In this document: piece after piece, positions 1 through 64,000 of the stretch
Numbering within the stretch: position 1 is the first letter of the stretch
How the letters are laid out: each line of letters opens with the position of its first letter
Notes under the pieces: model-generated
Databases searched by the model: none
What the model saw: the letters and a program-made list of their open reading frames with translations, nothing else
What the model was told of the DNA's origin: nothing
Origin: Bacillota bacterium
GTDB lineage: Bacteria > Bacillota > Limnochordia > Darwinibacteriales > DTU012
Direction of reading: 5' to 3'
Length of the DNA: 64,000 nt
Assembly (NCBI GenBank): GCA_012840925.1
Contig: DUVS01000045.1
Coordinates: forward strand, 23,716-87,715
Position numbers and translations under genes: made by a program

Positions 1-732
1 TTGACAAGAGACGTTGATGGTGATGGCATCATCGATCGGTGGGGAATCCGGAGCGTCAATTTGATGCACGAGATCATTGTTATGCTGGTATCAAACAGTG
101 CTAGAGTATCCAAGACCACTGCAGACGGCAGGATCGAGTTTGATCTCCTCAATCCTCATGTAGTTGAAACTCTGGACTTCATGCAGCGCTTGTATGCTGA
201 TGGTGTTTGGGCAGCCCGGGGTGTAGCAGAGCTGGGAGAAGCAGCAATGTCGATCCAAGTCGGTACCGACATTTCCGGTAAGGGATACCAGGATCACTTC
301 AATACGATTGGTGATGAGTGGGGACTGATTTTGCCGCCGCAAGGCCCCAATGGCCAGAACGAATTTAACATGTTTGTAGATGCCAGAGGCGCTATTCCCG
401 TTTACGTGGAAGATCCGGCAGCTGTCATTGAGGTAGTCAGTGCTCTGTGGCAGCTAAAAGAGCCGTACATTGAGGATATGGAAACATGGGAGGAAACTTA
501 CTGGGAACGGCATGTGAGCGGCCTGTTTGATATGGAGTCCTATTATTTCTTGACTCAACCCGATGTAAAACCTGTTTTTTATCCGTCTCAAATCGAGCGG
601 GGAATTCTGTTCTCCAGCAGCGGGATAGAAATGTTTAGGCGGATTATTGTAGACGGAGAAAGCGTAACCGCCCTCTTGAGTGCCGAACAACCTGTGTTCC
701 AAGCTCAGCTTGATGAGATTCTCAAGCAATAG
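1..732 (+). CDS. sugar ABC transporter extracellular solute-binding protein, C-terminal fragment (5' end outside window)
   Basis: ORF open at the window edge. The DGDGIIDRWG motif and collinear similarity to the complete SBP at 36366..37676 (DKDGDGEIDQWG) support the call. A hairpin terminator follows. Confidence 0.75.
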   Translation: MTRDVDGDGIIDRWGIRSVNLMHEIIVMLVSNSARVSKTTADGRIEFDLLNPHVVETLDFMQRLYADGVWAARGVAELGEAAMSIQVGTDISGKGYQDHFNTIGDEWGLILPPQGPNGQNEFNMFVDARGAIPVYVEDPAAVIEVVSALWQLKEPYIEDMETWEETYWERHVSGLFDMESYYFLTQPDVKPVFYPSQIERGILFSSSGIEMFRRIIVDGESVTALLSAEQPVFQAQLDEILKQ

Positions 733-776
733 CAGTGACAAGCCTCAGTATTGGCTGAAAACTTGAACAAGGAATT

Positions 777-805
777 AAAGTCCGCTTTCAGTGCAAGCGG
801 ACTTT
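777..805 (+). terminator. stem-loop AAAGTCCGCTT-tcagtgc-AAGCGGACTTT downstream of the SBP fragment
   Basis: An 11-bp inverted repeat is seen directly. The 3' tail is TAATTATAG, so the U-tract is short. Confidence 0.5.
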
Positions 806-821
806 AATTATAGTGTTTGAA

Positions 822-850
822 TTGACAGTCTAAAGGGGCTGTTGTATAAT
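822..850 (+). promoter_or_regulatory. near-consensus sigma-A promoter: -35 TTGACA (822-827), 17-bp spacer, -10 TATAAT (845-850) preceded by TG
   Basis: Exact consensus hexamers and spacing about 120 bp upstream of the GH42 start. The palindrome TTTACGTAAA (873-882) lies just downstream of the predicted TSS. Confidence 0.6.
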
Positions 851-970
851 TCACTTAGCTGTTAACTAAATATTTACGTAAAACCTTTATGTCACCTGCA
901 GAAGTTCACAAATGCAGTCATAAGCTAGATTATAGCCTCATTGCAGCAGTAAGAACAGGGAGGAATTGGC

Positions 971-2983
971 ATGAAATATGGAGTTTCATATTATCCTGAA
1001 CACAAGAGCCAAGCTGAGATTGACCACGATATAGCTCTAATGAAGGAAGCTGGCATCGATTTTGTGCGGATGGGTGAGTTTGCCTGGTGTAAGTTTGAAC
1101 CGGTTGAAGGGAATTACGATTTTACCTGGCTTGATCCGGTAATTGAACAGTTGGGTACCAACGGGATTTTAACTATTCTCTGTACCCCGACAGCATGCCC
1201 TCCTGCCTGGCTGGTAGAGCAGCACCCTGAAATTCTCTATGTGGATAACCGGGGAGTGACCAGGCCTTTTGGCGGTAGGAGGCATTATTGTTATAACAAC
1301 CGAATCTATCAGGAGTATTCCCGGAAAATTGCTGATGCAATTGGGGCACATTACGGGAACAACCCCTATGTATTCGCCTTTCAGATTGACAACGAGCTGG
1401 CTCAAGAAGGAACAGGCCGATGCCACTGTCAAGTGTGCCGGGAAAAATTCCAAAACTGGTTGGAGCATAAATATGGCAGTATAGGCGAACTGAACCGGAG
1501 AATGGGCACCATTTTCTGGGGACAGACCTACGATCACTTTGGCCAAATTCATCCACCGGTGAACAGTATCGAAGTCAATACCATGCAGGCCATCCCCGCT
1601 TATTTTGAGAATCCTTCCCTGCGTTTGGATTTTGAACGCTTCTGCAGCGAGTCGAATATTGAATATCAAAATATCCAAAGAGCCGCTATCAAGGCGCATA
1701 CTGACAAGATCGTAACCACCAATGCCACTGGTGTTGCCACCAACAGTATCGATTATTACAAGGCTTTTCACGAACTGGACAACTATGCCTTTGACTACTA
1801 CCCCAGCCTGCGGGATGTGGAGATCAGCTCCTTCCCGTATGCCCATGCCAGAGGTGTATGTAACAAAGATTTTTGGCTGTTGGAATTTCAATCAGGCGGA
1901 GGGCACGGCCTTTGGGGTTCGGGAAGGCTGCAGCCATACCCCGGGGCGCTGCGGCAGGCGGCGATTCATGCTTTTGCAGCAGGAGCTGATTTAGTTGCCC
2001 ATTTTCAATTCAGGACATTTCCATTTGGAGCCGAACAGCTCAATTATGCCGTTGTCGATATAGATGGCATTCCAAGGAGAAGATTCTATGAAGTTCAAGC
2101 TGCTGCCCGTGATCTGAAAAAGCTTGGCGGTATCTTGAAGAATTCCCGCTTCGATAATGAAGTAGCCCTCTGTTTTGATTATGAAGCCCTCTGGGCTTTA
2201 AAGATCAAACCAATTGCCAAAGACTTCAATTACTTGAAATTCTGCAGTGAGATCTACCAGCAGCTAATTAAACTGGGCGCAGGAGTTGATGTGGTTTCGT
2301 TTAACCATGATCTGCATAAATACAAAGTTGTGATAGTTCCTGCTCCCATAATCATGAGTGATGAATTCAAGCGGCGGTTGAAACACTATGTCTATAACGG
2401 TGGAGTCCTGTTGTCAACATTTTTGGCCGGCATTAAGAATCCGGACAATCTCGGTATTGTCCAGTCGCTGCCTTGTGGGCTGACTGATGTGTTTGGAATT
2501 AGGGTTGGCGAAGTGGAGCCGGTGGTTGACCGGACAACAGCAACAGTTTCCTTGGCTACCGATGCCGGGAGAGTCCAGGGAGCGAACAAGTATTGGACTG
2601 AAACTCTCGAGCCAAATGGTGCTGAGATAATTGGAGTCTACGCTGACACCTTCCGGGAAGGCCTAGGGGTGATCAGCAGGAATGACTTTGGGAACGGAGC
2701 TGCCTATTACCTGGGCACCGGGTTGGAGCCGACTCTGCTGACTGGATTGGTGAAGCGGATCCTGAAGGATGGTGATGTGACTCCGTTACCGTTTGCGGTG
2801 CAAGAAGGCATGGAGGTATTTGTGAGGAAGTACAACCATCAAAACCTGTATTGTATTTTCAACTTCCGCAAAGAACCGGTAACTATTGAGCTAGGCCAGG
2901 ATTACAACGATGTATTGAACGGCGCCACTGTCAGTGAACAGGTGGTGCTGGATCCAAAAGGGTATCTGTTCTTGTTGGATTGA
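971..2983 (+). CDS. GH42 beta-galactosidase
   Basis: 670 aa. N-terminal MKYGVSYYPEH...DFVRMGEFAWCKFEP is typical of GH42. A four-Cys zinc cluster (C..CHCQVC) and an NEL catalytic region are present. RBS GGGAGG precedes the ATG. Confidence 0.9.
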   Translation: MKYGVSYYPEHKSQAEIDHDIALMKEAGIDFVRMGEFAWCKFEPVEGNYDFTWLDPVIEQLGTNGILTILCTPTACPPAWLVEQHPEILYVDNRGVTRPFGGRRHYCYNNRIYQEYSRKIADAIGAHYGNNPYVFAFQIDNELAQEGTGRCHCQVCREKFQNWLEHKYGSIGELNRRMGTIFWGQTYDHFGQIHPPVNSIEVNTMQAIPAYFENPSLRLDFERFCSESNIEYQNIQRAAIKAHTDKIVTTNATGVATNSIDYYKAFHELDNYAFDYYPSLRDVEISSFPYAHARGVCNKDFWLLEFQSGGGHGLWGSGRLQPYPGALRQAAIHAFAAGADLVAHFQFRTFPFGAEQLNYAVVDIDGIPRRRFYEVQAAARDLKKLGGILKNSRFDNEVALCFDYEALWALKIKPIAKDFNYLKFCSEIYQQLIKLGAGVDVVSFNHDLHKYKVVIVPAPIIMSDEFKRRLKHYVYNGGVLLSTFLAGIKNPDNLGIVQSLPCGLTDVFGIRVGEVEPVVDRTTATVSLATDAGRVQGANKYWTETLEPNGAEIIGVYADTFREGLGVISRNDFGNGAAYYLGTGLEPTLLTGLVKRILKDGDVTPLPFAVQEGMEVFVRKYNHQNLYCIFNFRKEPVTIELGQDYNDVLNGATVSEQVVLDPKGYLFLLD

Positions 2984-3011
2984 GCTAACTAGTCATCGAG
3001 GAGGTACAGTA

Positions 3012-5732
3012 ATGATGAAACAGGCGCTGATCTTGACCAGCGGGGGAATGAACAAACGGATCGAGTTTGGCATTTCGCTGCTTAAACGGGAGCTAGAGAA
3101 GGCTGGATATGTAATTAAACGGGCGGTTATGACCGAAGAATTCCACCGTTATCGCCAGTACGAAGGTGAGATATTATATGTTGGTTATAGGGGTGAAGAT
3201 CAGTTTATCAACTGGCTGGAAGAGCAGGAAGTGCTTCTATATCATGGCCCGGAATTGCGCAAAGAGGGCTTCTATCTTGAAAGCTGTCCGGGACGGCTGA
3301 CAGTGGTGGTTGGCGCTGATGATACCGGTGCCATCTATGGCTGTCAGGAATTGGCCAACCGGATTGGCAGTGCGGGGGAGCTGCCCAGGAATCTGGCGTT
3401 TTATGATGCGCCTGAGTTTAAACTGAGAGGCCCCTGTTTGGGACTGCAGAAAACCAAGATTGAGCCGCCCCGGCTGACATATGAATATCCTATCACTCCG
3501 GATCGGTTTCCCTGGTTTTATGACAAAGAGATGTGGCTCAAGTTTCTCGATCACCTGGTTGTTAACAGGTGCAACGTACTTTATCTGTGGAGCGGCCATC
3601 CCTTTTCCTCCTTGGTCAGGTTGGAACAGTACCCTGAAGCTCTGGAAGTTTCAGAAGCAGAGTATGAGCTCAACCGCACCATGTTTCGGTGGTTGACCGA
3701 GGAATGTGACCGGAGGGGCATCTGGGTTGTTCTCAAATTCTACAATATCCATATCCCTCATCCCTTTGCTGTAAAACACGGTTTGGAACAGCGGCAAACA
3801 CGGATTAATCCCTTGGTGGCAGATTATACAGCTAAGTCGATTATTGAATTCATCAAATCCTTTCCCAATATTGGCCTCATGGTCTGCCTGGGTGAAGCTC
3901 TCCGCGGCTATGACAACAAGACCGAATGGTTTGTGAAGACGATTATCCCTGCCGTCAAGGAAGGGATGAGGCAAGCAAATCTTACAGAGGAACCGCCTAT
4001 TATTCTCCGGGCTCATGATTGTGATCCGTTTGCCGCTATCGAAGGCGCCAAGGATCTGTATACCAACCTGTATACAATGTGGAAATACAATGGTGAAAGC
4101 TTGACCACTTATTATCCCAGAGGCAACTGGCAGAAACAGCACCTGGCTTTAAGCAGTATGAAGTCGACCCACATCATTAATGTGCATATCGTAGCTAATT
4201 TAGAGCCTTTCCGCTATAATGCTGTAGGTTATATTCACAAGTGTATGCAGGCAGCCAAGTACCGCTTGGGAGGCAATGGCTTGCATCTATATCCTCTCTT
4301 CTATTGGGACTGGCCTTATGCTCCGGACAAGGTAGAACCGCGGCTGCTGCAGATAGACCGGGATTGGATGTGGTATGAAGCCTGGTTCCGCTATGCGTGG
4401 AATACAAAGCGGGACGAAAAGGATGAAATCCTGTACTGGACAAAAAGATTCGGCGACCACTACTCAATCAGTGATCAAGCTGCCAGGCTGCTGGTGGAAG
4501 CTATGAACAGCGCGGGGCAGATCGCTCCAAAAATCCTAGGCAGAATCGGCATCACTGAAGGTAACCGGCAGACTTTCAGCCTGGGAATGACCTTAAGCCA
4601 GATTACCAATGTCAAGCGCTACGGCCCCAATCTGGAGCTTTGGCGTTCGGTGGCCAGAAGTGGCGAGCAGCCCGATGATTATGTCACCAAAGAACTTGCG
4701 TCCCAGCCTCATGTCGGTGAAACTCCTTATGATCTGATTGCTGAAGTCAGTTCCGATGCAAGGGAGGCCTTGGCCAAGTGCGAGCAGGCCTTAAAGGAGA
4801 TTTACAATCCCGATGATGAGCTTATGCGGATTAAGAGTGACATCGAAGCGCTGTATTATCTGACTCAGTTTTACTGCTATAAGCTGGAAGCAGGTATGGA
4901 GATTTTGAAATACAAATATACCATGGATGACAAGTTCTGTAGTGACTTCACCCTTCTGGACAAAGCAGGTGAATTGCTGGCGAAAAGCCTTGAAGCTTAC
5001 AGGCAAGTTACTGACATAACCGAGCAGACATACGTCTATGCCAACAGTCTCCAGACCAGGCATCGCAAAATTCCGTTTCCTGATGGCGAATTATATTATC
5101 ACTGGAGCCAGTGTCTGCCCGAATATGAACGGGAGTATGCCAATTATAAGCGCAATATAGCCCGGCTCAAAGCGGGAGAGTTGCCTCAGTTCGAGGTGGA
5201 TGCGTCGGCAACAACTATGCCGGAAGCCCCATTTAGGCTGCTAAATGAGGATTGTCAGCTTTATCGAGTGGCAAAGGGTGAGAAGCTGTTTTCTGACGGT
5301 GACCAGATCATCTACGATGTGATCAGGCCGCTGGATGGACTGACCGGCATTCGTATGGCCCATGCCACAGCCCGTACCAAAGGCTGCGGGATTAAGATTG
5401 AACTGTCAGAAGACAGCCAGGTTTTGATTGGATATGTCAAAGATAAAAATCCTAAATGGCTGCAAGCACCGGAGTTGGAAACAAACGCACATGCCGATGA
5501 CCGGGGCGGTGTGAAAGTACGGTTTAGAAATGCAATCAGGGCCAGTAATTGCCCACCTATAGACATCCACGCTCTCCAGTACGAAAAGGGAGTCCATGAG
5601 TTGTACTTTGGCACAGGTAGTTATTTAGTCGTGGGAGTGGTGCCAAAACATGTAAATCTTGACGCTTATGGCGGGAAGCACAAAAACGATGGACCGGAAA
5701 CTCTCGATTGGTTGTACTATTGTCTAGACTAA
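3012..5732 (+). CDS. large cytoplasmic glycosidase-like protein, family unassigned
   Basis: 906 aa from ATG 3012 with RBS GAGGAGG 7 nt upstream. The longer ORF from 2934 would overlap the GH42 gene. No signal peptide. Sits between GH42 and the URO-D-like gene. I could not assign a family from sequence alone. Confidence 0.6.
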   Translation: MMKQALILTSGGMNKRIEFGISLLKRELEKAGYVIKRAVMTEEFHRYRQYEGEILYVGYRGEDQFINWLEEQEVLLYHGPELRKEGFYLESCPGRLTVVVGADDTGAIYGCQELANRIGSAGELPRNLAFYDAPEFKLRGPCLGLQKTKIEPPRLTYEYPITPDRFPWFYDKEMWLKFLDHLVVNRCNVLYLWSGHPFSSLVRLEQYPEALEVSEAEYELNRTMFRWLTEECDRRGIWVVLKFYNIHIPHPFAVKHGLEQRQTRINPLVADYTAKSIIEFIKSFPNIGLMVCLGEALRGYDNKTEWFVKTIIPAVKEGMRQANLTEEPPIILRAHDCDPFAAIEGAKDLYTNLYTMWKYNGESLTTYYPRGNWQKQHLALSSMKSTHIINVHIVANLEPFRYNAVGYIHKCMQAAKYRLGGNGLHLYPLFYWDWPYAPDKVEPRLLQIDRDWMWYEAWFRYAWNTKRDEKDEILYWTKRFGDHYSISDQAARLLVEAMNSAGQIAPKILGRIGITEGNRQTFSLGMTLSQITNVKRYGPNLELWRSVARSGEQPDDYVTKELASQPHVGETPYDLIAEVSSDAREALAKCEQALKEIYNPDDELMRIKSDIEALYYLTQFYCYKLEAGMEILKYKYTMDDKFCSDFTLLDKAGELLAKSLEAYRQVTDITEQTYVYANSLQTRHRKIPFPDGELYYHWSQCLPEYEREYANYKRNIARLKAGELPQFEVDASATTMPEAPFRLLNEDCQLYRVAKGEKLFSDGDQIIYDVIRPLDGLTGIRMAHATARTKGCGIKIELSEDSQVLIGYVKDKNPKWLQAPELETNAHADDRGGVKVRFRNAIRASNCPPIDIHALQYEKGVHELYFGTGSYLVVGVVPKHVNLDAYGGKHKNDGPETLDWLYYCLD

Positions 5733-5751
5733 ATTTGGGAGGCAGCTTGAG

Positions 5752-6897
5752 ATGACATCAAAAGAAAGGGTACTCAGGACAATTGCTCATCAAGAGCCGG
5801 ATCGCGTCCCTGTGGGAGAATGGGGCATAGATCATGATCATGTCAGTAAAGTGATCGGTCGCCACACATATTACCGCAACCGGAAAGATGAAACCATTGC
5901 CCTGTGGGAAGGCAGACGGGACGAGGTTGTAGAGAGCTATAAGGAAGATTACTCCGAACTAGTGGAGAAATTGGACTATGACATCATCACTGTCGATTTG
6001 GTAGCTCCGAAAGGTTATGTCCATCCTGATCCACCCCGGAAGGTTGGCGACGGGGTGTGGGAGGATTCCCGGGGCCGAATCTACAAATACGCAGCCAGTA
6101 ACGATTCCATCATGTGTATCAACAATCAGCGCCCGGCAAAAGAGGAAATCACAGAGGCAGAGATCAAGCAGCGTCTTGATAAACTGGCTGGGCTGGATGA
6201 TTCCGTCTTTGAACTGGTGGACTACTTTGGTGCCAAATACGGGGAGGAAAAGGCAGTCCTGTTTCGGGGCATCGACATCTATGACAGCATGATGAATATC
6301 TTCGGCGGGAACCAGGAACATGAATTGATCCTGCCTTTAATCGCCCCGGATGAAATCAAGAAGATGTATCAGTATGCTTTGGCCTATAATGAAAAGCTGA
6401 TTGAACACTGTGCGAAAAACAATATAATGATCTGTATGCAGGGCAAAGATTTTGGCATGAATAACTCGACGATCATGTCTCCTGCTGTGATTCGTGATGT
6501 TTATCTGCCCCTGATTAAACAGGTCAATGAAATGATCGAACAGTACGGGATGATCCCGTTTTTCCACTGCTGCGGCAATATCTGGGGTATTCTCGATGAT
6601 TTCGTGGCTGCAGGTTATCAAGGCTATCAATCGATTCAGGAAACTGCCGGCATGGACACCAGGCGGGTGAAGGAAAAGTACGGTGATGTTCTCACGCTGT
6701 GGACAGGAGTTCAATGTGAGACATTGGTTGAGGGCACACTTGAAGATGTTGAGAGTGAAGTACGCCGGAATCTGGAGCTTTTGATGCCAGGCGGCGGGTT
6801 TATCTTCGGTTCCACGAACTCAGTTCAATACGGAGCAAAGACTGATAATTACCTCAAAGCTTTGGAAGTGGTGCGGAAATACGGAGTATACAGCTGA
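5752..6897 (+). CDS. uroporphyrinogen decarboxylase (URO-D) family protein (MtaA/CmuA-like fold)
   Basis: 381 aa. The N-terminus MTSKERVLRTIAHQEPDRVPV is typical of the URO-D-like proteins found in clostridial-type sugar loci. RBS GGGAGG. Confidence 0.7.
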   Translation: MTSKERVLRTIAHQEPDRVPVGEWGIDHDHVSKVIGRHTYYRNRKDETIALWEGRRDEVVESYKEDYSELVEKLDYDIITVDLVAPKGYVHPDPPRKVGDGVWEDSRGRIYKYAASNDSIMCINNQRPAKEEITEAEIKQRLDKLAGLDDSVFELVDYFGAKYGEEKAVLFRGIDIYDSMMNIFGGNQEHELILPLIAPDEIKKMYQYALAYNEKLIEHCAKNNIMICMQGKDFGMNNSTIMSPAVIRDVYLPLIKQVNEMIEQYGMIPFFHCCGNIWGILDDFVAAGYQGYQSIQETAGMDTRRVKEKYGDVLTLWTGVQCETLVEGTLEDVESEVRRNLELLMPGGGFIFGSTNSVQYGAKTDNYLKALEVVRKYGVYS

Positions 6898-6913
6898 GCA
6901 AGGGGTTGGGTTG

Positions 6914-7990
6914 ATGAAGGATAAGTTGACTTTGGGTGTCTTGGGCTTAGGAGAAGGCAGAAGCATTATTTCTGCTTGCCTGGAGAGCGAACTGTGGGAA
7001 CTGGGCAACATCTGTGATATTAACGAAGAGGTCTGTAAAGTTAGGGCAGAAGAGTTTGGATTGACCAAGTATACGACCTCTTATCAGGATCTTTTGGACG
7101 ATCCGGAGATCGATGTGATTGGTATTTACACGCCGGATCAGCTCCACGCTCTTCATATCAAGATGGCCCTGCAAGCCGGTAAGCATGTAATCTGCACTAA
7201 ACCTTTGATCGTTGATTTGGGTGAAACCAAAGAACTGCTGGAAGTGCAGCGACGCGCTGAAAAAACAGTGTTTGTGGGCCAAAGTTCCAGATATTTTGAA
7301 CCTATGATCAGGCAGCGCCGGGATTTTGAGGCCGGCAAACACGGCGGACTTGTCACCCTTGAGACCCATTACGTCAGCGACTCCCGCTGGTTTTTACAGA
7401 AGAGCTGGAGCCTCAAATCTGGATTTTCCTGGCTGTACAATTTCATGAACCACGCTGTTGATCTGGCAGCCTGGTACCTGCCGGATGTTCAAGAAGTGTA
7501 CGCTGTTGGGATTGTGAGTGAAAACACCAAAGAGTGGGATCTTACGGTGCCAGATACCATCAAAGCCATTCTAAAAAGCAGCAATGGTATCTGTGCCAGT
7601 GTTTCCGGTGTGTACGCTGCCCCTACTTTGGGCAGTGAAATAGAGCAGTCAATCAGCTGCACCTTGAGGGGCACCAGGGGCATCAGCCGGGCAGGATATC
7701 CCAAACTGAGGTATCTTACCAATTTTTCACCGGTCAAGAAAACTGCAGAGCTCCATACCTATGATCAGAGGCACGGGTATTATTTCAGATTTGAAGCTGA
7801 AACCCACCATGCAGGGGAATATCAGAACTACATAGAGGAGTTTGCAAGATGTCTGATGCAGGGTGAAACTCCCAAACCTGATCTGGAGGAAGGTATTCGC
7901 ACCATCGCCATTCTAGAAGCGATCGACGAATCGATCAAGACAGGCAAAGTCGTGAAAGTAGACGATGTTTTGGCTAGATACTTAGACTGA
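6914..7990 (+). CDS. Gfo/Idh/MocA family NAD(P)-dependent oxidoreductase
   Basis: N-terminal Rossmann LTLGVLGLGEGRS and the typical ...KHVICTKPL... motif. Start moved to ATG 6914, which has an RBS. Confidence 0.85.
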   Translation: MKDKLTLGVLGLGEGRSIISACLESELWELGNICDINEEVCKVRAEEFGLTKYTTSYQDLLDDPEIDVIGIYTPDQLHALHIKMALQAGKHVICTKPLIVDLGETKELLEVQRRAEKTVFVGQSSRYFEPMIRQRRDFEAGKHGGLVTLETHYVSDSRWFLQKSWSLKSGFSWLYNFMNHAVDLAAWYLPDVQEVYAVGIVSENTKEWDLTVPDTIKAILKSSNGICASVSGVYAAPTLGSEIEQSISCTLRGTRGISRAGYPKLRYLTNFSPVKKTAELHTYDQRHGYYFRFEAETHHAGEYQNYIEEFARCLMQGETPKPDLEEGIRTIAILEAIDESIKTGKVVKVDDVLARYLD

Positions 7991-8014
7991 CAGGGATGTG
8001 AAAGGGGGATGAGG

Positions 8015-9835
8015 ATGAACTACCGGCAGCAGATAGCAGCTGCTGATCCAATACGCTATATCGGTTCTGAGAAAGCAGATATCCGTTTTTACGACGGAGC
8101 ACTCAAACATGCAGTGGGGGCGAAACACTATCAGGTGGTGCGGGCTAATCGGGAATTTCCGGAAACCCAGGAGGATTACGGCTGGACATACAACCATGCT
8201 CCGATGCTCTGCTGGTGGAATGGTCATTTCTGGATCGAATACCTCAGCAATCCAGTCAGTGAACACGAACCACCATCCCATACCCTTTTGACCTGGTCTC
8301 GGGACGGCGAAGAATGGGTCAAGCCTGTCGTGATTTTTCCCCAGTTTGTACTGCCGGAGGGCGTTTACCAAGGGCCGAAGCAGGAACTGCTGCGTCCGGG
8401 CGATACAGCCATCATGCATCAGCGGATGGGATTTTATATTACCAAAGATGATCGTCTCTTTGTCTTAGGTTTCTACGGTGTTTCTCCCGAGGTACATACA
8501 AGCCCCAACAATGGTTACGGAATAGCCAGGGTTGTGCGGGAAGTGTATCATGACTTCACCTTTTCACCGGTTTATGTACTGAGGTACAATCGCTTTAGTG
8601 GATTTGAACCAGAGCATGTCCCCTTTCTGTTTTATCAGGAAAGTGACGACCCCGGCTTCATTACCGCCTGTGAAGAACTGCTCAGCAACAAGCTTGTCAT
8701 CTGGCAGTGGTGGGAAGAACAACGCTTTGACACCGAGCTTTTCCCCCAGCCAAGCCGGCAGGCTTTGTGTTATTATACGCTTCCTGATCGAAGGGTGGTA
8801 GGGTTTTACAAACATGCCTTAGTCAACTTTAGCGAGGATGGCGGGCAAACGTGGAGTGATTTTGTAAAATGCTATTCTATTGAAACGTCTACCGGTAAAA
8901 TCTGGGGAGAAAGAACCAGCGACGGCAGATACGCCCTGATCTACAATCCTTCCACTGACAGCATGCACCGTTGGCCTTTGGCGGTGGCGACCAGCGATGA
9001 TGGCATCAATTTTGATAATCTCCTGGCCTTGACCATCCATGTACCGCCAATGCGCTATGTCGGGTGGGCTAAGAATCTCGGCCCCCAGTATGTGCGGGGC
9101 ATCTGTGAAGGTTATCCAAAACCCGATGACGGACATCTGTGGATCACCTACAGCATGAACAAAGAAGACATCTGGGTGGCCAAAGTTCCAGTGCCTATTA
9201 CGGGAGCAGAGTCTGAGCCGATTGATGAGGATTTTTCTGATACCGAACTTCCTAGATGGAACATTTATGCGCCTAGATGGTGCCGGATATATGCTTGCCC
9301 AGCCAACAAGTGGCTGGTAATTACTGATAGCGATCCCTATGATCAGGCTATTGCGGAACGGGTCTTTATGGAGTCGACAGCCGTTACGGTAAAGACGCGC
9401 ATCATTGCCGACAGCTTTGGCTTGACCGGGTTGTACATTGATCTTACCGATGACAGCGGTTCGGTTCCTGTAAGGCTGGTGTTCAAGCATGATCAGCATT
9501 TGTACATCAAAAGCAACGGCGTTTATAACGATGTTGGCAAATTTGCCTTGAACAAGGCTTACGATCTGGCTATTCAAGCCGATTGTGTCTTAAATCAGTT
9601 CTCTGTAGCTGTTGAATGTGACGGAGAGCTGTTGGTGAACAAGGCTTACAAGTTCAATACATCTGTCCATTCACTGGAACGGCTGGTTTTCCATACTAAA
9701 CAGCGGGTAAATTACTACGATTTGGAGGCAAACGGCAAAGACGGCAGCATGCCAGACTTGCCTGGTGCTGGCAGTAGAAATCAGGAAACCAAATTCTATA
9801 TCGTCATGGTCAAGACTGATGAACACTGCCTCTAG
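8015..9835 (+). CDS. BNR/Asp-box repeat protein, sialidase-like beta-propeller glycosidase candidate
   Basis: Asp-box motifs TWSRDGEEW and FSEDGGQTWS (S-x-D-x-G-x-T-W) plus ATSDDGINF. No signal peptide. Start at the second ATG (8015), which has better RBS spacing. Confidence 0.6.
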   Translation: MNYRQQIAAADPIRYIGSEKADIRFYDGALKHAVGAKHYQVVRANREFPETQEDYGWTYNHAPMLCWWNGHFWIEYLSNPVSEHEPPSHTLLTWSRDGEEWVKPVVIFPQFVLPEGVYQGPKQELLRPGDTAIMHQRMGFYITKDDRLFVLGFYGVSPEVHTSPNNGYGIARVVREVYHDFTFSPVYVLRYNRFSGFEPEHVPFLFYQESDDPGFITACEELLSNKLVIWQWWEEQRFDTELFPQPSRQALCYYTLPDRRVVGFYKHALVNFSEDGGQTWSDFVKCYSIETSTGKIWGERTSDGRYALIYNPSTDSMHRWPLAVATSDDGINFDNLLALTIHVPPMRYVGWAKNLGPQYVRGICEGYPKPDDGHLWITYSMNKEDIWVAKVPVPITGAESEPIDEDFSDTELPRWNIYAPRWCRIYACPANKWLVITDSDPYDQAIAERVFMESTAVTVKTRIIADSFGLTGLYIDLTDDSGSVPVRLVFKHDQHLYIKSNGVYNDVGKFALNKAYDLAIQADCVLNQFSVAVECDGELLVNKAYKFNTSVHSLERLVFHTKQRVNYYDLEANGKDGSMPDLPGAGSRNQETKFYIVMVKTDEHCL

Positions 9836-9862
9836 AAGGACAATTCAAGGGAGGTTGGAAGC

Positions 9863-11953
9863 ATGATTAATCATCAACTGTCTTATCAAGGGCGCTGTCT
9901 GCGCATCCTGACCGGGAAGCTGCTCTTAGGCCCCACAGGCAAGAGATTGTTTGCGGATTACCTGGACAAAGAGCCGGGGTTCTCCGGGCGGATCAATTTC
10001 ATCCATACGATTAATCTGACCGGGCTGTTTCGCGTTAGATGCAGTGCGGTTACGGACTATGAAGAAGCCGAGACCACCTGGTATCCAAGTATGCTGACCA
10101 TGAAACTGGAAACGCCCAGGGTGTCGTTTGCGGAAACCAAATTCATCACCTGGGATGACTGTGCAGTCTCCTGTCAAAGCTGGACTAACAAGACAGCCAA
10201 ACCGATCGAACTGACTCTTGAAGCTGAAGCCGCATTGTGTGAGTCGGGAATCGACGAGAGGTCAGGCAGTCTCACCCTGGTATCTCCACAAACGGAACAT
10301 GGTTTTGCCGTTGGCGCCTCTGTCAGGAGTAACATGGGCCTGGAAAGAGGCTCCTATATCTTGATGCCAGGTGAGAGTGTGGAATTCGTGGTCGCGGCAG
10401 CCGTTGGCAACCTGGAGGTGGAAGATCTGGACAGCATTGTGCAAAGATCTATTGATTTCTTTGCCGATGGTGTTGATTATATTTCCCGGCACAATGATGA
10501 ATACGAGAGCTTCTTCAGGGATATTCCCCGCTTTGAGTCCAGTGATCAAGTGTTGAATAAGACCTGGTACTATCGCTGGTTTGTGCTCCGGCATAACCTT
10601 GCCCAACCTGATTACGGCTTTTTGCAGGGAATGGTGATGTATGAAGGGCGTTCCCACAAGAAATCGAAGCGGCCTTTATCCAGCGGCGGCTGGCATTTTT
10701 CCAAATTAATCAATTTGTCTACACCTCTGCAGCTTACGGATATGCGTTGGCACATAAACCGGAAGATTGTCTATGACATGATTAGAAACATGGTTGACAA
10801 TCTGGAAGAGAATGGGTTGTTTTGCTGCGCCTATGTGGATAGAAGACTCCATTCCTTTGCCAACTATGGTGTTTGGGCCATCTACCAGTTTTATCTGGTT
10901 GATAGAAACAAGGAGTTTATCAAGGAAATTCTGCCCCGGCTGAAGGATGTTGTAAAGAACGAAACAAGGGTCTATTCACGGGATGATCATCTCCAGATCG
11001 AGGTCAAACCCAGCCGCACCGGCAAGGAGTATCAACCCAGTTATTGGTATTGGCATGATTATCCGCCAAATCCAAAAGCTCCTGGAAACTACACTCCTCT
11101 CAAAAGGGTTGACCGTTCTGTCTATCACTATAAGAACGTTTTGGGTGTGGCCAGATTGTGTCAGGCACTAGCTGATCCCGATTATCTTGATTTTGAGCAA
11201 GAGGCGGAAAACATCAAACGGGATATTCTGTCCAAGATGTGGGATCCGGAGACGGAGTTCTTCTATGATCTCCATTTTGAAACAGATGCTAAGGCCATGG
11301 TCAAGAACATAGTTGGCATCTATCCCCACTGGGCAGCGATCACCGGGGAAGAGCATTTGGGGGCTTTGAAAAAGTTGTTTGACCCTGACTACTTCCACAC
11401 TGCCTGTCCTTTCCCGTCGGTAGCACGGGATTGTAAAGCCTATCGGCCCGAAGGCGGTTGGATGGGCCGGTTTATTAAAGGTAGAAATGGATGTGTCTGG
11501 TGCGGCCCTTCCTGGCCTTATACAACCAGTGTGGCCATTGATGCCATTGGTATTGAGAGTAAGCGGAGCAATCACAGTTTTGACAAAGAGTTTGCCCATT
11601 ACCTCAGGGAATACTCACTTCAGCACTATAGAGGCCGGGATTTGATGAAACCCTATCTGGTGGAGCATTACCACGGCGAAACAGGGGAACCGTTAAGTGA
11701 TGAACCGGATTACAACCACTCGTTTTATATTGATTTGATCATGTCTCATGTAGCCGGTATCACTTTTGCTGAAGATGGAGTCCGCTTTGATCCGATCGAC
11801 GTTGGCCTGGACTTTTTTGTCCTTGATCAAGTCCAAATTGGCGATGATGTTTACCGGATCACTTACAAAATCCCGGATTGCAGCGATCCAAGGGTGTCGG
11901 AACTTGAGGATGGGTACAATGTATACAAGAACGGAGTTAAGATAGCTCTATAA
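9863..11953 (+). CDS. (alpha/alpha)6-barrel glycoside-hydrolase-like protein, family unassigned
   Basis: 696 aa. Composition and motifs (GGWMGRF...GPSWPYTTS) suggest a six-hairpin glycosidase fold. RBS GGGAGG. Confidence 0.5.
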   Translation: MINHQLSYQGRCLRILTGKLLLGPTGKRLFADYLDKEPGFSGRINFIHTINLTGLFRVRCSAVTDYEEAETTWYPSMLTMKLETPRVSFAETKFITWDDCAVSCQSWTNKTAKPIELTLEAEAALCESGIDERSGSLTLVSPQTEHGFAVGASVRSNMGLERGSYILMPGESVEFVVAAAVGNLEVEDLDSIVQRSIDFFADGVDYISRHNDEYESFFRDIPRFESSDQVLNKTWYYRWFVLRHNLAQPDYGFLQGMVMYEGRSHKKSKRPLSSGGWHFSKLINLSTPLQLTDMRWHINRKIVYDMIRNMVDNLEENGLFCCAYVDRRLHSFANYGVWAIYQFYLVDRNKEFIKEILPRLKDVVKNETRVYSRDDHLQIEVKPSRTGKEYQPSYWYWHDYPPNPKAPGNYTPLKRVDRSVYHYKNVLGVARLCQALADPDYLDFEQEAENIKRDILSKMWDPETEFFYDLHFETDAKAMVKNIVGIYPHWAAITGEEHLGALKKLFDPDYFHTACPFPSVARDCKAYRPEGGWMGRFIKGRNGCVWCGPSWPYTTSVAIDAIGIESKRSNHSFDKEFAHYLREYSLQHYRGRDLMKPYLVEHYHGETGEPLSDEPDYNHSFYIDLIMSHVAGITFAEDGVRFDPIDVGLDFFVLDQVQIGDDVYRITYKIPDCSDPRVSELEDGYNVYKNGVKIAL

Positions 11954-11992
11954 ATTCAAAGAGAGGTACTTCCTTGTGGAGGGGAAATCGAA

Positions 11993-14900
11993 GTGTCCAA
12001 CCACGATTTGTTTGCTGAAATTGGCCTGACGGAGCATCCAGCCCAAAACGAACAGTTGGTTGAAATTACGCCAATTCCGCTGCCAAAGCGGTATTTTACA
12101 GGCACAGAGCTGAGTGCTGGTGTGGTCAAAGAACTGTCTTATACTGAGAAGCTGCAGCAGTTTCAAACAGATCTTGCTGTTTTGCGCAAGCAGTATGCTC
12201 CGTTTTTGCAGAACCATGTCCCAGCTGCACCGCTGCCAAGACGCAGACTCCAGCTTGATCAGTTTCAGTTTCGGTATCAGACGGAGCAAGATCATGACTT
12301 CACCTACGTTCTGGAGGGGCTGGGCGATTGGGAACAGGTAACGATTCCCGATTACCGGGGACCGGCAGGGGTAGACGGAAAATGGACAGGGTATTACCGC
12401 ACCGAATTTGATTTTGCCAAAACAGAAAACAAAAGGATTTACATAGTCTTTAAAGGCGTCGACTATATTGCAAACGTCTACCTGAACAACAAGTGGATCG
12501 GCTCTCATGAAGGCTTCTTTGCCCCCTTTGAATTTGATATCACCGATATTGTGCGGGCACACAACGTCTTGGTTGTGGAGGTTAAGAATGACTATCCGAC
12601 TCTGGGTGTTCAGGAATTGCCTCTATTGGACGGCGATAAGATTTATGCCGCCACCGGGCCTGGATGGGACGATCCTGAGGTGGGCTGGCATCACTGTCCT
12701 CCAGGGGCGGGGATTTACAATCAGGTGTATATCGAAGAAAGATCTGAGCTGTTTGTCCATGATGTTTTTATCCGGCCTGACATCGACGATCACAGCATTG
12801 AGGTCTGGATAGACTTGTGCAGCAGCGATAATCAAGTTGTGCAAGACTTTGTAATTGATCTGGAGGTTTATCCCAGAAATTTCAGTGAGCCGGTTAAACT
12901 CACCCAGACCGTTGCTGTACCCTATATCGGCCCGGGTATTAATTACTACCGCTATCGTTTTCCGTTTAGCGACTATCGCCTCTGGGACCCTGACAACCCG
13001 TGGTTGTATACGGCAAGAGTCAGGATCAGTAAAGATCATGAACTTCTTGATGTGTGGGATCGCAGTTTTGGCATGCGCAAATTCCATATGGATGAAACCA
13101 GCTTACCCAAGGGTACTCTCTACTTGAACAACCGCCCTGTTATTCTCAGGGGCGCAAATGAGATGGGTCATTTACAGCAGTGTGTGATGCGCCGTGATTT
13201 TAAGCAGCTGATCGATGATATTCTCATTGCCAAACTGGCTCATCTGAATTATTTCCGGATCACCCAGCGCCCGGTTCAGGAAGAAATCTACGACTATTTC
13301 GATATGCTGGGCATGATGCATCAGTGCGATCTACCTTTGTTTGGCACATTACGCCGTAATCAATTCTACGAAGCAATCAAGCAGGCAGGCGAAATGGAAC
13401 GTTTGATTCGCAGCCACCCTTCATCTATCATGGTAACCTTTATCAATGAACCGGTAGCCATTCGTAAGCATCCTAATCCCAAACACAAGTATAACCGCCG
13501 CTACCGGGAAAAGGCCCATCGACATTTGTTCCGGCAGGAATTGGAGTACTTTTTCCAGGCTGCCCGAAAAGCAATTGCCCTGGAAAATCCGGATCGGGTA
13601 GTGAAGAATGTGGAAGGAGACTATGATCCGCCAACCTTGGAGGGCTTGCCGGATTTTCACTGTTACTGCATGTGGTATACGAATCATGCCGTGCCCTTGG
13701 GTAAACTCCACAAAGGGTATCTGGCAGCTGTGAAGCGGGGCTGGAAGGTAACCTGCGGTGAATATGGGACCGAAGGACTGGATAATCATGAAGTGATGAT
13801 CAATCACTATCCCCGGGAGTGGCTGCCTAGTGACGAGAATCAGCGTTGGCATCCAGATCGGATCGTCCGAGCTCAGACTTACTTGATGCACGGTGACTGG
13901 TTCCCGGAGCAGTATCGGATTAAGGATTGGATCACTGCCAGTCAAAAGCATCAAGCACTGGCCGCCAAACTGATGACTGATGCATTCCGCCGGCGCAGTG
14001 ATCTGTTGACTGGTACCGCCATACATCTGTTGATCGATGCATGGCCGGCAGGCTGGATGAAGGCTTTGGTGGGTGTGGACCGCGTTCCGAAACCGGCTTA
14101 CTTTGCCTACCAGAAAAGTCTTGTCCCAGTGCGGGTCAACTTAAGGACTGACCGGCTGCGGGTCTATGGCGGGGAAACCTTTGAGGTGGAAAGCTGGATT
14201 CTAAATGATACCGTGACGAAAGATCAGGGAAAGATTGTTGTCACCATAAGAGATGACGCGAAGGATTATGAGTCATTTGCCCAAGAATGCGCCATTGAGC
14301 CTGTCACAGCGGTTTACACCGGTTCAATCAGGTTCAAGGTTCCCAACCTTCAGGATCGGAGCCGGCTGTATCTGGATGCAGTTTTGATAGACAGTTGCGG
14401 CAGGAAAGTCAACCAGGAAAGACTGACACTGACTGTGTTTGATTCGAACACTGGCCGTGCTGGGCTGGAAAATGAGAGAACTGCCTATCTAGGTGACGGT
14501 GCCAGTCGAATATTGCGCAGGCTCGGCCTTGAGGCAGAGGAGTATCAGAATGGCTCCTGTCCCGATGTGATTGTCGGTTCCTCAATTGAAGCAATAAACC
14601 TTCACCAGGAACAGCTGTCCAGCCAGATTAACCGGGGGGCTCACTTAATTCTGATCAGAGAAAATGATCAACCTTTGGAAGTAGAACTGCTGGGACACAA
14701 GTTTACATCGCGATCGATGACTCCGGTTTATTTCGCCGCTGTCAACTCTGAGGCCCAAGTGATGCAGCAGTTCACAGCCGATGATTTTGCCTACTGGTAT
14801 AATGCTGAGAAAGACATGATCGACTTTACAGCGGACAGTCACATCATAGGCAACGGGCTTGTTCCGTTAGTCTTCACCTATCGGAAAAAACACGAACCAG

Positions 14901-15049
14901 GAGCAGACGGAAAAGCCAAACTTCCTATCGTGGGGACGATGGGGATTGGGTCCGGCAGGCTTACATTATGCAGCTTGCCTCTCTCCGGCAAGGTAGGATT
15001 CAATCCTGCTCTTGATCGGCTGCTGTTAGCGTTGATTCAGCAGGAATGA
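11993..15049 (+). CDS. GH2 family glycoside hydrolase (beta-galactosidase/beta-mannosidase-like)
   Basis: 1018 aa. GH2 sugar-binding-domain signature IVFKGVDYIANVYLNNKWIGSHEGFFAPFEFDIT. GTG start with RBS GGAGGGG. Confidence 0.85.
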   Translation: MSNHDLFAEIGLTEHPAQNEQLVEITPIPLPKRYFTGTELSAGVVKELSYTEKLQQFQTDLAVLRKQYAPFLQNHVPAAPLPRRRLQLDQFQFRYQTEQDHDFTYVLEGLGDWEQVTIPDYRGPAGVDGKWTGYYRTEFDFAKTENKRIYIVFKGVDYIANVYLNNKWIGSHEGFFAPFEFDITDIVRAHNVLVVEVKNDYPTLGVQELPLLDGDKIYAATGPGWDDPEVGWHHCPPGAGIYNQVYIEERSELFVHDVFIRPDIDDHSIEVWIDLCSSDNQVVQDFVIDLEVYPRNFSEPVKLTQTVAVPYIGPGINYYRYRFPFSDYRLWDPDNPWLYTARVRISKDHELLDVWDRSFGMRKFHMDETSLPKGTLYLNNRPVILRGANEMGHLQQCVMRRDFKQLIDDILIAKLAHLNYFRITQRPVQEEIYDYFDMLGMMHQCDLPLFGTLRRNQFYEAIKQAGEMERLIRSHPSSIMVTFINEPVAIRKHPNPKHKYNRRYREKAHRHLFRQELEYFFQAARKAIALENPDRVVKNVEGDYDPPTLEGLPDFHCYCMWYTNHAVPLGKLHKGYLAAVKRGWKVTCGEYGTEGLDNHEVMINHYPREWLPSDENQRWHPDRIVRAQTYLMHGDWFPEQYRIKDWITASQKHQALAAKLMTDAFRRRSDLLTGTAIHLLIDAWPAGWMKALVGVDRVPKPAYFAYQKSLVPVRVNLRTDRLRVYGGETFEVESWILNDTVTKDQGKIVVTIRDDAKDYESFAQECAIEPVTAVYTGSIRFKVPNLQDRSRLYLDAVLIDSCGRKVNQERLTLTVFDSNTGRAGLENERTAYLGDGASRILRRLGLEAEEYQNGSCPDVIVGSSIEAINLHQEQLSSQINRGAHLILIRENDQPLEVELLGHKFTSRSMTPVYFAAVNSEAQVMQQFTADDFAYWYNAEKDMIDFTADSHIIGNGLVPLVFTYRKKHEPGADGKAKLPIVGTMGIGSGRLTLCSLPLSGKVGFNPALDRLLLALIQQE

Positions 15050-15107
15050 CATGAGTGCCACCTGTTTTCCCAGTTAAAGGCTGCTTAGTCATTTTACAGC
15101 CGGTGCT

Positions 15108-15149
15108 GTTTACTAAATATGTTGACGAAAATTTAGTAAATTGATAAAC
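15108..15149 (+). promoter_or_regulatory. 10-bp inverted repeat TTTACTAAAT / ATTTAGTAAA (15108-15117 and 15130-15139) bracketing a -35-like TTGACG (15121-15126); extended -10-like TGaTAAACT (15141-15149)
   Basis: Perfect inverted repeat and promoter-like hexamers 40-80 bp upstream of the LacI gene. Candidate autoregulatory operator. Confidence 0.45.
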
Positions 15150-15185
15150 TATATACAAAACCGTGTTTGAACTGAGGTCGATTTC

Positions 15186-16199
15186 ATGAAAAGAAAAGTA
15201 AGTGTTCAAGAAATAGCAAAATTAGCCAATGTATCACCGGCTACCGTTTCAAATGCTTTAAACAACAAACCTGGTGTCAGCGAAATTACTCGCAACAGAA
15301 TCAAAAGCATTGCCCAGGAATTGGGGTATAAGAAGAGCCGGGAGCGAAGCAAGCACTCGGCAATCCGGATCATCATCTATAAGCGGAGCGGGCTCGTAGT
15401 GGCAGATACTCCCTTCTTTGCTTACCTGATTGAAGGGCTGCATCAACAGTGCCGGGCGGCCAAGCTGGAGATGCTGATTACCCATATTACCAGGGACGAG
15501 GGTGATTTTCTCACCCAGGTTGCTGAGATCGAGCAGGATGGAGTTATGGGTTATGTCATTCTGGCCACAGAGATGCTGGAGGAGGATTTTGTCCTTTTTA
15601 AAGATCTCAAACAGCCAGTGGTCTTCCTCGATTCATGCTTCCCATACGAAAACCAGGATTTTGTCTTGATCAACAATATTCAAGGAGCTTACATAGCTGT
15701 GAAGCATTTGATCGATGAAGGGCACAAGAAAATTGGCTACCTGCAGAGTTCGGTCTACATCAACAATTTCTATGAACGGGAGCAGGGCTTTACCCAAGCT
15801 TTGAGAAATCATAACCTGGAAGTGGATCGTTCCTTATGGTTCAGGCTGGAACCAACTTTAGACGGTTCATATCGAGACATGCAGGCAATTCTGGCTAAAG
15901 GAGATTACAAGCTGCCTACCGCGTTTTTCGCCGACAATGATATTATCGCTTTCGGGGCAATGAGTGCCCTGAAGGAATTTGGCATTCGCATCCCTCAAGA
16001 TGTTTCCATTGTCGGATTCGATGATATGCCCTACTGTGAGATTTCTGATCCAAAACTGACCACCATTCATGTTAACAAGCAGCAACTCGGTGCCGTCGCA
16101 GTGAAACGTTTGGTAGAAAAGATCAATAACTGTAAGACCACCCAGAAAATTGCGGTCAACGTGGATTTGGTGAAGCGGCACAGTGTCATGAAAAAGTAA
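15186..16199 (+). CDS. LacI family transcriptional regulator
   Basis: HTH VSVQEIAKLANVSPATVSNALNNKPGVS followed by a periplasmic-binding-protein-like sugar-binding domain. Confidence 0.9.
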   Translation: MKRKVSVQEIAKLANVSPATVSNALNNKPGVSEITRNRIKSIAQELGYKKSRERSKHSAIRIIIYKRSGLVVADTPFFAYLIEGLHQQCRAAKLEMLITHITRDEGDFLTQVAEIEQDGVMGYVILATEMLEEDFVLFKDLKQPVVFLDSCFPYENQDFVLINNIQGAYIAVKHLIDEGHKKIGYLQSSVYINNFYEREQGFTQALRNHNLEVDRSLWFRLEPTLDGSYRDMQAILAKGDYKLPTAFFADNDIIAFGAMSALKEFGIRIPQDVSIVGFDDMPYCEISDPKLTTIHVNKQQLGAVAVKRLVEKINNCKTTQKIAVNVDLVKRHSVMKK

Positions 16200-16207
16200 A
16201 CGTTTAC
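16196..16207 (+). promoter_or_regulatory. perfect 12-bp palindrome GTAAACGTTTAC (LacI-family or cre-like operator candidate)
   Basis: Seen directly. Overlaps the LacI stop codon, 54 bp upstream of the FGGY kinase start. Matches 12/14 positions of the cre consensus TGWAANCGNTNWCA. Confidence 0.5.
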
Positions 16208-16260
16208 GACTGAGTTAAGGAGCAACAAGTGATCAGCACTACACAAGAGGCAGGAGTGAA

Positions 16261-17751
16261 GTGCCGGTGGAACGATTTATCCTTACTATTGATCAAAGTA
16301 CTTCCGGAACGAAAGGTTTGCTGGTCAATGATCAGGGCAGGATCGTGGCCAAACATTGGCAAGCCCACCAACAAATCTATCCCCAACCAGGATGGGTGGA
16401 ACATGATCCGGAAGAAATTTATGCCAGTGTACTGGCAGTAGCAAAACAGCTAATTCAAAACAGCGGTGTCAAGCCAGGCTCTATTGTGGGTTTGAGTATA
16501 ACTAATCAGCGGGAAACGGTAGTTGTCTGGAACAAGGTTACCGGGGCTCCCGTTTATAATGCCATTGTCTGGCAGTGTATGCGGGGAGACCAGATTTGTG
16601 CGGGATTACGGGATGCAGGCTATGAAGAGGAAGTTCGCAGGCGCACCGGTTTGGTTATTGACCCGTATTTTTCTGCCAGTAAAGTCCAATGGATCCTGGA
16701 ACATGTGGACAGTGCAAAAGCGAACCAGGAACAGCTGCTCTTTGGCACCATTGACAGTTGGCTGATCTGGAAAATGACTGACGGAGCGGTTCATGCCACA
16801 GATTATTCCAATGCTTCCCGGACCATGCTCTATAATATCCAGGAATTGAAGTGGGATCCATTCCTGTTTGACTTGTTCAAAATCCCTATTGCCATGGCAC
16901 CGGAAGTCCACTCTTCAAATGCAAGATTTGGCACTACCGATCTCGGGGGGCTATTGCCTGAACCGATCCCCGTCTGTGGTGTGATCGGCGATTCGCAAGC
17001 TGCCCTGTTTGGACAGGGATGTACCACCAGCGGTGCCGCCAAGGTGACATACGGCACCGGTTCTTCCATTGTCTTAAACATCGGGAGAGAGTACCAATTG
17101 CCCCCACCGGGGATTGTGACGTCGCTGGCATGGGGTATCGATAGTACAGTTGACTATATTTTCGAGGGCAACGTCCACTGTACCGGTAAGACAATAGACT
17201 GGATTGTAAATACGCTGGGGTTGATTCCGGATGCCGCAGGCTCTGATGCTGTGGCCCGTTCGGCTGCGGATAATGGAGGAGTCTACTTAGTCCCGGCTTT
17301 TGTTGGTCTAGGGGCGCCTTACTGGAACAACGATGTTCAGGCGGCGATTTTTGGTTTGACGTTTAATACCACGAAAGCTCATATTGTGAGAGCCGGGTTG
17401 GAAAGCATCGCCTACCAGATCTATGATGTTCTGTCTTGTATGCAGCAAACCAATTATCTTCAGTCCGTCAAGGCTGACGGGGGGGCCAGTCAAAACAGTT
17501 TCTTGATGCAGTTTCAAGCCGATATACTGCAGCTGCCTGTGGCTACATTGTCTTATGGGGAATTATCAGCATTAGGCGCGAGCTATTTGGGCGGATTAGG
17601 CCTTGGCTATTGGCAGTCCCTTAATGAAATTAGCGCACTGCAGTCCGCTCCCAAGTTCTATCGGCCTCAGATGCCCTTGGATGAACGGAATCGGATGCTT
17701 AAGGGATGGAAAGAAGCAGTTGGTATGTTAGTTGGAGGTAAGGAGGATTAA
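16261..17751 (+). CDS. FGGY family carbohydrate kinase (glycerol-kinase/xylulokinase-like)
   Basis: ILTIDQSTSGTKG N-terminal ATP motif and GDSQAALFGQGC. 496 aa. Confidence 0.85.
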   Translation: MPVERFILTIDQSTSGTKGLLVNDQGRIVAKHWQAHQQIYPQPGWVEHDPEEIYASVLAVAKQLIQNSGVKPGSIVGLSITNQRETVVVWNKVTGAPVYNAIVWQCMRGDQICAGLRDAGYEEEVRRRTGLVIDPYFSASKVQWILEHVDSAKANQEQLLFGTIDSWLIWKMTDGAVHATDYSNASRTMLYNIQELKWDPFLFDLFKIPIAMAPEVHSSNARFGTTDLGGLLPEPIPVCGVIGDSQAALFGQGCTTSGAAKVTYGTGSSIVLNIGREYQLPPPGIVTSLAWGIDSTVDYIFEGNVHCTGKTIDWIVNTLGLIPDAAGSDAVARSAADNGGVYLVPAFVGLGAPYWNNDVQAAIFGLTFNTTKAHIVRAGLESIAYQIYDVLSCMQQTNYLQSVKADGGASQNSFLMQFQADILQLPVATLSYGELSALGASYLGGLGLGYWQSLNEISALQSAPKFYRPQMPLDERNRMLKGWKEAVGMLVGGKED

Positions 17752-17752
17752 A

Positions 17753-20050
17753 TTGACTAGACTAGAAAACAGCAGCCATGATCTTGTTCTGTGGTATCGG
17801 AAGCCGGCACAGCAATGGGTGGAAGCGCTGCCGATTGGCAATGGCCGCCTTGGTGCCATGGTGTTTGGTGATCCCAAGGTAGAACATCTGCAGGTAAATG
17901 AAGAGACTATCTGGACCGGGAAGCCCCATGACTATGCCCGCAAAGGAGCCTATAAGCACTTGGATACGATTCGCAGTTTGATCGCTGAAGGCAGGCAAAA
18001 AGAAGCGGAAGAGCTTGCCATGGAAAGATTTATGAGCGATCCCCTGCGCCAGAAGGAATATCAACCGTTTTGCGACTTGTACCTGGATTTTACCGCCATT
18101 GATCCGGACCAGGTCAGTTCATACCGCCGGGCATTGGACTTGGATCAGGCACTCGTCTCGGTTGATTTTGTGCATCAGGATGTCAAGTACCATCGGGAGT
18201 ATCTGACGAGCTATCCCCATCAGGCTGTCGTCGTCAACTGCAGTGCCGATCAAAACGGCATGATCAGTTTCAGGGCATCTTTAGGCAGTGCCCATGAAGA
18301 TATAGAGATCACAGCCAGTTCTGAAGGATTGATCCTAAGCGGCCGGGTACAGCCAGATGGCATTCGTTTTCAAGCCCGCCTCATTGTTAATGCTGACGGC
18401 GGAGCGGTTACGGTTAAAACCGATTCAGGTTCGGCAAGTATTGCAGTTAACAACGCCGATTCTGCCACGATAATGCTGGTTGGGGCCAGCAGCTTCGTCA
18501 GTTACAGCGATATCAGCGGCAATCCCGCAGGTCGCTGTACCCGTTATTTGGAAGGGCTGCAGGGCGTTGGTTATGATCAGATCAAGGCAGCACATATACA
18601 GGATTATCAGCAGCTGTTTCGCACTGTATCATTTGATCTTGGCGCTAAACCACTGGACCAGCCAACTGACTGGCGCATCGCCAATTTTGATCCCAGTTCG
18701 GATCTGCAGTTTGTGGCCTTGTATTTCCAGTATGGCCGTTATTTGATGATCTCAGGCTCACGCCCCGGTTGCCTGCCTTTGAATCTGCAGGGAATTTGGA
18801 ATGATCAGCTGAGGCCGCCATGGGGCAGCAAATACACATGTAATATCAATCTGGAGATGAATTATTGGCCGACGGAAGCAGCTAATTTGGCTTCGTGCCA
18901 CCAGCCGTTGTTTAATCTGCTGCGGGTATTACAGCAGACAGGATCAGTGGTGGCCAAAGAGCATTACAACTGCCGCGGTTGGGTGCTGCATCACAATACC
19001 GACATCTGGGGCGGAGCCGCGCCGATAAACGATTCCAACCATGGCATTTGGCCAACGGGAGGAGCTTGGCTCTGCAGCCATATCTGGCAGCATTACTTAT
19101 ATCATCAGGATCTAGATTTTCTTTCGGAATTCTATCCCATCATGCGTGATGCGGCACTGTTTTTTGTCGACTACCTGGTGGAAGATGAAAAGACTGGGTG
19201 GTTAATCAGCACGCCGTCCAATTCACCGGAGCAGGGCGGATTGGTGGCCGGGCCAACTATGGACCATCAGATTATCCGGGAACTGATGCGGAATTGTATT
19301 GCTGCAAGCGAGGTTTTGGACTGCGATCACGAACTGCGCAGCCAGTGGCAGGCAATTCTGGAGCGGATTGCCCCCAATCTGATTGGCAAACACGGCCAGC
19401 TGCAAGAATGGCTGGAGGATCTTGACGATCCCAACAACAAGCACCGTCATGTATCCCATCTTTATGCGCTGTTCCCCGGCAATGAAATCAGCCCTGACAT
19501 TGATTCCCGGTTTAGCGAGGCTGCTAAAAAATCACTTGAGTTCCGGGGCGATAAGGGCACTGGTTGGAGTATGGCTTGGAAAATCAATCTGTGGGCCCGT
19601 CTGCTTGATGGTGATCACGCTTATAAGCTGTTGACCACCCTGATTCGGGAAGGTACCTATCCAAATATGTTTGACGCCCATCCACCTTTTCAGATCGATG
19701 GCAATTTCGGGGCTATCTCAGGGATCATGGAAATGCTGGTGCAGAGCCATTTGGACGGAATTTCGTTCTTGCCGGCGTTGCCCTCCGCCTGGCCCGAAGG
19801 AAGGATCAAAGGAATTTGTGTTCCGGGGGGATTTACCCTTGATTTGACTTGGACTCAGGGCAGATTCGAGGAGGCTTATATATATTCAAAGCTTGACAAT
19901 GAGTGCAGGATTCGCTCCCAGGAGCCGGTTCAGATTTACGACAGCAGCAATCAATTAGTTCCAATGCGGAATTTAGGGAAGCAACTTTATGCTTTTGCTA
20001 CTGTCAAAAACGAGACTTATCGGATCGCAGCTTGTGGAGGAAGGAGTTGA
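17753..20050 (+). CDS. GH95 alpha-L-fucosidase family protein
   Basis: LWYRKPAQQWVEALPIGNGRLGAMVFG...LQVNEETIWTG is the GH95 N-terminal signature. TTG start 5 nt after AGGAGGA and 2 nt after the kinase stop. Confidence 0.85.
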   Translation: MTRLENSSHDLVLWYRKPAQQWVEALPIGNGRLGAMVFGDPKVEHLQVNEETIWTGKPHDYARKGAYKHLDTIRSLIAEGRQKEAEELAMERFMSDPLRQKEYQPFCDLYLDFTAIDPDQVSSYRRALDLDQALVSVDFVHQDVKYHREYLTSYPHQAVVVNCSADQNGMISFRASLGSAHEDIEITASSEGLILSGRVQPDGIRFQARLIVNADGGAVTVKTDSGSASIAVNNADSATIMLVGASSFVSYSDISGNPAGRCTRYLEGLQGVGYDQIKAAHIQDYQQLFRTVSFDLGAKPLDQPTDWRIANFDPSSDLQFVALYFQYGRYLMISGSRPGCLPLNLQGIWNDQLRPPWGSKYTCNINLEMNYWPTEAANLASCHQPLFNLLRVLQQTGSVVAKEHYNCRGWVLHHNTDIWGGAAPINDSNHGIWPTGGAWLCSHIWQHYLYHQDLDFLSEFYPIMRDAALFFVDYLVEDEKTGWLISTPSNSPEQGGLVAGPTMDHQIIRELMRNCIAASEVLDCDHELRSQWQAILERIAPNLIGKHGQLQEWLEDLDDPNNKHRHVSHLYALFPGNEISPDIDSRFSEAAKKSLEFRGDKGTGWSMAWKINLWARLLDGDHAYKLLTTLIREGTYPNMFDAHPPFQIDGNFGAISGIMEMLVQSHLDGISFLPALPSAWPEGRIKGICVPGGFTLDLTWTQGRFEEAYIYSKLDNECRIRSQEPVQIYDSSNQLVPMRNLGKQLYAFATVKNETYRIAACGGRS

Positions 20051-20055
20051 CGGTC

Positions 20056-20610
20056 ATGAAAATTGGGGTAATCAGTGATACTCATGGGAGTTTAACTATA
20101 TGGAACAGAGCCTTGCAGGGGCCGCTGCGCGATGTGGATCTATTGATCCACGCTGGAGATGTGCTTTATCATGGGCCGCGCAACCCGTTGCCCGAAGGAT
20201 ATGAACCTGCCAGTCTGGCAGATGCAATCAACAACTGCCCGATTCCAACGCTGATTGCCAAGGGTAACTGTGACAGTGAAGTCGATCAGATGATGCTGGA
20301 CATACCTTTGCAGGCCCCTTTTTTGATTACCGATCAACCCCTGGGCCGCATTCTGGTGACCCACGGCCATCATTATAGTCTCGATCAGGCTGTTGAATTA
20401 GGCAAACGCTTCCAAGTCGATATCTGGATCAGTGGACATACTCATATTCCGATGCTGGAACGGCAAGGTAAGCAGGTCTTCCTCAATCCCGGCAGCTGTG
20501 CTCTGTCGAAAGGGGATCAACCCATTAGCGGAGTGGCGGTAATCTCAGCGGAAAGCATTGACTTGATCGATCTTGGTACAGGTAAACCGTATTCAAGTTT
20601 GTCGAGATAA
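20056..20610 (+). CDS. YfcE-like metallophosphoesterase
   Basis: MKIGVISDTHGS...GDVLYHG...VTHGHH calcineurin-like motifs. RBS GGAAGGAG. The longer ORF from 19903 overlaps GH95 and was rejected. Confidence 0.8.
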   Translation: MKIGVISDTHGSLTIWNRALQGPLRDVDLLIHAGDVLYHGPRNPLPEGYEPASLADAINNCPIPTLIAKGNCDSEVDQMMLDIPLQAPFLITDQPLGRILVTHGHHYSLDQAVELGKRFQVDIWISGHTHIPMLERQGKQVFLNPGSCALSKGDQPISGVAVISAESIDLIDLGTGKPYSSLSR

Positions 20611-20614
20611 AAAA

Positions 20615-20688
20615 TGGAGCCCCTGGTAGGAATCAAACCTACGCTTGTTGCTTACGAGGCAACTGTTCTATCACTGAACTACAGGGGC
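20615..20688 (-). tRNA. tRNA-Thr (anticodon CGT), 74 nt including CCA
   Basis: Manual fold of the reverse complement: acceptor GCCCCTG/CAGGGGC, D-stem GTTC/GAAC, anticodon stem GTTGC/GCAAC with loop CTCGTAA, T-stem GTAGG/CCTAC, 3' CCA. D-loop AGTGATA and T-loop TTTGATT are non-canonical (A19 and U56). Confidence 0.7.
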
Positions 20689-20922
20689 TTTGCTTAAGTC
20701 ATTTGCTGAACATATTTTACAACAGCACAGTTTGCCCTGTCAAGCAAGGACTTTTTGGATTAGGAAGGTGGTCAGGTCTTTGACCACCTTCAGATATTGA
20801 TCAGAGAATCAGTCATAATGTCGAGCCGGGGAGGGGGAGGAATATCAATCGATTAGTCAAAAGATCTGAAGTGGGTGCATATAACTCTAAAAAAGATCGA
20901 AATCATGTTGAGGAGGGGCAAT

Positions 20923-21660
20923 ATGAGTACTTTGGATTGGATCGGTGTAGGCATGTTTTTTTTATACTTCATAACCGGTGCCGGTTCGATTGCCCTGATC
21001 AGCTTGTTGATGAAGGTACCGAAAGAGATCATGCGCAAGGCTTATCATTTGATGGCCTGTGGTTCGGTTTTTGTCTTGTTAGCCTATTTTGATCATTGGT
21101 ATGGCGCCCTTGCGGCCATCGGCCTGTTTTTTCTGGCGGTTTTTGTGGTAGTTCCCCTGGGTATGCGCCTGCCTCTGCGGAAAATTTCGATCCAAAGAGG
21201 GGGTACTATTGGTGAAATCCTGTATCAGGCAGGGTTGTTTGGCTTGGGGTTAGCTGTGCTGATTAGCCTGATTTGGGGCCTTATGGGTGAAGAATACAAA
21301 ATTCATATTGCGGTGGGAATTACGGCACTAGGCCTTGGTGATGCCTCCGCTGCTTTAATTGGCAAGTACTTTGGCAAGACCAAGCTGCGGCTGAAGCTGT
21401 TCGACCGCAGAAAAACCATTGAAGGCAGCCTGGCCATGGTAGGATTTGCTTTTATCGGGATTTTTCTGCTCCTATTGTTGTTTACCGATATTCCTGTTGG
21501 GCTGACCTTTGTTTCCGCCGTTGTGTTGGCTCTCTTAAGCGCGTTTTTGGAAGCCGTTGCCGTGCATGGGCTTGATACTATTATCATTCCTTTGGTAATT
21601 GCTTTTTCGTCACTGGGGTTGTTCGTGGTTAACCTGAATGTGGTGCAGTTCTATTTATGA
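20923..21660 (+). CDS. integral membrane CTP-dependent polyprenol/dolichol-kinase-like protein (CdsA/DGK superfamily)
   Basis: Multi-TM protein with GDASAALIGKYFGKTKL...RKTIEGSLAM, the kinase/cytidylyltransferase C-terminal signature. ATG 20923 has RBS GAGGAGGGG. Confidence 0.55.
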   Translation: MSTLDWIGVGMFFLYFITGAGSIALISLLMKVPKEIMRKAYHLMACGSVFVLLAYFDHWYGALAAIGLFFLAVFVVVPLGMRLPLRKISIQRGGTIGEILYQAGLFGLGLAVLISLIWGLMGEEYKIHIAVGITALGLGDASAALIGKYFGKTKLRLKLFDRRKTIEGSLAMVGFAFIGIFLLLLLFTDIPVGLTFVSAVVLALLSAFLEAVAVHGLDTIIIPLVIAFSSLGLFVVNLNVVQFYL

Positions 21661-21776
21661 TGGCAGGCAAATGCTCAAATAGCCTTTCATGAAGGTGCCT
21701 GATTAACATATGTAGAAGTAGATTCAAGTTTAGGTAGTGGGCTGGTCAATATGGAAATGAGATGGAGGAATAGCTA

Positions 21777-23099
21777 ATGAAACCATGGGATTTTGGACAG
21801 CTTCAAGTTTCGGAGAATAAGCGATATCTGATGAATGGAGCAAAACCCTTTTTCTGGTTGGGGGACACAGCCTGGCTATTATTTGAAAAGCTGTCGGAAA
21901 CTGACATTCGGGCTTATCTGCAAAACCGCAAACATAAGCATTTCAATGTGATTCAAGCTACATTGGTCCACAGTTCTCCAGCAGCTTCCGGCTGTGATAT
22001 ATTAGTTGATGGTGATTTTGCCAAGCCTAATGTAAACGGAAAATACTGGGCTACCGTCGATCAGGCTGTGGCAACAGCTGAGGAACTAGGTATCTATATG
22101 GCCTTGCTGCCGTCGTGGGGTTCATGGGCAAAACGTGGATTGCTTAATCTGGATAATGTGGAAGCCTACGGCTTGTTTTTAGCTGAGCGGTATGGGAAGT
22201 GCAAGAATGTGATTTGGCTGTTAGGCGGCGATATTCGCGGTGATGCGGCTTATGATGTATACATGAAATTAGGCGAGCTGTTCAAGGATAAATGCCCGAA
22301 CCAATTGGTTGGTTTTCATCCTTTTGGCCGAACTTCTTCATCCCTCTGGTTCAGTGATGCCCCATGGCTTGATTTTCATATGTTTCAGTCGGGTCATCGC
22401 CGGTATGACCAAAGCTCTCTGGGAGCCTGGGATGACAATAAGGCAGCTGAAGGGTTTTATGGGGAAGATAACTGGCGTTACGTTTTGCGGGATCATGCAG
22501 CATCCCCATTAAGGCCAACACTGGACGGTGAACCTTCATATGAGCAGATCCCTCAAGGATTGCATGATCCGTCTCAGCCATACTGGCAGGATCATGATGT
22601 GAGACGCTATGCCTATTGGTCAGTTTTTGCCGGAGCCTGCGGCCATACTTACGGCCACAATGCAGTAATGCAGTTTCACCGAGAAGGAGATTCAGGCGGG
22701 GCTTATGGAGTAAAATCATTCTGGCACCAAGCAGTTCACGATCCAGGCAGTGGCCAGATGGGCCATCTGTACCAGCTGATGACAGCAGTGGATTTTACCA
22801 GCGGCCGTCCTGATGATGATCTGTTAGCCGATGGGCAGCAGTCTCAGTACAAGCGGATCGCTGCCTTTGCCGGTAGTGGATTTGCTTACCTCTACACCTA
22901 CCAGGGCACACCTTTTCGTGTAAACTTGGATCTGCTGGGCGATAGTATCGGTACCACTGTCAGTGCCTTTTGGTTTGATCCAGCAAGCGGTGTTTACAGC
23001 TATCTGAATGATTTTCACTGCCAAGGAATCCAGGAATTCCAGCCACCTGCGAAGCCAGTTGGGCACAATGATTGGGTTTTGGTTTTGCGGAAGCCTTAA
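21777..23099 (+). CDS. DUF4038/GH140-like putative glycoside hydrolase
   Basis: GAKPFFWLGDTAWLLF N-terminal block is characteristic of the DUF4038 (GH140/GH5-like) family. 440 aa, no signal peptide. Confidence 0.55.
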   Translation: MKPWDFGQLQVSENKRYLMNGAKPFFWLGDTAWLLFEKLSETDIRAYLQNRKHKHFNVIQATLVHSSPAASGCDILVDGDFAKPNVNGKYWATVDQAVATAEELGIYMALLPSWGSWAKRGLLNLDNVEAYGLFLAERYGKCKNVIWLLGGDIRGDAAYDVYMKLGELFKDKCPNQLVGFHPFGRTSSSLWFSDAPWLDFHMFQSGHRRYDQSSLGAWDDNKAAEGFYGEDNWRYVLRDHAASPLRPTLDGEPSYEQIPQGLHDPSQPYWQDHDVRRYAYWSVFAGACGHTYGHNAVMQFHREGDSGGAYGVKSFWHQAVHDPGSGQMGHLYQLMTAVDFTSGRPDDDLLADGQQSQYKRIAAFAGSGFAYLYTYQGTPFRVNLDLLGDSIGTTVSAFWFDPASGVYSYLNDFHCQGIQEFQPPAKPVGHNDWVLVLRKP

Positions 23100-23112
23100 T
23101 TAGGGAGGATAA

Positions 23113-24408
23113 GTGGTGAGCAGCCTGGCGAAGTACAGCGCACTACTGCGTTCATTTTTTGAGAATAACGCAAAAACAATCCTGAAACAGCCTAATTCAT
23201 GCCTAAAATACCCCTTTGTTGATCCTGGTTCGATTTACGATGGCAATCTCTGGGACTGGGATTCGTTTTGGGCTGTTTATGCTTTGTTTTCACTTGTGAA
23301 TACCAATGGTGATCAGCAGCTTAAGGGTCAGATAATCGAGCATGCCAAGGGCAATATCCATAACTTCTTTGATCATCAGTTAGCAGACGGCTATATTCCA
23401 ATGATGATCGAGGAATCGGATCTGCCGGAGCCTTACTTGATCATGAAGCATAAAGAAGGGGCCATTCTCAATATGATGAAACCTTTTTTATGCCATCAGA
23501 TTGCCTTGATTAGTGGTTTCTGTAATGATTTTGATTGGTACCGCGGTTATGTAGGCAACATGGAACGCTATTTTTCCTGTTATGACCACTACTACTATCC
23601 TGACAACTGTGGGTTGTATGTGTGGGCTGACGATGTGATGATTGGCATGGACAACGATCCGGCCACATTTGGACGTCCGCGGTTTTCCACAGCCAACATG
23701 TTTTTAAACAGCTTTTTGGTCAGTGAGTTCCAGGCCATGGCCTATCTGATGCACAGAATTGGACTCGACGCCCGGGCGAGTTTCTATCTGGCTAAGGCCC
23801 GAAAGCTGACCTATAGTATTCAGACCGAGTGCTGGGATGCCCGGGACAAGTTCTTCTATTCAGTCGATGTTGACGTCAAGACCAGGCCGTACGATTGGTT
23901 CCACGTAGGCCTGGGTGTGTTCTGGAAGTCACTGCCGATCAAAATCCGGACATGGACAGGATTCATTCCCTTGTGGGCTCGTTTTGCCACCGAAGAACAG
24001 GCAAGGTCCATTGTGGAGCATATCAGGGATGAACAAACCTTCAACAGCCCTTATGGGATTCGCTCTTTATCAAAGGATGAAAAAATGTATAATCTCTCGG
24101 CTACCAACAATCCATCAAATTGGCTGGGTCCAATCTGGATCATAGTCAACTATGTGGTTTTCCGCGGGCTGTTAAACTACGGCTATGTTGAAGATGCCCG
24201 CCAGCTTTACGAGAAGACCGTTATGTTGTTAGGTTCTGATTTGGAACAAAGCAGCACTCTGCATGAGTATTATGTTCCTGAAACCGGCAGCCCGGTAATG
24301 AACAGCGGATTCATCAACTGGAACATGTTGGTATTGAATATGGAAGATGAGCTGGCCGGCAGAAAATCCATGGACGATTACATCCACATTACAAAGCCAG
24401 GATCCTAA
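23113..24408 (+). CDS. (alpha/alpha)6-barrel glycosidase-like protein (GH63/GH37/MGH1-like)
   Basis: YDGNLWDWDSFW, GPIWIIVNY and EYYVPETGSPVMNSGFINWN blocks resemble six-hairpin glucosidase/trehalase-type enzymes. Confidence 0.5.
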   Translation: MVSSLAKYSALLRSFFENNAKTILKQPNSCLKYPFVDPGSIYDGNLWDWDSFWAVYALFSLVNTNGDQQLKGQIIEHAKGNIHNFFDHQLADGYIPMMIEESDLPEPYLIMKHKEGAILNMMKPFLCHQIALISGFCNDFDWYRGYVGNMERYFSCYDHYYYPDNCGLYVWADDVMIGMDNDPATFGRPRFSTANMFLNSFLVSEFQAMAYLMHRIGLDARASFYLAKARKLTYSIQTECWDARDKFFYSVDVDVKTRPYDWFHVGLGVFWKSLPIKIRTWTGFIPLWARFATEEQARSIVEHIRDEQTFNSPYGIRSLSKDEKMYNLSATNNPSNWLGPIWIIVNYVVFRGLLNYGYVEDARQLYEKTVMLLGSDLEQSSTLHEYYVPETGSPVMNSGFINWNMLVLNMEDELAGRKSMDDYIHITKPGS

Positions 24409-24430
24409 TTCCCGCCTGGCAGCTGCCAGT

Positions 24431-25600
24431 TTATGGCATCTGCCAGGAACCTTTGAGTACAGCCCGGGAGTGGTATCCGGCATTATCTTCTTGGTGTCGG
24501 TCGTTGACTACATAACCGAGTTCCAAATCAAATGATAAGTGTAGTTTTGTAAAAGGTTTGTCGAAACCTAGCTTGATACCGTAGGTTTTTTCCGGTGTGA
24601 CCGGGGGAACTTGTCCAATCCAAGGGGCAACATCCGTGTTGCCCAGTTTTTGATAAAACACTCCGATTCTCGCTTCCGCATCAAATTTTGGCAGATGCTT
24701 GGAGAACCGGACATCACCTGCGGTTAAATCATCGCCAAGGACATGCCCCAGGGATTGATTGCCATAGGCAAAGATGTTCTGCGGCAGTCCGTTAGAGTAG
24801 GCCTGATCGCTGACATGGCACAACTCCACGAGCAAGTCCCATCCTGCGATCAATGTTTCCGATTCAAGCCCGAGGGTAATGGCATAAAGCTTAGGATTTG
24901 TCTCGGTAGGCGCCATGGGAAACTCATTGACCAGAAGCTCTCCATAAAGCTTTAAACGGGGCAGCTGTAATGTGCCGTCGCCGTAAAAGATGGCATTGTC
25001 TATGGAAGTGGCGATTCCAGGGAAATATTTGGCCAAATAGTATGGCAGAACCGGCAGTGAGTAATAGTACAAATCACCGGGAAAAGGCTGGGAGGCTACA
25101 ATCGCTTCTCCAAAGCCCAGGGTCAAATAAGGGACGGGCTGCCAGCGGATATGGTGAACTCCCAATCTCTTGTATCCGGCTTTACGGCTGAGATCTGCGT
25201 AAAGCTTGGTATAGGTCACAGAATCATAGTCAAAGGTATAACCAAGGTGGGGTAAGGCCGGGCTTGTATCCGGCATGAAGATATGATGGATCTGGGTGTC
25301 GCTAGCGCGGTCAAACTGCGGTGCCATGGCACCACCAAACACGCGGATGAAATGATTGTGATAGCTCAAGCCCAACTGCCTGACGGCAAAGGTCTGGTCG
25401 GCATTGCTTCCCATCTGCCCGGTTGTGCTGACACCCAGTTTTAAAGAGAAATTTTGGCTTAAGTCTGTCTTGACCCCAGCAATAAACTCATTAACTCCGT
25501 TTTGCATATCCCATGTCATATCGACCTTGGTTCCAGCCATTGCGGGCAGGGACAGACACAGGACTATTGTTAAGACTGAGAGAATTGTTCTGCGTAGCAT
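24431..25600 (-). CDS. secreted beta-strand-rich protein of unknown function (possible outer-membrane beta-barrel/porin-like)
   Basis: 389 aa. Signal peptide MLRRTILSVLTIVLCLSLPAMA. RBS AGGAGG before the ATG at 25600. Alternating hydrophobic patterns such as LHLSFDLELGYVVN. Only minus-strand gene in this stretch. Confidence 0.7.
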   Translation of the reverse strand: MLRRTILSVLTIVLCLSLPAMAGTKVDMTWDMQNGVNEFIAGVKTDLSQNFSLKLGVSTTGQMGSNADQTFAVRQLGLSYHNHFIRVFGGAMAPQFDRASDTQIHHIFMPDTSPALPHLGYTFDYDSVTYTKLYADLSRKAGYKRLGVHHIRWQPVPYLTLGFGEAIVASQPFPGDLYYYSLPVLPYYLAKYFPGIATSIDNAIFYGDGTLQLPRLKLYGELLVNEFPMAPTETNPKLYAITLGLESETLIAGWDLLVELCHVSDQAYSNGLPQNIFAYGNQSLGHVLGDDLTAGDVRFSKHLPKFDAEARIGVFYQKLGNTDVAPWIGQVPPVTPEKTYGIKLGFDKPFTKLHLSFDLELGYVVNDRHQEDNAGYHSRAVLKGSWQMP

Positions 25601-25987
25601 CGTTGAAGCCTCCTAGTGCGCTATTGCTGTCGTATTGCGCTCATGGTATAAGCACCTACGTGAAGGTTTTCTACATCGTCTTTGCGGTTTCCTTGATAAA
25701 TGGTAAAGCAATTCGAGGAAAAGTACTGGTGTTCAGAGGAAAGCCGAGGTGCCGCAATTTGATCGGGTAATAGGGGAATCAAGCCAGTTTGTGGCACCGG
25801 TTGCAGGCCTGGGGTGAGATTGCCTAAACCTCTTGCAAAATGGAGCCAGGCACAATACAATTAAAAAGGCAGTAATTTATGACTGAAATTGAATTATAGC
25901 TATTTCCGAGTGAATGGTTTAACAGCGGCTCAATTGCAGCAACTCAATATGGAAGCGAATACTATATGAGAAGATGGAGCGATTGCA

Positions 25988-27670
25988 ATGAGTGATTACT
26001 TACAAAAGTACAATCAGTGGCTTAGTGCGCCCTATATTGACAGTCAAACCAAAGCCGAACTGGCTGTTGCCAATGAACTTGCCGATATAGAAGACCGGTT
26101 TTACAAGGATCTGGAGTTTGGCACCGGCGGTCTAAGGGGCATCATGGGAGCTGGCACCAACCGGGTTAACAAATATACTATCCGTAAAGCCTCTTATGGT
26201 TTGGCCAAATACATATTGGCCAACTTTGGTGATGAAGGCAAAGTTAAAGGCATTGTCATTGCCTATGATTCAAGGAATCACTCGCCTTTGTTTGCCAAAG
26301 AAGCAGCTCAGGTGTTCTGTGCAGCAGGCATCAAGACGTTTTTATTTGACGAGATTCAGCCCACTCCGATGTTGTCCTTTGCGGTACGCTACCTTAGGTG
26401 CATCGCTGGAGTAGTGGTCACGGCCAGCCACAATCCTAAGGAATACAACGGCTATAAAGTTTATAATCAGCATGGATGCCAGCTTGTTCCCAGAGAAGCA
26501 GATCAGGTAATCGAATTTGTCAAACAAGTCAAAGACATAGCTGCCATTCCGGTTTTGGATGAAGATGCCGCCAGGGAAAAGGGCTTGTTGGCCAGTGTCG
26601 GGGAAGAAGTCCTCAAAGCATACCTGGAGGCTGTTTATGCCCAATCGCTGTGCCCTGACGCTGAAGCTAAGGCTGAACTGAGAATCGTATTTACACCACT
26701 GCACGGGACCGGCTTTGTGCCGGTAAGCTCAATTTTGGCCCGGGATGGATTTACAAACGTACTTGTTGTTAAAGAACAACAAGAGCCTGACGGTGATTTT
26801 CCCACAGTGCATTCACCCAATCCGGAAGAAAAAGCAGCTTTGGCGTTGGGTATTGCCAAAGCTGAAACCGTTGGGGCAGATGTCGTTCTGGGCACTGATC
26901 CCGATTGTGACCGAGTTGGTGTGGCTGTAAAGCATGAACAGAAGTACATCCACTTGACAGGCAATCAAGTAGGGGCGCTGTTGGTAAAGTATGTCCTGGA
27001 ACAGAGCCGGCAGAAACTTTCACCGAAGTCCACACTGATCAAGACCATCGTTACCAATGATCTGGGTGCCCAAATTGCTCTCGATTACGGATTACATGTA
27101 GTGGATACCTTGACTGGTTTCAAATATATAGGGGATAAAATAACCGAATTTGAGCAGACCGGAGCTAATGAGTTTGTGATCGGCTATGAGGAGAGCTATG
27201 GATATTTGGTTGGCACGCATGTGCGGGATAAAGATGCAGTTGTGTCATCGATGTTAATCTGTGAAATGGCCGCTTTTCACCGCAAGCGGGGAAAGACACT
27301 GGTCGATGCTCTTAATGAGTTGTATCAGGAATATGGATTCTACTTAGATCATTTGGATTCGTTCGTGCTGAAAGGGATCAACGGCAGCACCCAGATTGCC
27401 AAGATCATGGCAACCTTGCGTGCAGAGGGTAAAAGACTATTGCCGGACGTTGCACAGGTAATTGATTACAGCAAAGGAGTTCACGATCTTCCCAAGTCAG
27501 ATGTATTGAAATTCATCCAGCAGGATGGTTCCTGGATAGCTATCAGACCGTCAGGGACTGAGCCGAAGCTCAAAGTCTATTACTCGATCAGGCAACCGCA
27601 GGAGAATTTGGCGAAGGAAAAGTTGACTTATATCCGCGGTATCATGGATGATACGATTACGGAATCCTAA
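25988..27670 (+). CDS. phosphoglucomutase/phosphomannomutase family protein (alpha-D-phosphohexomutase)
   Basis: Active-site TASHNPKEYNGYK, metal-binding DPDCDRVGV and GTGGLRG motifs. 560 aa. Confidence 0.9.
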   Translation: MSDYLQKYNQWLSAPYIDSQTKAELAVANELADIEDRFYKDLEFGTGGLRGIMGAGTNRVNKYTIRKASYGLAKYILANFGDEGKVKGIVIAYDSRNHSPLFAKEAAQVFCAAGIKTFLFDEIQPTPMLSFAVRYLRCIAGVVVTASHNPKEYNGYKVYNQHGCQLVPREADQVIEFVKQVKDIAAIPVLDEDAAREKGLLASVGEEVLKAYLEAVYAQSLCPDAEAKAELRIVFTPLHGTGFVPVSSILARDGFTNVLVVKEQQEPDGDFPTVHSPNPEEKAALALGIAKAETVGADVVLGTDPDCDRVGVAVKHEQKYIHLTGNQVGALLVKYVLEQSRQKLSPKSTLIKTIVTNDLGAQIALDYGLHVVDTLTGFKYIGDKITEFEQTGANEFVIGYEESYGYLVGTHVRDKDAVVSSMLICEMAAFHRKRGKTLVDALNELYQEYGFYLDHLDSFVLKGINGSTQIAKIMATLRAEGKRLLPDVAQVIDYSKGVHDLPKSDVLKFIQQDGSWIAIRPSGTEPKLKVYYSIRQPQENLAKEKLTYIRGIMDDTITES

Positions 27671-27716
27671 GCTGATTTTTGAGTAAATTGAAATAAAATT
27701 GTCATAGAACTTGCAG

Positions 27717-27757
27717 ACCAAGTTTGTACGCGTAATGCGTCAAGCTTGGTTTTTTTA
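27717..27757 (+). terminator. rho-independent terminator (imperfect hairpin CCAAGTTTGTACGCG...GCGTCAAGCTTGG followed by T7)
   Basis: Seen directly downstream of the phosphohexomutase gene. Confidence 0.6.
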
Positions 27758-27810
27758 TGTTTGGGAGGATTATAGAAGCGGAATACATGCAAACAGTTAA
27801 TGCAAATTCA

Positions 27811-27860
27811 CTGAAAACCCATTGCATGGATCTGAAAACGGACTGCAACAGATAGAAAAC
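27811..27860 (+). promoter_or_regulatory. three GAAAAC hexamers phased at exactly 21 bp (27813, 27834, 27855), embedded among TGCAA-type motifs, upstream of a TATAAA -10-like element (27885-27890)
   Basis: Direct repeats seen in sequence at -25 to -75 relative to the putative -10 of the locus B operon. Confidence 0.4.
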
Positions 27861-27947
27861 ATTTCATAGATTTGCAGGAATTTCTATAAACACAACGAAT
27901 ACTAGATCACAAGATACTTACACAGGTCAAGAAGTGGAGGCTGAAAA

Positions 27948-29288
27948 ATGAGCGGCAGCAATATTAGATTCGAAAGTTTGGAAGCAGACGTTATTGTGGT
28001 GGGAGCAGGGCCGTCTGGAGTTCCGGCAGCGCTGGCTGCTGCCCGCAATGGTGCGAAGGTGATCTTGTTGGAAGAGGATGCTGTGCCCGGGGGAGCCCCT
28101 GTGGACATGTATGTAGCCATGATTTGCGGAGGCCCGCGCCGGGGGATTTACAGCGAAATCATCAACTATCTTAATGAAAATCATACTCTCGATCGTCAGC
28201 CGATCATTCCATTCAATAACGGCGAAGATGGCTGCAACCATTGGTATCTGCCCTATGCGTATGCTGATGCGATCATGCATTTCATCAACCAGGAGCCTAA
28301 CATTACGTTGATTACAAATGCCAAGGTAGTTGGGCTGATCACCGCAAACGACGAAATCACCGGCGCTGAGAACAGCCTCACCACGGTTGCCGGCGTTTTG
28401 GTTGAGAATTCGCCGGGAACTCAGCCTTTAGAAATCCGGGCTAAGGTCACAATTGACGCAACTGGAACAGGCATCTTGGGTGAAATGGCAGGGTGCGATG
28501 TCCGTTATGGGGCAGACACAAAGGCAGACTTCGGCGAGGAGTTCGCCCCTGAAGAGAAAGACAACGTTGTAATGCCGTGCACATTGATGTACATCACCCA
28601 AAGGCTGCAGGCGGGGCCAATGCCTGATAAAGACGAACTAAAGCGCGGAGGGTTTGTCGAAGACAAACTGAATCGATGGGCTTCAGCTGCCTATGACCAG
28701 GCTTTGCAGAACAACAGAGGTATCTACCTGCATTGGGGAGCGACCGTTGCGTGTGAAGATACGCGGGATTCAATCGCATTGGGGAAAGCTTACTTGCAGG
28801 CATTGGAAATGATCAAGCATAATGCGCGAGTTTGGTACAACCACGGTTTTACAGTACATATAGCCCCCAAGATTGGTGTCCGGGAATGCCGCCGTGTGAT
28901 CGGTGATTACGTCCTGACCATCTACGATATGCTGGATGGCACGTATCACCACGATACTATTGCCCTGAGTTCATATGGTTTGGATACATGGGGTTCAACC
29001 AAAGTTGGTGATAAAGAGTTGAATAAACTGGTCAAGCCCTATGGCATACCTTACCGGGCCCTTATCCCTAAGAACACGGAAGGCCTGCTTATTGCTGGTA
29101 AATCCATTAGTGGGAGCAGATTTGTATGCAGTTCATACCGGGTTCAACCGATCGTGGCCCAAATCGGAGAGGCAGCTGGAGCCGCTGCGGCTTTGGCAGT
29201 CAAAGCCGGCCAGGGGCTTCGCAGTGTGAATATCACCAAGCTGCAGAGTATCTTGAACATAGACGAATCCCAGTTACCGAGGAAGTGA
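27948..29288 (+). CDS. FAD-dependent oxidoreductase (FAD_oxidored/pfam12831-like)
   Basis: DVIVVGAGPSGVPAALAAARNGAKVILLEE dinucleotide-binding motif. 446 aa. Paralogous to the C-terminal half of 45215..48709. Confidence 0.8.
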   Translation: MSGSNIRFESLEADVIVVGAGPSGVPAALAAARNGAKVILLEEDAVPGGAPVDMYVAMICGGPRRGIYSEIINYLNENHTLDRQPIIPFNNGEDGCNHWYLPYAYADAIMHFINQEPNITLITNAKVVGLITANDEITGAENSLTTVAGVLVENSPGTQPLEIRAKVTIDATGTGILGEMAGCDVRYGADTKADFGEEFAPEEKDNVVMPCTLMYITQRLQAGPMPDKDELKRGGFVEDKLNRWASAAYDQALQNNRGIYLHWGATVACEDTRDSIALGKAYLQALEMIKHNARVWYNHGFTVHIAPKIGVRECRRVIGDYVLTIYDMLDGTYHHDTIALSSYGLDTWGSTKVGDKELNKLVKPYGIPYRALIPKNTEGLLIAGKSISGSRFVCSSYRVQPIVAQIGEAAGAAAALAVKAGQGLRSVNITKLQSILNIDESQLPRK

Positions 29289-29335
29289 CCACGCAGCAAT
29301 TCTGTTTGTTGGTTGATTAGGAAGGACGAGCGTCT

Positions 29336-31423
29336 GTGAGATTGATGAAAAATACTGCAGCAGCCACCATTATCTGCTTGGGATTGCTGGCCTGCATAGG
29401 TGGTATCGCTGCAGCTCCTTATCAAGGGTATATTTACAACTCCAGGAATGAGGCTGTTCATGCTCCCCAGGCATACCTTCCGGTGGAAGTGGTTGACGGT
29501 GAAGCCTTGGGCGTTGGCCCGTTCAAGGAACCGCGTGATCTTGCGGTTGGTAGCGACAGCAGGATCTATGTAGCGGATACAGGCAACAATCGCATTGTCT
29601 GCCTTGATGACAATGGGAACGCACCCAAGATCATTGCTCAATTTGAGGCTGACGGCAAACCTGATCAGCTGCGGGCCCCCACCGGTGTGTTTGTGACTGC
29701 GACAGGGGAATTGTACGTTGCAGATCGAGATAATGGCCGTATTATCCAGTTTGATGCTGATGGGAAGTTTATGCGGGAGATTGGTGCTCCCGATCTGATG
29801 TCCAATGCTTCAACTACCAACGATACGAGCTTCAGGTACAAACCTGCAAAAGTGGCGGTCGATCCCCTGGGCAGAATTTATGTGATTGCTGATGGTGTCT
29901 ATGACGGAATAATGGAGTTTGACAAAGATGGTACATTTAAGGGGTATGTAGGAGCTCCAAGGGTAAGGCCTACTTTATCGGAGATTTTCTGGCGCAGATT
30001 TGCCACTGAGGAGCAGAGACAGGCGATGGCGCTGTTTCTACCTGTGGAGTACCTCAGCATAGATGCGGATCAATATGGGTACGTGTTTGCGGTTGAAGCG
30101 GGAGATGCTCACGAAACTTCTATTAAAAAGCTGGTTCCAGGCGGCAGGGACGTTTTGACTAGGAATGGCTACGCACCGCCCAAGGGTGATTTGCTTGGAG
30201 AACGGTCCAAATTTGTGGATATCAAGGCGAGGGAAAATGGTATCTACAGTGTATTGGATCGAACTCGGGGGCGGGTATTTACATACGATAGCAACGGCTA
30301 TTTGTTATATATCTTTGGTACTTTGGGTGAAGCGTTTGGAGCTTTCAAACTGCCTGTGGCCCTGGAAGTGGTGAACGATGACATCCTGGTGCTTGATCTT
30401 GGTACCAACTCAATCACTCGGTTTCAACCAACGGCTTATGCTCAACTGATCCATACCGCCATTGACTGTTATGAACGCGGTGACTTGGCGGAATCAGTCC
30501 GGATTTGGGAACAAGTATTGCGCCTCAACGCTAATCTAGACTTCGCTTATCTATCCGTGGGGCGCTCCTACCTGACTCAAGGAAAATACCAGGAAGCAAT
30601 GGCTTACTCTAGGTTGGGCGACAATCGCGACTTGTTTTCAAAAGCCTTTAGTTATTACCGCAAAAGCGTAGTAGAGCAGTTTTTCAGTGTCTTTGCATTG
30701 GCGATCGCCGTAATTGTATTCCTGGCCAACAGGATTATGGCCCGGTCTGCACGAGCGGGTAAGCAAAGACACCTGGAGGAAGCGAGGCCTGAAGGTCTAG
30801 AACGGATTATCAGCCCGCTCAAATATGCCTTCCATGTTATCTTTCATCCGTTTGACGGATTTTGGGATTTAAAGCATGAACAACGGGGCACTGCTGGCGC
30901 TGCCACAGTAATCCTGGCATTGGTGATTGCCACCTATGTATTTATGAGACAGTATACTGGTTATCTATTTAACGCACGAGATGTTTCCAAAATGAACATC
31001 TACATGGATATCAGCAGCGTAGTGGTGCCATTTTTGTTGTGGTGCCTCGTCAATTGGGCATTGACCACGCTGATGGATGGCAAAGGGACCCTCAAAGAAA
31101 TCTACATTGCATCTGCATATGCCCTGGCACCGGTGGTCCTGATCAATGTGCCCATGACAGTGATCAGCAACTATTTGACGTTAAACGAAGGCTCATTCCT
31201 TTATTTGATGATCTCAATAAGTGTGATCTGGTCCGCTTTTCTGCTGTTTTCCGGAACAATGGTGCTGCACGAGTACGATGTGGCCAAGACAGTGCTGACT
31301 TCCATCCTGATTGTGATCGGGATCGGCAGCATCTTGTTTCTTGGACTGATTTTCCTGGATGTGATCAACTTGTTGTTAGGTTTTGTCACGACCATATACG
31401 CCGAGCTTGTCTTTAGGGTTTAG
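29336..31423 (+). CDS. NHL-repeat / TPR / Yip1-domain membrane protein
   Basis: Signal peptide, then NHL-type blades (RIYVADTGNNRIVCLD, ELYVADRDNGRIIQFD), a TPR-like segment, then a C-terminal 5-6 TM Yip1-like domain. The start (GTG 29336 or ATG 29345) is uncertain. Confidence 0.7.
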   Translation: MRLMKNTAAATIICLGLLACIGGIAAAPYQGYIYNSRNEAVHAPQAYLPVEVVDGEALGVGPFKEPRDLAVGSDSRIYVADTGNNRIVCLDDNGNAPKIIAQFEADGKPDQLRAPTGVFVTATGELYVADRDNGRIIQFDADGKFMREIGAPDLMSNASTTNDTSFRYKPAKVAVDPLGRIYVIADGVYDGIMEFDKDGTFKGYVGAPRVRPTLSEIFWRRFATEEQRQAMALFLPVEYLSIDADQYGYVFAVEAGDAHETSIKKLVPGGRDVLTRNGYAPPKGDLLGERSKFVDIKARENGIYSVLDRTRGRVFTYDSNGYLLYIFGTLGEAFGAFKLPVALEVVNDDILVLDLGTNSITRFQPTAYAQLIHTAIDCYERGDLAESVRIWEQVLRLNANLDFAYLSVGRSYLTQGKYQEAMAYSRLGDNRDLFSKAFSYYRKSVVEQFFSVFALAIAVIVFLANRIMARSARAGKQRHLEEARPEGLERIISPLKYAFHVIFHPFDGFWDLKHEQRGTAGAATVILALVIATYVFMRQYTGYLFNARDVSKMNIYMDISSVVVPFLLWCLVNWALTTLMDGKGTLKEIYIASAYALAPVVLINVPMTVISNYLTLNEGSFLYLMISISVIWSAFLLFSGTMVLHEYDVAKTVLTSILIVIGIGSILFLGLIFLDVINLLLGFVTTIYAELVFRV

Positions 31424-31440
31424 GAAAGAGGTTGGTTATT

Positions 31441-34437
31441 TTGCGAGAACACAGACTCATCAGCCTATTGGCTTTGGCAATCCTCATTGCGATCAGCTGC
31501 AGTTATTCAGCATTGGCTGCTGAGATCAGTTCTGACTTCTTACTGGCAGCTGAAAATGAGTATTTAGGTTTATATATCAACCACAATACCACCGAAATAG
31601 CGGTTCATGTCAAATCCGGGGATACGGTGTGGTATTCCAATCCCAAAGATAGAGAAACGCTGGAGAATGTCGGCGGATCTACGATAAAACAAGAGTTGAG
31701 CTCGCAGTTTTCATTTGCATATAGTGACGGGCGTTACACACTTAACAACTATGTAGATTCAGTACAGCATGAACAGTACGAAATCATTCCAATTGCCGAT
31801 GGTGTGCGGATCGAATACACCGTGGGCAAAAGGTATAATACGGAACACATCGTACCTCCAATGATCAGGCAAGAGCGGTTTGAAAGGATCATCCTGGACA
31901 GTATTGCAGATGCCAAGGACCGGCAGAGAGTTCAGGATGCCTATATCCTGGTGTCACTGGAAAAAACCGAAGGCTCTGAGCGGATTGCTCTGCCTGGCCT
32001 GGATATGGATCGGCTGTTTGGCGACTACCGCCTGGTATTTCATGATCCTGCTTTTCAAAACCTTGAGGAGGAGATTCGAGAACTAAACGCCCGAATTGCC
32101 GCTTTGACAGCTTCGGTCGTCACAGATCAAACTGAACTCAACAATTTAGTTCGACAGCGGGACAATGCCCAAAACAGGCTGGTGCGGGATACACAGACCA
32201 TGGCCAATCATTTTCTGGAGTTAATCCGCGATTACCGGGCAGATGTGGAGAGAGTGGCTGATCTCTCTTTCACTGATCTGAGCCAGCTTGTGGAAACGCC
32301 CACGTATGTCATCAGGCGGATTGCCGGTTTTCTCCAGCGTGAGCTGCAGCGAATCATTGACGCATCGGATTATACCTTTGAAGCTGCCCGTGATGATTGC
32401 TGGGCTAACAACCTTGACCGGCCGGCATACAATACACATGTCTTCTTCGTTCCGATGGAATACTTGTTGGACGGGCCCAATCTGGTGGTTCGGGTCCCAG
32501 TCAGTGAGATCGTGTACCCACAGCCCTTGTCAGCACAGCAGCGCCAGCAGTTGATCGAGGAGAAATCAAAACTGGTGGATCAGCTGCTGGATTTGAACAA
32601 TCAACTCAACCGGCATATCAAAGACACCAAGGATGGCCTGACAACGCTTGTTGATCGGAAATATCAGGCGCTAGCTGCGCAAATTGCCGAAATTACACGG
32701 GAAATAACTGAATTTGAGGAAGCCCATCAGCAAGTGCGGCCAAACCTTCCCATCCTGACATTCACCTTACTGCCTTACTTTGGAGCAGCATATCTGGATC
32801 AGGAAGGTTACATTTTCGTACCTGATGGATCTGGTGCGTTGATCTACCTTAACAACGGTAAAACTACCTCGTCGATTTACAGCCAGACGATTTACGGTGA
32901 TGACTTGTCATTCGGCCCGAGAGAGATGCCGCTGATCCGTACCTTGAACCACCTTCCTGTCTTTGGATTGAAGCAGGGCGATCAGGCATTCCTGGCAATC
33001 ATCGAAGAGGGCGAGGCACTGGCGCGCATTCAAGCAGATGTTGCAGGCAAGCTTCATTCATATAACGTTGTCTATCCCCAATTCACCCTCCGCCCTTCTG
33101 TAATGTCGATAGTGCGCCGTTATCAGTCACGGCTTTACCAGGGAGATATCCGGGTCCGCTATTCATTTCTTGATGGACAAGCCGCTAACTACGTGGGCAT
33201 GGCTCATGCCTATCAGGATTACCTTAAAGAGCAATTTGAGCTGAAACCATTGTCTAGGCAAGAGGACATTCCGTTTTTCCTGGATCTGATTGGAGCAACT
33301 ATTGTAAACAGACCAATTCTAGGTATTTCCCGGAAAGTGACTGTCCCTCTTACCACTTATCAGCAGGCAGAACAGATTCTGACAGCCCTGGAGTCCCTTG
33401 GCATCGAGGCTGTGTTGCTGCGGTACTTAGGATGCCTGCAAGATGGGCTCAAGCATGTGTACCCTAAAGACATTCGTTTGGAAAAGGTGTTGGGAACGCA
33501 GGCTGAGCTGGAAGCTCTCGCTGAAAGACTGGGAACTGCCGGGGGACGGTTGTATTTGGGAGTCGATTTCGTCAATGTATACCCTAAGACTCTCTATCAA
33601 GGTTTTCGCCCAGCCAGAGACGCTGCCCGATTGTTAGACGGGCTGCTGGCCAAGAACTACAGGTATAACGCTGCCACAGGCCAACCCGATCCGGACGATT
33701 ACCGCTTTATCCTGTCACCAAGGGCGCTTGGGCCGTTGGTTGACAGCTTCTTTACCAGTCTGCATGCTCGCCAGATATATGGTATTGCACCATTGGAAAT
33801 GGGCCTGCAGGTGAACTCAGATTTCCGGAGTTCTCCAGAACAGACAGTTGATCGCCAACAAGCTGTCCATATCTTGACGGAACAGCTGCGGAAAATGACA
33901 GCAGACTATGATACCGACTTGATCATTGAAGGAGCCAATGCTTATGCGCTGCCATATACGAATGCCATCGTCCAGATGCCCATGGACAGTACAAACTACA
34001 ATATCGTCGACCAAACTGTCCCGTTTTACCAAATCGTTCTGCATGGATTTGTAGATTATACCGGTAAACCCATCAACTTGGCAGGGGACGATCCACTTTA
34101 CAGGCTGAAATTGCTGGAAACCGGCGCACTGCCGTACTACCAGTGGTCTTATGCCAATTCAATGGAAATCAAAGGTACCGATTCTGAATACCTCTATTCT
34201 CTGCACTATGGAGATTGGTTGGCAGACGCTGCAGACTTCCATGCAGTGGCCAACGAAGTGTTGAGTTTGGTGCGCGTTGAACGGATTGTTGATCATCAGC
34301 AAGTGGCGGGCAATGTCTACAAGACAGTTTATGAGAACGGAGCCGCGATTATTGTCAACTACAATCAAGTACCGGTTGAGGTTGATGGTTTGCCGGTTGC
34401 AGCACTGGGTTTCCGGTTAGTATGGGGGAATTATTAA
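31441..34437 (+). CDS. large secreted DUF5696-like protein with central coiled coil
   Basis: About 1000 aa. SPI-type signal peptide (SALA/AE). Long heptad-rich region (LEEEIRELNARIAALTA...). TTG start chosen for RBS spacing. The partner of Yip1 proteins in ABC-transporter cassettes is recalled from memory and was not searched. Confidence 0.6.
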   Translation: MREHRLISLLALAILIAISCSYSALAAEISSDFLLAAENEYLGLYINHNTTEIAVHVKSGDTVWYSNPKDRETLENVGGSTIKQELSSQFSFAYSDGRYTLNNYVDSVQHEQYEIIPIADGVRIEYTVGKRYNTEHIVPPMIRQERFERIILDSIADAKDRQRVQDAYILVSLEKTEGSERIALPGLDMDRLFGDYRLVFHDPAFQNLEEEIRELNARIAALTASVVTDQTELNNLVRQRDNAQNRLVRDTQTMANHFLELIRDYRADVERVADLSFTDLSQLVETPTYVIRRIAGFLQRELQRIIDASDYTFEAARDDCWANNLDRPAYNTHVFFVPMEYLLDGPNLVVRVPVSEIVYPQPLSAQQRQQLIEEKSKLVDQLLDLNNQLNRHIKDTKDGLTTLVDRKYQALAAQIAEITREITEFEEAHQQVRPNLPILTFTLLPYFGAAYLDQEGYIFVPDGSGALIYLNNGKTTSSIYSQTIYGDDLSFGPREMPLIRTLNHLPVFGLKQGDQAFLAIIEEGEALARIQADVAGKLHSYNVVYPQFTLRPSVMSIVRRYQSRLYQGDIRVRYSFLDGQAANYVGMAHAYQDYLKEQFELKPLSRQEDIPFFLDLIGATIVNRPILGISRKVTVPLTTYQQAEQILTALESLGIEAVLLRYLGCLQDGLKHVYPKDIRLEKVLGTQAELEALAERLGTAGGRLYLGVDFVNVYPKTLYQGFRPARDAARLLDGLLAKNYRYNAATGQPDPDDYRFILSPRALGPLVDSFFTSLHARQIYGIAPLEMGLQVNSDFRSSPEQTVDRQQAVHILTEQLRKMTADYDTDLIIEGANAYALPYTNAIVQMPMDSTNYNIVDQTVPFYQIVLHGFVDYTGKPINLAGDDPLYRLKLLETGALPYYQWSYANSMEIKGTDSEYLYSLHYGDWLADAADFHAVANEVLSLVRVERIVDHQQVAGNVYKTVYENGAAIIVNYNQVPVEVDGLPVAALGFRLVWGNY

Positions 34438-35342
34438 TGAAACACAAACGACGTTTTCTGACAATGAAAGGGCGCAAGTATCTGACCGGATTCATGTTCG
34501 TGTCGCCTTTTGTGATTGGTTTTATCTGTTTCTTTCTATATCCGTTTATCCAGTCGATTGTGTTCAGTTTCAATCAACTCGAGATCACATCCACCGGCTA
34601 TGTCCTGCATTATGTCGGCTTTGCCAACTACCATAATCTATTGTTTGTGCATCCCAACTTTCGTATTGCCTATGTTGATACGCTGATCCAGATGCTTTCG
34701 AGAGTTCCTGCCATACTCATTTTCAGTTTCTTCGCAGCTAACATGCTCAACCAAAAGTTTAGGGGGCGCACTCTTGCCCGAGTGGTATTCTTCCTGCCGG
34801 TAATCATGGGGGCACAGGCTGTATTGGCGCTGCAGAGCACCGACCATATGCAAAAAGCTATGAGTTATTCCAAGATTGGAGCAGAGCTCGGCATGTTTTC
34901 CGGCAGTGAGCTCAGGAACTACCTGCTTGAGCTGCAGCTGCCGGAGGGCCTGCTTAACTATGTTTTCAACGCAGCGGATAGTGTGCCGCAGATTATCAAC
35001 AGTTCTGGCATACCAATTCTAATCATCTTGGCGGCCCTGCAGTCTATTCCGAGCTCAATCTTTGAAGCAGCGAGCATTGAGGGTGCCACGAGGTGGGAGT
35101 GTTTCTGGAAAATCACTTTTCCCATGATCTTGCCCATGATTATGGCTAGTGTGGTTTACACGATTGTTGAATCATTCACTTCTCCCTACAACCAACTGGT
35201 AAACCTGATTAAGACAACTACTTGGCAAGGGTCGGGGTTTGGTGTTAGTGCCGCAATGAGCTGGTTTTACTTTATGACTATCGCAGTAGTTCTGGCTGTT
35301 GTAATGTGCATCATGTCCAAATCGTCGCAAAGCCAGTCGTAG
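34437..35342 (+). CDS. carbohydrate ABC transporter permease (MalF/UgpA-like, CUT1)
   Basis: Six-TM binding-protein-dependent permease with an EAA-like loop (SIEGATRWECFWKITFP). ATG overlaps the upstream stop (TAATG). Confidence 0.85.
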   Translation: MKHKRRFLTMKGRKYLTGFMFVSPFVIGFICFFLYPFIQSIVFSFNQLEITSTGYVLHYVGFANYHNLLFVHPNFRIAYVDTLIQMLSRVPAILIFSFFAANMLNQKFRGRTLARVVFFLPVIMGAQAVLALQSTDHMQKAMSYSKIGAELGMFSGSELRNYLLELQLPEGLLNYVFNAADSVPQIINSSGIPILIILAALQSIPSSIFEAASIEGATRWECFWKITFPMILPMIMASVVYTIVESFTSPYNQLVNLIKTTTWQGSGFGVSAAMSWFYFMTIAVVLAVVMCIMSKSSQSQS

Positions 35343-35359
35343 GAGGAGGTAAAAACCAG

Positions 35360-36268
35360 GTGCGAAAACATGTGCGCTTATCAAAGGTACTAGCCGGCTG
35401 CGGAAGCCTTTTCCGAACTGTAATGATTGTCGGCATTGGATTCGTGATCTTGTACCCACTGCTGGTGCAGATTTCCTCTGCATTTATGGCACCGGGAGAT
35501 TTGAACGATCCTACCGTGCATTGGATTCCAAAGCACACAACCCTGGACAACTTCGGCAAGGCTGTTGAAGTTTTGAAATATGACCGCGCTGTTAGGAATA
35601 CGCTGCTGTTATCGTTGACAGTAAGCTTGGTGCAGTTGATTTCATGTACGTTTATCGGATATGGATTTGCCAGGTATAAGTTTCCCGGCAGTCGTCTTCT
35701 GTTTGGGTTGGTCCTTCTAACATTGATTGTGCCGCCGCAAATGATCATGGTTCCGTTGTTCCTGAATTTCCGCTTTTTCAACCTGTTTGGCTTGTTGGGA
35801 AACGGGATTAATCTACTGGGTTCTTTCTGGCCATATCTTATGATGGGAATCACGGGCACCGGGATCAAAAACGCTCTGTTTATCTACATAACACGGCAGT
35901 ATTTTGCAGGGATGTCAGAGAGCCTGGAAGAAGCTGCCTACATTGATGGCGCTGGTTCGATTCGCACCTTTTTCAAGGTCATGCTGCCGAACGCAGTGCC
36001 AGTGTTGGTTGTTGTCTTTTTGTTTTCGTTTGTGTGGGTTTGGAATGACATGTTTTATGCACAGATGTTTCTAACGGGAACTGACAATCTGGCGCTGGCT
36101 ATTGCGGATCTGCCGCTCTTGACGAGGTATCTGTATGGCGATCATGAGCGCAATACACTGATCCATAATGCAGCGACTTTGCTTTATATAGCACCAATGC
36201 TTTTGTTATATACCGTCTTGCAGAGATTCTTTATTGAAAGTGTTGAAAAAACGGGTCTGGTTGGCTGA
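35360..36268 (+). CDS. carbohydrate ABC transporter permease (MalG/UgpE-like, CUT1)
   Basis: Permease with EAAYIDGAGSIRTFFKVMLP signature. GTG start 10 nt after GGAGGAGG. Confidence 0.85.
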   Translation: MRKHVRLSKVLAGCGSLFRTVMIVGIGFVILYPLLVQISSAFMAPGDLNDPTVHWIPKHTTLDNFGKAVEVLKYDRAVRNTLLLSLTVSLVQLISCTFIGYGFARYKFPGSRLLFGLVLLTLIVPPQMIMVPLFLNFRFFNLFGLLGNGINLLGSFWPYLMMGITGTGIKNALFIYITRQYFAGMSESLEEAAYIDGAGSIRTFFKVMLPNAVPVLVVVFLFSFVWVWNDMFYAQMFLTGTDNLALAIADLPLLTRYLYGDHERNTLIHNAATLLYIAPMLLLYTVLQRFFIESVEKTGLVG

Positions 36269-36365
36269 TCAACCAGGCATGAAGGGGGGTGGCCGATCGG
36301 GAGTGACGAGTCGTCAAAAAGGATGGATATGCAGATCAGATCAAGTCGACAAAGGAGGAAAAGAC

Positions 36366-37676
36366 ATGAAGAGAAGATTTGTTGTTATGCTTACAGTTGC
36401 TTTACTGCTGATTATTTTATCGGCAAACGTCTACGGCAGTTGGCGTGAGGTTCCGGATCTGGGTGGCCGGACTGTGACAATCGCCACATACAACGTACAC
36501 CTCATCGATAACTACTTTAATGATGGCCTGGGCCGTGGACGGTTAGAGATGGTTGAAGAGATGTTCAACTGCAACATTGAATTCTATGAACTGACCTGGG
36601 AAGGTGCCATTGATACAATCATGGCCAGCCACATGGCAGGAGATCCAGTTGGTGATATTTATTCATTCCCAAATCACTGGATGGTGGAGCTTGCCTCACA
36701 GGGAGCCTTGCTGCCGCTAGACGGCATTTTGGATGATGAGTACTATGCCAGCCTGCCTGGAATGCATTCCCGGATGCGGGAGCTTTACTCTACATTTCAA
36801 GGTAAAGCTTATGGCTTCTCCACAAACGATGAACTAGAGCGCGACAACGATGTCCGTTCAGGCCATGTGATGTATTGGAACAAGGACATGTTCGCCGCTG
36901 AAGGCCAGCCTGACTTGTACGAACTGATGCAAAACGGTGAGTGGACATGGGATAAGATGCTGGAGATCGCCAAAGCTCTGACCAAGGACAAAGATGGTGA
37001 TGGTGAGATCGACCAATGGGGCCTAGATATCCGCTGGGGAGCTGCTGATTTTGTCCAGATTTTGGTATTAACCAACAGCGGCAGTTACATTGCCGATATC
37101 GACGGTAAAATGACGTTTACCGGCAACGATGACAAAGTACTGGAAGCAATTCAGTTCTTGCACGATTTGATTTATGTTCACAAAGTTGTGGGTCCAACTA
37201 ATTCATTTGGAAAAGGCCAGGCAGCTATGGGCCGCTTTGCCTTCGCCAACATGAACGCCAAACTATCTTTTGAACGCGGTGTAGCCTACTGGCCAATGGG
37301 ACCGCAGGCAGATAGCCATGTCTTGCCACTTTGGGGACCGCGTCTGGCTGCTTTGCCTGCTGGGGTCGAGAATCCAGCAGCAATGATTGCCATTGTCAAC
37401 GCACTGTTTGAAGTGACCAGTGATTACCGTGATCTTGCCGCATATGAAGAAGAGATTCTGGAAAGGTACCTGCCTTACTTCCATGATTTTGAGTCGTATG
37501 AAGTGATGGCCGAGATGATCAACAACGGTGTGATGACAATGGTGCTGCCGGGAACCGAAGAAATAGGCTGGGCAGATGCACTCAACAGCGCCATCGAGGG
37601 GAATACGAGCCCCAAGGCTGCAATGGATGCCATCGCTCCTGCGATGCAGCGCTTGATAGACGAAATTTATAACTAA
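36366..37676 (+). CDS. extracellular solute-binding protein (family 1), no lipobox cysteine
   Basis: 436 aa. Signal peptide LLLIILSANVYG without Cys. Paralog of the fragment at 1..732. RBS AAAGGAGG. Confidence 0.85.
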   Translation: MKRRFVVMLTVALLLIILSANVYGSWREVPDLGGRTVTIATYNVHLIDNYFNDGLGRGRLEMVEEMFNCNIEFYELTWEGAIDTIMASHMAGDPVGDIYSFPNHWMVELASQGALLPLDGILDDEYYASLPGMHSRMRELYSTFQGKAYGFSTNDELERDNDVRSGHVMYWNKDMFAAEGQPDLYELMQNGEWTWDKMLEIAKALTKDKDGDGEIDQWGLDIRWGAADFVQILVLTNSGSYIADIDGKMTFTGNDDKVLEAIQFLHDLIYVHKVVGPTNSFGKGQAAMGRFAFANMNAKLSFERGVAYWPMGPQADSHVLPLWGPRLAALPAGVENPAAMIAIVNALFEVTSDYRDLAAYEEEILERYLPYFHDFESYEVMAEMINNGVMTMVLPGTEEIGWADALNSAIEGNTSPKAAMDAIAPAMQRLIDEIYN

Positions 37677-37682
37677 GCGAAT

Positions 37683-37715
37683 GTGAAACCCCCTAATGGG
37701 GATAGGGGGTTTCAC
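37683..37715 (+). other. perfect 12-bp stem-loop GTGAAACCCCCT-aatggggat-AGGGGGTTTCAC in the SBP to downstream-gene spacer (no U-tract)
   Basis: Seen directly. Typical position of intra-operon mRNA stabiliser or attenuator hairpins after SBP genes. Confidence 0.6.
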
Positions 37716-37729
37716 CAAAAGAGGTAGCC

Positions 37730-39376
37730 ATGGAAAACTTGATTCACAGAGTACAAATCATGCCGCGCATTCCAAGCCCATTTACAATGCGCAACTGGAA
37801 AGAAGTTGCCCGAGGGTACGATGCTCTGGTTTTCAATTCTGAACTGCAGGGCAAATATCTGCCGCTGATCTCGTGGGAGCGCAAGCAGCCAAACTTCCTG
37901 ATTAGCACTTTCCGTTTACCGTCGTATGTCGGGCAGGCGGCAAAAGGTGAGGCGATCAATCAGTTAGCGGCAGTTGCCGGCAGTTCCCTTGTAGGGATTG
38001 ACAAATCTGATCAAGACGGCCACAACTGGGTGCTGATGGCCAGCCAGTACTACAATCATCAGACGCAGTTGATCAGCAACAATATGGCCGGCGGGAGAAA
38101 AAGCGGAGGTTCATTCTGGTATCAGATACTTCCCAGCATCCTGTTTTACCAGCTTGTGTCCCTGTATCCTCAGACAGCTCAAGAACAGATCCCGCTCAGT
38201 GACGGGTCCAGGTCTATGTGTATGGATGAAATGATGTACCTTAACGCGGAACGCTTCTGTCAGGCAGCTGAGGTGATGGGTTCAGGGCCAGATGCCTATT
38301 TGTGGACAAGCTTTGATTTCGAAAGTATGGAACCTGCTTTTAATGGCATATGGAGAGAACCGGACGCTGCAGCAGGCATAGCTTGGTTAGAGTACATGGC
38401 TTATGTGAAGTTCGGCTGTGCAAAATTCTTACACGCTGCCGAGCTGGCATTGAGATCATTGGAAAGCATGACCTGCAATCCTTTGTACGAGTTGTTGTTG
38501 ATTTACGGGACTTATCTTGCTGCTCGGATCAACGCTGAGTTAGGGCGCAGCTACGATCTAAACAAGTTAATCAACTGGTGTTTTGATCCATCGGATGCCC
38601 GTGTTGGCTGGGGTCGGCCCGATTGGGGCATCATTGCCGAGAATTGGGCAGGCCTTGATGCCTACGGATTGCAGGGGAGTGTCACTGACAGTGGAGGCTA
38701 TGCCTTTGCGATGAACACGTATCAATGGGCGGGAATCCTGATTCCATTAGCCCGGTATGATCAGAGCTACGGGCGCCAAATCGGCAAATGGATTCTCAAT
38801 CTGGCCAATAATGCACGCCTGTTTTACAGCATCCATCACTTGCCGCAGCACCAGTCAAACAGCGTTTGGGATGCGGATCCCAACAGCTATATCGCTTACG
38901 AAGGGCTCCGCAAACAAGGCCCGGTTACAGCTCCGGTAGAGAAGCAAGTCAGCCCGTATGCCACAGGCGATGCTATGCGCAACAATTGGGCCCCCACCAA
39001 TTACTGCCTGTACGGTTCATCGCATGTAGGATATTTGGCAGCGCCGATCGGATTTACCGATGATCCAAGAATCCTGCAGCTGGATCTCTGTGTAACTGAT
39101 TTCTTTGGTGATCAGGCTTATCCAACATATCTTTACTACAACCCATATGATGTGGCTAAAAGGGTGATTGTCGATGTTGGTACAGATCCAGTTGGCCTGT
39201 ATGATACAGTCAGTCACTCCTTCCTGGCCAGGCGGGCATCGGGCGAGACGATGGTGACAATTCCTCCGGATCAGGCAGTGATCCTGGTACTGGTGCCTTC
39301 AGGCGCAAAAATGGATGTGCAAAATAACAAGCTAGTATACGATGGCGTGGTTGTAGACTATCATTGGGCTGAGTGA
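37730..39376 (+). CDS. conserved protein of unknown function, cytoplasmic paralog (candidate new CAZyme family)
   Basis: 548 aa, no signal peptide. Strongly collinear with the N-terminal about 540 aa of 42764..45166 (blocks MPRIPSPFTMRNWKEVARGYDAL, SLVGIDKSDQDGHNWVLM, GGSFWY, NPLYELLLIYGTYLAARINAELG, YPTYLYYNPYD). Confidence 0.7.
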   Translation: MENLIHRVQIMPRIPSPFTMRNWKEVARGYDALVFNSELQGKYLPLISWERKQPNFLISTFRLPSYVGQAAKGEAINQLAAVAGSSLVGIDKSDQDGHNWVLMASQYYNHQTQLISNNMAGGRKSGGSFWYQILPSILFYQLVSLYPQTAQEQIPLSDGSRSMCMDEMMYLNAERFCQAAEVMGSGPDAYLWTSFDFESMEPAFNGIWREPDAAAGIAWLEYMAYVKFGCAKFLHAAELALRSLESMTCNPLYELLLIYGTYLAARINAELGRSYDLNKLINWCFDPSDARVGWGRPDWGIIAENWAGLDAYGLQGSVTDSGGYAFAMNTYQWAGILIPLARYDQSYGRQIGKWILNLANNARLFYSIHHLPQHQSNSVWDADPNSYIAYEGLRKQGPVTAPVEKQVSPYATGDAMRNNWAPTNYCLYGSSHVGYLAAPIGFTDDPRILQLDLCVTDFFGDQAYPTYLYYNPYDVAKRVIVDVGTDPVGLYDTVSHSFLARRASGETMVTIPPDQAVILVLVPSGAKMDVQNNKLVYDGVVVDYHWAE

Positions 39377-39403
39377 TTCACAGATATTGATAGGAGGCGA
39401 CAG

Positions 39404-40375
39404 ATGTTAACAGCAAATGTCCAGCCAGTAAGTGCAAAGGATTTATATCATCAGTTCAAATCAAATCAGCAGGTGAAGTGTGCAGAGTTTCTTCAGGTTA
39501 AAGGTTTGGAAGGGTTCGACGTATACAATCCTTCGGTTCCCTTCATGTCCCATGGGGAATGGGTGATCGCAGGGCGTGTCGAGCGGCGTGATTCGGAGGA
39601 CTCGACTGTAGTCTTTTTCCGTGAGGAAGGCGGCGCACTGTCCCCGATTGCCGATGCGCCCCGGTTTTCTCTGCAGGATCCTTTTGTGACAATGATCGAT
39701 GGTCAGATTGTCTTCGGCGGGGTAAGGGTGATTTGGGAAAACGATCGTATCGTGAGTTGGGTGACAGATTTTTACCGTGGGAGCTCTATCTATGATCTCA
39801 AGTACTTTGCCACGGGCCCAGATCATATGAAAGACATCCGCCTGCTTGGCCTGGCAGATGGCAGGATAGCAGTCCTGACGCGGCCTTTAGGTGAGGCAGT
39901 GTTTGAGGCATATGGGTGCATTGCCATGATCGGTTTTGTCGTGATCGAAAGTCTGGATCAGCTTTCACCTGAGGTGATCGCCAATGCTCCTGTGCTGCAT
40001 GGTCATTTTCTTCCCCGCGAGTGGGGAGGTGCCAATCAACTGCATCTGCTGAAGAACGGATTGATTGGAGTTATAGGTCACATCGCCTATTGGGAACATC
40101 TTGAGAACGATGATCATGTGAGACATTATTACAGCTCTGCATTTGCCCTTGATCCTGAGACTAGACATATGACTGCTACCAAAGTAATCTGTTCTCGCGA
40201 TTGCTTCCCTCCGGGCGATGCCAAACGTCCCGATTTGAGAGATGTTACTTTTACTGCAGGTATCGTACGCCAGAACGGTGGTACGGCTGAGATTTACACA
40301 GGGTTGAACGACTGTCAGATCGGGCGAGCAGTGATCCCTGATCCGTTCACAGAGTATGAACAGTTAGTGCGGTAG
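39404..40375 (+). CDS. DUF1861-like beta-propeller protein (GH130/GH43-like fold)
   Basis: 323 aa, no signal peptide. My recollection of the DUF1861 family pattern. Adjacent to GH130. Confidence 0.5.
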   Translation: MLTANVQPVSAKDLYHQFKSNQQVKCAEFLQVKGLEGFDVYNPSVPFMSHGEWVIAGRVERRDSEDSTVVFFREEGGALSPIADAPRFSLQDPFVTMIDGQIVFGGVRVIWENDRIVSWVTDFYRGSSIYDLKYFATGPDHMKDIRLLGLADGRIAVLTRPLGEAVFEAYGCIAMIGFVVIESLDQLSPEVIANAPVLHGHFLPREWGGANQLHLLKNGLIGVIGHIAYWEHLENDDHVRHYYSSAFALDPETRHMTATKVICSRDCFPPGDAKRPDLRDVTFTAGIVRQNGGTAEIYTGLNDCQIGRAVIPDPFTEYEQLVR

Positions 40376-40519
40376 GGGGCAGGGTGGTGCATAGGGCTTG
40401 TATTGTCACTAATAACCACTTTACTTCCAAATAGGAGTAACCATGAGAGATGTGATTGGAGAACGAGCCAAGGTTAGGTTTCTGCCAAGTAATGTTCCAG
40501 GTGTGAAGGAGGGTGGTTA

Positions 40520-41434
40520 ATGTTTAGACTGGAGCGCATATCGAATTCGCCTGTTTTGGAGCCGCGCCGGGAGAATCAGTGGGAACAGGGTGCGGTGTTT
40601 AATACTGCCGTTGTCTATAAGGATGGGTACTTCCATTTGTTGTACCGGGCGAGTGATCGGGATTTCGAAGCTTTGAGAGATGAATGTCCAAAGGCTGAGA
40701 AAAAATTCTGTTCTGTGATCGGCTTGGCCAAAAGCCGGGATGGAATCAATTTTGAGAGGAACTCCAAGCCTCTATTTGTAGGCCAGGGAGTTCAGGAAGC
40801 GTGGGGCGTGGAGGATCCGAGAGTAACAAAGATCGGTGACACCTACTATATGGTTTATACAAGCTTCGGAGGGAGGAGTTGGAATGATCACCGGATCAGC
40901 CTGGCCAGTTCAAAAAACCTTGTCGATTGGCGGCGTCATGGCGTGCTGTTGGATGAGGTAAACAAAGACGGCGGCCTCCTCGCTGACAAAATCAACGGGA
41001 AGTATGTCTTGTTTCACCGGCGCGAACCAAATATCTGGGTTGCCTTTTCCGATGACCTGAAGATCTGGTATGACCATCAGATCGTCATGACAACTCTGCC
41101 TAACGGCTGGGAAACTAAGAAAATTGGTATTGCCGGTGAGCCAATTTTGATCGAACAGGGATATCTGATGATCTACCATGCGGTTGATGATCGGCATGTG
41201 TACCGTTTAGGTGCTGCACTACTGGATCGCAGTGATCCAACTAAGGTCCTTGCCAGGCTGCCTGAACCGATTCTAGAGCCGGAACTTGCCTGGGAGCGGA
41301 CAGGCAATGTGCCAAACGTGGTGTTCAGCTGTGGACAGGCTGTCTATGATGGCTACCTGTATGTGTACTACGGTGCGGCTGATACCGTAATCGGAGCCGC
41401 CAGAGTGGCTTTGGATCAGATTACCTTTAAGTAA
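40520..41434 (+). CDS. GH130 family protein (beta-mannoside phosphorylase/hydrolase, DUF377)
   Basis: NTAVVYKDGYFHLLYRA...VIGLAKSRDGINFER...GVEDPRVTKIGDTYYMVYT blocks are typical of GH130. Short (304 aa) form. Confidence 0.8.
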   Translation: MFRLERISNSPVLEPRRENQWEQGAVFNTAVVYKDGYFHLLYRASDRDFEALRDECPKAEKKFCSVIGLAKSRDGINFERNSKPLFVGQGVQEAWGVEDPRVTKIGDTYYMVYTSFGGRSWNDHRISLASSKNLVDWRRHGVLLDEVNKDGGLLADKINGKYVLFHRREPNIWVAFSDDLKIWYDHQIVMTTLPNGWETKKIGIAGEPILIEQGYLMIYHAVDDRHVYRLGAALLDRSDPTKVLARLPEPILEPELAWERTGNVPNVVFSCGQAVYDGYLYVYYGAADTVIGAARVALDQITFK

Positions 41435-41463
41435 GAACAAATCTACGAAGGAGGAACAACCTA

Positions 41464-42045
41464 ATGAGAACATTATGCTTGAGAAAAGTGTCTTTGACCA
41501 GTTTGATGCTGTTAGTGCTGGTTGGGGCTCTCCTGGCCGGTTGTGAGAGCAATGGGATAGCGGAGGAATCAAATCCGGCTGCAGCAGCAGTGGATCCTCC
41601 CCAGGTTGAATGGATTACCGGGCAAGTTGCTTCCGACGCAATTATCGGAATTGAACAGACAGGAGCAGAAGTTACCCTCACCATGGATGCATCCTATGGA
41701 TATGCGAAAATTGAAAACGTCGTTATTCCGCAAGAGGCAGTTCAGGCAAAAGTCACTATTGTTGCAGTAAGCGCAGGGCAAGCAACTGGAGAACGCAACC
41801 TGTGGCGGTTGAGAATGACTACACCTGAGCAAGTGGTTATCAATGTAGGCGGCGGCGGTGCTGCAATACCGGGATATGTGGAGTACATCGAATTGCGGGA
41901 CCAGTTCCTGGCCTTGGTTCAAGCCGGCATGCCAATACCCGCCCTTGAACTTGGAGGCACCTGGGCACTTGGAGAATCGGTCACTTTTAGGTTGGAATTC
42001 CTGGATAGTGACGGCAACTTGCTGCACTATTTTTCAAAAAAGTAG
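41464..42045 (+). CDS. lipoprotein with uncharacterised about 120-aa C-terminal domain
   Basis: Lipobox LLAGC. RBS AAGGAGG. C-terminal domain shared with 48752..49717 (NLWRLRMTTPE / FRLEFLDSDGN versus FWRLRLTNPE / FKLEFLDAEDN). Confidence 0.7.
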   Translation: MRTLCLRKVSLTSLMLLVLVGALLAGCESNGIAEESNPAAAAVDPPQVEWITGQVASDAIIGIEQTGAEVTLTMDASYGYAKIENVVIPQEAVQAKVTIVAVSAGQATGERNLWRLRMTTPEQVVINVGGGGAAIPGYVEYIELRDQFLALVQAGMPIPALELGGTWALGESVTFRLEFLDSDGNLLHYFSKK

Positions 42046-42047
42046 AA

Positions 42048-42719
42048 ATGGGCAGTGCGAGCATGGTGCGAACAGATGGTGTTCGATTGAAAGTGGTGGT
42101 CTTTGGCGACAGCATTACATTCAATAACGGCCGCTTGAAGTGGAAGCATTGGACTGAGCTGCTAATGGAAAGGTTTGGCGTAGAGATCATCAATGCAGGC
42201 GTCGGTGGTGATACCACGGTCAAAGGATTGAAGAGAATCCAGACAGATGTCTTGGACCACCACCCTGACATTGTGTTGATCAATTTCGGTATGAATGATC
42301 ATGTCAAAGCAGGGATGAACGCTGAAATCGTGACCCTTGCGGAATATGAGCAAAACCTGAAGACGATGGTTGAACTGGTGCGTGCGGCCGGCGCGGTTCC
42401 ACTACTCGTCACTGTCAGCTATATCTATGAGGGAGATCCCAATAACACCAACGAGAATTACTATTACAACCGCCACGATCCGGCCTACTATACCGATGAC
42501 GGTGGAGCGTTGGCCAGACTGGACAAGTATATTGATGTAATGCGGAGAGTTGCCCTGGAGTATGATGTGCCCCTTGCTGACGTTCGTGCTGCCTGTGATC
42601 AGTATGATCCCCGGGAATTTACCCGCGACGGCGTCCATATATCGGCGTTAGGAAATGAAGTCTGGGCTGAGGTAATCGGGGCTTGCCTGGCTAATCAGGT
42701 TTTTCCAGGCCTGCTCTAG
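42048..42719 (+). CDS. SGNH/GDSL hydrolase (esterase/deacetylase)
   Basis: VVVFGDSIT block I, GVGGDT, DGVHIS block V. The true start may be downstream (ATG 42063 or TTG 42087). Confidence 0.8.
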   Translation: MGSASMVRTDGVRLKVVVFGDSITFNNGRLKWKHWTELLMERFGVEIINAGVGGDTTVKGLKRIQTDVLDHHPDIVLINFGMNDHVKAGMNAEIVTLAEYEQNLKTMVELVRAAGAVPLLVTVSYIYEGDPNNTNENYYYNRHDPAYYTDDGGALARLDKYIDVMRRVALEYDVPLADVRAACDQYDPREFTRDGVHISALGNEVWAEVIGACLANQVFPGLL

Positions 42720-42763
42720 ACTGTTTTGCCGTTCGATTTGAGAAACTGCAGAGGTGATAGTAC

Positions 42764-45166
42764 ATGAAAACCCGTGTGTTGATGATTTTGTTATTGCTAT
42801 TGACCATCCTTGTGCAACCAGTATTGGCTCAGCCAGGGCAGCAGGCCATTGCAGCAATCGAAATTATGCCTAATATTCCGCAGCCGTTTGAAATGCGGGA
42901 CTGGAAAGAAGTGGCTCGACGTTATGATGCCCTGCTCTTCGATTTTCACAGCTCAGGTGAGCATCTGCCGCTGATTAGATGGGATAACAGAAATGTCAAT
43001 TTCAAGCTGCAGAGCTTCATGATTCCTTCATATATCGGTGCATCAGGGGGCAATGAAGCGCTTACCCAGATCTCTGCGGTCCTCGGCGCGTCTTTGGTTG
43101 GCATAGACAAGAGCAATCAAAATGGACACAACTGGGTTTTGATGACTAAGCAATACTTCAATGCCAAGAATGGGCTGGGCATTATCAACAACAACGTAAA
43201 CTCGACCGGTGGAAGCTTCTGGTACAATGTTTGGCCGGGCATGCTCTTCTTCATGCTGGCCGATCAGTACCCTGAAGTTGCCCAGATTCAGACTCCATTG
43301 AATTTTACAAACAAGTCGATGAGCATGTCCGACATAATGTATACCAATGCTCAGCAGTGGGCTTCTGCAGTTGCAGATCTTCGGAACAGGCCGGATATAA
43401 ACCGGGTCAACCTGTTACGTTATGATCTCATTAATCGCCAGCCAGTTTACCGATATGAGGACGACAAATACCGTTTTGCCCATGGCAACCAACTGCCGGA
43501 AGGTTTGGTGGGGATTGCCTGGATGAACTACATGGCCTATGTAACCTGGGGTGAGCCTCAGTTTTTGGAGACAGTGGAGTGGTGCATGGATTTCCTTGAC
43601 AATCTTGACTACAATCCGCTCTATGAGGTGATTATTCCCTACGGTGCATACATGGCTGCCCGATTGAATGCTGAGCTTGGTACGAATTACGATGTGAAAC
43701 GGTATATTGAGTGGACTTTCGGGCCGGCGGACGCTCGCCCGGGCTGGGGGATCGTTCACGGCACATGGGCGGGCAAAGATGTGAATGGTTTGATGGGCAG
43801 TATCAGTACCGATTATGTCTTTGCCATGAATACATTCGCCACTGCAGCGGCGTTTGTGCCTACTGTCCGCTATGACCCCTCTTTTGCGAGGGCAATTGGC
43901 AAATTCGTTTTAAACCTTGCCAACAATGCGCGGCTGTTCTACGGCAAGTATCATGATGCCGAACACAAAACCCGCCCTGATTGGCAAGGGGATCCTGATT
44001 CTGTGATCGCTTACGAAGCCTTGCGCCGGGAATGGAACGGCAAGACTCTCTATGCCATGGGCGACGGAGTGAAAAACGGCTGGGCAGCCACTGATTTTGG
44101 ATTGTACGGTTCATCGCATGTAGGGTTGTTGGCGGCTTGTATTGCACCGACCAATGATGAGAAAATCCTGCAGCTGGATCTTTTGGCGACTGATTTCTTC
44201 CATGCTCCGGCGTACCCAAGTTATCTCTACTACAATCCTTACAGCGAGGCACGGAAAGTGGTAGTTGACGTAGGAGATTCCGAAAGCCGGCTTTATGATG
44301 CAGCGACCAAACAGTTTATCACCGGACCGGTTGTTGGCGAAGTGGAATTCGAGCTGGATGCAGATTCAGCAGCAGTCATAGTAGTAGCACCAGCCGGTGG
44401 AGAGGTAAGTGTTGACGGGAAGCGGTTGTTGGTTGATGGTGTCGTAGTGGATTATCAGTATGCCTCGCTTAGGCTTGGCAACTTACAGGATGGATCCATT
44501 GTTTACGGGCTCTATCCTGTTGAGCTGAGTTCAGTTCAAATCAATGACCCGATCACCCATACTGCTGCCTACCTTAATCAGCAGGAGGTTTTCAGGGCCG
44601 ATGGTTTTGTTGATCAGTTCACCCTCGATGCATCCGGTATGGCCAACGGCAGTGTTTGGGAGTTGAGAGTCGAGGCCGAGACCAGTACTGGGTTTAAGTA
44701 CACAGATAAGGCCCTGGTTACCATTGATAATCGGGTTTTAGGCAGAGCTGGTGCCTTGAATCCACTCAACTGGAATCCCCATGAGCTCTACCCTGCGGCA
44801 ATCCAGGTCGAGAATCAGGCTACAATGATTCAGAAGCGCAATCCGAATGATCAGTGGGGCGGGGTTGTCAGTCCCGTTTTAGAACTGGACCTTCAGCGCA
44901 AACCAATCCTAAAGCTTTCCGGGGTCTATGCGCCCGGGCAATATGTGATCAAACTCCGCTGGGCGGATGGCACCGAAACTGCCCTGGTTGAGCAGACAAC
45001 CAGCGCCCAGCTCGAAATTGATATTGCTGAAACCCTGCATCAGGCCCAGGAGCAGATTGGAGCAGGTGTCCACCAAGTTCAACTGATCATCGGCAGCTAT
45101 TCGGCAACCAGGCGGGTAAGCATCTGGAATTTTGCCACTAGTGTAGAGCTGTTTTATCTAGAGTGA
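42764..45166 (+). CDS. secreted paralog of the unknown family with about 260-aa C-terminal extension
   Basis: 800 aa. SPI signal peptide (PVLA/QP). N-terminal 540 aa collinear with 37730..39376. Beta-rich C-terminal extension. Confidence 0.7.
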   Translation: MKTRVLMILLLLLTILVQPVLAQPGQQAIAAIEIMPNIPQPFEMRDWKEVARRYDALLFDFHSSGEHLPLIRWDNRNVNFKLQSFMIPSYIGASGGNEALTQISAVLGASLVGIDKSNQNGHNWVLMTKQYFNAKNGLGIINNNVNSTGGSFWYNVWPGMLFFMLADQYPEVAQIQTPLNFTNKSMSMSDIMYTNAQQWASAVADLRNRPDINRVNLLRYDLINRQPVYRYEDDKYRFAHGNQLPEGLVGIAWMNYMAYVTWGEPQFLETVEWCMDFLDNLDYNPLYEVIIPYGAYMAARLNAELGTNYDVKRYIEWTFGPADARPGWGIVHGTWAGKDVNGLMGSISTDYVFAMNTFATAAAFVPTVRYDPSFARAIGKFVLNLANNARLFYGKYHDAEHKTRPDWQGDPDSVIAYEALRREWNGKTLYAMGDGVKNGWAATDFGLYGSSHVGLLAACIAPTNDEKILQLDLLATDFFHAPAYPSYLYYNPYSEARKVVVDVGDSESRLYDAATKQFITGPVVGEVEFELDADSAAVIVVAPAGGEVSVDGKRLLVDGVVVDYQYASLRLGNLQDGSIVYGLYPVELSSVQINDPITHTAAYLNQQEVFRADGFVDQFTLDASGMANGSVWELRVEAETSTGFKYTDKALVTIDNRVLGRAGALNPLNWNPHELYPAAIQVENQATMIQKRNPNDQWGGVVSPVLELDLQRKPILKLSGVYAPGQYVIKLRWADGTETALVEQTTSAQLEIDIAETLHQAQEQIGAGVHQVQLIIGSYSATRRVSIWNFATSVELFYLE

Positions 45167-45214
45167 CTAGACAACTCAAGCTGGCGCAGAGCATAGACCA
45201 TGGAGGTAATACAA

Positions 45215-48200
45215 GTGTGTAAATCCTGGAACAAGATGAACTGGTTTTTTAAAGCATGTTTGATCTTCTGTACAATTATTGCTGCTGCCTGCCCCAGTGC
45301 AGCCAAGAAAGTGGTGATGGAGTCGCAGCGGGAAATCCCCATTGTTCAAACAGTTGATGTGATTGTAGTCGGAGGTACTTCTGCCGGGGTGGCAGCAGCA
45401 GTGGAAGCTGCCGCACATGGTGCCAGTGTCATCTTGATCGCTGAGCGCCCCTATCTCGGTGAGGACATTGCGGGCACATACCGCTTATGGCTGGAGAATG
45501 GTGAGGTGCCAGATTCGCCATTGGCTGAAGCTGTGTTCAAAGAATCTTTTGCATTACCACAGGGAATGAGTTTTACCTATTCAGCCAATCGCCAGCCTTC
45601 CGGAGGCCATCTGGACAACCTGCAAAGGCCAAAACTGACAGACGGGTTGGCTACTAACGCGTCAGGCAACAGCGTCCAGTTTAATACCGATGTTTCCATT
45701 ACCCTGGACTTAGGGGAGGTTAAGGAGTTCAACTGCGTCGATTTGTTTGCCTTCCAGCGGCCCCGTGATTTTGAAGTTGCTGCTGTGACCGTATATACAA
45801 GTAATGACCTGCGGTCGTGGCAGCAGATCGGCCGGGTTGTAAACAGTTTGGCTGGAACAGAACGCTTTGAGACAAACGGAGGCGTTCGCTTGTCACTGCA
45901 ACAAGCAGCCAAGGCCAGATATCTTAAGCTGGAAATCAACAAAAGCAGCAATTCCAAACGGATGTTACTAGCCGAAATTGTTGTCCGGAAACTGGAATCG
46001 GGTTTTGCCGAATACCGGGTGCCGCCAACCATGATGCAGGTTAAGAAGTCGTTGGAAACAGCGCTGCTTGAGAGCGGTGTCAAATTTCTTTACAGCTCCT
46101 ATGCGACTGAAGTGTTGGTCGACAGTGAGGGCAAGCTGGGCGGGATTGTGATCAGCAATCGCGCCGGACGCCAGGGAATTGTCGGTAAAGTGATTATTGA
46201 TGCCAGTACTCATGCGGCGGTAGCCAAAGCCGCCGGGGTCAACTTCACTCCGTTTCCCAGCGGTGATCATCTCTTCACCCGGGTTGTTGTAGGTAATGAG
46301 ATATCGGTGAAAGCGGATCCAAGCATTGTTACCGCCCGAGTGCTGCCAACACGGCTGCCGGCTGTCGGGGGGAACAACCAGGCTATCGAGTATACGCTTC
46401 GCATTCCTATGGCGGACGGTTCCTACGCAGCGTACGCTGAAGCCGAGCAGATTGCCCGAAGCATCACCTGGGATCCATATCAGGCGGATGCTTCCGAGAT
46501 GCTCTTTCATATCCCGCCTATCCACATTTCCGGCCAGATGCCGGATCAAGGCCCATGGCTCGGAGCAGACAAAATGAACTCGAATGCTTTTAAGCCTGCC
46601 GGGGTTGACCGCCTGTATGTCCTCAGCGGATACGCTGACATCTCACGGGAGGCGGCTGCCCAACTGCTGCGCCCTCTGGAGTATATGAAGGCAGGGGCAC
46701 GAATCGGTATCGAAGCTGCGGCAGCGGCTGCAGAATCACCATTTCCGGAAAAAGTGACGGTTATAGGAAACGACAAGGACATCCAAGCTGCTTCCGATTC
46801 AGCGGTCGCTGCCGGAGATGTTTCCGAGCTGCTAACCGGGATTCGGCCGACCCAAACCGGACTGCCTGCACTACTTTCCCCCTTGCGTCCCCTGCCGGTG
46901 TTAGGCGAGTATGATGTGGTCGTTGTTGGTGGCGGTACTGCCGGAGCTCCGGCAGCGATCGCAGCCGCAAGGCAGGGAGCGCGGACTCTGGTGGTGGAGT
47001 ACCTGTATGGGCTCGGCGGTATGGGAACTATCGGTCAAGTAAGCTCCTATTTTGCAGGATATACCAAAGGGTTTACTGCCGAAATTGACAAAGGCGTGGA
47101 AGCGCTTGGCGGCATTGATCCCTGGAATGAAAAGGCCTGGAATGTAGAGGCGAAAATGGAATGGTACCGGAGAGAGATGCTGGATGCAGGCGCCGACATT
47201 TGGTTCCATACAATGGGCATTGGCGCAGTGGTTGAAAACAACCGTGTTCAGGGCGTTGTCGTGGCCACTCCCCATGGCCGCGGAGTGGTGCTGGCAGATG
47301 TAGTCATTGACGCAACAGGAAATGCAGATATTGCCATTGCTTCGAATGCAGTTTACCGGTTTACAGATGCGGAGCATGCAGCAATGCAGGGAGCTGCGGT
47401 TGTCTACCGCGATCTGCCTCCAGATAACAAGTACTGGTTTGTCAATCTCGATTGGATGTTTATCGACGAGATGGATCTGATCAATGTGTGGCATGCTCTC
47501 GTTATTGGCAAAGAACGATTTGCAGACAAATTCGACCTTGGCCAACTGATTCAGACTCGGGAAAGGCGCAACATTGTGGGGGATTATGTAGTCTCCCCGG
47601 TGGATGTGGTAACTGGCAAACAATTCTACGATACTGTTGCCTTTGCCAAATCCAGTATCGATTCACACGGGTTCTATGTCCACCCCTTGTTTATCATCAG
47701 CCCGCCTGAACACCGTCAGTATCAGTCCAATATACCCTACCGTGCCCTTCTGCCAAAAGGGCTGGATGGGATCCTGGTTGTAGGGCTTGGGATCAGTGCT
47801 CACCGTGATGCTATTCCGGCTTTGCGGATGCAGGCCGACGTGCAAAACCTTGGCTACGCAGCGGGTGTGGCGGCTGCCATGGCGGCAAGGGAGAAGAGTT
47901 CCACCAGAGGTATTGATATCCGGAAACTTCAGGAACACCTGATAGCCATGGAAATTATCACGAGGGGAGCTGTTGTGGAAAAGGATACCCCACCCAGCAA
48001 CCACGACGTTGTCAAGTATGCCTTGAGCACATTCAAACTCAATCTGCGCAATGTACCGCTGGTCCTGGCGGCAGAACCTGATGTGGCTTTAGAACTGCTG
48101 CGCGAGGGATACGAATCAGGAACACTTGATCAAAAAATCAGAACATACTACGCCAAGATCATGGGTGTCCTTGGCGACCCTACCGGGATAGATGATCTTA

Positions 48201-48709
48201 TTGAAGCTGTCAACAGCTACAACCAGTGGGATCAAGGCTGGGATTACCGAGTCTATGGAGTTTATGGGGATTGCCGCAGCGAACTGGACAGCCTGGTGAT
48301 GGCCTTAGGCCTTTCTGGAAGCCCGAAAGGGCTGGAGGCTGTCCTGAACAAAGCCGCGCTGTTGGATGCCAACAGTGAATTTTCGCATCATCGGGCTGTA
48401 GCCGTTGCCCTGGAAGCTATAAATCATCCTGAAGGTGCCAAGGCTTTGGCTGAACTCCTGTCAAAGCCGGGCATGCGAGGGTATGCGGTTAAGACTTTAG
48501 ATGATGCGAAGAGGTTGTACTTCATTGGAGACATTACCCATACTCTCCGCGATTACTCCCTGCGTGAGCTGATTTTAGCCAAAGCATTGTATGCCACTGG
48601 GGATCATCAAGGAATTGGCAAAGCCATTTTGGAGGAATATGCACAGGATCTGAGGGCGCTTTACTCAAGTCATGCCGCTGCCGTTTTAAAAGCGTATGGG
48701 AGCAAGTAA
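45215..48709 (+). CDS. multidomain lipoprotein: two FAD-binding Rossmann modules, discoidin-like insert, C-terminal HEAT-like repeats
   Basis: DVIVVGGTSAGVAAAVEAAAHGASVILIAE and YDVVVVGGGTAGAPAAIAAARQGARTLVVE motifs. F5/8-type-C-like segment (SITLDLGEVKEFNCVDLF...RYLKLEIN). PBS-lyase/HEAT-like C-terminal repeats. Lipobox-like IIAAAC. GTG 45215 is 7 nt after GGAGG. ATG 45200 is an alternative. Confidence 0.7.
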   Translation: MCKSWNKMNWFFKACLIFCTIIAAACPSAAKKVVMESQREIPIVQTVDVIVVGGTSAGVAAAVEAAAHGASVILIAERPYLGEDIAGTYRLWLENGEVPDSPLAEAVFKESFALPQGMSFTYSANRQPSGGHLDNLQRPKLTDGLATNASGNSVQFNTDVSITLDLGEVKEFNCVDLFAFQRPRDFEVAAVTVYTSNDLRSWQQIGRVVNSLAGTERFETNGGVRLSLQQAAKARYLKLEINKSSNSKRMLLAEIVVRKLESGFAEYRVPPTMMQVKKSLETALLESGVKFLYSSYATEVLVDSEGKLGGIVISNRAGRQGIVGKVIIDASTHAAVAKAAGVNFTPFPSGDHLFTRVVVGNEISVKADPSIVTARVLPTRLPAVGGNNQAIEYTLRIPMADGSYAAYAEAEQIARSITWDPYQADASEMLFHIPPIHISGQMPDQGPWLGADKMNSNAFKPAGVDRLYVLSGYADISREAAAQLLRPLEYMKAGARIGIEAAAAAAESPFPEKVTVIGNDKDIQAASDSAVAAGDVSELLTGIRPTQTGLPALLSPLRPLPVLGEYDVVVVGGGTAGAPAAIAAARQGARTLVVEYLYGLGGMGTIGQVSSYFAGYTKGFTAEIDKGVEALGGIDPWNEKAWNVEAKMEWYRREMLDAGADIWFHTMGIGAVVENNRVQGVVVATPHGRGVVLADVVIDATGNADIAIASNAVYRFTDAEHAAMQGAAVVYRDLPPDNKYWFVNLDWMFIDEMDLINVWHALVIGKERFADKFDLGQLIQTRERRNIVGDYVVSPVDVVTGKQFYDTVAFAKSSIDSHGFYVHPLFIISPPEHRQYQSNIPYRALLPKGLDGILVVGLGISAHRDAIPALRMQADVQNLGYAAGVAAAMAAREKSSTRGIDIRKLQEHLIAMEIITRGAVVEKDTPPSNHDVVKYALSTFKLNLRNVPLVLAAEPDVALELLREGYESGTLDQKIRTYYAKIMGVLGDPTGIDDLIEAVNSYNQWDQGWDYRVYGVYGDCRSELDSLVMALGLSGSPKGLEAVLNKAALLDANSEFSHHRAVAVALEAINHPEGAKALAELLSKPGMRGYAVKTLDDAKRLYFIGDITHTLRDYSLRELILAKALYATGDHQGIGKAILEEYAQDLRALYSSHAAAVLKAYGSK

Positions 48710-48751
48710 GAAACAACTAACATAGCAAATATCAAATGAGGTGAAGTTACT

Positions 48752-49717
48752 GTGAAAAGATCAAATTTGTTGAGTGCTATTTGTTTAATCGCATTATTGT
48801 TCAGCGGATGCTTTTCCTTTGGTGGTTCATACAATGTTTCCGGGACTGTCGTTGATTTGGACGGCAATCCGATTGCTGGCGTTGAGGTAGTCGCTGAGGG
48901 AGAGAAGCCGGTGATCGAGAGCACAGATGCTGAAGGCAAGTTTACTTTTACCGGCCTTGAAGGTTCAGTCACGATATCTGCGCAAAAAGACGGCTATCTC
49001 TTTTCTGGGCCGTATACTGTGAAAAAGCAGGAGAAAGCCCTGGAAATTTTAGGTGTTGTTGGTAGTGTCGATGTATCTGGCGAAGGTACTGTCCAAGTTG
49101 CTCTGAATGAGAACGGCACAGCGACCTTGAAAGCAATTCCTGATGGAGACTGGGTATTTATCCGGTGGGAAGGAAGCCTGGACGGAAACACCAACCCGGC
49201 CTCGGTGACTTTTGATCAACCAAAGAACATTACTGCGGTGTTCCGCAACTTCTACACTGATGAAGGAAACCTGGAGTGGGCGCCTGAATTGTTAGGCCTG
49301 CCGGAATTCTGGGCTGGGCGCTACTCTAGGGAGGAATTCGTGATTGAAAGTTCAGGGGGATTCTTGAAACTGACAATGTCTCCGACATACGAATATGCAG
49401 CGCTGTCTAACGTGATCATCCCCAACAGTGCCGTCAAGGCCAGGGTCACTGTGGTTGATGTCAGCGGAAACATAAACAGCGGATTTTGGCGTCTGCGCTT
49501 GACCAATCCGGAAACAGAATCAACACAGAATGTTGCTGGAGGTAGTACTCCGGCGAAAGACGCTGTTGAAACAAAAAACATTCCAACAGCATCCCTCAAT
49601 TTGATACAAGAGGGCAAGCCAGTGAACATTGAGATTGGAGGCAATTGGACTGCCGGTGAGTGGGCAGTGTTCAAGCTGGAGTTCCTTGATGCAGAGGATA
49701 ATGCAGTGGCTTTTTAA
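48752..49717 (+). CDS. lipoprotein: CarboxypepD_reg-like domain + InlB-B/Listeria-Bacteroides-type repeat + shared C-terminal unknown domain
   Basis: Lipobox LFSGC. GTVVDLDGNPIAGVEV (CarbopepD_reg). ATLKAIPDGDWVFIRWEG...NPASVTFDQPKNITAVF (bacterial repeat domain). C-terminal domain homologous to 41464..42045. Confidence 0.7.
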   Translation: MKRSNLLSAICLIALLFSGCFSFGGSYNVSGTVVDLDGNPIAGVEVVAEGEKPVIESTDAEGKFTFTGLEGSVTISAQKDGYLFSGPYTVKKQEKALEILGVVGSVDVSGEGTVQVALNENGTATLKAIPDGDWVFIRWEGSLDGNTNPASVTFDQPKNITAVFRNFYTDEGNLEWAPELLGLPEFWAGRYSREEFVIESSGGFLKLTMSPTYEYAALSNVIIPNSAVKARVTVVDVSGNINSGFWRLRLTNPETESTQNVAGGSTPAKDAVETKNIPTASLNLIQEGKPVNIEIGGNWTAGEWAVFKLEFLDAEDNAVAF

Positions 49718-49778
49718 GCAGGCTAAGTGCGGACTTACAGTGAATCCAAGGTAAGTTACTTCCTTTTGCAAAACGAGA

Positions 49779-49810
49779 GGTGCGGCTAGCTTTTCCTGGT
49801 TAGCCGCACC
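49779..49810 (+). other. perfect 10-bp stem-loop GGTGCGGCTA-(12 nt)-TAGCCGCACC, putative locus B terminator without a clear U-tract
   Basis: Seen directly, 60 bp downstream of the lipoprotein gene. Confidence 0.4.
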
Positions 49811-49935
49811 GACTCCTATATAGTGTTTGGAACTTGGAATCGTGCCTATAGTCAGTAAATTGCATTAATACAAAGGAAATTTCCACATTGGTATGGTAAT
49901 AGTTTACTGGAAGATGTACTCGGGAAAGGGTGACA

Positions 49936-51018
49936 ATGGTGAAAGTTACGGTAAAGGATGTGGCCAGAGCGGCTAACGTTTCACCAGCAACGGTATCGAG
50001 GGTTTTTAACAACAACCCGAATATTTCCGCAGAGACTAGAGAATTGGTGGTGACGACAGCCGCCAAACTTGGATATAAACCGCGTGCACCCAAGAGTGAG
50101 CGGCAGGAAGCGATTAGTAAAAATATCGCCATCGTATTCAATAATCGGTTGACAAGCCTTGCTGATGACCCTTTTTATGGCCAGGTAATTGGGGGCATTG
50201 AGCAGATTGTCAGTCAAAAAAACTATAATCTCTTTTTTAGAACTGTGACAGGACACCTGGACAGTGATTTGGAAAGAGTAGAATCACTGTTCAACGACGA
50301 AAAACTGGCAGGTATCATTCTGGCTGGCTATGAGATTAATGAGCGATTGGTCAAACGGATTAAAGAAAACAACCTTCCCCTGGTACTGGTAGACAGCAAC
50401 TTGTATGATGAGAATGTGAACATGATCTTAAATGACAACACAGCGGGGGCGCGGGCTGCAGTCGATTATTTGATTAGTCTTGGTCACAGGCGGATTGGAT
50501 TTATCGGGGGGCCTTTAACCCATACATCATTGGATGAGCGCTACATAGGTTACAAGCAGGCACTGCGCCGTGCGGGAGTCAGGAAAAGCGAGGAGTACAT
50601 TGCGTTCTGCAAACCGAAATTTGATGCCGATGATGGGTACCGGGCAGCGTTAACTATGCTGAGAAATTGTCATCTTTTACCAACAGCGATTTTTGCAGCC
50701 AATGATATGCTAGCTATTGGTGTCATGCGTGCTGTTTTTGATCTCGATCTGAACATACCCAACGATATTTCAGTCGTGGGTTTTGATGATATTAGTATGG
50801 CTCAACATACAATTCCCCAACTGACAACGGTAAGAATTCAGAAACGTGAAATGGGAATTATGGCTGGTAAAAGGCTTCTGGAGTTAATCGAGGAGCCTGA
50901 CGTAAAACCGATAAAGGTTATTGTAGGTGTGGAGCTAGTAGTCAGGGATTCTGTTGCGGAAATAAACGAAGTGCATTCAGAGTCTGGCATAATATCCAAA
51001 AAAGAAGCCTACTCCTGA
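49936..51018 (+). CDS. LacI family transcriptional regulator
   Basis: HTH VTVKDVARAANVSPATVSRVFNN and a PBP-type sugar-binding domain. GTG 49930 is an alternative start. Confidence 0.9.
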   Translation: MVKVTVKDVARAANVSPATVSRVFNNNPNISAETRELVVTTAAKLGYKPRAPKSERQEAISKNIAIVFNNRLTSLADDPFYGQVIGGIEQIVSQKNYNLFFRTVTGHLDSDLERVESLFNDEKLAGIILAGYEINERLVKRIKENNLPLVLVDSNLYDENVNMILNDNTAGARAAVDYLISLGHRRIGFIGGPLTHTSLDERYIGYKQALRRAGVRKSEEYIAFCKPKFDADDGYRAALTMLRNCHLLPTAIFAANDMLAIGVMRAVFDLDLNIPNDISVVGFDDISMAQHTIPQLTTVRIQKREMGIMAGKRLLELIEEPDVKPIKVIVGVELVVRDSVAEINEVHSESGIISKKEAYS

Positions 51019-51042
51019 TCATAAACAACAATCATCAAGCAG

Positions 51043-51747
51043 TCAGTCCTCCAGAAGGCATTTTACAATGCCCGGCAAATGAGCCGCTCCAACCACTCCC
51101 ACCACCTTCTTGCCCGGTGCTGTTTTAATGTTTTGAGCCAGAACATAGTCCCGTTCATCGATGAGCATTCTTTTTAACTCGGGAAATTCTTCCGTGAATT
51201 TGTTCAAGAACATCATCAGGTTGTCCGGGGATTTCATAGTTTCGATCTCCGTTTCTGACAAGGTGGTTTTTGCAAGCAAGAGATTAAGAGTCTGAGCCAG
51301 CAGTTTGCTTTTCTCCATTGAGCTTAAGCTGGCCCATATTTGTCTGAAGGTTGTCTGAATATTGCAATCTGCCAAAACAAGCCGTGCTCCGCTTGCTCTA
51401 GCTGAATTGATAGCCTGAATCAGTTCTTGGCCGGGCAAGAGGTTGAGATTCCGGGCAATGCGTTTTTGCATGATGGCGATGAGTGTATTGAGTAAAAGGA
51501 ATGAACTCTTACAGGCAATATCAGCCTGGAGGTCGAAATCGTCATCAGCGAAGAAGGCACTTTCTTTGCAATCCATCTCGATAAGGGCAAGATAGCGCAG
51601 ATGGTCCAGTTCGACACATACTGTATCCGGACATTCGGTTTCGATAATAGCCTTGACCTGCTCCACACTGCGTTTCGACATATGAATCGTACCAATCAAG
51701 ATCAACTGTTTGTCATTGAGATTAAGTCTAGCAATACACTCCTCCAT
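51043..51747 (-). CDS. TraB/GumN family protein
   Basis: LILIGTIHMSKRSVEQVKAIIETECPDTVCVELD N-terminal signature. RBS AGAGGCGG before the ATG at 51747. Confidence 0.7.
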   Translation of the reverse strand: MEECIARLNLNDKQLILIGTIHMSKRSVEQVKAIIETECPDTVCVELDHLRYLALIEMDCKESAFFADDDFDLQADIACKSSFLLLNTLIAIMQKRIARNLNLLPGQELIQAINSARASGARLVLADCNIQTTFRQIWASLSSMEKSKLLAQTLNLLLAKTTLSETEIETMKSPDNLMMFLNKFTEEFPELKRMLIDERDYVLAQNIKTAPGKKVVGVVGAAHLPGIVKCLLED

Positions 51748-51851
51748 AACCTACCGCCTCTGTATTTAGAGTAATCTCTATTGATATATGCCGTAACAAA
51801 GCTGTTTGCCCGCAGTTTTGGGCTAATCTCATCGGGAAAAGGAGGTTGAGG

Positions 51852-52763
51852 ATGACAGTTATTGAAATTGACAACTTGACAAAGCGGTTTGGCAGTTTGA
51901 CCGCCCTTGATGGAGTCAATCTGGAGGTTAACCAAGGCGAAATCTACGGCTTCATCGGGCCTAATGGCGCCGGCAAGACTACCACAATCAGGATATTGCT
52001 TGGTATCTTGAAAGCTACACAAGGTACTGCCAGAATTTTTGGCAGAGATGCCTGGCACGATGCTGTGGAAATTCACAGACGAATCGCTTATGTCCCAGGT
52101 GAAGTCAATCTTTGGTCAAACCTTACCGGTGGCGAAGTAATTGATCTGTTTGTCAAACTACGGGGAACGGACAACCAAGCTGATCGCATTTACCGTGAAA
52201 AATTGATCCGGCGGTTTGATCTTGACCCGTCGAAAAAATGCGGCACATATTCAAAGGGAAACCGGCAAAAGGTAGCGTTGATTGCTGCTTTTGCAGCGGA
52301 TGCTGATCTTTATATCCTCGATGAACCGACTTCCGGATTGGATCCGCTCATGGAAAGAGTATTTCAGGAATGCATTCACGAAATCAAAGAGGCTAAGAAA
52401 ACCGTGTTTTTGTCCAGTCATATTTTATCCGAGGTGGAAAAGCTCTGTGATCGGGTGAGCATTATCCGTCAAGGCAGAATTATTGAAACCGGTACGCTGC
52501 AGGAACTGAGGCATTTAACCAGGACAGTTGTACAAGTGGAAACCAGGCAGCCCATCCAGGGTTTTGCTGGGCTTACCGGGGTTCATAGTATCGAGGAATC
52601 AGAAGCAGGCCTACTGTTTGTGTACAGCTTACAAGTGGATACTGGCCAAATCGGTGAGGTGCTTAAGCTTATCAGTCAGTATGATGTTGTGTCTTTGGAA
52701 AGCAAAGCGCCTACTCTTGAGGATCTGTTTATGCATCATTATCAGGTGGCAGGTGAAGACTGA
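51852..52763 (+). CDS. ABC transporter ATP-binding protein (ABC-2 type)
   Basis: Walker A GPNGAGKTT, signature LSGGxxQ-like (YSKGNRQKV), Walker B LYILDEPTSGLD. RBS AAAGGAGG. Confidence 0.9.
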   Translation: MTVIEIDNLTKRFGSLTALDGVNLEVNQGEIYGFIGPNGAGKTTTIRILLGILKATQGTARIFGRDAWHDAVEIHRRIAYVPGEVNLWSNLTGGEVIDLFVKLRGTDNQADRIYREKLIRRFDLDPSKKCGTYSKGNRQKVALIAAFAADADLYILDEPTSGLDPLMERVFQECIHEIKEAKKTVFLSSHILSEVEKLCDRVSIIRQGRIIETGTLQELRHLTRTVVQVETRQPIQGFAGLTGVHSIEESEAGLLFVYSLQVDTGQIGEVLKLISQYDVVSLESKAPTLEDLFMHHYQVAGED

Positions 52764-54385
52764 TGCTTAAGTCGATGCCGCTGAAGAAACAGTTGTGGCA
52801 AGGCACCTCAGTTTTGGCAGGCCTGATTTGGCGCAGGGATCGGATTCGCATTCCACTATGGATTATGGGAATTGCAGTGGTAACCCTGTTGGTGGCCTAT
52901 GCCTATCCTGGGTTGTTTCCTACCGAACTTGAGCGGATGATTATGAGTGAAACCATGAGGAACCCCGCTCTGATCGCCATGGCTGGCCCGGGCTACGGCT
53001 TGGATGATTACCAGATCGGAGCCATGTTTGCCCATCACATGTTGTTGTTTACTGCGATCGCAGTGGCAATCATGAACATCATGACAGCTGTCCGGCATAC
53101 ACGGTGCGACGAAGAGAGTGGGCGTATTGAAGTGATTCGTTCCTTACCAGTGGGGAGACTGGCGAATGCCGGATCGGTGCTTCTGGTCTTAACCATTGGT
53201 AATGTAGTAATCGGTTTGGTTGTGGGTTCCGGCTTGGCTGCATTAGGTATTGAGTCGATGGGTTTGGCTGGTTCGCTCCTGTATGGTGCAGTCTTAACAG
53301 TAACCGGCTGGTTCTTTGCCGGCATTACCGTCCTGTTTGCTCAAGTGACTGAAACAAGCCGGGGAGCATTGGGGCTTGCTTTTGGTTTCATGGGGCTTGC
53401 TTATCTGCTGCGGGCAATTGGGGATGTGAGTAATGAAGTTCTTTCCCTGGTATCACCTTTAGGATTGGTCCTCCGGTGCCAAGTTTATGTCACCAACTAC
53501 TGGTGGCCAGTCTTGGTGATGGTAGCCTTATCCGCGCTCACTGGCTTTTTAGGGTGTTATCTAAACATAATTCGGGATCTGGGTGCTGGTTTGATTGCAG
53601 CCAAACCTGGGCCTACCAAAGCGGGGCGTTTGCTGCAAACCACATGGGGCTTGGCCATCCGCCTGCAGAAACCAATGCTGACCGGTTGGGCTGTTGGGAT
53701 GCTGGTTCTGGGATTGTCTTACGGCTCTGTGTTTGCTGATTTGGACCGCTTTTTTGAATCTAGTGAGATGATTAAGGGAATGCTGCCAGCCATACCAGGT
53801 TTTACGTTAACGGAGCAGTTTACAGCACTGATTCTGCTGATCATGGCGATGTTTGCAGCCATTCCCGCACTGTTAATGGTTTTGAAGCTGCGGACCGAAG
53901 AAAAGGCAGCCCGCCTTGAGCATTTGCTGGCCAGAGCAGTTTCCAAAACGAGATTACTCTACAGCTTTGTGGTTACCAGTCTGCTTGCGGCTGTGGTAAT
54001 GCAGGTACTGGCAGCGCTGGGACTGTGGGCAGCAGCTTCTTATGTAATGGAAATTCCCTTCAGTTTTTGGCCTGTGTTAAAGGGTGCACTATCCTTTCTA
54101 CCTGCCATTTGGATTTATGTTGGCATGGCGACTTTCCTAATCGGATTCCTGCCACGTTTCACGGGCTTAGTCTGGTTGTATCTGGGTTATACATTCACAG
54201 TGCTCTATCTGGGGAGGTTGGTCAAGGCGCCGGAATGGCTGGCTAAGCTGACACCCTTTGGCCACGTCCCTAATGTGCCGATAGAGACCATGGGAGTAGG
54301 ACAAGTGGCAATCATGCTGCTGATAGCCGCAGCTTTTATCGGATTAGGGCATTACCAGTTTAGTAAAAGGGATTATCAGCAGTGA
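52763..54385 (+). CDS. ABC-2 family transporter permease (12-TM exporter-type)
   Basis: 540-aa polytopic membrane protein. ATG overlaps the ATPase stop (TGATG). Confidence 0.75.
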   Translation: MLKSMPLKKQLWQGTSVLAGLIWRRDRIRIPLWIMGIAVVTLLVAYAYPGLFPTELERMIMSETMRNPALIAMAGPGYGLDDYQIGAMFAHHMLLFTAIAVAIMNIMTAVRHTRCDEESGRIEVIRSLPVGRLANAGSVLLVLTIGNVVIGLVVGSGLAALGIESMGLAGSLLYGAVLTVTGWFFAGITVLFAQVTETSRGALGLAFGFMGLAYLLRAIGDVSNEVLSLVSPLGLVLRCQVYVTNYWWPVLVMVALSALTGFLGCYLNIIRDLGAGLIAAKPGPTKAGRLLQTTWGLAIRLQKPMLTGWAVGMLVLGLSYGSVFADLDRFFESSEMIKGMLPAIPGFTLTEQFTALILLIMAMFAAIPALLMVLKLRTEEKAARLEHLLARAVSKTRLLYSFVVTSLLAAVVMQVLAALGLWAAASYVMEIPFSFWPVLKGALSFLPAIWIYVGMATFLIGFLPRFTGLVWLYLGYTFTVLYLGRLVKAPEWLAKLTPFGHVPNVPIETMGVGQVAIMLLIAAAFIGLGHYQFSKRDYQQ

Positions 54386-54479
54386 TTTATTTGTCAGAAT
54401 CTAGTAGGGATTTTGATTAGATATGCAGAAACAAAGAACAGACTGTATTTATGCAGCAGAAATGAGGAGGGAATAGCTG

Positions 54480-55196
54480 GTGCGTAGAAGTCTGTTGTTA
54501 GTCAGTTTGCTGGTATTACTGGTTACTTTTGCATCGGGTTGCACTCCAACTGAAGAAGGATGGGTTGCTCACTTTGCTTTTGAAGGAAATCTGGAGGATT
54601 CAACTGGAAGGTTTGCTGGTGGAGAATTGATTGGTACCAGGATTGGGACTAATGTGGGCGAGATAACTCAGACAAGAGGAGAAGAGCATTACTCAGTCAG
54701 TTATGGTGAAGGGGTCAAAGGCCAGGCCATAAAATTCGACGGCAACCAAGGGGTGCTGCTGCCGTCTGGTTTGATTGAAGGATATACATATACCATCTCA
54801 CTGTGGATTAAACCTGAAGTATTAACCATGCATACTACCACCTTCTTTGGAGGAGCCAGTGACACCAGCTGGATTAGTGTTGTACCATCCGGATGGTCTT
54901 CAGGCCATACCATGATCTGGTCCGGTAATCTACAATGGTATGATGCTATATGTGGAGAGACCATTCCGCTTAACGAATGGACTCATGTTGTTGTTACCGT
55001 TGACAACGGGGATGTCACAGTATATCTTAATGGCGTGGAGAAGTTTGCCGGAACCGGATTCCCGGATGTATTCAGCCAGCTTGAAGCAGATGGAGTGTTT
55101 GTATTGGCTGTCAACTGGTGGGATCCACCGTTCATCGGGATGCTGGATGAATTGAAGATCTATGACCGGGTACTGACCCCAGATGAGATAGAATAA
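54480..55196 (+). CDS. LamG-like (concanavalin A-type lectin) lipoprotein
   Basis: Lipobox FASGC. LamG_3-type C-terminal motif DELKIYDRVLTPDEI. GTG start 8 nt after GAGGAGGG. Confidence 0.8.
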   Translation: MRRSLLLVSLLVLLVTFASGCTPTEEGWVAHFAFEGNLEDSTGRFAGGELIGTRIGTNVGEITQTRGEEHYSVSYGEGVKGQAIKFDGNQGVLLPSGLIEGYTYTISLWIKPEVLTMHTTTFFGGASDTSWISVVPSGWSSGHTMIWSGNLQWYDAICGETIPLNEWTHVVVTVDNGDVTVYLNGVEKFAGTGFPDVFSQLEADGVFVLAVNWWDPPFIGMLDELKIYDRVLTPDEIE

Positions 55197-55243
55197 TCGC
55201 GGCAAAATAAAGCTATTAGGTCAATCAATCTGGAAATTCTCGC

Positions 55244-55275
55244 AAAAAGGGCTGCAGTGCGCTGCAGTCCTTTTT
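55244..55275 (+). terminator. bidirectional rho-independent terminator AAAAAGGGCTGCAG-tgcg-CTGCAGTCCTTTTT
   Basis: 9-bp stem (one G-U) flanked by an A5 run upstream and a T5 run downstream. Confidence 0.75.
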
Positions 55276-55300
55276 CACAGTGGATGAAGGAGCTGATTTT

Positions 55301-55858
55301 ATGGAACTGGTTGTTAAAGGTAGAAGAATAGGGATCAGAAACATAGAGCTGGCAGATGTACCGACGTTCGTAAAATGGTGGAATGATGGGAAGCTGATGG
55401 CCTCAGTCGGATTTCGCAAAGGGTTGGGAGTAACTGAAACAGAACTGGAACACCGCTTTGCTGTGGAAATCAATGATCCAGATCCTGAACGAACCAGTCG
55501 GAGGTATGTGATTGTCGATCTGGAAGACAAGTACAAGCCAATAGGCGAGCTTGCCTATGGACAACTTGATCTTGAACAGGGCAAGTGCCTGGTAGGCATT
55601 AAGATCTGTGAGTTGGATTACCAGGGTAAAGGATACGGCTCTGAGGCTATGACTGTTTTTATCAATTTCCTGTTCGACTGCTTTAGATTGAGGAAGATTG
55701 AGATAGATACTTTGGCAGATAATATGCGGGCATATAATCTGTACAGGAAATTGGGTTTTAAGGAAACACGGATTGAAAAAAACTTCTGGACAGATCCTGA
55801 CGGCAAGTCCCATGATGTGATTTTTATGGAACTGGACAATCCTGCCCTTGGTGAATGA
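55301..55858 (+). CDS. GNAT family N-acetyltransferase
   Basis: Acetyl-CoA motif region ...QGKGYGSEAMTVFINF... RBS GAAGGAG. 185 aa. Confidence 0.8.
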   Translation: MELVVKGRRIGIRNIELADVPTFVKWWNDGKLMASVGFRKGLGVTETELEHRFAVEINDPDPERTSRRYVIVDLEDKYKPIGELAYGQLDLEQGKCLVGIKICELDYQGKGYGSEAMTVFINFLFDCFRLRKIEIDTLADNMRAYNLYRKLGFKETRIEKNFWTDPDGKSHDVIFMELDNPALGE

Positions 55859-55991
55859 CAAAAGCACCCTTTACGTCAAAGTGGTCTCCTTTTCCGATGG
55901 TGTGCTTTAAGTGAGACAAGGGGCCTCGGAGGAAAAACCTATTGCACAGTTGAAATACCAATAAACAGTGTTTCATGGGAGGTTGAGATGT

Positions 55992-56285
55992 GTGAAGCGG
56001 GTAAGGATATCTAAAGCTCATGTTTTGATACTAGGAGTTATCTTCGTTTGTCTATTTTTGAGCGGCTGTATTCCGGGCGATGGCAAGCACACAGAAGAGA
56101 ATCCAGCAGGATTTTTCTGGGGAATCTGGCACGGATGGATCGCTCCAATCTCACTGATCATTGGTATATTCCGTGATGGCATTCGTGTTTATGAAACTGC
56201 AAATACCGGATTGTGGTATGATTTTGGTTTTTACATGGCCATCATCAGCGGTTTTGGCGGACTCTCACTGGCTAGGAAAAAATAA
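55992..56285 (+). CDS. small hypothetical lipoprotein/membrane protein
   Basis: GTG start 13 nt after GGGAGG gives KRVRISKAHVLILGVIFVCLFLSGC (lipobox LSGC) plus one further hydrophobic segment. Start choice is uncertain. Confidence 0.5.
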   Translation: MKRVRISKAHVLILGVIFVCLFLSGCIPGDGKHTEENPAGFFWGIWHGWIAPISLIIGIFRDGIRVYETANTGLWYDFGFYMAIISGFGGLSLARKK

Positions 56286-56318
56286 GGTTATTCTAATAAA
56301 AAGTAATTGGAGAACATT

Positions 56319-57257
56319 ATGTATAAGATTGTAGTGACCAGAAGAATACCAGGTATTGAACAAGCTGCGGAGCACCTGCCGCCCGACTGGGACTTGTGGA
56401 TCAATCCCAGCGAGTATCCTTTAACCAGAGAGGAACTGATTTCCCACGCAAAGGACGGAGATGGGATGCTGGTCTGCAATGACCGCATCGATGATGAGCT
56501 GATGGCAGCTTTGCCACGGTTGAAAGCGCTCAGCAACTACGGAGTTGGTGTCGATAATATTGATCTTGAAGCTGCCAAAAAGCGCGGGATTATCGTAACG
56601 AATTTGCCTGATGAAGTAACTTACAGTACAGCCGAACTGGCATTTGCACTGATGCTTGCCTGCATGCGTAGGTTGAACGAAGCAGATCAACTGGTCCGCA
56701 GTGCCAATCCTTTTTCGTGGACCCCGACAATTGTTATTGGCAGAAATCTGCGGGGAAAGACCCTGGGAATCATCGGCTTTGGCCGGATCGGTCAAAAGGT
56801 TGCCGAAATGGCGAAGGCATTTGAAATGAAAATAATCTATTATAGCCGCAGCCGTAAACCAGAAGTGGAGCAGCGCCTCTCGGCTGAGTATCGCTCACTC
56901 CAGGATTTACTCCAAGCCGCGGATGTTGTCTCATTGCATGTGCCGGGCGGTGAACAAACCAGGCATCTGATTGGCGCTGGCCAACTGAAGCTGATGAAAC
57001 GAGAAGCGATTTTGATCAATGTCGCACGCGGCACTGTTGTGGACGAAACAGCGCTGGCGGGGGCACTAATCAACAAACAAATAGCAGCGGCAGGGCTTGA
57101 TGTCTACGAACAGGAGCCATTTGTAACCGAGCAGCTTCTCAAACTGCCGAATGCTGTCCTTACGCCTCATATTGGCTGCTCCACATGGGAAACCCGTTTT
57201 GCCATGACCGCCAAAGCAATCCAAAATGTCTATGATGTATTGGCCAGCCGATACTGA
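56319..57257 (+). CDS. D-isomer-specific 2-hydroxyacid dehydrogenase (glyoxylate/hydroxypyruvate reductase-like)
   Basis: NAD-binding GIIGFGRIGQKVA, catalytic R/E/H context (...NVARGTVVDE...TPHIG). 312 aa. Confidence 0.85.
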   Translation: MYKIVVTRRIPGIEQAAEHLPPDWDLWINPSEYPLTREELISHAKDGDGMLVCNDRIDDELMAALPRLKALSNYGVGVDNIDLEAAKKRGIIVTNLPDEVTYSTAELAFALMLACMRRLNEADQLVRSANPFSWTPTIVIGRNLRGKTLGIIGFGRIGQKVAEMAKAFEMKIIYYSRSRKPEVEQRLSAEYRSLQDLLQAADVVSLHVPGGEQTRHLIGAGQLKLMKREAILINVARGTVVDETALAGALINKQIAAAGLDVYEQEPFVTEQLLKLPNAVLTPHIGCSTWETRFAMTAKAIQNVYDVLASRY

Positions 57258-57280
57258 TTAACGGAACCCACCGTGTTCTA

Positions 57281-58057
57281 TCAGCAGGAGAGAAAGGGCA
57301 TATCCGGATCCAAAACCGGGAGTGCGTTGCCTAGAGAAATCTGTTTTTTAGTAATCTGGCAGCTGCGCCTGTAAAATTGAACACCTGCTCTACGGGCGGC
57401 GGTGAAGGCTTTGGCAAATCCGGGATCGATGTGGGAAGCCGCAGTGACACATTGGGCGTCACTCCGCTGAGCAACGAAGAGCACCGCTCCCTGATACTGT
57501 CCGGACTGAGTGAGTGCGGCTAATGTATCCAGATGCTGCCGTCCTCTGCTGGTGACTGCATCAGGGAACAGGCCTACACCATTGTCTACCAAAGTAACGC
57601 TTTTGATTTCTAACAGCATCTGTTTTTGGCCCCGTTGGAGAAGGAAGTCGAAGCGGTGCCTGCCGAGAGGATATTCACTGCGGACAAGCGACCAGGAGCT
57701 TAATTCCGGCATAGCTTTTTGGACAAGGGCAGTCTTAACCAATGTATTGGGTAGAGCCGAAACCAAGGAAACCAAGCTTCCATTTTCCGTTTCGGACAGG
57801 ATCGCTGACCAACGGGTTTTCCGGTTTGGATTGCTGGTAGACTGCAGCCAAATGCGTCTGTTGGGAGTTAACAGCTCACGCAACCTGCCTGGATCAGCAA
57901 GGTGGGCCTCTACTATTTGGCCTTTACATGACTTTCCACCAGTCCTATCGGTACTTCGATCGGGATCCGCTCCAGCCAGCTGACAGCGAACTATAAATCG
58001 ATTGATTCTCTGCTGAAAGTATGCTTCCACTAAGTCCCCCAAAGGCAGACTAACCAT
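57281..58057 (-). CDS. sfsA: sugar fermentation stimulation protein SfsA
   Basis: RINRFIV..., ADPGRLRELL, RFDFLL...LLEIKSVTL blocks. Start at the internal ATG (58057), which has RBS AGGAG, rather than the longer ORF. Confidence 0.75.
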   Translation of the reverse strand: MVSLPLGDLVEAYFQQRINRFIVRCQLAGADPDRSTDRTGGKSCKGQIVEAHLADPGRLRELLTPNRRIWLQSTSNPNRKTRWSAILSETENGSLVSLVSALPNTLVKTALVQKAMPELSSWSLVRSEYPLGRHRFDFLLQRGQKQMLLEIKSVTLVDNGVGLFPDAVTSRGRQHLDTLAALTQSGQYQGAVLFVAQRSDAQCVTAASHIDPGFAKAFTAARRAGVQFYRRSCQITKKQISLGNALPVLDPDMPFLSC

Positions 58058-58200
58058 GCGATATCCGCTCCTATTTATCCAACTTGCGATCAAGGAATAA
58101 CCTTTCTTGCATAGAAGTGATGTAATGATAGACTTATGTTCAACCACAAGCAGGCAAAACTATGTATTACCTGCACAATACAGAAAGGGAGGAATTGGCT

Positions 58201-59559
58201 ATGGCACTTGTTGGTGGTTTTGTCGTTCCGCATCCCCCGTTGATCATACCACAAATCGGCAAAGGCCAGGAACAGAAAATCCAAGCCACCATCGATGCAT
58301 ACCATGCAGTCAGTAAATCGATTGCCGACATCAAGCCTGACACAATTGTGATCGTAACTCCCCACTCGGTAGCATACGCAGATTACATCCACATCTCTCC
58401 TGGCAGCAGTGCCAGAGGAGATTTTAGTATGTTTGGCAGTCCCCATGTGCAGATTGATGTTGAGTACGATCAAGAGTGTGTTGGCCATCTGGAAAGCCTC
58501 AGCGAACAACAAGGCATCCCGGCAGGTACTGACGGGGAGAGGGATCCAAGGCTTGACCATGGCAGCATGATTCCCCTTTACTTTATCAATTTATATTACC
58601 ATAATTACAAAGCTGTCAGGGTTTCCATATCCGGATTGCCTCTTTTGACCCACTATCGTTTCGGGAAACTAGTGGCTCAAGCAGCAGAGGCTGCCGGTAA
58701 ACGGGTCGTGATTGTTGCCAGCGGTGATCTGTCCCATAGACTTACTGAAGATGGGCCCTATGGATTTGCCAAAGAAGGGCCGGTTTTTGATCAGAAAGTG
58801 ACTGAGGCATTGAAGGCGGGAGATTGGCAGCAGCTTTTGGGCTTCAATGAAACCTTCTGTCACTCAGCCGCAGAGTGTGGGTTAAGATCCTTTATCATAC
58901 TTGGAGGAGCGCTAGACGGCAAGGTGATCCAACCACAACTGCTCTCGTATGAGGGCCCTTTTGGAGTTGGCTACGCTGTTGCTGCTTTTCAAGTAACAGA
59001 AAATGGTAAAGGGCAGGAGCACGAGCAGGATGCAAGTGAAAGCAGTGGAGAAGATGAGTATGTGAAGCTGGCGAGAATGTCTCTGGAGCATTACGTCAGA
59101 AACCGGCGCCATCTCCCGCGGCCGGACGGGCTCAGTGAAGGACTGCTCAGGAATCGAGCTGGTGTCTTTGTGTCGCTGCATATTGGCGATCAGCTGCGGG
59201 GGTGTATGGGTACCATCGGCCCCACTACCAAGTGTGTGGCTGATGAGATCATCCGAAACGCAGTCTGCGCCGGCATGGAAGATCCCCGTTTTACTCCCGT
59301 CAGGGAGGAAGAACTGCCTCATTTGATCTACAGCGTTGAAGTCCTTGGAGAAGCTGAACCGGTACAATCAAAGGATCAGTTGGATCCAAAACGATATGGA
59401 GTGATTGTCACCGCTGGAGGAAGGCGAGGATTGCTGCTTCCGAATCTGGACGGTATCGATACTGTTGAAGAACAACTGCGGATCGCGTGTTTGAAGGCAG
59501 GTATTTCACCCCATGAGCGGTATCAGATTGACCGTTTTGAGGTGGTGCGCCATACGTGA
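58201..59559 (+). CDS. fusion protein: LigB/MEMO1-superfamily (class III extradiol-dioxygenase-like) domain + AMMECR1 domain (AmmeMemoRadiSam system A/B-like)
   Basis: N-terminal GGFVVPHPPLII...VIVASGDLSHR (LigB/MEMO-like). C-terminal AMMECR1 signature AGVFVSLHIGDQLRGCMGT. RBS AAAGGGAGG. Confidence 0.75.
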   Translation: MALVGGFVVPHPPLIIPQIGKGQEQKIQATIDAYHAVSKSIADIKPDTIVIVTPHSVAYADYIHISPGSSARGDFSMFGSPHVQIDVEYDQECVGHLESLSEQQGIPAGTDGERDPRLDHGSMIPLYFINLYYHNYKAVRVSISGLPLLTHYRFGKLVAQAAEAAGKRVVIVASGDLSHRLTEDGPYGFAKEGPVFDQKVTEALKAGDWQQLLGFNETFCHSAAECGLRSFIILGGALDGKVIQPQLLSYEGPFGVGYAVAAFQVTENGKGQEHEQDASESSGEDEYVKLARMSLEHYVRNRRHLPRPDGLSEGLLRNRAGVFVSLHIGDQLRGCMGTIGPTTKCVADEIIRNAVCAGMEDPRFTPVREEELPHLIYSVEVLGEAEPVQSKDQLDPKRYGVIVTAGGRRGLLLPNLDGIDTVEEQLRIACLKAGISPHERYQIDRFEVVRHT

Positions 59560-60386
59560 ACAAACTGGTCTGTGAGATTTGCCCTCATCACTGCCACCTG
59601 GGGCCAGATCAGGCTGGCCTGTGCCGGGCCAGGGGCAATGTGGATGGTCAAATCAAAGCTATCAACTATGGTTTGATTACATCCTTAGCCTTAGATCCAA
59701 TTGAGAAAAAACCTTTGTACCGTTTTTACCCGGGAAGCCTGATTCTGTCGATCGGCAGTTTCGGCTGCAATTTCCGCTGCCCCTTCTGCCAAAACTGGGA
59801 GATTTCAACGGCTGCCAAAGACGATCTGGGTTGGCGCCAACTGTCGCCGCAGCAAGTGGTGGAGCTGGCATTAGAACTGCGAAGCAGGGGCAATATTGGG
59901 ATTGCTTTCACCTATAACGAACCTTTGGTGGGATATGAATTTGTTTATGACTGTGCCGAGCTTGCCCATGAACACGGTTTGCAGAATGTGTTGGTAAGCA
60001 ATGGCTATTGCTGCCAAGAGCCGCTGCAGCAACTGCTGCCGCTGATCGACGCCATCAACTTTGACTTGAAAGCATTTAACGATCAGTTTTATCGCAAAAT
60101 CGGCGGTGATCTGGAGACGGTAAAGAACTCTATTACATCAGCGGTAGAATCTGCTCATGTCGAGGTCACGACTCTGATCATCCCGGGGGAAAATGACAGC
60201 GAATTGGAAATAGAGGCTCTAGCTAGCTGGCTGGCCAGTGTCAAGCGGGATCTACCTCTGCACCTTACGCGGTTCTTTCCGAGGTACAAGTGCAGTGATC
60301 GGGCTCCGACAGATATTGACGTACTGCGCAAACTTGCGGAAGTTGCCCGGACAAAGCTTGATTACGTCTATCTGGGCAACTGTTAG
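59556..60386 (+). CDS. AmmeMemoRadiSam system radical SAM enzyme
   Basis: CEICPHHCHL...GLCRAR N-terminal Cys cluster, DPIEKKPLYRFYPGS, radical-SAM CNFRCPFCQNWEIS. GTG overlaps the upstream stop (GTGA). Confidence 0.85.
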   Translation: MNKLVCEICPHHCHLGPDQAGLCRARGNVDGQIKAINYGLITSLALDPIEKKPLYRFYPGSLILSIGSFGCNFRCPFCQNWEISTAAKDDLGWRQLSPQQVVELALELRSRGNIGIAFTYNEPLVGYEFVYDCAELAHEHGLQNVLVSNGYCCQEPLQQLLPLIDAINFDLKAFNDQFYRKIGGDLETVKNSITSAVESAHVEVTTLIIPGENDSELEIEALASWLASVKRDLPLHLTRFFPRYKCSDRAPTDIDVLRKLAEVARTKLDYVYLGNC

Positions 60387-60399
60387 GGAGGTGGCTCAC

Positions 60400-61674
60400 A
60401 TGGATTCAAAACTGGTGCAGACGGCCAGGGGATTACTCACAAGACTGAGGGGCACAGCTTATGTTTTCGGAACGGATGTGCTGGGCGAAGTTGGGCCCAC
60501 CGCTGCTGAACTAGGCAAGAATGCATTGGTTGTGGGGAATACCACCCATACAAAAAGTATTCTGCATCGAGTAATTCAAAGCCTATATACCAACGGGCTG
60601 CTGGTCAATTCAACCTTGGGAGCCAGGCCAAACACACCCATCGAGGATGTTTACCGGATAGCCAGTAAAATTCAGAATAGCAGACCTGATCTGATTGTGG
60701 CAGTAGGTGGAGGCAGTACCATTGACGCAGTCAAAGCCGCAGTGGCTGTTGCTTGCCTTGGGGGAGAAGTTGAACGCTTTTTTGGCACCGGATTGGTTGG
60801 TGAGGCGCTTAAGGGGGCAGGCAGCAGCTTGATCCCGATTGTCGCAGTACCGACGATCGCTGGTTCAGGCGCTCATCTGACGAAATACGCCAATGTAACG
60901 GATCTGGCCCGAGCCCAGAAGAAGCTGATTGTGGATGAGGTATTGGTACCGGCGAGATCTGTATTTGATTACGATGTGACCTTGACCGCTGCACTGGATA
61001 TTACCGTTGATGGAATCCTGGATGGGATGAGCCATCTTGTGGAAGTGTTCTTCGGGACTGGCGCAGCAAATTCAGATCAATATTCGATGGTTGAACAGCT
61101 GGTTAAAACAGGTGTACCGCTGATAGTCAAGGCCGCAGGGAGAGTGCTGGCCAACCCTGATGACCGGGTAGGCCGGGCCGCGATCGGGCTGGCAACCGAC
61201 CTTGGAGCTTGTGCAATCATGATTGGCGGTACTAACGGCCCCCATTTGAACAGTTTTTCGCTAGTGGATGTCGCCAGTCACGGCCGGGCCTGTGGTATAC
61301 TCAATCCCTACTACGCAGTCCTATTTGCGTCAGCGATTGAACCTCAGCTGCAGGTGCTTGGCAGGATTTACGCTGAATATGGGCTTATTCTGGAAGATCT
61401 TGGGACACTGGCCGGGCGGGATTTGGCATTGGCAGTGGCCAGAGGTATGCAGCGCTTTATGCAAAGTCTTGGCGTACCGGTTTCCTTAAAGGAGCTGCCA
61501 GGCTTCGGTGAAAATCATCTGGAGCGGATCCTGACCGCGGCTAAAGATTCACAGCTGCGGATGAAATTGAAGAATATGCCAGTCCCAATTACGCCTCGTC
61601 TAGTTGATGACACCATTGGATCTGTATTGAAAGCGGCCTATGCAGGTGATCTCAGACTGGTTCACAGTCTTTAG
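60400..61674 (+). CDS. iron-containing alcohol dehydrogenase family protein
   Basis: GGGSTIDAVKA dinucleotide motif and Fe-ADH fold-like length (424 aa). ATG 60400 is 7 nt after GGGAGGTGG. The longer ORF from 60238 overlaps the radical-SAM gene. Confidence 0.8.
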   Translation: MDSKLVQTARGLLTRLRGTAYVFGTDVLGEVGPTAAELGKNALVVGNTTHTKSILHRVIQSLYTNGLLVNSTLGARPNTPIEDVYRIASKIQNSRPDLIVAVGGGSTIDAVKAAVAVACLGGEVERFFGTGLVGEALKGAGSSLIPIVAVPTIAGSGAHLTKYANVTDLARAQKKLIVDEVLVPARSVFDYDVTLTAALDITVDGILDGMSHLVEVFFGTGAANSDQYSMVEQLVKTGVPLIVKAAGRVLANPDDRVGRAAIGLATDLGACAIMIGGTNGPHLNSFSLVDVASHGRACGILNPYYAVLFASAIEPQLQVLGRIYAEYGLILEDLGTLAGRDLALAVARGMQRFMQSLGVPVSLKELPGFGENHLERILTAAKDSQLRMKLKNMPVPITPRLVDDTIGSVLKAAYAGDLRLVHSL

Positions 61675-61766
61675 GGCTTGCCGATATGCCTGCACCGGAG
61701 CGTTAGGCAGGCCCCAGGCTAAAGCAGTATCGAGAATTGCTGATTATGGACTTTGGTCTGGTCAGG

Positions 61767-61775
61767 TGTTATAAT
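61767..61775 (+). promoter_or_regulatory. extended -10 promoter TGtTATAAT upstream of the MATE gene
   Basis: Perfect TATAAT with TG at -15/-14. No good -35. Confidence 0.45.
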
Positions 61776-61826
61776 ATATTATAAAAGAAGTTATCTTAGA
61801 ATATTATTTTGAAGGACATGGATAGA

Positions 61827-63386
61827 ATGGAACTTAATCAGAAGGAGCTTGATCCTCTAGGAGTTGAAAGTCTCAGTAAGGATCAACAGGATACTGTCAT
61901 TGAAAACGAAGTTGGGCCTCAGGTAGGCGAAAGTGAGCAAGCGACGCCGGGCAAGCAGATCAAGCTGGCTTTGGATTTGGTTGCTCGAGGCGATGATACA
62001 AACGACTATGGCAAGTACAGCAGGGTAAGCAAGCAGCTGCCCCAGGGCGTTACTTCCAGAATGCTGTATAAAGACGTGGTCCGGATTGCCTGGCCGTCTT
62101 TTATTGAGTTTACCCTGACGCAGCTGACATCGATGGTAGATATGATGATGGTTGGACAGCTTGGGCCGTGGGCGATCGCCTCAGTAGGCTTGACAGTTCA
62201 GCCGAAGTTCTTAATGGCAACCATGTTTATGGCCATGAATGTGGGGGCGACAGCTTTGATTGCCCGGGCGAAAGGTGCAGGTGATCAAGAGAGGGCAAAC
62301 CGGGTACTGCGCCAGGCAATTCTGCTTACAGCAATCTTTTCGGCGATAGCAGCAGTTTTTGGCTATTTAAATTCAGAAACAATGATTAAATTTATGGGTG
62401 CTGCTGACGAGCAAACTTTAGCGGGCGGCACTATTTATTTGAAAATCCAGATGGCTGGTTTGGTGTTTTTTGCACTGACCAGTACTTTTACAGCCGCACT
62501 CCGGGGCGTTGGCAATTCTCGGATTGCCATGACCTATAACTTGATTTCAAATGTGGTCAATGTCGTGTTTAACTATTGTCTGATATACGGCAAGTTTGGT
62601 TTTCCAAGGTGGGAGGTAGCAGGAGCTTCGTTGGCAACAGCGATTGGACAAACGGCAGCATTTGTAATGGCCTTAATCGTTGTCCTTCGCGGCAGGCATT
62701 ATGTCCATCTGCAGCTTCGGGCGGGCTTCAAACCTGATTTCAAGCTGATTAAAAGTATCGTCAACATTGGATTTCCGGCTATGATTGAGCAGTTGCTGAT
62801 GCGGGCCGGTGCCATAATGTACGTCAAGACGGTAGCATCCTTGGGAACTGTGGCTTATGCCACCCACCAGATTGGGATGAACATCCAGGCGTTATCATTC
62901 ATGAACGGTCAGGCATTTGCTGTATCGGCCACCTCGCTGGTGGGGCAGAGCCTAGGCAAAAAAAGGCCTGATATGGCTCAGGCATACGCCAGGCGGACCA
63001 GGCTGTTGGGAATGATGGTCTCGATCTTCTTGGGAATAACCTTTTTCTTCTTTGGCAGGCGGATTGTCTCCTGGTACACCAAAGACACTGAAGTTATTGC
63101 TATGGGAGCCCAGATTTTGAAGCTGGTGGCGTTGATACAGCCGTTCCAGTCTTCTCAGTTTATTCTGGCTGGTGCTTTGCGCGGTGCCGGTGATACGCGA
63201 GCAATTGCTGTGATCATATTCATTACAGTGCTTCTGGTAAGGCCAAGTTTGGCAGTGATCAATATCAATGTGTTCCACTGGGGCCTGATGGGTGCCTGGC
63301 TCGCTTTGGTAACTGATCAGATTTTACGTTCAACCTTAGTGCTGCTTAGGTACAACTCCGGTAAATGGAAGAGTATCCGAGTTTAG
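61827..63386 (+). CDS. MATE family efflux transporter with about 80-aa acidic N-terminal extension
   Basis: 12-TM MATE core (IAWPSFIEFTLTQLTSMVDMMMVGQLG...). The start is ambiguous: TTG 61809, ATG 61818, ATG 61827 or internal ATG 62061. Confidence 0.75.
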   Translation: MELNQKELDPLGVESLSKDQQDTVIENEVGPQVGESEQATPGKQIKLALDLVARGDDTNDYGKYSRVSKQLPQGVTSRMLYKDVVRIAWPSFIEFTLTQLTSMVDMMMVGQLGPWAIASVGLTVQPKFLMATMFMAMNVGATALIARAKGAGDQERANRVLRQAILLTAIFSAIAAVFGYLNSETMIKFMGAADEQTLAGGTIYLKIQMAGLVFFALTSTFTAALRGVGNSRIAMTYNLISNVVNVVFNYCLIYGKFGFPRWEVAGASLATAIGQTAAFVMALIVVLRGRHYVHLQLRAGFKPDFKLIKSIVNIGFPAMIEQLLMRAGAIMYVKTVASLGTVAYATHQIGMNIQALSFMNGQAFAVSATSLVGQSLGKKRPDMAQAYARRTRLLGMMVSIFLGITFFFFGRRIVSWYTKDTEVIAMGAQILKLVALIQPFQSSQFILAGALRGAGDTRAIAVIIFITVLLVRPSLAVININVFHWGLMGAWLALVTDQILRSTLVLLRYNSGKWKSIRV

Positions 63387-63414
63387 AGGTTGGATTTGCA
63401 GAGGGTGATTGTTG

Positions 63415-64000
63415 ATGCTTTCAACTGCAAATGATGCCCGTTACCACCAACTGCTAAGCCAAATCGATCGGTTGATCACCGAGAAACTGCTGGTTATTAT
63501 AGCTATTGATGGCAGCAGTGGCTCCGGCAAAACAGAACTGGCGAGGCAGCTCCGGCAGAGATACGATGCCAATGTGTTTCACATGGATGATTTTTTCCTG
63601 CAGCCTCATCAGAGGACCAAAGTAAGGCTTGAGGAAATTGGTGGCAACGTGGACTATGAACGGTTCAAAGCTGAGGTTTTGGAGCAGATTAGCAAATCCA
63701 ATCATTTTTCCTATCAGAAATACGATTGTCAATTGGGCAGACTGACGGATTTTGTACAGGTCACGTCTAAACCAGTGAATATAGTTGAAGGCGTTTACAG
63801 CATGCACCCCACTTTGATTGGGTACTACCACTTCAAAGTTTTCCTGACGGTTTCAAGGGACCTTCAGCTGGAGCGGATCGGTAAGCGCAGCGGGGAAGTG
63901 CTCCTTGAACGGTTCATCAAGGAGTGGATTCCAAAGGAGGATGAATACTTCCGCTACTTTGGGGTGCAGGAGCAGGCGGATTTGGTGATTGATACTTCGA
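63415..64000 (+). CDS. uridine-kinase/PRK-family P-loop NTPase, N-terminal part (3' end outside window)
   Basis: Not in the ORF track because no stop falls within the window. ATG 63415 follows GAGGGTG. Walker A IIAIDGSSGSGKTELA. Open to the window end. Confidence 0.65.
   Translation, partial: MLSTANDARYHQLLSQIDRLITEKLLVIIAIDGSSGSGKTELARQLRQRYDANVFHMDDFFLQPHQRTKVRLEEIGGNVDYERFKAEVLEQISKSNHFSYQKYDCQLGRLTDFVQVTSKPVNIVEGVYSMHPTLIGYYHFKVFLTVSRDLQLERIGKRSGEVLLERFIKEWIPKEDEYFRYFGVQEQADLVIDTS

Follow-up and report, generated by a model that had tools for sequence, protein, structure and literature searches.

The locus at 27948-51018 (~23 kb) of the window, by which the whole 64-kb stretch of DNA analysed is meant, comprises 15 genes according to the open reading frame listing and Pfam scans, all of them encoded on the + strand. 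The widest gaps are 213 nt, 5' of the LacI gene, and 145 nt, between the DUF1861 and GH130 genes. The genes, together with the features that flank or interrupt them, are as follows.

25988..27670, + strand: phosphoglucomutase/phosphomannomutase family gene, 560 aa (Pfam PGM_PMM_I-IV)
27718..27756, + strand: terminator-like hairpin followed by a T-run, 3' of the mutase gene (read directly from the sequence)
27872..27883, + strand: TTGCAGGAATTT, core of a conserved upstream motif (three-sequence alignment of the window, L005 and L007)
27948..29288, + strand: PF12831 FAD-dependent oxidoreductase-like protein, cytoplasmic, 446 aa (Pfam 261 bits, full length)
29336..31423, + strand: NHL and Yip1 membrane protein, 695 aa (Pfam NHL and Yip1)
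31432..34437, + strand: DUF5696 protein, 1001 aa, with N-terminal signal/anchor (Pfam DUF5696, 607 bits)
34422..36268, + strand: two ABC sugar permeases, 306 and 320 aa as ORFs (Pfam BPD_transp_1)
36366..37676, + strand: extracellular solute-binding protein, 436 aa (Pfam SBP_bac_1/8; signal-like MKRRFVVMLTVALLL)
37730..39376, + strand: (alpha/alpha)-barrel protein of an unknown family, cytoplasmic copy, 548 aa (no signal peptide)
39404..40375, + strand: GT108 (DUF1861) homologue, cytoplasmic, 323 aa (PF08950, 349 bits)
40376..40519, + strand: intergenic gap between the DUF1861 and GH130 genes (the L005 and L007 gene tables have a 993-994-aa cytoplasmic double-PF12831 gene here)
40520..41434, + strand: GH130 protein, cytoplasmic, 304 aa (PF04041, 226 bits; cut-off 26)
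41464..42045, + strand: lipoprotein, 193 aa (lipobox LLAGC)
42048..42719, + strand: SGNH/GDSL esterase, cytoplasmic, 223 aa (Pfam Lipase_GDSL_2, 96 bits)
42764..45166, + strand: (alpha/alpha)-barrel protein of the same family, secreted copy, 800 aa (signal peptide MKTRVLMILLLLLTILVQPVLA)
45200..48709, + strand: PF12831 protein, 1169 aa (Pfam 262 bits)
48752..49717, + strand: lipoprotein, 321 aa (lipobox LFSGC; Pfam CarboxypepD_reg-like and InlB B-repeat-like Ig folds)
49930..51018, + strand: LacI-family repressor, 362 aa, last gene (Pfam LacI and Peripla_BP_3)

The mutase gene forms a separate unit just upstream, behind the hairpin at 27718..27756, which marks the upstream boundary of the locus. 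This hairpin was not listed in a scan for consensus terminators, the sites of which were no more numerous than in shuffled sequences. The TTGCAGGAATTT motif, in which no inverted repeat was detected, is a possible promoter or operator element. At the other end, the gene 3' of LacI is convergent and the downstream genes are unrelated to the locus. A sequence-only reading had described a co-directional glycan utilisation locus with this gene order, and both parts of that description hold: the 15 + strand genes keep their order in relatives, with protein identities of 54-80%, and the cluster is linked to a LacI regulator and an ABC importer. As the same order recurs in L005/L006, L007 and L093-L095, the barrel-family protein being 76% (L005/L006) and 61% (L007) identical, the arrangement is not accidental. 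The same reading's description of the system as complete and self-contained was overstated, because no ABC ATPase is encoded in the locus and the mutase belongs to a separate unit, and the two paralogs of the unknown family, which it had listed together, are not encoded by adjacent genes. The double-PF12831 gene of the relatives is missing at 40376..40519, with no remnant detected; in a tblastn search of the window, the L005 protein matched only the 1169-aa gene, to whose product this cytoplasmic paralog is 54% identical, and the 446-aa gene.

The GH130 protein bears a close resemblance to characterised beta-1,2-mannoside phosphorylases, which upholds its earlier designation as a mannoside enzyme. 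Residues 1-303 align with residues 12-313 of Teth514_1789 (7FIP; 59% identity, E 4e-119) and the match to Teth514_1788 (9FJ8) is of similar strength (58% identity, E 1.2e-113), whereas enzymes acting on beta-1,4 linkages match far more weakly (5AYD, E 7e-28; UhgbMP, E 1.5e-23; BfMGP, E 5e-07). Its conserved residues include E98-D99, W121, K149, H166-R167-R168 and H220. The catalytic aspartate is preceded by glutamate (WGVEDPR, E98-D99), and this E-D motif, as opposed to the Y-D motif of the beta-1,4 subfamilies, characterises GH130 enzymes of the beta-1,2 type (PMC4599007, PMC12814180). The earlier reading had proposed that phosphorylases and hydrolases be told apart by their phosphate-binding residues. 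In GH130_3 hydrolases, glutamate replaces the basic phosphate-binding residues of the phosphorylases (PMC4599007), and the protein of the window sides with the phosphorylase subgroup in retaining basic residues where the hydrolases have glutamate: H166-R167-R168, H220 and R229 are identical in both Teth514 enzymes in the alignment, their phosphate contact being assigned from the literature and not from a structure. W121 aligns with Trp120 of Teth514_1789, a residue that blocks subsite +3 and thereby limits that enzyme to substrates of DP 2-3 (PMC12814180, PMC4599007). The protein has no insertion relative to Teth514_1789 and thus lacks the 48-residue lid loop that is a feature of GH130_4 (PMC12814180). 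It is most likely a subfamily 6 beta-1,2-mannoside phosphorylase of the mannobiose type.

The 323-aa protein encoded upstream of it matches PF08950 over its full length (profile positions 2-295 of 296) and shows 43% identity to Leishmania MTP-4 (6Q50; E 1.9e-66), with a further match to 2B4W (E 5.6e-63). Its R160 (LTRPL) aligns with Arg150 of MTP4 (FSRPR), given that chain and native numbers differ by 20, as inferred from 2B4W. Histidine at this position is found in the strict transferases MTP1/2 and arginine in phosphorylase-capable enzymes, although the arginine is permissive and not diagnostic; some GT108 enzymes transfer strictly from GDP-mannose, and the choice between GDP-mannose and mannose 1-phosphate as donor is set by distal residues and loop dynamics (PMC10913872). 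The protein is proposed to be a beta-1,2-oligomannan phosphorylase. In favour of an import and catabolic role for the locus, bacterial GT108 genes usually accompany sugar ABC importers, permeases being present in ~22 and MalK-type ATPases in 11 of the 38 bacterial GT108 loci of at least 12 kb. When the three close relatives are added to these 38, GH130 occurs in 14 of 41 loci.

The 548-aa and 800-aa proteins are paralogs, 45% identical across the whole core (E 6e-173), with no Pfam match in either case and, for the 548-aa protein, no NCBIfam match and no PDB sequence match even by profile search. The longer protein consists of a signal peptide, the conserved core and a C-terminal extension of ~230 aa. 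It had been counted earlier among the lipoproteins; its identity to the 548-aa protein makes it a secreted paralog instead, while the 193-aa and 321-aa proteins, the only ones with clear lipoboxes, keep that description. The AlphaFold model of the 548-aa protein (pLDDT 94.9) is a helical barrel followed by a C-terminal beta-sandwich, whose Foldseek matches were all distant and confined to (alpha/alpha)6 glycosidases and phosphorylases (GH127, GH146, GH94, GH9 and GH15; TM <= 0.39), with no beta-1,2-glucanase among the top 50 matches. Seven acidic residues are invariant in alignment A1 (E74, D91, E254, E270, E391, D414 and D457), and the 800-aa protein has these and every other invariant position of that alignment. 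The family, for which there is neither a Pfam model nor a close solved structure, numbers ~1,500 clusters at 50% identity and spans hundreds of species of Bacillota, Bacteroidota, Ignavibacteriota, Planctomycetota, Marinimicrobia, Thermotogota and Asgard archaea. By a heuristic count, about 58 of 85 members have signal- or anchor-like N-termini, and homologues bear Laminin_G_3, PKD, PF06452 and T9SS tails. The fold, the conserved acidic residues and the secretion signals and carbohydrate-binding modules of extracytoplasmic members are all consistent with a putative glycoside hydrolase.

The family is linked to GH130 in many phyla, 35 of 79 genome loci having a GH130 gene no more than 10 kb away, with a tblastn match in a 36th; GT108 is present in nine of the 79 and a GH2 beta-mannosidase-like gene in 11. 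Among 47 such GH130 neighbours the motif is E-D in 46 and Q-D in one, and is never Y-D. A neighbour in P. castaneae is Lin0857-like (E 7e-158). Conversely, the barrel family occurs in only four of the 41 GT108 loci, three of them from close relatives, and in none of the thermophile GH130_6 pairs (Caldanaerobacter, Caldicellulosiruptor and Caldanaerobius), where importers are present; the use of beta-1,2-mannosides therefore does not depend on this family. The earlier suggestion that this family supplies the depolymerase gains support from the barrel model, the secreted copy and the GH130 linkage, which make it the best candidate for the depolymerisation of beta-1,2-mannosyl polymers. The 800-aa protein is proposed to act as the extracellular depolymerase and the 548-aa protein as an intracellular hydrolase of imported beta-1,2-mannooligosaccharides. 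It is a serious but still tentative possibility that the two proteins found a new GH family of beta-1,2-mannan/mannooligosaccharide hydrolases, and that the pathway is extended in this lineage by two more glycan-active families so far uncharacterised, DUF5696 with its NHL-Yip1 partner and the PF12831 flavoproteins of cell surface and cytoplasm. A literature search found no beta-1,2-mannan depolymerase. The locus and its cross-phylum relatives single out one clonable candidate family, with secreted and cytoplasmic copies, so that the depolymerase question becomes directly testable. If the new-family reading were true, beta-1,2-mannan would be a widespread and so far unrecognised environmental carbon source.

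The remaining proteins are less readily placed. The 695-aa protein is composed of a signal/anchor, an extracellular NHL beta-propeller and a C-terminal multi-pass Yip1 region, with hydrophobic segments at residues 3, 443 and 518-667, and in other genomes its gene always adjoins DUF5696 as the first gene of a portable module. Elsewhere this NHL-Yip1/DUF5696/ABC module is found with GH10/GH43, with GH1 or alone, and is therefore not specific to mannosides. Only DUF5696 reaches the Pfam gathering score in the 1001-aa protein, so that no GH model matches it, and phmmer found nothing relevant in the PDB; there is also a weak, sub-threshold match to FlgK_D1. Its AlphaFold model (pLDDT 87.9) comprises an N-terminal beta-sandwich and a (beta/alpha)8 barrel with long helical insertions, the best Foldseek match being the GH129 enzyme 5opq (E 7e-27, target-normalised TM 0.70), followed by NagBb (5wzn; TM 0.64, 16% identity) and then by GH101, GH36, GH31 and GH13. 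It is a relative of GH129 and GH101 in fold only, not a member of either by sequence. Two aspartates stand out in the barrel part of alignment A2, D797 being invariant and D860 almost so. The model predicts an extracellular glycosidase-like protein, and this fold and the pairing with a membrane protein in a portable module provide the first functional hints for DUF5696. Each of the ABC permeases has 5-6 hydrophobic segments. The ORF of the binding protein opens at 36234, and its likely start is the methionine at 36366, the identical L001 gene being called at 436 aa.

The two PF12831 proteins have no characterised close relative in the PDB or in a literature search. The 446-aa protein has a GAGPSG dinucleotide motif and no signal peptide, and its PDB matches are confined to the N-terminal Rossmann motif. 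In the 1169-aa protein, a signal- or lipobox-like N-terminus (IIAAAC near residue 30) is followed by a PF12831 domain split by a carbohydrate-binding-like F5/8 type C domain, a second PF12831 domain and a helical C-terminus; the dinucleotide motif deviates in the first of these domains (GGTSAG) and is canonical in the second (GGGTAG). These flavoproteins, of which there are two here and three in relatives, do not fit a simple scheme of hydrolysis and phosphorolysis, and their conservation within a glycan locus of what is probably an anaerobe is noteworthy. The host appears to be an uncultured Limnochordia-like bacterium. The SGNH esterase, which has a GDS motif (residues 20-22) and lacks a signal peptide, is proposed to deacetylate imported oligosaccharides; it is the one feature of the locus that points to an acetylated substrate. 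The 193-aa lipoprotein has no Pfam or NCBIfam match, although L005 has a 191-aa gene at the same position, and the 321-aa lipoprotein is a possible surface glycan-binding protein.

Taken together, the locus probably directs the LacI-controlled import of beta-1,2-linked mannosides and their breakdown by phosphorolysis. In such a pathway, the secreted 800-aa protein would cut a glycan with beta-1,2-mannosyl chains outside the cell, possibly helped by the membrane-anchored DUF5696 protein and the surface flavoprotein, and the binding protein and two permeases would import the resulting oligosaccharides with an ATPase encoded elsewhere. In the cytoplasm, the esterase might strip acyl groups and the 548-aa paralog shorten or debranch the chains, after which the GT108 enzyme would phosphorolyse the longer beta-1,2-oligomannosides and the GH130_6 enzyme would take mannobiose and mannotriose. 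The mutase encoded upstream would then convert alpha-mannose 1-phosphate to mannose 6-phosphate.

An alternative, which we consider unlikely though deserving of attention, is that beta-1,2-mannosyl units are just one element of the true substrate, which would be a complex heteropolysaccharide or glycoconjugate, for example a phosphopeptidomannan of fungi or a microbial envelope polysaccharide or exopolysaccharide. The barrel family, DUF5696 and the flavoproteins would then cut other linkages, leaving the phosphorylases to clear the last fragments. This would account for a locus with far more proteins than a minimal operon of barrel family, importer and GH130, for the conservation in relatives of the esterase and two or three flavoproteins, and for the resemblance of DUF5696 to the alpha-glycosidase families GH129, GH101, GH36 and GH31. 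It also fits the 43 of 79 barrel-family loci without GH130 within 10 kb, many of which lie on contigs that end short. However, the minimal operon, consisting of the barrel family, a binding protein, two permeases and an E-D-type GH130 only, is seen in distant phyla, in MAGs labelled Thermotogaceae (L042), Bipolaricaulota (L046) and 'uncultured bacterium' (L017), which makes a direct connection between the family and the substrate of the phosphorylase; on a short Spirochaetaceae contig (L034), too, GH130 adjoins it. The absence of Y-D motifs among its GH130 neighbours and the portability of the DUF5696 module likewise argue against this alternative.

Of the substrates listed in the sequence-only reading, the beta-1,2-mannosides are favoured by the GH130 and GT108 homologies and the E-D motif. 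A classical beta-1,4-mannan/glucomannan or N-glycan (Man-beta-1,4-GlcNAc) locus, like the GH130_1/GH130_2 systems, was already disfavoured and is highly improbable: the PF04041 model is named after a beta-1,4-mannooligosaccharide phosphorylase and an esterase would suit acetylated glucomannan, but the beta-1,4 enzymes reach E 7e-28 at best against E 4e-119, the GH130 motif is not Y-D (PMC12814180), the second propeller belongs to GT108, a beta-1,2-mannan family, and the usual enzymes are missing. As the earlier reading had noted, no classical mannanase is present, Pfam scans finding no GH26, GH5 or GH113 anywhere in the 64-kb window; GH18, GH85 and GH92 are likewise absent from the locus, as is any gene resembling a mannobiose epimerase, and neither the endo-mannanase nor the Y-D type GH130 of a classical beta-mannan locus is found. 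It is equally hard to credit that GT108 builds an internal, mannogen-like beta-1,2-mannan reserve from GDP-mannose for GH130 to mobilise, its position in an import locus being incidental, even though reconstructed ancestral bacterial GT108 enzymes are strict transferases and the sole characterised bacterial member is bifunctional (PMC10913872), the mutase gene adjoins the locus, and some GT108 genes have neither importer nor GH130 nearby; the window contains no GDP-mannose pyrophosphorylase gene, the GT108 and GH130 genes sit between the importer genes and the secreted paralog with LacI terminal, most bacterial GT108 loci have sugar importers, and the phosphorylase-type MTPs of Leishmania are catabolic in vivo (PMC10913872).

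The proposed beta-1,2-mannoside pathway most closely recalls the cluster Teth514_1785-1796 of Thermoanaerobacter sp. X-514, the phosphorylases of which, Teth514_1789 and Teth514_1788, have been known since 2014 (Chiku et al. 2014, PMC4264767). Beta-1,2-mannan is not known to be abundant in any environment, and the 2014 paper noted for Thermoanaerobacter that no source of substrate for these phosphorylases was known (PMC4264767). Both systems have an ABC importer, the two cytoplasmic phosphorylases of Thermoanaerobacter differ in chain-length preference, and the GH130 of the window carries the Teth514_1789-type tryptophan. In contrast, the second phosphorylase slot is filled by GT108 in the window and by a second GH130 in Thermoanaerobacter, and the locus described here lacks the mannose-1-phosphate guanylyltransferase, GT4 and GH5 genes while adding the (alpha/alpha)-barrel paralogs, absent also from the Caldanaerobacter version of the cluster, as well as the NHL-Yip1/DUF5696 module, esterase and flavoproteins. 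The 323-aa protein is a full-length DUF1861 homologue of the Leishmania mannogen enzymes (MTP1-7, GT108; 6Q50, 6Q4W and 6Q4X) and of the bacterial AsGT, although the former are encoded in a eukaryotic gene array for a reserve polymer and the setting here is a bacterial import and catabolic locus. The DUF5696 model superposes on enzymes of GH129 and GH101 (the 3,6-anhydro-D-galactosidase ZgGH129, the alpha-N-acetylgalactosaminidase NagBb and endo-alpha-GalNAc-ases) with TM 0.64-0.70 at 11-16% identity, but differs in having long coiled helical insertions and in being always paired with NHL-Yip1 and an ABC importer. Finally, beta-1,2-glucan systems combine an endo-beta-1,2-glucanase, a 1,2-beta-oligoglucan phosphorylase and an ABC importer. 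The predicted arrangement follows the same logic, in which an (alpha/alpha)6 depolymerase is accompanied by an importer and, in the cytoplasm, by a phosphorylase that acts on a beta-1,2 homoglycan, although the sugar and the protein families employed are different.

Locus B (27948-51018) comprises 15 genes on the + strand, separated by short gaps of which the largest in the ORF listing are 213 nt and 145 nt, and its base composition is unremarkable. The gene order proposed in the sequence-only reading is borne out by Pfam, as listed here together with the features immediately upstream.

Features of locus B (genes 1-15, Pfam assignments) and its upstream flank
25988-27670, upstream of locus B: phosphoglucomutase/phosphomannomutase gene
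About 27718-27756, 3' of the mutase gene: hairpin with T-run
Gene 1, + strand: PF12831 FAD_oxidored (446 aa)
Gene 2, + strand: NHL and Yip1 domains
Gene 3, + strand: DUF5696
Genes 4-5, + strand: two ABC permeases
Gene 6, + strand: solute-binding protein
Gene 7, + strand: 548-aa protein without family
Gene 8, 39404-40375, + strand: DUF1861
Gene 9, 40520-41434, + strand: GH130
Gene 10, + strand: 193-aa protein without family
Gene 11, + strand: SGNH esterase
Gene 12, + strand: 800-aa protein without family
Gene 13, + strand: 1169-aa protein with two PF12831 domains and an F5/8 type C domain
Gene 14, + strand: 321-aa protein with Ig-like domains
Gene 15, + strand: LacI

The boundaries originally drawn for this locus are right, because the hairpin and T-run lie upstream, whilst the gene after LacI is convergent and the remaining downstream genes are unrelated. 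The locus is not fully self-contained, given that an ABC ATPase gene is absent and the mutase gene lies outside, and the reported absence of a classical mannanase extends to the whole window, in which no GH26, GH5 or GH113 was found. An NCBIfam scan of the locus B proteins without a family returned nothing specific, and Rfam detected a tRNA alone, outside the locus. Scans with promoter and terminator consensus sequences gave sites not in excess over shuffles and no inverted-repeat operator was found in three intergenic regions. The motif TTGCAGGAATTT (27872-27883) and its flanks are kept 5' of the first gene in the three relatives aligned (the window, L005 and L007, two loci with the same gene order), in a region that has otherwise diverged, and may be part of a promoter or operator. 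Clusters at least 90% identical to window proteins derive from MAGs labelled "Firmicutes/Bacillota bacterium"; a DUF5696 cluster 77% identical to the window protein is labelled Limnochordia, and these labels recur among the GH130 matches. An uncultured, Limnochordia-like bacterium of the Bacillota is therefore the probable source.

A second sugar locus (locus A) occupies window positions 1-25600, also on the + strand. It contains GH42, URO-D-like and GFO/IDH/MocA genes, a BT_1020-like propeller with a sialidase-like CBM, two MGH1/GH63-like genes, GH2, LacI, an FGGY kinase, GH95 and an apiosidase-like GH140, a gene set reminiscent of rhamnogalacturonan-II side-chain degradation. Its genes showed no linkage in other genomes to GT108 or to the family formed by the 548-aa and 800-aa proteins. 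Two further features lie within it, the tRNA gene being located between a metallophosphoesterase gene and a 261-aa gene without assigned function.

Further features of locus A
2934-5732, + strand: 932-aa protein without family
20618-20688, - strand: tRNA gene (Rfam, 70 bits)

The GH130 protein most closely matches enzymes acting on beta-1,2-mannosides, namely the Thermoanaerobacter beta-1,2-mannobiose phosphorylase 7FIP (E 4e-119, 59% identity) and the 1,2-beta-oligomannan phosphorylase 9FJ8 (E 1.2e-113, 58% identity), with beta-1,4 enzymes matching at E 7e-28 or worse. It carries E98-D99; the residue beside the catalytic Asp is a marker, being Tyr in beta-1,4 enzymes and Glu in the non-beta-1,4 subfamilies (PMC4599007, PMC12814180). 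The sequence-only reading had proposed discriminating phosphorylase from hydrolase by phosphate-binding residues. In the hydrolase subgroup, Glu replaces the basic residues (PMC4599007), but the window protein keeps the NKD lysine K149, and its H166-R167-R168, H220 and R229 are as in the two characterised phosphorylases, so that on residue content it is a predicted member of the phosphorylase, not the hydrolase, subgroup. Furthermore, W121 is at the position of Trp120 in Teth514_1789, a residue that closes off subsite +3 and restricts that enzyme to DP 2-3 (PMC12814180); in an alignment of 50 sequences, this Trp is confined to these two proteins.

The neighbouring DUF1861 protein is homologous to three Leishmania enzymes, MTP-4 (43% identity), MTP-1 and MTP-2 (E 1.9e-66 to 8e-56), which belong to CAZy family GT108 and both synthesise and phosphorolyse beta-1,2-mannan (PMC10913872). 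Its R160 aligns with MTP4 Arg150, a position at which Arg is permissive for phosphorylase activity, though no proof of it (PMC10913872). GT108 loci spanning 12 kb or more number 38 once close relatives are left out; about 22 of these have ABC permeases and 11 have MalK-type ATPases. With three close relatives added, 14 of 41 have GH130. Such neighbours favour a catabolic role for GT108 rather than that of a storage-polymer synthase. A signal peptide is absent from both the GH130 and DUF1861 proteins. Together, the pair parallels the two-enzyme, two-chain-length set-up of Thermoanaerobacter (PMC4264767), in which case the GT108 protein would fill the long-chain slot. Beta-1,2-mannoside phosphorolysis is very probably the core chemistry of locus B.

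The most interesting element of the locus is the (alpha/alpha)-barrel family represented by the 548-aa and 800-aa proteins, which are 45% identical across the entire 548-aa core (E 6e-173). The former has no signal peptide, whilst the latter clearly begins with a Sec signal peptide and is extended by ~230 aa at its C-terminus. No Pfam or NCBIfam model matches this family and a profile search of the PDB (E <= 10) returned no sequence relative. Its size is nevertheless considerable: a word-indexed search matched more than 1,339 clusters at 90% identity, and an exhaustive search of clusters at 50% identity gave 1,498 with E <= 1e-3 and 608 with E <= 1e-30. Members occur in Bacillota, Acidobacteriota, Planctomycetota, Verrucomicrobiota, Bacteroidota, Ignavibacteriota, Marinimicrobia, Thermotogota, Bipolaricaulota and Asgard archaea, and among the species representatives of the genome collection none is more than 50% identical to the window's. 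By a rough alignment-anchored heuristic, about 58 of 85 have signal- or anchor-like N-termini, and some carry Laminin_G_3, PKD, PF06452 or T9SS sorting domains. A confident AlphaFold model built on 37 sequences (pLDDT 94.9, pTM 0.94) combines a helical barrel with a C-terminal beta-sandwich; its Foldseek matches in the PDB were all remote, being (alpha/alpha)6 glycosidases and phosphorylases (GH127, GH146, GH94, GH9, GH15; TM <= 0.39, about 10% identity). Seven invariant acidic residues are shared by both window paralogs. The Asgard members come from Hermod-, Hod-, Heimdall- and Promethearchaeota MAGs (L011, L012, L036, L041; P0042, P0056, P0086), and no GH130 was found near the gene in the two Asgard loci inspected.

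Gene linkage was assessed in 79 loci from species-representative genomes, each reaching at most 10 kb to either side of a family gene. GH130 is present in 35 of these, with a tblastn match in a 36th, GT108 in nine, ABC permeases in about 28 and a GH2 beta-mannosidase-like gene in 11, all lower bounds because many contigs are truncated; we estimate, rather than compute from a control, a chance expectation for GH130 of ~1% per 20-kb window. The neighbouring GH130 proteins are E-D in 46 of 47 cases and Q-D in one, with no Y-D; 45 of the 47 have the Lys, and the Arg and His are present in nearly all. They belong to several lineages, some being Teth514_1788-like (60-64% identity), whilst that of Paenibacillus castaneae, with a GT108 gene alongside, is Lin0857-like (E 7e-158) and those of Ignavibacteria are shorter or longer forms with 7FIP as best PDB match. 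P. castaneae, like the window, has one long and one short paralog of the barrel family. A minimal conserved operon, comprising the family, a binding protein, two permeases and GH130, recurs in MAGs labelled Thermotogaceae (L042), Bipolaricaulota (L046) and "uncultured bacterium" (L017), and GH130 adjoins the family gene on a short Spirochaetaceae contig (L034). In Marinimicrobia (L025, L031) and Ignavibacteria/Bacteroidota (L060, L061, L065, L073), larger conserved loci group the barrel family with an ABC importer, a weakly GH127-like protein of 411-463 aa and E-D-type GH130 genes, of which there are one or two. Also present is either an MGH1/GH63-like gene or a set of GH2 beta-mannosidase-like and GH94/GDE-like genes, and the loci adjoin T9SS-type outer-membrane genes.

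Through this linkage to GH130 across genomes, the family is strongly implicated, by association, as an enzyme that makes or trims what the phosphorylases act on. The link holds in one direction only, because the family is absent from thermophile GH130_6 pairs, which have importers and where it had been expected, and is found in only four of the 41 GT108 loci that span 12 kb or more, three of the four being close relatives. That it acts on beta-1,2-mannan or its oligosaccharides is an evenly balanced proposition; a literature search found no endo-beta-1,2-mannanase.

The NHL-Yip1 and DUF5696 genes belong to a five-gene block, completed by a ~436-aa binding protein and a pair of permeases, that recurs in other gene settings and is therefore a portable importer-associated module in Bacillota. 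It lies beside GH10/GH43 genes in Paenibacillus camelliae (L087), alone in a Limnochordia contig and beside GH1 in a Halanaerobiaceae-type contig (L088, L089), and adjoins GT108 in several metagenome contigs (L099, L100, L107, L114, L137). The block often adjoins another ABC system, one whose binding protein is a giant of 860-990 aa. A signal/anchor is present at the N-terminus of DUF5696, and the AlphaFold model of this protein (pLDDT 87.9) best matches GH129 in Foldseek (5opq, E 7e-27, TM 0.70 on target; 16% identity to NagBb), followed by GH101, GH36, GH31 and GH13. As these structural matches are unaccompanied by any sequence match to the five families in Pfam or a PDB sequence search, the model identifies DUF5696 as a probable fold relative of GH129 and the others, not a family member. 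These families split alpha-glycosidic bonds, so DUF5696 may detach or debranch chains instead of cutting beta-1,2 bonds. A literature search on DUF5696 returned nothing relevant.

Of the flavoproteins, the 446-aa protein is cytoplasmic with a canonical GxGxxG motif, whilst the 1169-aa protein has a signal/lipobox-like N-terminus, a first PF12831 domain with a deviant motif (GGTSAG) and the F5/8 type C insertion, and a second with a canonical motif. In relatives, a third flavoprotein gene sits between DUF1861 and GH130 (L005 12659-15643, L007 13560-16541), encoding a cytoplasmic 993-994-aa double-PF12831 protein, 54% identical to the 1169-aa protein and devoid of signal peptide and F5/8C insert. 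Because relatives carry this cytoplasmic counterpart, the ancestral locus had outside/inside paralog pairs for both the barrel family and the double flavoprotein. At the equivalent position (40376-40519) the window has only a 145-nt gap with no remnant of the gene, which was either cleanly lost or never present. A PDB sequence search with the 446-aa protein returned the Rossmann motif only, no characterised flavoprotein relative was found in the PDB or literature, and literature searches on PF12831, FAD_oxidored and GH130 with FAD-dependent enzymes found nothing relevant; confidence in any specific flavoprotein role in locus B is low. The idea that the Paenibacillus xanthan lyase XalA is a PF12831 protein, from which a lyase role for the flavoproteins would have followed, was rejected because a review lists XalA as PL8 (PMC10881899). 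In Planctomycetota, a PF12831-like gene adjoins the barrel-family gene at L026 (6914-8158) and L047 (13950-14372), the latter also holding GT108 and GH130, a weak and independent hint that flavoproteins are linked to this system.

In the proposed pathway, the secreted 800-aa enzyme would cut a glycan bearing beta-1,2-mannosyl chains outside the cell, possibly aided by DUF5696 and the surface flavoprotein. The ABC system would bring the fragments in, the adjacent mutase would feed mannose 1-phosphate into glycolysis, and LacI would govern the gene set. Among described systems, the Thermoanaerobacter beta-1,2-mannoside cluster (PMC4264767) comes closest, and the window shares with it the logic of an importer and two phosphorylases. 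However, in the window a GT108 protein replaces one GH130, the GDP-mannose branch of the Thermoanaerobacter cluster is absent, and three uncharacterised protein families are present beyond those of that cluster.

Follow-up and report, generated by a model that had tools for sequence, protein, structure and literature searches.

A widespread gene module of Bacillota encodes a GH129-like DUF5696 protein and an NHL-TPR-Yip1 membrane protein together with a CUT1-type ABC importer

The 64,000-nucleotide stretch of DNA analysed here (the window) carries five co-directional open reading frames at 29336-37676 on the + strand (Table 1), all present where the original prediction had placed them. So is the TAATG overlap, in which the stop codon TAA of the DUF5696 gene and the start codon ATG of permease A have one base in common. 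The true starts of several genes are likely to lie later than the longest-ORF starts. Starting DUF5696 at TTG 31441, with the ribosome-binding site GAAAGAGG 9 nt upstream, gives 998 aa, the length of the identical database protein P0001. The likely starts of the other genes are 34437 for permease A, GTG 35360 for permease B and ATG 36366 for the solute-binding protein (SBP; 436 aa); their homologues have 301, 302 and 437 aa. With the revised starts the successive gaps, counted from the oxidoreductase gene onwards, are 47, 17, -1, 17 and 97 nt. Promoter and terminator counts between 25.5 and 45.3 kb equalled those of shuffled controls and were thus uninformative on operon boundaries.

Table 1. 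Genes and protein features of the locus. Nucleotide positions are those of the window; residues of the DUF5696 protein are counted from the longest-ORF start at 31432.
Feature	Position (nt)	Strand	Residues	Basis
FAD-dependent oxidoreductase (PF12831); opens the operon in this lineage, outside the conserved core	27948-29288	+		Pfam
NHL-TPR-Yip1 membrane protein, 695 aa	29336-31423	+		Pfam NHL and Yip1; AF2 model
NHL-Yip1: signal/anchor helix			2-24	
NHL-Yip1: six-bladed NHL beta-propeller	29426-30430	+	31-365	AF2 model
NHL-Yip1: two TPR-like hairpins	30434-30616	+	367-427	AF2 model
NHL-Yip1: stalk helix and TM			431-473	
NHL-Yip1: Yip1 helical bundle			about 486-694	long helices in AF2 model
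NHL-Yip1: conserved cytoplasmic motif HPFDGFWDLKHE			504-515	conservation map
Secreted DUF5696 protein, 998 aa	31441-34437	+		Pfam; longest ORF from 31432 (1001 aa)
DUF5696: helical hairpin insertion 1, in the N-terminal beta-sandwich	32041-32241	+	204-270	model, homologue lengths
DUF5696: helical hairpin insertion 2	32521-32739	+	364-436	model, homologue lengths
DUF5696: (beta/alpha)8-barrel	33358-34263	+	643-944	model secondary structure, column counts, hhalign mapping
TAATG stop/start overlap, DUF5696/permease A	34435-34439	+		direct sequence reading
ABC permease A, MalF/UgpA-like, 301 aa	34437-35342	+		Pfam BPD_transp_1; sub-threshold NCBIfam UgpA, GlcU, MalF
ABC permease B, MalG/UgpE-like, 302 aa	35360-36268	+		Pfam BPD_transp_1 (63.6 bits); NCBIfam MalG (8.7e-22)
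Solute-binding protein, 436 aa	36366-37676	+		Pfam SBP_bac_1 and SBP_bac_8
Lineage-specific downstream genes: 548-aa protein, DUF1861, GH130	37730-41434	+		Pfam; same order in 77%-identical relative
DUF1861 phosphorylase-like protein	39404-40375	+		PDB match, Leishmania MPT-4 mannoside phosphorylase (1.9e-66)
GH130 beta-1,2-mannobiose phosphorylase-like protein	40520-41434	+		PDB match, beta-1,2-mannobiose phosphorylase (4e-119)

Pfam bore out the domains proposed earlier, namely NHL (65.1 bits, cut-off 20) and Yip1 (PF04893; 57.6 bits, cut-off 28.6) in gene 1, followed by DUF5696, two CUT1 permeases and the SBP. TPR_2 in gene 1 stayed under its cut-off (19.4 against 27 bits); two helical hairpins are modelled there, and many NHL-Yip1 homologues have precomputed TPR Pfam matches. 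Foldseek with the AF2 model of this protein (pLDDT 88.3) retrieved only generic NHL propellers (TRIM71, Brat and PknD; E 5e-19, target-normalised TM-score about 0.8), which left the Yip1 part without a functional clue, and a literature search for YIP1 family proteins with sugar permeases, or with NHL, ABC or Paenibacillus, found nothing relevant. The NHL/TPR-Yip1 fusion had been thought unusual. It is instead a core part and the standard form of the module, fused in 44 loci and split into adjacent genes in 31, and the NHL-Yip1 family comprises more than 865 clusters at 90% identity.

The second protein matches DUF5696 (PF18952) over residues 436-994 with 606.7 bits (cut-off 25.6, E 6.7e-182). 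All 45 aligned homologues match this model, and no other Pfam family is matched by any of them at E <= 1. The family is large (4068 clusters at 50% identity, E <= 1e-30; at least 590 matching stretches in species-representative genomes) and occurs in most of the Paenibacillus genomes sampled, as well as in many anaerobic-digester and sediment Bacillota. As originally stated, neither protein has an assigned function: we found no mention of DUF5696 in the literature, and no NCBIfam model naming it or the NHL-Yip1 protein. Both window proteins carry an N-terminal signal sequence, and signal peptides, mostly cleavable and not anchors, are found in 45 of 45 DUF5696 proteins.

Gene 2 had been described as a coiled-coil giant with a long heptad-repeat region. 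Two helical hairpins are indeed predicted (206-268 and 368-430), but they are lineage-specific, dispensable insertions, and the protein has a GH129-like three-domain fold. Insertion 1 (modelled helices 206-227 and 233-268) varies from 2 to 79 residues across the 45 homologues, and insertion 2 (368-398 and 404-430, pLDDT 56-79) is full length in only 3 of the 45 and reduced to 0-2 residues in the Paenibacillus type, from which both hairpins are missing.

DUF5696 is a remote homologue of the GH129 glycosidases, and not an ordinary member of that family. Its three domains with a central (beta/alpha)8 barrel are those of the alpha-N-acetylgalactosaminidase NagBb (PDB 5wzn) and the 3,6-anhydro-D-galactosidase ZgGH129 (PDB 5opq, 8rzk). 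The DUF5696 profile matched PDB sequences of GH129 at 1.4e-7 and 1.5e-4, and a conserved Arg (R808), an N-domain Glu (E525) and a PxFG/PWWG motif are common to DUF5696 and GH129-like proteins; GH101 is a more distant relative. Identity to GH129, however, is 16% or less, below family-level similarity, and DUF5696 differs in having its own invariant residue set, a variable position of the conserved Glu and the hairpins inserted in the N-domain. Its gene, moreover, always lies between NHL-Yip1 and ABC permease genes, whereas to our knowledge the two solved GH129 enzymes are not encoded in such a setting. The original prediction was to fall if gene 2 proved to be an ordinary known glycosidase; the protein takes it half way there, being glycosidase-like but not an ordinary known one.

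To map residues, DUF5696 was aligned with hhalign to two sets of GH129-like sequences taken from metagenome loci. A 133-aa ZgGH129 fragment from a HMMER alignment gave matches in a metagenome scan but none in a protein database search, and a search for ZgGH129 literature found nothing related. The conserved GH129 Glu is E518 in locus L091 and, via the offset from this 93%-identical sequence, E517 in ZgGH129, which we take to be the general acid/base. It aligns, at moderate hhalign confidence, with column 833, which is acidic in 20 of 45 members (E833 in the window protein). The nucleophile of ZgGH129 is D486 (title of PDB 8rzk). Within a low-confidence beta-4 alignment it has two candidate counterparts: column 788/789, with D in 21 of 45 members and E789 in the window protein, and the near-invariant D797, which precedes the invariant Arg by 11 residues, the spacing also seen for a conserved Asp in a GH129-like sister group. 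A division into catalytic and non-catalytic subfamilies by acidic residues at 789, 833 and 844 was abandoned, as no clean partition emerged among the members. The barrel nevertheless holds the near-invariant D797 (44/45), R808 (45/45), N836 (43/45), D860 (40/45), N882 (45/45), E896 (43/45) and K914 (43/45), and the N-domain D465 (45/45) and E525 (43/45). From conservation, this polar set is predicted to form a pocket typical of an enzyme family.

These residues bear on the alternative that DUF5696 is a non-catalytic glycosidase-fold ectodomain which, with NHL-Yip1, would be an obligate structural or receptor subunit of a multi-subunit ABC importer, binding or gating glycan above the permeases, by analogy with the GH13-like rBAT and 4F2hc heavy chains or the lid function of SusD. 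Neither the GH129 acid/base column nor the nucleophile candidate at column 789 is conserved, as this alternative would have it, yet nine polar residues, two barrel aspartates included, are near-invariant, and pseudo-enzymes usually lose pocket conservation. The predicted pocket also stays constant while the CAZyme surroundings change completely, and the permease linkage is strict and translationally coupled with the whole module inherited together, all of which speaks for a transporter subunit. Each module, however, has an ordinary SBP, so that a separate receptor is not obviously needed, and we know of no bacterial precedent for a glycosidase-fold subunit of an ABC importer. The heavy chains themselves are eukaryotic, single-pass anchored and partnered with SLC7 transporters, and their resemblance is a lead for the non-catalytic reading, not evidence of relationship. 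On balance we regard this reading as unlikely.

The two BPD_transp_1 permeases, with their EAA loops (EAASIEGATRWECFWKITFPMI in permease A, EEAAYIDGAGSIRTFFKVMLP in permease B), and the cluster-type SBP identify the transporter as CUT1-type (MalFGK2-like), and NCBIfam adds similarities to MalG, UgpE and UgpA. The signal sequence of the SBP lacks a lipobox cysteine, and the closest solved relative of this protein, an arabino-oligosaccharide-binding protein, was reached at only 1.6e-11. No MsmX/MalK-like ATPase gene was found in the locus; among the ORFs of the window that were put through Pfam, a single ABC_tran gene turned up, a DrrA-like one (51846-52763). Firmicutes CUT1 systems commonly share one ATPase encoded elsewhere.

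We surveyed 80 related loci from many genera of Bacillota. Contig permitting, NHL/Yip1 lies directly upstream of DUF5696 and permeases A and B directly downstream in 80 of 80, the apparent exceptions being contig ends, parsing artefacts or one 263-aa insertion. In the reverse direction, starting from NHL-Yip1 proteins, DUF5696 adjoined in both loci reached. In loci L084 and L086 the module forms an island of its own amid housekeeping genes. The co-occurrence of Yip1, DUF5696 and CUT1 permeases that was suggested for this locus is therefore general in these data. At least 10 genomes contain 2-5 modules, duplicated as wholes, and every paralogous module comes with a permease pair, a DUF5696 and an NHL-Yip1 of its own. 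Within genomes the paralogues have diverged in parallel (identities of 32-43% for DUF5696, 42-55% for NHL-Yip1 and 47-57% for the permeases), which points to cognate partners and not to a shared generic factor. Median identities to the window across loci are 32% for the SBP, 38% for DUF5696, 41-42% for NHL/Yip1 and 41-45% for the permeases; the differences are small, and their use as a pointer to the substrate-reading part was dropped. The five genes belong to a widespread, previously undescribed module of Bacillota (Firmicutes).

A looser arrangement can also be imagined, in which DUF5696 is an ordinary free secreted glycosidase and NHL-Yip1 a transporter modulator or sensor, its propeller sensing ligand and its cytoplasmic motif acting on the permeases or ATPase, or in which the propeller is itself a lactonase/lyase-type enzyme. 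The mostly cleavable signal peptides of DUF5696 agree with a free enzyme. NHL propellers do act as extracellular sensor domains, for example in PknD, and the motif HPFDGFWDLKHE is strongly conserved, but the protein has no recognisable output domain and each paralogous module retains its own copy beside its own DUF5696. As for an enzymatic propeller, the match to the lactonase-like Pfam family SGL barely passes the cut-off (27.2 against 26.3 bits) and spans only two NHL-like blades. We consider this arrangement improbable.

The surroundings of the module differ between lineages. In a 77%-identical relative the PF12831 oxidoreductase gene is also immediately upstream, while genes farther upstream differ. 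The 548-aa protein 3' of the SBP had no match in Pfam, NCBIfam or a further search. The window module is placed inside a large catabolic cluster with, upstream, a PGM/PMM (phosphomannomutase) gene (Pfam), and judging by the GH130, DUF1861 and PGM/PMM neighbours the module here probably imports an oligosaccharide that contains beta-1,2-mannoside. The beta-1,2-mannoside cluster of Thermoanaerobacter was rejected as an instance of the same module; it relies on another ABC system, which has ATPases of its own, and on a GH5 (PMC4264767). Across loci the CAZyme neighbours vary widely, being xylan-type, pectin-type, mannoside-type or absent.

The free-standing modules of loci L084 and L086 raise the question of whether the module recycles the cell's own envelope or matrix polymer (an alpha-linked amino-sugar exopolysaccharide or secondary cell-wall polymer) instead of foraging for nutrients. 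Such recycling would account for the invariant pocket together with stand-alone operons, which in L084 and L086 adjoin a MurJ/Polysacc_synt-type flippase gene amid housekeeping and envelope genes, and alpha-GalNAc, alpha-GalN or anhydro-galactose is what the closest solved relatives of DUF5696 attack. As many as five divergent paralogues in one genome, the sugar-responsive regulators (AraC, LacI, HK/RR-AraC) and plant/fungal glycan CAZymes adjoining many modules, and the catabolic setting in the window all argue for foraging, and we think recycling very unlikely.

We hypothesize that the four-to-five-gene module is a surface cleave-and-import machine for glycan, a reading to which we give an even chance and which retains, as the best account, the surface device feeding the importer that was first proposed. 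According to our hypothesis the secreted DUF5696 protein, from the GH129/GH101 (alpha-glycosidase) fold superfamily, would trim an extracellular glycan to transportable pieces, while the NHL-propeller/TPR ectodomain of the Yip1 protein would keep DUF5696, and perhaps the glycan too, at the membrane. The Yip1 helical bundle would dock this putative assembly onto its own dedicated CUT1 permease pair, the cognate SBP would pass the product on to the permeases, and an ATPase encoded elsewhere would power uptake, with specificity differing among paralogous modules. In the window, processing of the imported sugar would then fall to the phosphorylases encoded downstream (GH130 and DUF1861) and to the phosphomannomutase encoded upstream. 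We count the TAATG overlap, as tight coupling of DUF5696 to permease A, in support of this model. The YknXYZ ABC transporter of Bacillus offers a precedent for the Yip1 role: its assembly requires, and is modulated by, the Yip1-family accessory subunit YknW (PMC4887032). Both systems encode a polytopic Yip1-family membrane protein with an ABC transporter; YknYZ, however, is an exporter of the MacB type that has a membrane-fusion protein, and YknW lacks a large ectodomain, whereas the module has a type I importer and its Yip1 domain bears a 430-residue propeller-TPR ectodomain.

With known Gram-positive glycan utilisation loci the module shares a secreted GH-fold protein, an SBP and a MalFG-like EAA-loop permease pair in one operon, an ATPase encoded elsewhere and sugar-responsive regulators nearby. 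Ordinary loci, however, have no fixed enzyme family and no conserved membrane accessory protein, whereas DUF5696 and NHL-TPR-Yip1 are invariant permease partners in at least 80 loci and are duplicated as a unit. The proposed analogy to SusCD of Bacteroidota holds only at the functional level, as modular, paralogue-rich surface machinery tying glycan processing to a dedicated importer. There is no homology, the module's importer is an ABC system in the cytoplasmic membrane, and no domains of a TonB-dependent transporter or SusD-like lipoprotein were found in any gene of the locus or the related loci. A bolder version, which we hold to be doubtful though conceivable, makes NHL-TPR-Yip1 and DUF5696 obligate structural subunits in an unrecognised class of Bacillota ABC importer supercomplex. 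The glycosidase-fold ectoprotein and the Yip1 subunit with its propeller would be seated on the permeases and would tie translocation directly to glycan binding or cleavage. If true, this supercomplex would stand as the counterpart of SusCD in the cytoplasmic membrane and as a parallel, in bacteria, to the rBAT/4F2hc heavy chains.

In conclusion, the presented data turn two annotations of unknown function into a testable model, in which a GH129-like fold goes with ABC permeases of its own and with a propeller-bearing Yip1 protein. DUF5696 may represent either a new family of glycoside hydrolases or a transporter subunit of pseudo-glycosidase type. The module, with up to 5 copies per genome, would serve as a useful marker of Bacillota glycan-utilisation loci, and it suggests that dedicated accessory machinery, and not only loose collections of enzymes and transporters, can serve glycan uptake in Gram-positive bacteria.

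The region at 29336-37676 holds five ORFs, all co-directional, and ORF calling together with Pfam bears out the five genes and the domain calls of the original prediction, down to the TAATG overlap between genes 2 and 3 at 34435-34439. Ribosome-binding sites and the lengths of homologues place the starts of genes 2 to 5 3' of the longest-ORF starts (see table). No Pfam family matched residues 1-435 of gene 2. The two permeases alike carry EAA loops, and their nearest NCBIfam models are MalF/UgpA and MalG/UgpE, with no equivalog cut-off reached; no NCBIfam model names gene 1, 2 or 5.

Features of the five-gene module and its surroundings in the window
Feature	Position	Observation
NHL-TPR-Yip1 protein (gene 1)	29336-31423	Pfam NHL 65.1 bits and Yip1 57.6 bits, each over cut-off; TPR_2 19.4 bits, under cut-off 27
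DUF5696 protein (gene 2)	start 31441	Pfam DUF5696, E 6.7e-182, residues 436-994
Permease A (gene 3)	start 34437	Pfam BPD_transp_1
Permease B (gene 4)	start 35360	Pfam BPD_transp_1
SBP (gene 5)	start 36366	Pfam SBP_bac_1 and SBP_bac_8
548-aa protein	37730-39376	directly 3' of SBP
DUF1861 and GH130	39404-41434	downstream of module
PGM/PMM-family mutase	25988-27670	upstream of module
First FAD-dependent oxidoreductase	27948-29288	PF12831
Second FAD-dependent oxidoreductase	45200-48709	1169 aa; F5/8 type C domain; PF12831 matched in four stretches
CAZyme cluster	971-24408	upstream half; dense, co-directional
Carbohydrate-cluster ORF	2934-5732	932 aa; no Pfam match
Carbohydrate-cluster ORF	42764-45166	800 aa; no Pfam match
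Carbohydrate-cluster ORF	52763-54385	540 aa; no Pfam match
Carbohydrate-cluster ORF	24431-25600 (-)	389 aa; no Pfam match
Carbohydrate-cluster ORF	20875-21660	261 aa; no Pfam match
Carbohydrate-cluster ORF	41464-42045	193 aa; no Pfam match

The association of these genes extends far beyond the window. One genome per species was scanned with the motif VPDG[SC]GALI, which confirmed 590 or more stretches; six-frame ORFs of the best 80 loci were then searched with the window proteins. In these loci NHL and Yip1 lie directly upstream of DUF5696, fused in 44 and as two adjacent genes in 31, and permeases A and B lie directly downstream. The apparent exceptions are all accounted for, mostly by contig ends, and otherwise by two parsing artefacts and by locus L046, in which a 263-aa ORF (274-1065) separates DUF5696 from a Yip1 C-terminus that is still recognisable. 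L046 is the sole locus of the 80 with a gene inserted at this point. Reverse look-up from two NHL-Yip1 proteins found both adjoining DUF5696 and permeases. The expected co-occurrence of Yip1, DUF5696 and CUT1 permeases is thus found in the best 80 of at least 590 stretches, contigs permitting. Carriers include Paenibacillus, Cohnella, Saccharibacillus, Lederbergia, Halalkalibacter and Gracilibacillus, as well as Limnochordia, Halanaerobiales, Tissierellaceae and many uncultured Bacillota, and the DUF5696 family comprises 4068 clusters at 50% identity (E <= 1e-30).

The module also duplicates as a unit. Two to five modules per genome occur in at least 10 genomes among the 80 loci, and within a genome all components have diverged in parallel; paralogue identity is 32-43% for DUF5696 (the most diverged), 42-55% for NHL-Yip1 and 47-57% for the permeases. 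Since each paralogous DUF5696 retains its own NHL-Yip1 protein and its own permease pair, the pattern looks like that expected of cognate, interacting partners with diversified specificity, and would be unexpected for a generic helper.

Around the core of NHL-TPR-Yip1, DUF5696 and permeases A and B, the SBP gene lies either downstream, as in the window, or upstream, and in many loci the module is enlarged by a further permease pair and by an SBP fusion of about 1000 residues. In Paenibacillus the gene order is AraC, SBP lipoprotein, 995-aa SBP fusion, permease pair, NHL-Yip1, DUF5696 and permease pair, with other CAZyme genes absent. With this fusion and, after it, another permease pair, the extended operon amounts to a double transporter. 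In the fusion (Paenibacillus locus L029, 2815-5802; also L085, L087, L089 and L090) the SBP domain occupies the C-terminal 400 residues; the N-terminal half is internally repeated by eye, gave one weak sub-threshold Golvesin_C match and may be carbohydrate-binding. SBP N-termini were also compared between the window and eight loci (L003, L008, L012, L013, L015, L016, L042 and L049). The SBPs just 3' of the module in the window (36366-36450) and in most of the metagenome-assembled loci checked have AxA-like signal ends and lack the lipobox cysteine, unlike the Paenibacillus SBP with its classical lipobox, IIGCSSGG. Two membranes may be present in some of the module-bearing lineages. The five genes of Limnochordia-type genomes stand as an island amid housekeeping genes; elsewhere the neighbors are either GH67, GH3 and GH10, or a Pel9A-like protein, esterases and GH95, or GH2, GH106, GH130 and GH65.

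Gene 2 had been read as a coiled-coil giant, a view that gives way to one of a remote GH129 homologue with inserted helical hairpins. The structure model from the 45-sequence alignment (pLDDT 89.3, pTM 0.81) displays a signal helix, a beta-sandwich N-domain into which two helical hairpins are set (residues 206-268 and residues 368-430), a (beta/alpha)8 barrel at about 643-944 and a C-terminal beta-sandwich. The coiled-coil segments are insertions; a full-length hairpin 2 occurs in 3 of the 45 homologues, and in Paenibacillus-type DUF5696 (about 850 aa) each hairpin is shrunk to 0-3 residues.

Both structure and sequence matches support the relationship to GH129. First, Foldseek against the PDB placed the two solved GH129 enzymes on top, the 3,6-anhydro-D-galactosidase ZgGH129 (E 3.6e-28, TM-score 0.71) and the alpha-N-acetylgalactosaminidase NagBb (E 1.7e-23), followed by GH101, GH36, GH31 and GH13. 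Secondly, the family profile retrieved ZgGH129 (1.4e-7) and NagBb (1.5e-4) from PDB sequences, and metagenome tblastn with a ZgGH129 fragment returned GH129-like genes together with one true DUF5696 protein, L112 (hmmsearch 4e-189). Finally, hhalign joined the DUF5696 family to a Zobellia-type GH129 alignment (98% probability, E 1.7e-12) and to a second GH129-like alignment, of metagenome proteins L106-L111 (99.6% probability, E 2e-22). By these values the latter proteins (649-1052 aa) are closer to DUF5696 than Zobellia-type GH129 is; they share the motifs YLDV...PPDE...HPxxR and SSEExxDWxIP, and the group may be a bridge between DUF5696 and GH129. Although related to GH129, DUF5696 falls outside that family at the level of sequence, DUF5696 being the sole Pfam family matched by the 45 members even at E <= 1, and one presumed GH129 catalytic position is not kept across it. 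On this basis we would class DUF5696 as a GH129-like sister family rather than as part of GH129 itself.

If DUF5696 is active, its catalytic residues are probably re-arranged. A conserved Glu of the GH129-like proteins, E518 in L091 (93% identical to ZgGH129), corresponds by offset to ZgGH129 E517, which we take to be the GH129 acid/base. In both hhalign alignments it falls on column 833 (numbered from 31432), which is E in the window protein; just 20 of the 45 members have an acidic residue there. The nucleophile, which the title of PDB 8rzk gives as D486, falls where alignment confidence is low and may have its counterpart at column 788/789 or at D797; column 788/789 is D in 21 of 45 members, with E789 in the window protein. 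A non-catalytic DUF5696 is the alternative. A strongly conserved polar set speaks against its derivation by pseudo-enzyme decay: D465, R808 and N882 are kept in 45/45 members, D797 in 44/45, E525, N836, E896 and K914 in 43/45 and D860 in 40/45. R808 and E525 align with conserved residues of the GH129-like groups, and the spacing of 11 residues from D797 to R808 recurs for the conserved Asp of the more distant GH129-like group. Two near-invariant barrel aspartates come after the modelled strands beta-4 and beta-6, a layout like that of clan GH-D and GH31 enzymes. Given the conserved polar set and this resemblance, we lean towards DUF5696 being catalytically active, with its catalytic residues re-arranged.

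In the model of gene 1 (pLDDT 88.3), an N-terminal helix, either signal or anchor, precedes a six-bladed propeller of NHL repeats (31-365), and a pair of TPR-like hairpins (367-427) comes next. Residues 431-473 form a long stalk helix that continues as a TM segment; a poorly conserved loop then leads to two conserved helices and the Yip1 bundle, which ends at residue 694. The helices bear the almost invariant motif HPFDGFWDLKHE (504-515), just ahead of the bundle. By the positive-inside rule, propeller and TPR would lie outside the cell and the motif in the cytoplasm, where it could be a point of contact with the transporter or its ATPase. Conservation is even over propeller, TPR, cytoplasmic helices and Yip1 bundle. 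Foldseek found generic NHL propellers only (TRIM71, Brat, PknD sensor domain), and the architecture belongs to a large family (over 865 clusters at 90% identity), with TPR Pfam matches as well in many of the clusters.

We propose a cleave-and-import mechanism, which as a whole we consider about evenly poised between right and wrong. The analysis establishes the protein identities, the fold, the export signals, the gene linkage and the co-duplication; enzymatic activity, contacts between the proteins and substrate are inferred. Secreted DUF5696 would cut an extracellular glycan, and the propeller/TPR ectodomain of the Yip1 protein would tether enzyme, glycan or both to the membrane. The Yip1 bundle would dock onto the dedicated permeases; a precedent is YknW, a Yip1 protein that modulates assembly of the YknXYZ ABC transporter (PMC4887032). 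The SBP would then hand the product on, and import would be powered by a shared ATPase encoded elsewhere. Such a module would work like a Gram-positive glycan utilisation locus. The analogy to SusCD drawn originally holds as a conceptual likeness, but no parts are shared.

The operon order in the window and in a 77%-identical relative is FAD oxidoreductase, core, SBP, 548-aa protein, DUF1861, (FAD oxidoreductase) and GH130. The window GH130 matches beta-1,2-mannobiose phosphorylase (4e-119) and its DUF1861 protein the Leishmania MPT mannoside phosphorylases (1.9e-66). From these matches and the upstream PGM/PMM, the cargo of the window module is probably a beta-1,2-mannoside-containing oligosaccharide, and the gene content suggests cytoplasmic phosphorolysis of beta-1,2-manno-oligosaccharides to mannose-1-phosphate. 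The co-directional cluster includes two FAD-dependent oxidoreductases, and in the close relative both still adjoin the module. The 548-aa protein, with no match in Pfam, NCBIfam or PDB sequences, has the same position in loci L081-L083 and a homologue after the SBP in L049. Upstream, the CAZyme cluster encodes GH42, a BT_1020-like propeller with sialidase-like CBM, two MGH1/GH63-like proteins, GH2, GH95, a GH140 apiosidase-like protein, LacI and an FGGY kinase, a set that recalls degradation of rhamnogalacturonan-II or another complex glycan.

In keeping with the claim that the pair had no assigned function, our literature searches found no paper mentioning DUF5696, nor any account of the module. 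The mechanism itself is inferential. What is robust is the link between the genes, which recurs widely and offers two "unknown" families a role that can be tested.

Follow-up and report, generated by a model that had tools for sequence, protein, structure and literature searches.

We propose that the gene at positions 45215..48709 (forward strand, as for all features below) of the window, the 64,000-nucleotide stretch of DNA analysed here, codes for an exported carbohydrate-active flavoprotein with a single FAD site in its C-terminal module (C-module), a degenerate N-terminal module (N-module) as its partner and a glycan as its substrate, a proposal whose chances we rate as about even. This two-module protein of the FAD_oxidored family (1164 aa plus stop) is encoded by a single long open reading frame in the ORF list, with its stop at 48709. 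As a GGAGG ribosome-binding site (45202-45206) can be read directly in the sequence 8 nt before a GTG codon (45215-45217; 45202..45217 for the pair), we consider this GTG the best start, in agreement with the original prediction; the ATG further upstream, at 45200, shares bases with the GGAGG and is not itself preceded by a comparable site. Residue numbers throughout (e.g. G577, E600) are counted from that upstream ATG. The reading frame is real, all its domains are conserved across relatives (mean pairwise identity 0.56-0.74) and, since 60 full-length relatives average 61% column identity, the observed features are not due to chance. The protein matches the Pfam family PF12831 (FAD_oxidored) in four stretches spanning both modules with 261.9 bits (E 1.7e-77), exceeding the gathering cut-off of 27 bits. 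The domain order anticipated for it, namely a signal peptide, a FAD_oxidored-like module with an F5/8 insert, a second FAD_oxidored module and a HEAT-like tail, is borne out, as is the wide spacing of the two modules, whose Rossmann regions start at residues 53 and 572, ~519 residues apart. The AlphaFold2 (AF2) model of the whole protein has a pLDDT of 80.6 and a pTM of 0.81, the latter suggesting a compact assembly.

The C-module (46868..47974) is by Pfam and by its invariant columns a canonical FAD_oxidored domain, with the P-loop GGGTAG at 46928-46945. The three glycines of its GxGxxG motif (G577, G579 and G582) and Glu600 at the end of beta2 are each invariant in 60/60 sequences, as is the downstream GG motif G604-L-G-G607, and among ~190 relatives the loop reads GGT[GAS]G wherever it was located. 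Alongside Glu600 and GLGG the module carries DATGN, RERR and GLGISAHRD...RMQ, and no other part of the protein is as well conserved (23-25% invariant columns), residues 723-789 being poorly modelled by AF2 despite their conservation. From these motifs we infer that the C-module binds FAD; furthermore, its dense set of invariant polar residues (RERR, D821, H823, H828, Y847-R848 and H868-R869-D870) looks like an active site. The kinship that had been suggested with the stand-alone, single-module protein of 446 aa encoded at 27948..29288 was recovered by BLASTP (36% over 134 aa, E 2e-13); this protein matches PF12831 over positions 14-436 (3.4e-77), has no signal peptide and is a distant paralog of the C-module. 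When the half of the C-module beyond the Rossmann region was compared as a profile with PDB sequences, the best match reached only E 0.5.

The N-module falls into two parts on either side of an inserted domain. The first (45311..45604) is a Rossmann-like beta-alpha-beta unit modelled by AF2 with a pLDDT of 96-98, with Rossmann-type Pfam matches at residues 53-102 and a degenerate P-loop, GGTSAG, at 45371-45388, after which comes the family motif RPYLGEDxxGTYRLWLE. The second (46007..46804), assigned with hhalign, makes up the rest of the degenerate FAD_oxidored-like fold and by itself finds 128 representative clusters at E<=1e-30. With the insert removed, the N-module aligns with the C-module over 158 columns (hhalign probability 98.8%, E 1.2e-16), as expected from the internal paralogy proposed earlier. 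The accompanying claim of two FAD-binding modules, each with a GxGxxG motif, fails for the first of them: the motif reads DVIVVGGTSAG in the target, the family loop is G58-G-[T41/S18/A1]-S-[G/A]-[G/A], and the central glycine is thus replaced in 60/60 sequences (by Thr in 41, Ser in 18 and Ala in one), being retained in about 6 of the ~190 relatives. Residue 82, at the end of beta2, is equally unsettled (P19/Q18/E16/S6/A1), with the acid kept in 16/60 sequences, among them the target with its Glu82. In P0012, a cytoplasmic paralog, the N-module loop is GGYTGA, with Tyr at the central position. The canonical FAD fingerprint is accordingly confined to the C-module, and the N-module, with its GG[T/S]SxG loop, has probably lost FAD binding. 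The original prediction was to fall if the protein had a single canonical FAD domain and its first motif lay in an unrelated NAD(P) domain. Only the first half of this came out: one canonical FAD domain is present, and the first motif is part of a degenerate copy of the FAD_oxidored-like module. We reject the unrelated NAD(P) identity because hhalign shows the two modules to be homologous. A loop of the GxSxxG or GxTxxG type might still bind a nucleotide.

The drift of one module raises the question of whether the flavoenzyme fold now serves a purpose that needs no flavin at all: the protein might be a hydrolase or lyase working without a cofactor, or a surface protein that binds glycans and catalyses nothing. 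Sec export usually carries unfolded, cofactor-free chains, and this, together with the clear departure of the N-module from the FAD fingerprint and the presence of a lectin domain and a repeat tail, would suit such a protein. However, the GxGxxG, Glu600, GLGG, DATG and C-terminal helix motifs of the C-module are invariant across phyla and its invariant polar residues resemble an active site; as the invariance of these motifs is otherwise hard to explain, we favor a bound dinucleotide and give a flavin-free protein only a slim chance.

The insert of the N-module (45629..45988) is a beta-sandwich of the F5/8 type C (CBM32-like) class, as had been predicted: it matches PF00754 at residues 144-259 (7e-10; 39.6 bits, the cut-off being 28.2 bits), the strands lie at residues 159-263 in the AF2 model, and relatives of ~1000 aa such as P0012 are without it. 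The C-terminal alpha-solenoid (47975..48706) appears HEAT/PBS-HEAT-like by its AF2 model and a profile match. Of the HEAT-like tail predicted earlier the all-helical nature holds (residues 878-1167 in the AF2 model), whereas the Pfam scores fall under the cut-offs for both HEAT_2 (19.4 bits, cut-off 27.7) and HEAT_PBS (14 bits, cut-off 20.9); in the family profile the tail matches the designed PBS-HEAT alphaRep proteins 4xl5_C and 4zv6_A at ~1e-5, and 27/244 of its columns are invariant.

At its N-terminus (45215..45292) the protein has a Sec-type signal peptide, with an n-region and an h-region followed by a lipobox-like IIAAAC that includes Cys31 and fits the relaxed lipobox pattern. The predicted placement outside the cytoplasm agrees with the Sec-type signal peptides found in the target and its relatives. 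The more specific prediction of a lipoprotein signal is compatible with the IIAAAC of the target but does not extend to the family: a lipobox-like Cys occurs in 28/119 relatives and is missing from P0002 (80% identity) and P0004 (61%), the two nearest relatives not identical to the target. A lipid anchor is plausible for the target protein and is not a family trait. No twin-arginine (Tat) motif was found in the target or in 118/119 relatives, the remaining one having an incidental RR. In Firmicutes, flavins have been documented to be exported to proteins that work outside the cytosol (PMC9973259).

We then examined the gene neighborhood, which by its Pfam matches supports the glycan-locus setting initially proposed. 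Upstream lie genes for an ABC sugar importer (two permeases and a binding protein), a cytoplasmic (alpha/alpha)6 protein, DUF1861 and GH130 (34422..41434), an order repeated in the loci L081 and L082. These are followed by a GDSL/SGNH esterase (42048..42719, Pfam), a recurrent partner of the family, which adjoins the gene in L081 and L082, is present in L027 and four other loci of the Planctomycetota/Verrucomicrobiota type, and is found as a domain fused inside the relative P0095; GDSL or GH130 genes also adjoin the family gene in other phyla. Directly upstream of the target, across a 48-nt gap, is the gene for an exported 800-aa (alpha/alpha)6-barrel protein with beta-sandwich domains (42764..45166), a paralog of the cytoplasmic one (45% identity). 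It has no Pfam match; its AF2 model (pLDDT 91.2) retrieves the GH9 xanthanase 6fhj, GH127 and GH15 with Foldseek, and a homolog is kept upstream of the target's relative in L082. An obligate pairing with this neighbor was rejected, its family being absent from 80 loci of other phyla, and (alpha/alpha)6 family members elsewhere have no PF12831 neighbor. Downstream (48752..51018, Pfam) follow a lipoprotein (CarboxypepD_reg and InlB B-repeat-like) and a LacI-family regulator; the former follows the target's relative in L081 and the latter in L082. Promoter and terminator scans around the gene gave counts not above those for shuffled sequence, so operon boundaries rest on spacing only. Clustering of the neighbors in the 80 loci yielded no partner present everywhere, the best being an operon in ~25/80 loci in which the gene comes first in a series for the catabolism of sugars and amino sugars (XylA-like, BshB1-like deacetylase, NagB-like, PfkB, DUF4432 and MtlD-like). 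Sulfatases are among the recurrent neighbors of the two-module family; neighborhoods vary among lineages, and one common substrate does not emerge.

Members of the family, ~1,150 residues long, occur in no fewer than 560 species genomes, mostly of Planctomycetota and Verrucomicrobiota and also of Lentisphaerota, Hydrogenedentota and others, with hundreds of full-length relatives at 47-80% identity to the target, whose own locus seems to be of the Bacillota type. This host assignment is tentative: the closest named relatives of the phosphoglucomutase and of the (alpha/alpha)6 protein, at 51-58% identity, belong to metagenome-assembled genomes of Clostridia, Limnochordales or Firmicutes. The genomes of some family members bear the labels Sedimentisphaerales or Anaerohalosphaeraceae, which we take to be anaerobic lineages. 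No conserved acceptor gene (cytochrome, ferredoxin) or redox partner was found in the window or in the loci compared. These observations bear on the view that both modules bind FAD and that the protein is a true oxidase or dehydrogenase which, guided by its lectin domain, acts extracellularly on a sugar position with a mass change of +/-2 Da. The PF12831/Rossmann fold of both modules, the retention of Glu82 in the target's N-module, the glycan locus and the existence of FAD-dependent sugar oxidoreductases with different folds (GMC, VAO) all accord with such an enzyme. Against it stand the loss of the central glycine from all 60 sequences and from nearly all of the ~190, the variable beta2 acid, the absence of a Tat signal and of a conserved acceptor gene, and the presumed anaerobic life of some hosts, and we regard it as unlikely, if the better placed among the alternatives to our proposal.

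A different connection is hinted at in L029 and L034, where a gene for a membrane protein with FMN_bind and Fer4_5 (NapH/NosR-like) is divergently adjacent to the family gene and argues for a redox role in those organisms. NapH/NosR-like modules pair with extracytosolic oxidoreductases (PMC8238504), and Sec-exported FAD reductases such as flavocytochrome c3 are among the structural neighbors of the target, which might thus be wired to the membrane electron pool as a reductase (or oxidase) outside the cytosol, in the manner of flavin reductases served by NapH/NosR-like proteins or by extracellular electron transfer (EET), its electron sink being a small molecule, derived from the glycan or not. 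However, such a neighbor occurs in only these 2/80 loci and not in the window, L081 or L082, the target has neither an FMN_bind domain nor heme motifs, and the lectin insert and esterase fusion suggest a polymer substrate; we accordingly hold this wiring to be quite improbable for the target.

Returning to the exported flavoprotein with one FAD site, we posit that an ancestral PF12831 domain was duplicated, that the C-terminal copy, keeping all elements of the FAD site, would be the catalytic center, and that the N-terminal copy lost the fingerprint while remaining under strong selection, most likely as a non-flavin structural or substrate-binding partner, that is, the built-in half of a "pseudo-dimer". 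The F5/8-type-C insert is predicted to hold the glycan and the HEAT-like tail to pack onto the enzyme, which is probably lipid-anchored in the source organism; its extracellular substrate would be a glycan that is O-acetylated and has a high content of beta-mannoside and HexNAc. The GDSL esterase and the (alpha/alpha)6-barrel enzyme might act alongside the flavoprotein outside the cell, with products entering via the ABC importer to be finished by GH130 and DUF1861. In the weakest step of the argument, we consider a flavin reaction that has no net electron flow, or that closes its own redox cycle, more likely than a simple oxidase, because of the Sec export, the lack of a conserved electron partner and host names that in some cases point to anaerobic lineages. 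Taken to its furthest, this would make the two-module branch an unrecognized carbohydrate-active class with one tightly held FAD, performing self-contained cleavage or remodelling of glycosidic bonds outside the cell. A transient oxidation or a covalent flavin adduct, followed by elimination or rearrangement, might then suffice with neither oxygen nor an electron partner, the degenerate N-module and CBM32 insert forming the substrate-holding half. We offer this extension as a long shot.

Literature searches on PF12831/FAD_oxidored, DUF5696, DUF4432 and DUF1861, and on FAD oxidoreductases with PUL, sulfatase or Planctomycetes, turned up no study of function, a planctomycete fucoidan paper does not mention flavoproteins, and searches of the PDB for solved relatives with the single sequence and the full-family profile gave Rossmann-motif matches only. 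The two-module PF12831 branch is thus conserved and uncharacterized, with no reaction or structure found on record, and PF12831 proteins are annotated merely as "FAD-dependent oxidoreductase". As the gene adjoins esterases, GH130, sulfatases and amino-sugar genes, its chemistry would be a missing glycan-processing step in abundant degraders of polysaccharides. The finding of one canonical FAD site in a Sec-exported protein sharpens the questions of how many flavins each chain holds, where the cofactor is loaded and whether electrons flow on balance. Were cofactor-dependent breaking or remodelling of glycans to prove true, a new enzyme class would be added; were the protein an ordinary sugar dehydrogenase, a large orphan family would still gain a function. 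It is a worthwhile uncharacterized family and not a new kind of system.

Among known proteins the closest are those of PF12831 itself, including the 446-aa protein: the C-module matches the whole profile and shares with that paralog the signature RExR, D..D..DxxG, PYR and G...S..R......R.Q......G...G, whereas the target differs from it in having two copies of the module, the first of them degenerate, and in its lectin insert, HEAT-like tail and signal peptide. The same FAD-binding fold is seen in flavocytochrome c3/fumarate reductase, MnmG, geranylgeranyl reductase, sarcosine oxidase and PHBH-type hydroxylases; such two-domain flavoproteins of the glutathione-reductase-2 type are the best neighbors (Foldseek E ~1e-8, sequence 1e-5 to 1e-6), but the dinucleotide-binding part alone aligns, with TM-scores of 0.25-0.44 and no standout neighbor. 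Flavocytochrome c3, a periplasmic FAD enzyme, is like the target exported. The flavinylated extracytosolic reductases combine FMN_bind with FAD_binding_2; the target has no FMN_bind domain, and neither ApbE nor FMN_bind was found as a neighbor in the window, L081 or L082.

FAD-dependent sugar oxidoreductases exist in the form of GMC glycoside 3-dehydrogenases, C-glycoside 3-oxidases and VAO-type oligosaccharide oxidases. Their role would be analogous to that of the target if the sugar oxidation originally envisaged were right, but they belong to other fold families, neither of which is among the target's domain matches; moreover, the typical route of periplasmic GMC enzymes is export by Tat after the cofactor has been loaded, in contrast to the Sec-type signals of the two-module family. 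The likeness to CBM32/F5-8 type C lectins consists of the PF00754 match and the beta-sandwich in the model; CBM32 modules are elsewhere appended, but in the target one is inserted inside a Rossmann-type domain, and it is dispensable in the cytoplasmic relatives of ~1000 aa. Finally, GH4 and GH109 cleave glycosidic bonds by means of a tightly bound NAD+ that takes part only transiently, so that electrons do not flow on balance. They differ from the target in using NAD+ rather than FAD, belong to other fold families and have no sequence relation to it, yet they provide a conceptual precedent for an exported enzyme without a redox partner, and a self-contained flavin cycle in the two-module family would be their flavin counterpart.

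The protein encoded by 45215..48709 (+) of the window comes from one long ORF in the ORF list, with its stop at 48709. Because a GGAGG (45202-45206) lies 8 nt ahead of the GTG at 45215 and is overlapped by the ATG listed at 45200, this GTG is most likely the start, as had been predicted, and the resulting product has 1164 aa; residue numbers used here are counted from the ATG at 45200. Pfam searches recovered PF12831 (FAD_oxidored) in four stretches (1.7e-77), with Rossmann-type starts at residues 53 and 572, and an F5_F8_type_C domain over residues 144-259 that exceeds the curated cut-off; an NCBIfam search gave nothing specific beyond these. In an AlphaFold2 model made from 60 relatives (pLDDT 80.6, pTM 0.81), a Rossmann start is followed by a beta-sandwich at 159-263, the remainder of a first alpha/beta module to about 535 (N-module), a second module at 557-925 (C-module) and an all-helical tail to 1167, with residues 723-789 poorly modelled. 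Pfam and the model thereby bear out the originally predicted architecture of two FAD-family modules, an F5/8-type-C domain and a HEAT-like tail. HEAT_2 and HEAT_PBS matches in this tail (residues 1033-1089) fall under the Pfam cut-off, leaving it outside formal membership, but the all-helical model and a family-profile match at about 1e-5 to the designed PBS-HEAT "alphaRep" proteins make "HEAT-like" a fair description.

In a profile-profile comparison, the N-module, with its lectin insert removed, matched the C-module with a probability of 98.8% (E 1.2e-16, 158 columns), and in this protein a PF12831 domain has been duplicated internally. The homology of the two modules rules out that the first motif belongs to an unrelated NAD(P) domain. 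Across 60 aligned sequences, G577, G579, G582, E600 and a GLGG motif are invariant in the C-module (60/60), whereas the N-module loop reads G-G-[T41/S18/A1]-S-[G/A]-[G/A], lacks the central glycine of GxGxxG throughout, and is accompanied by a variable residue at the end of beta2 (P19/Q18/E16/S6/A1). The same contrast extends to about 190 full-length relatives, in which the C-module loop is always GGT[GAS]G and roughly six have the central glycine in the N-module. The prediction of two GxGxxG motifs was therefore half right: the second stands, and the first had been over-read. Since mean pairwise identity stays high in the N-module (0.71 and 0.62 in its two parts, versus 0.71-0.74 in the C-module), we regard it as a copy that has diverged but is putatively functional, as opposed to one in decay.

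As the simplest account we propose, with about evenly balanced confidence, a carbohydrate-active enzyme that is exported and has a single FAD site, which would lie in the C-module, while the degenerate N-module copy bears the lectin insert; it would work alongside an esterase on an acetylated glycan. An oxidoreductase carrying two FADs, as first modelled, would fit the homology of the modules but asks for FAD binding by a loop without the central glycine, and we consider it unlikely. The divergent N-module loop would be compatible with a protein devoid of flavin, which the invariant C-module residues make a quite improbable reading.

The homology claimed between the second module and the stand-alone 446-aa protein (27948..29288, +) holds (36% over 134 aa, E 2e-13). 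The latter is a complete single PF12831 domain (Pfam, 3.4e-77) that lacks a signal peptide and has its Rossmann start at residue 14; it shares with the C-module the family signature RExR, three Asp, PYR and G...S..R......R.Q. L081, where the 61% relative is encoded, contains, between DUF1861 and GH130, a gene for a cytoplasmic two-module paralog (P0012, 993 aa, L081 6041..9022) without signal peptide or F5/8 insert, whose N-module loop is GGYTGA. The exported 800-aa protein at 42764..45166 has no Pfam or NCBIfam match; its model (pLDDT 91.2) places beta-sandwich domains after an (alpha/alpha)6 barrel, with GH9 xanthanase, GH127 and GH15 as top Foldseek fold matches, and it looks like a member of an unclassified glycoside-hydrolase-like family. 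Its 1462 homologs include proteins from Firmicutes, Paenibacillus, Planctomycetota and Asgard archaea, the nearest named relatives being from Limnochordales or Firmicutes (50-51%). Its 548-aa paralog in the same locus (37730..39376, 45% identity) appears to have no signal peptide, because its start aligns to residue 26 of the 800-aa protein. With such exported and signal-less pairs, two enzyme families would thus be represented in the locus both outside and inside the cell.

The two-module protein begins (M)CKSWNKMNWFFKACLIFCTIIAAAC: the n-region is basic, the core is hydrophobic, and Cys31 belongs to a lipobox-like AAAC. A hydrophobic signal-like segment is present at the N-terminus of 60/60 aligned relatives; among 119 full-length relatives, RR in the signal region occurs once, as an incidental feature, and a lipobox-like Cys in 28, being absent from the two closest differing relatives (P0002 and P0004). 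From these counts Sec-type export is a predicted family trait and lipid anchoring a local possibility, so that of the originally predicted exported lipoprotein the export applies family-wide but the lipobox does not. A word-indexed search recovered hundreds of full-length relatives (1,120-1,200 aa), the closest at 80, 79 and 61% identity from metagenomes, and the next on a plateau at 47-51%, assigned to Planctomycetota and at most named "FAD-dependent oxidoreductase". There are at least 560 confirmed loci (one genome per species); in the best 80 of these all hosts are metagenome-assembled genomes, with names including Phycisphaerae, Pirellulales, Planctomycetaceae, Verrucomicrobiota, Lentisphaeraceae, Victivallales, Hydrogenedentota, Anaerolineales and others. 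The second half of the N-module alone retrieved 128 representative clusters (E<=1e-30), which form two length classes, one near 1,150 aa that has the lectin insert and one near 1,000 aa that lacks it. PDB sequence searches matched the family to no solved structure beyond the Rossmann motif, with nothing for the C-module half past that region; Foldseek with the model returned generic two-domain flavoproteins only, and the literature searched offered no functional study of PF12831. This is a real orphan family. One relative (P0095, 1344 aa) carries a complete GDSL/SGNH esterase domain between its modules (residues 515-693), a fusion that ties the family to deacetylation and matches the GDSL gene near the two-module protein in the window (42048..42719).

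Each 4-kb block of the window (1..64000) has a positive GC skew (0.03-0.18) and the + strand carries nearly every long ORF, a strong bias expected for a Bacillota-type leading strand. From a phosphoglucomutase/phosphomannomutase gene (from 25988; nearest named relatives in Clostridia metagenome-assembled genomes, 58%), the order runs: 446-aa PF12831 protein, NHL plus Yip1 membrane protein, DUF5696, two ABC permeases, solute-binding protein, 548-aa protein without Pfam match, DUF1861, GH130, small lipoprotein, GDSL esterase, 800-aa protein, two-module protein, CarboxypepD_reg lipoprotein and LacI regulator. The relatives of the phosphoglucomutase and of the 800-aa protein, taken with the ABC, LacI and lipoprotein style of the locus, tentatively suggest that the host is an uncultured bacterium of Bacillota type. 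Promoter and terminator scans around the two-module gene were uninformative. Its 80% and 61% relatives keep the core order of permeases, binding protein, (alpha/alpha)6 protein, DUF1861, GH130, GDSL, two-module protein, and lipoprotein or LacI. Inside this sugar locus, 29336..34437 codes for the 695-aa NHL-repeat/Yip1 fusion and then the 1001-aa DUF5696 protein (E 6.7e-182), both uncharacterised; DUF5696 is mentioned in none of the literature searched. The lipoproteins at 41464..42045 (LAGC) and 48752..49717 (FSGC), which flank the exported enzymes, are alike over a domain of some 140 aa at their C-termini (39% identity, E 8e-29), to which no family was assigned, and they may be surface glycan-binding proteins. 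Further upstream are GH42, a GFO/IDH/MocA oxidoreductase, a BT_1020-type propeller with sialidase-like CBM, GH63-like proteins, GH2, an FGGY kinase, GH95 and an apiosidase-like protein. In this region a 932-aa ORF without Pfam match (2934..5732) separates GH42 from a URO-D-like gene, and the row at 5752..9835 (URO-D-like, GFO/IDH/MocA oxidoreductase, and a 608-aa BT_1020-type beta-propeller plus BNR and sialidase-like CBM) resembles a set for release and processing of an ulosonic acid (sialic acid, Kdo or DHA). The stretch 58162..60386 has an AmmeMemoRadiSam-type pair, made up of a LigB-AMMECR1 fusion and then a radical SAM protein, and after it an Fe-ADH and a MatE transporter; the locus of a close relative (L082) shows the same order.

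Across the best 80 of at least 560 loci in other genomes, no universal neighbour was found. About 25 of these 80 (Phycisphaerae, Pirellulales, Aegiribacteria) have a same-direction run 3' of the two-module gene, comprising a XylA-like isomerase, a BshB1-like PIG-L deacetylase, a NagB-like protein, a PfkB kinase, DUF4432 and an MtlD-like dehydrogenase; it lies directly downstream in L001, L004, L007, L011, L019, L061 and about 20 more. This undescribed operon, headed by an exported flavoprotein, encodes a predicted sugar and amino-sugar catabolic set. Smaller recurrences among the 80 loci are sulfatases (called by sequence appearance, not Pfam scan), GH5/CBM4_9, GDSL plus Laminin_G, and GH130.

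In two Verrucomicrobiota loci the two-module gene is divergently adjoined by one for a 580-aa FMN_bind plus Fer4_5 (NapH/NosR-like) membrane protein (L034 8124..9866 (-), with DUF1501 and PSCyt2/PSD1 genes past it; L029 8196..9947 (-)). This neighbour may be an electron-transfer link and, for some lineages, speaks in favour of a redox role. What argues against net redox activity is the Sec-type export of the family, the lack of a conserved redox partner across loci and the names of some hosts, which presumably belong to anaerobic lineages; that the protein is a membrane-wired reductase seems to us improbable. Export of a flavoprotein via Sec is unusual. Precedent for it comes from known systems, as Firmicutes export flavins for extracytosolic proteins (PMC9973259) and NapH-like FMN modules serve extracytosolic oxidoreductases (PMC8238504).
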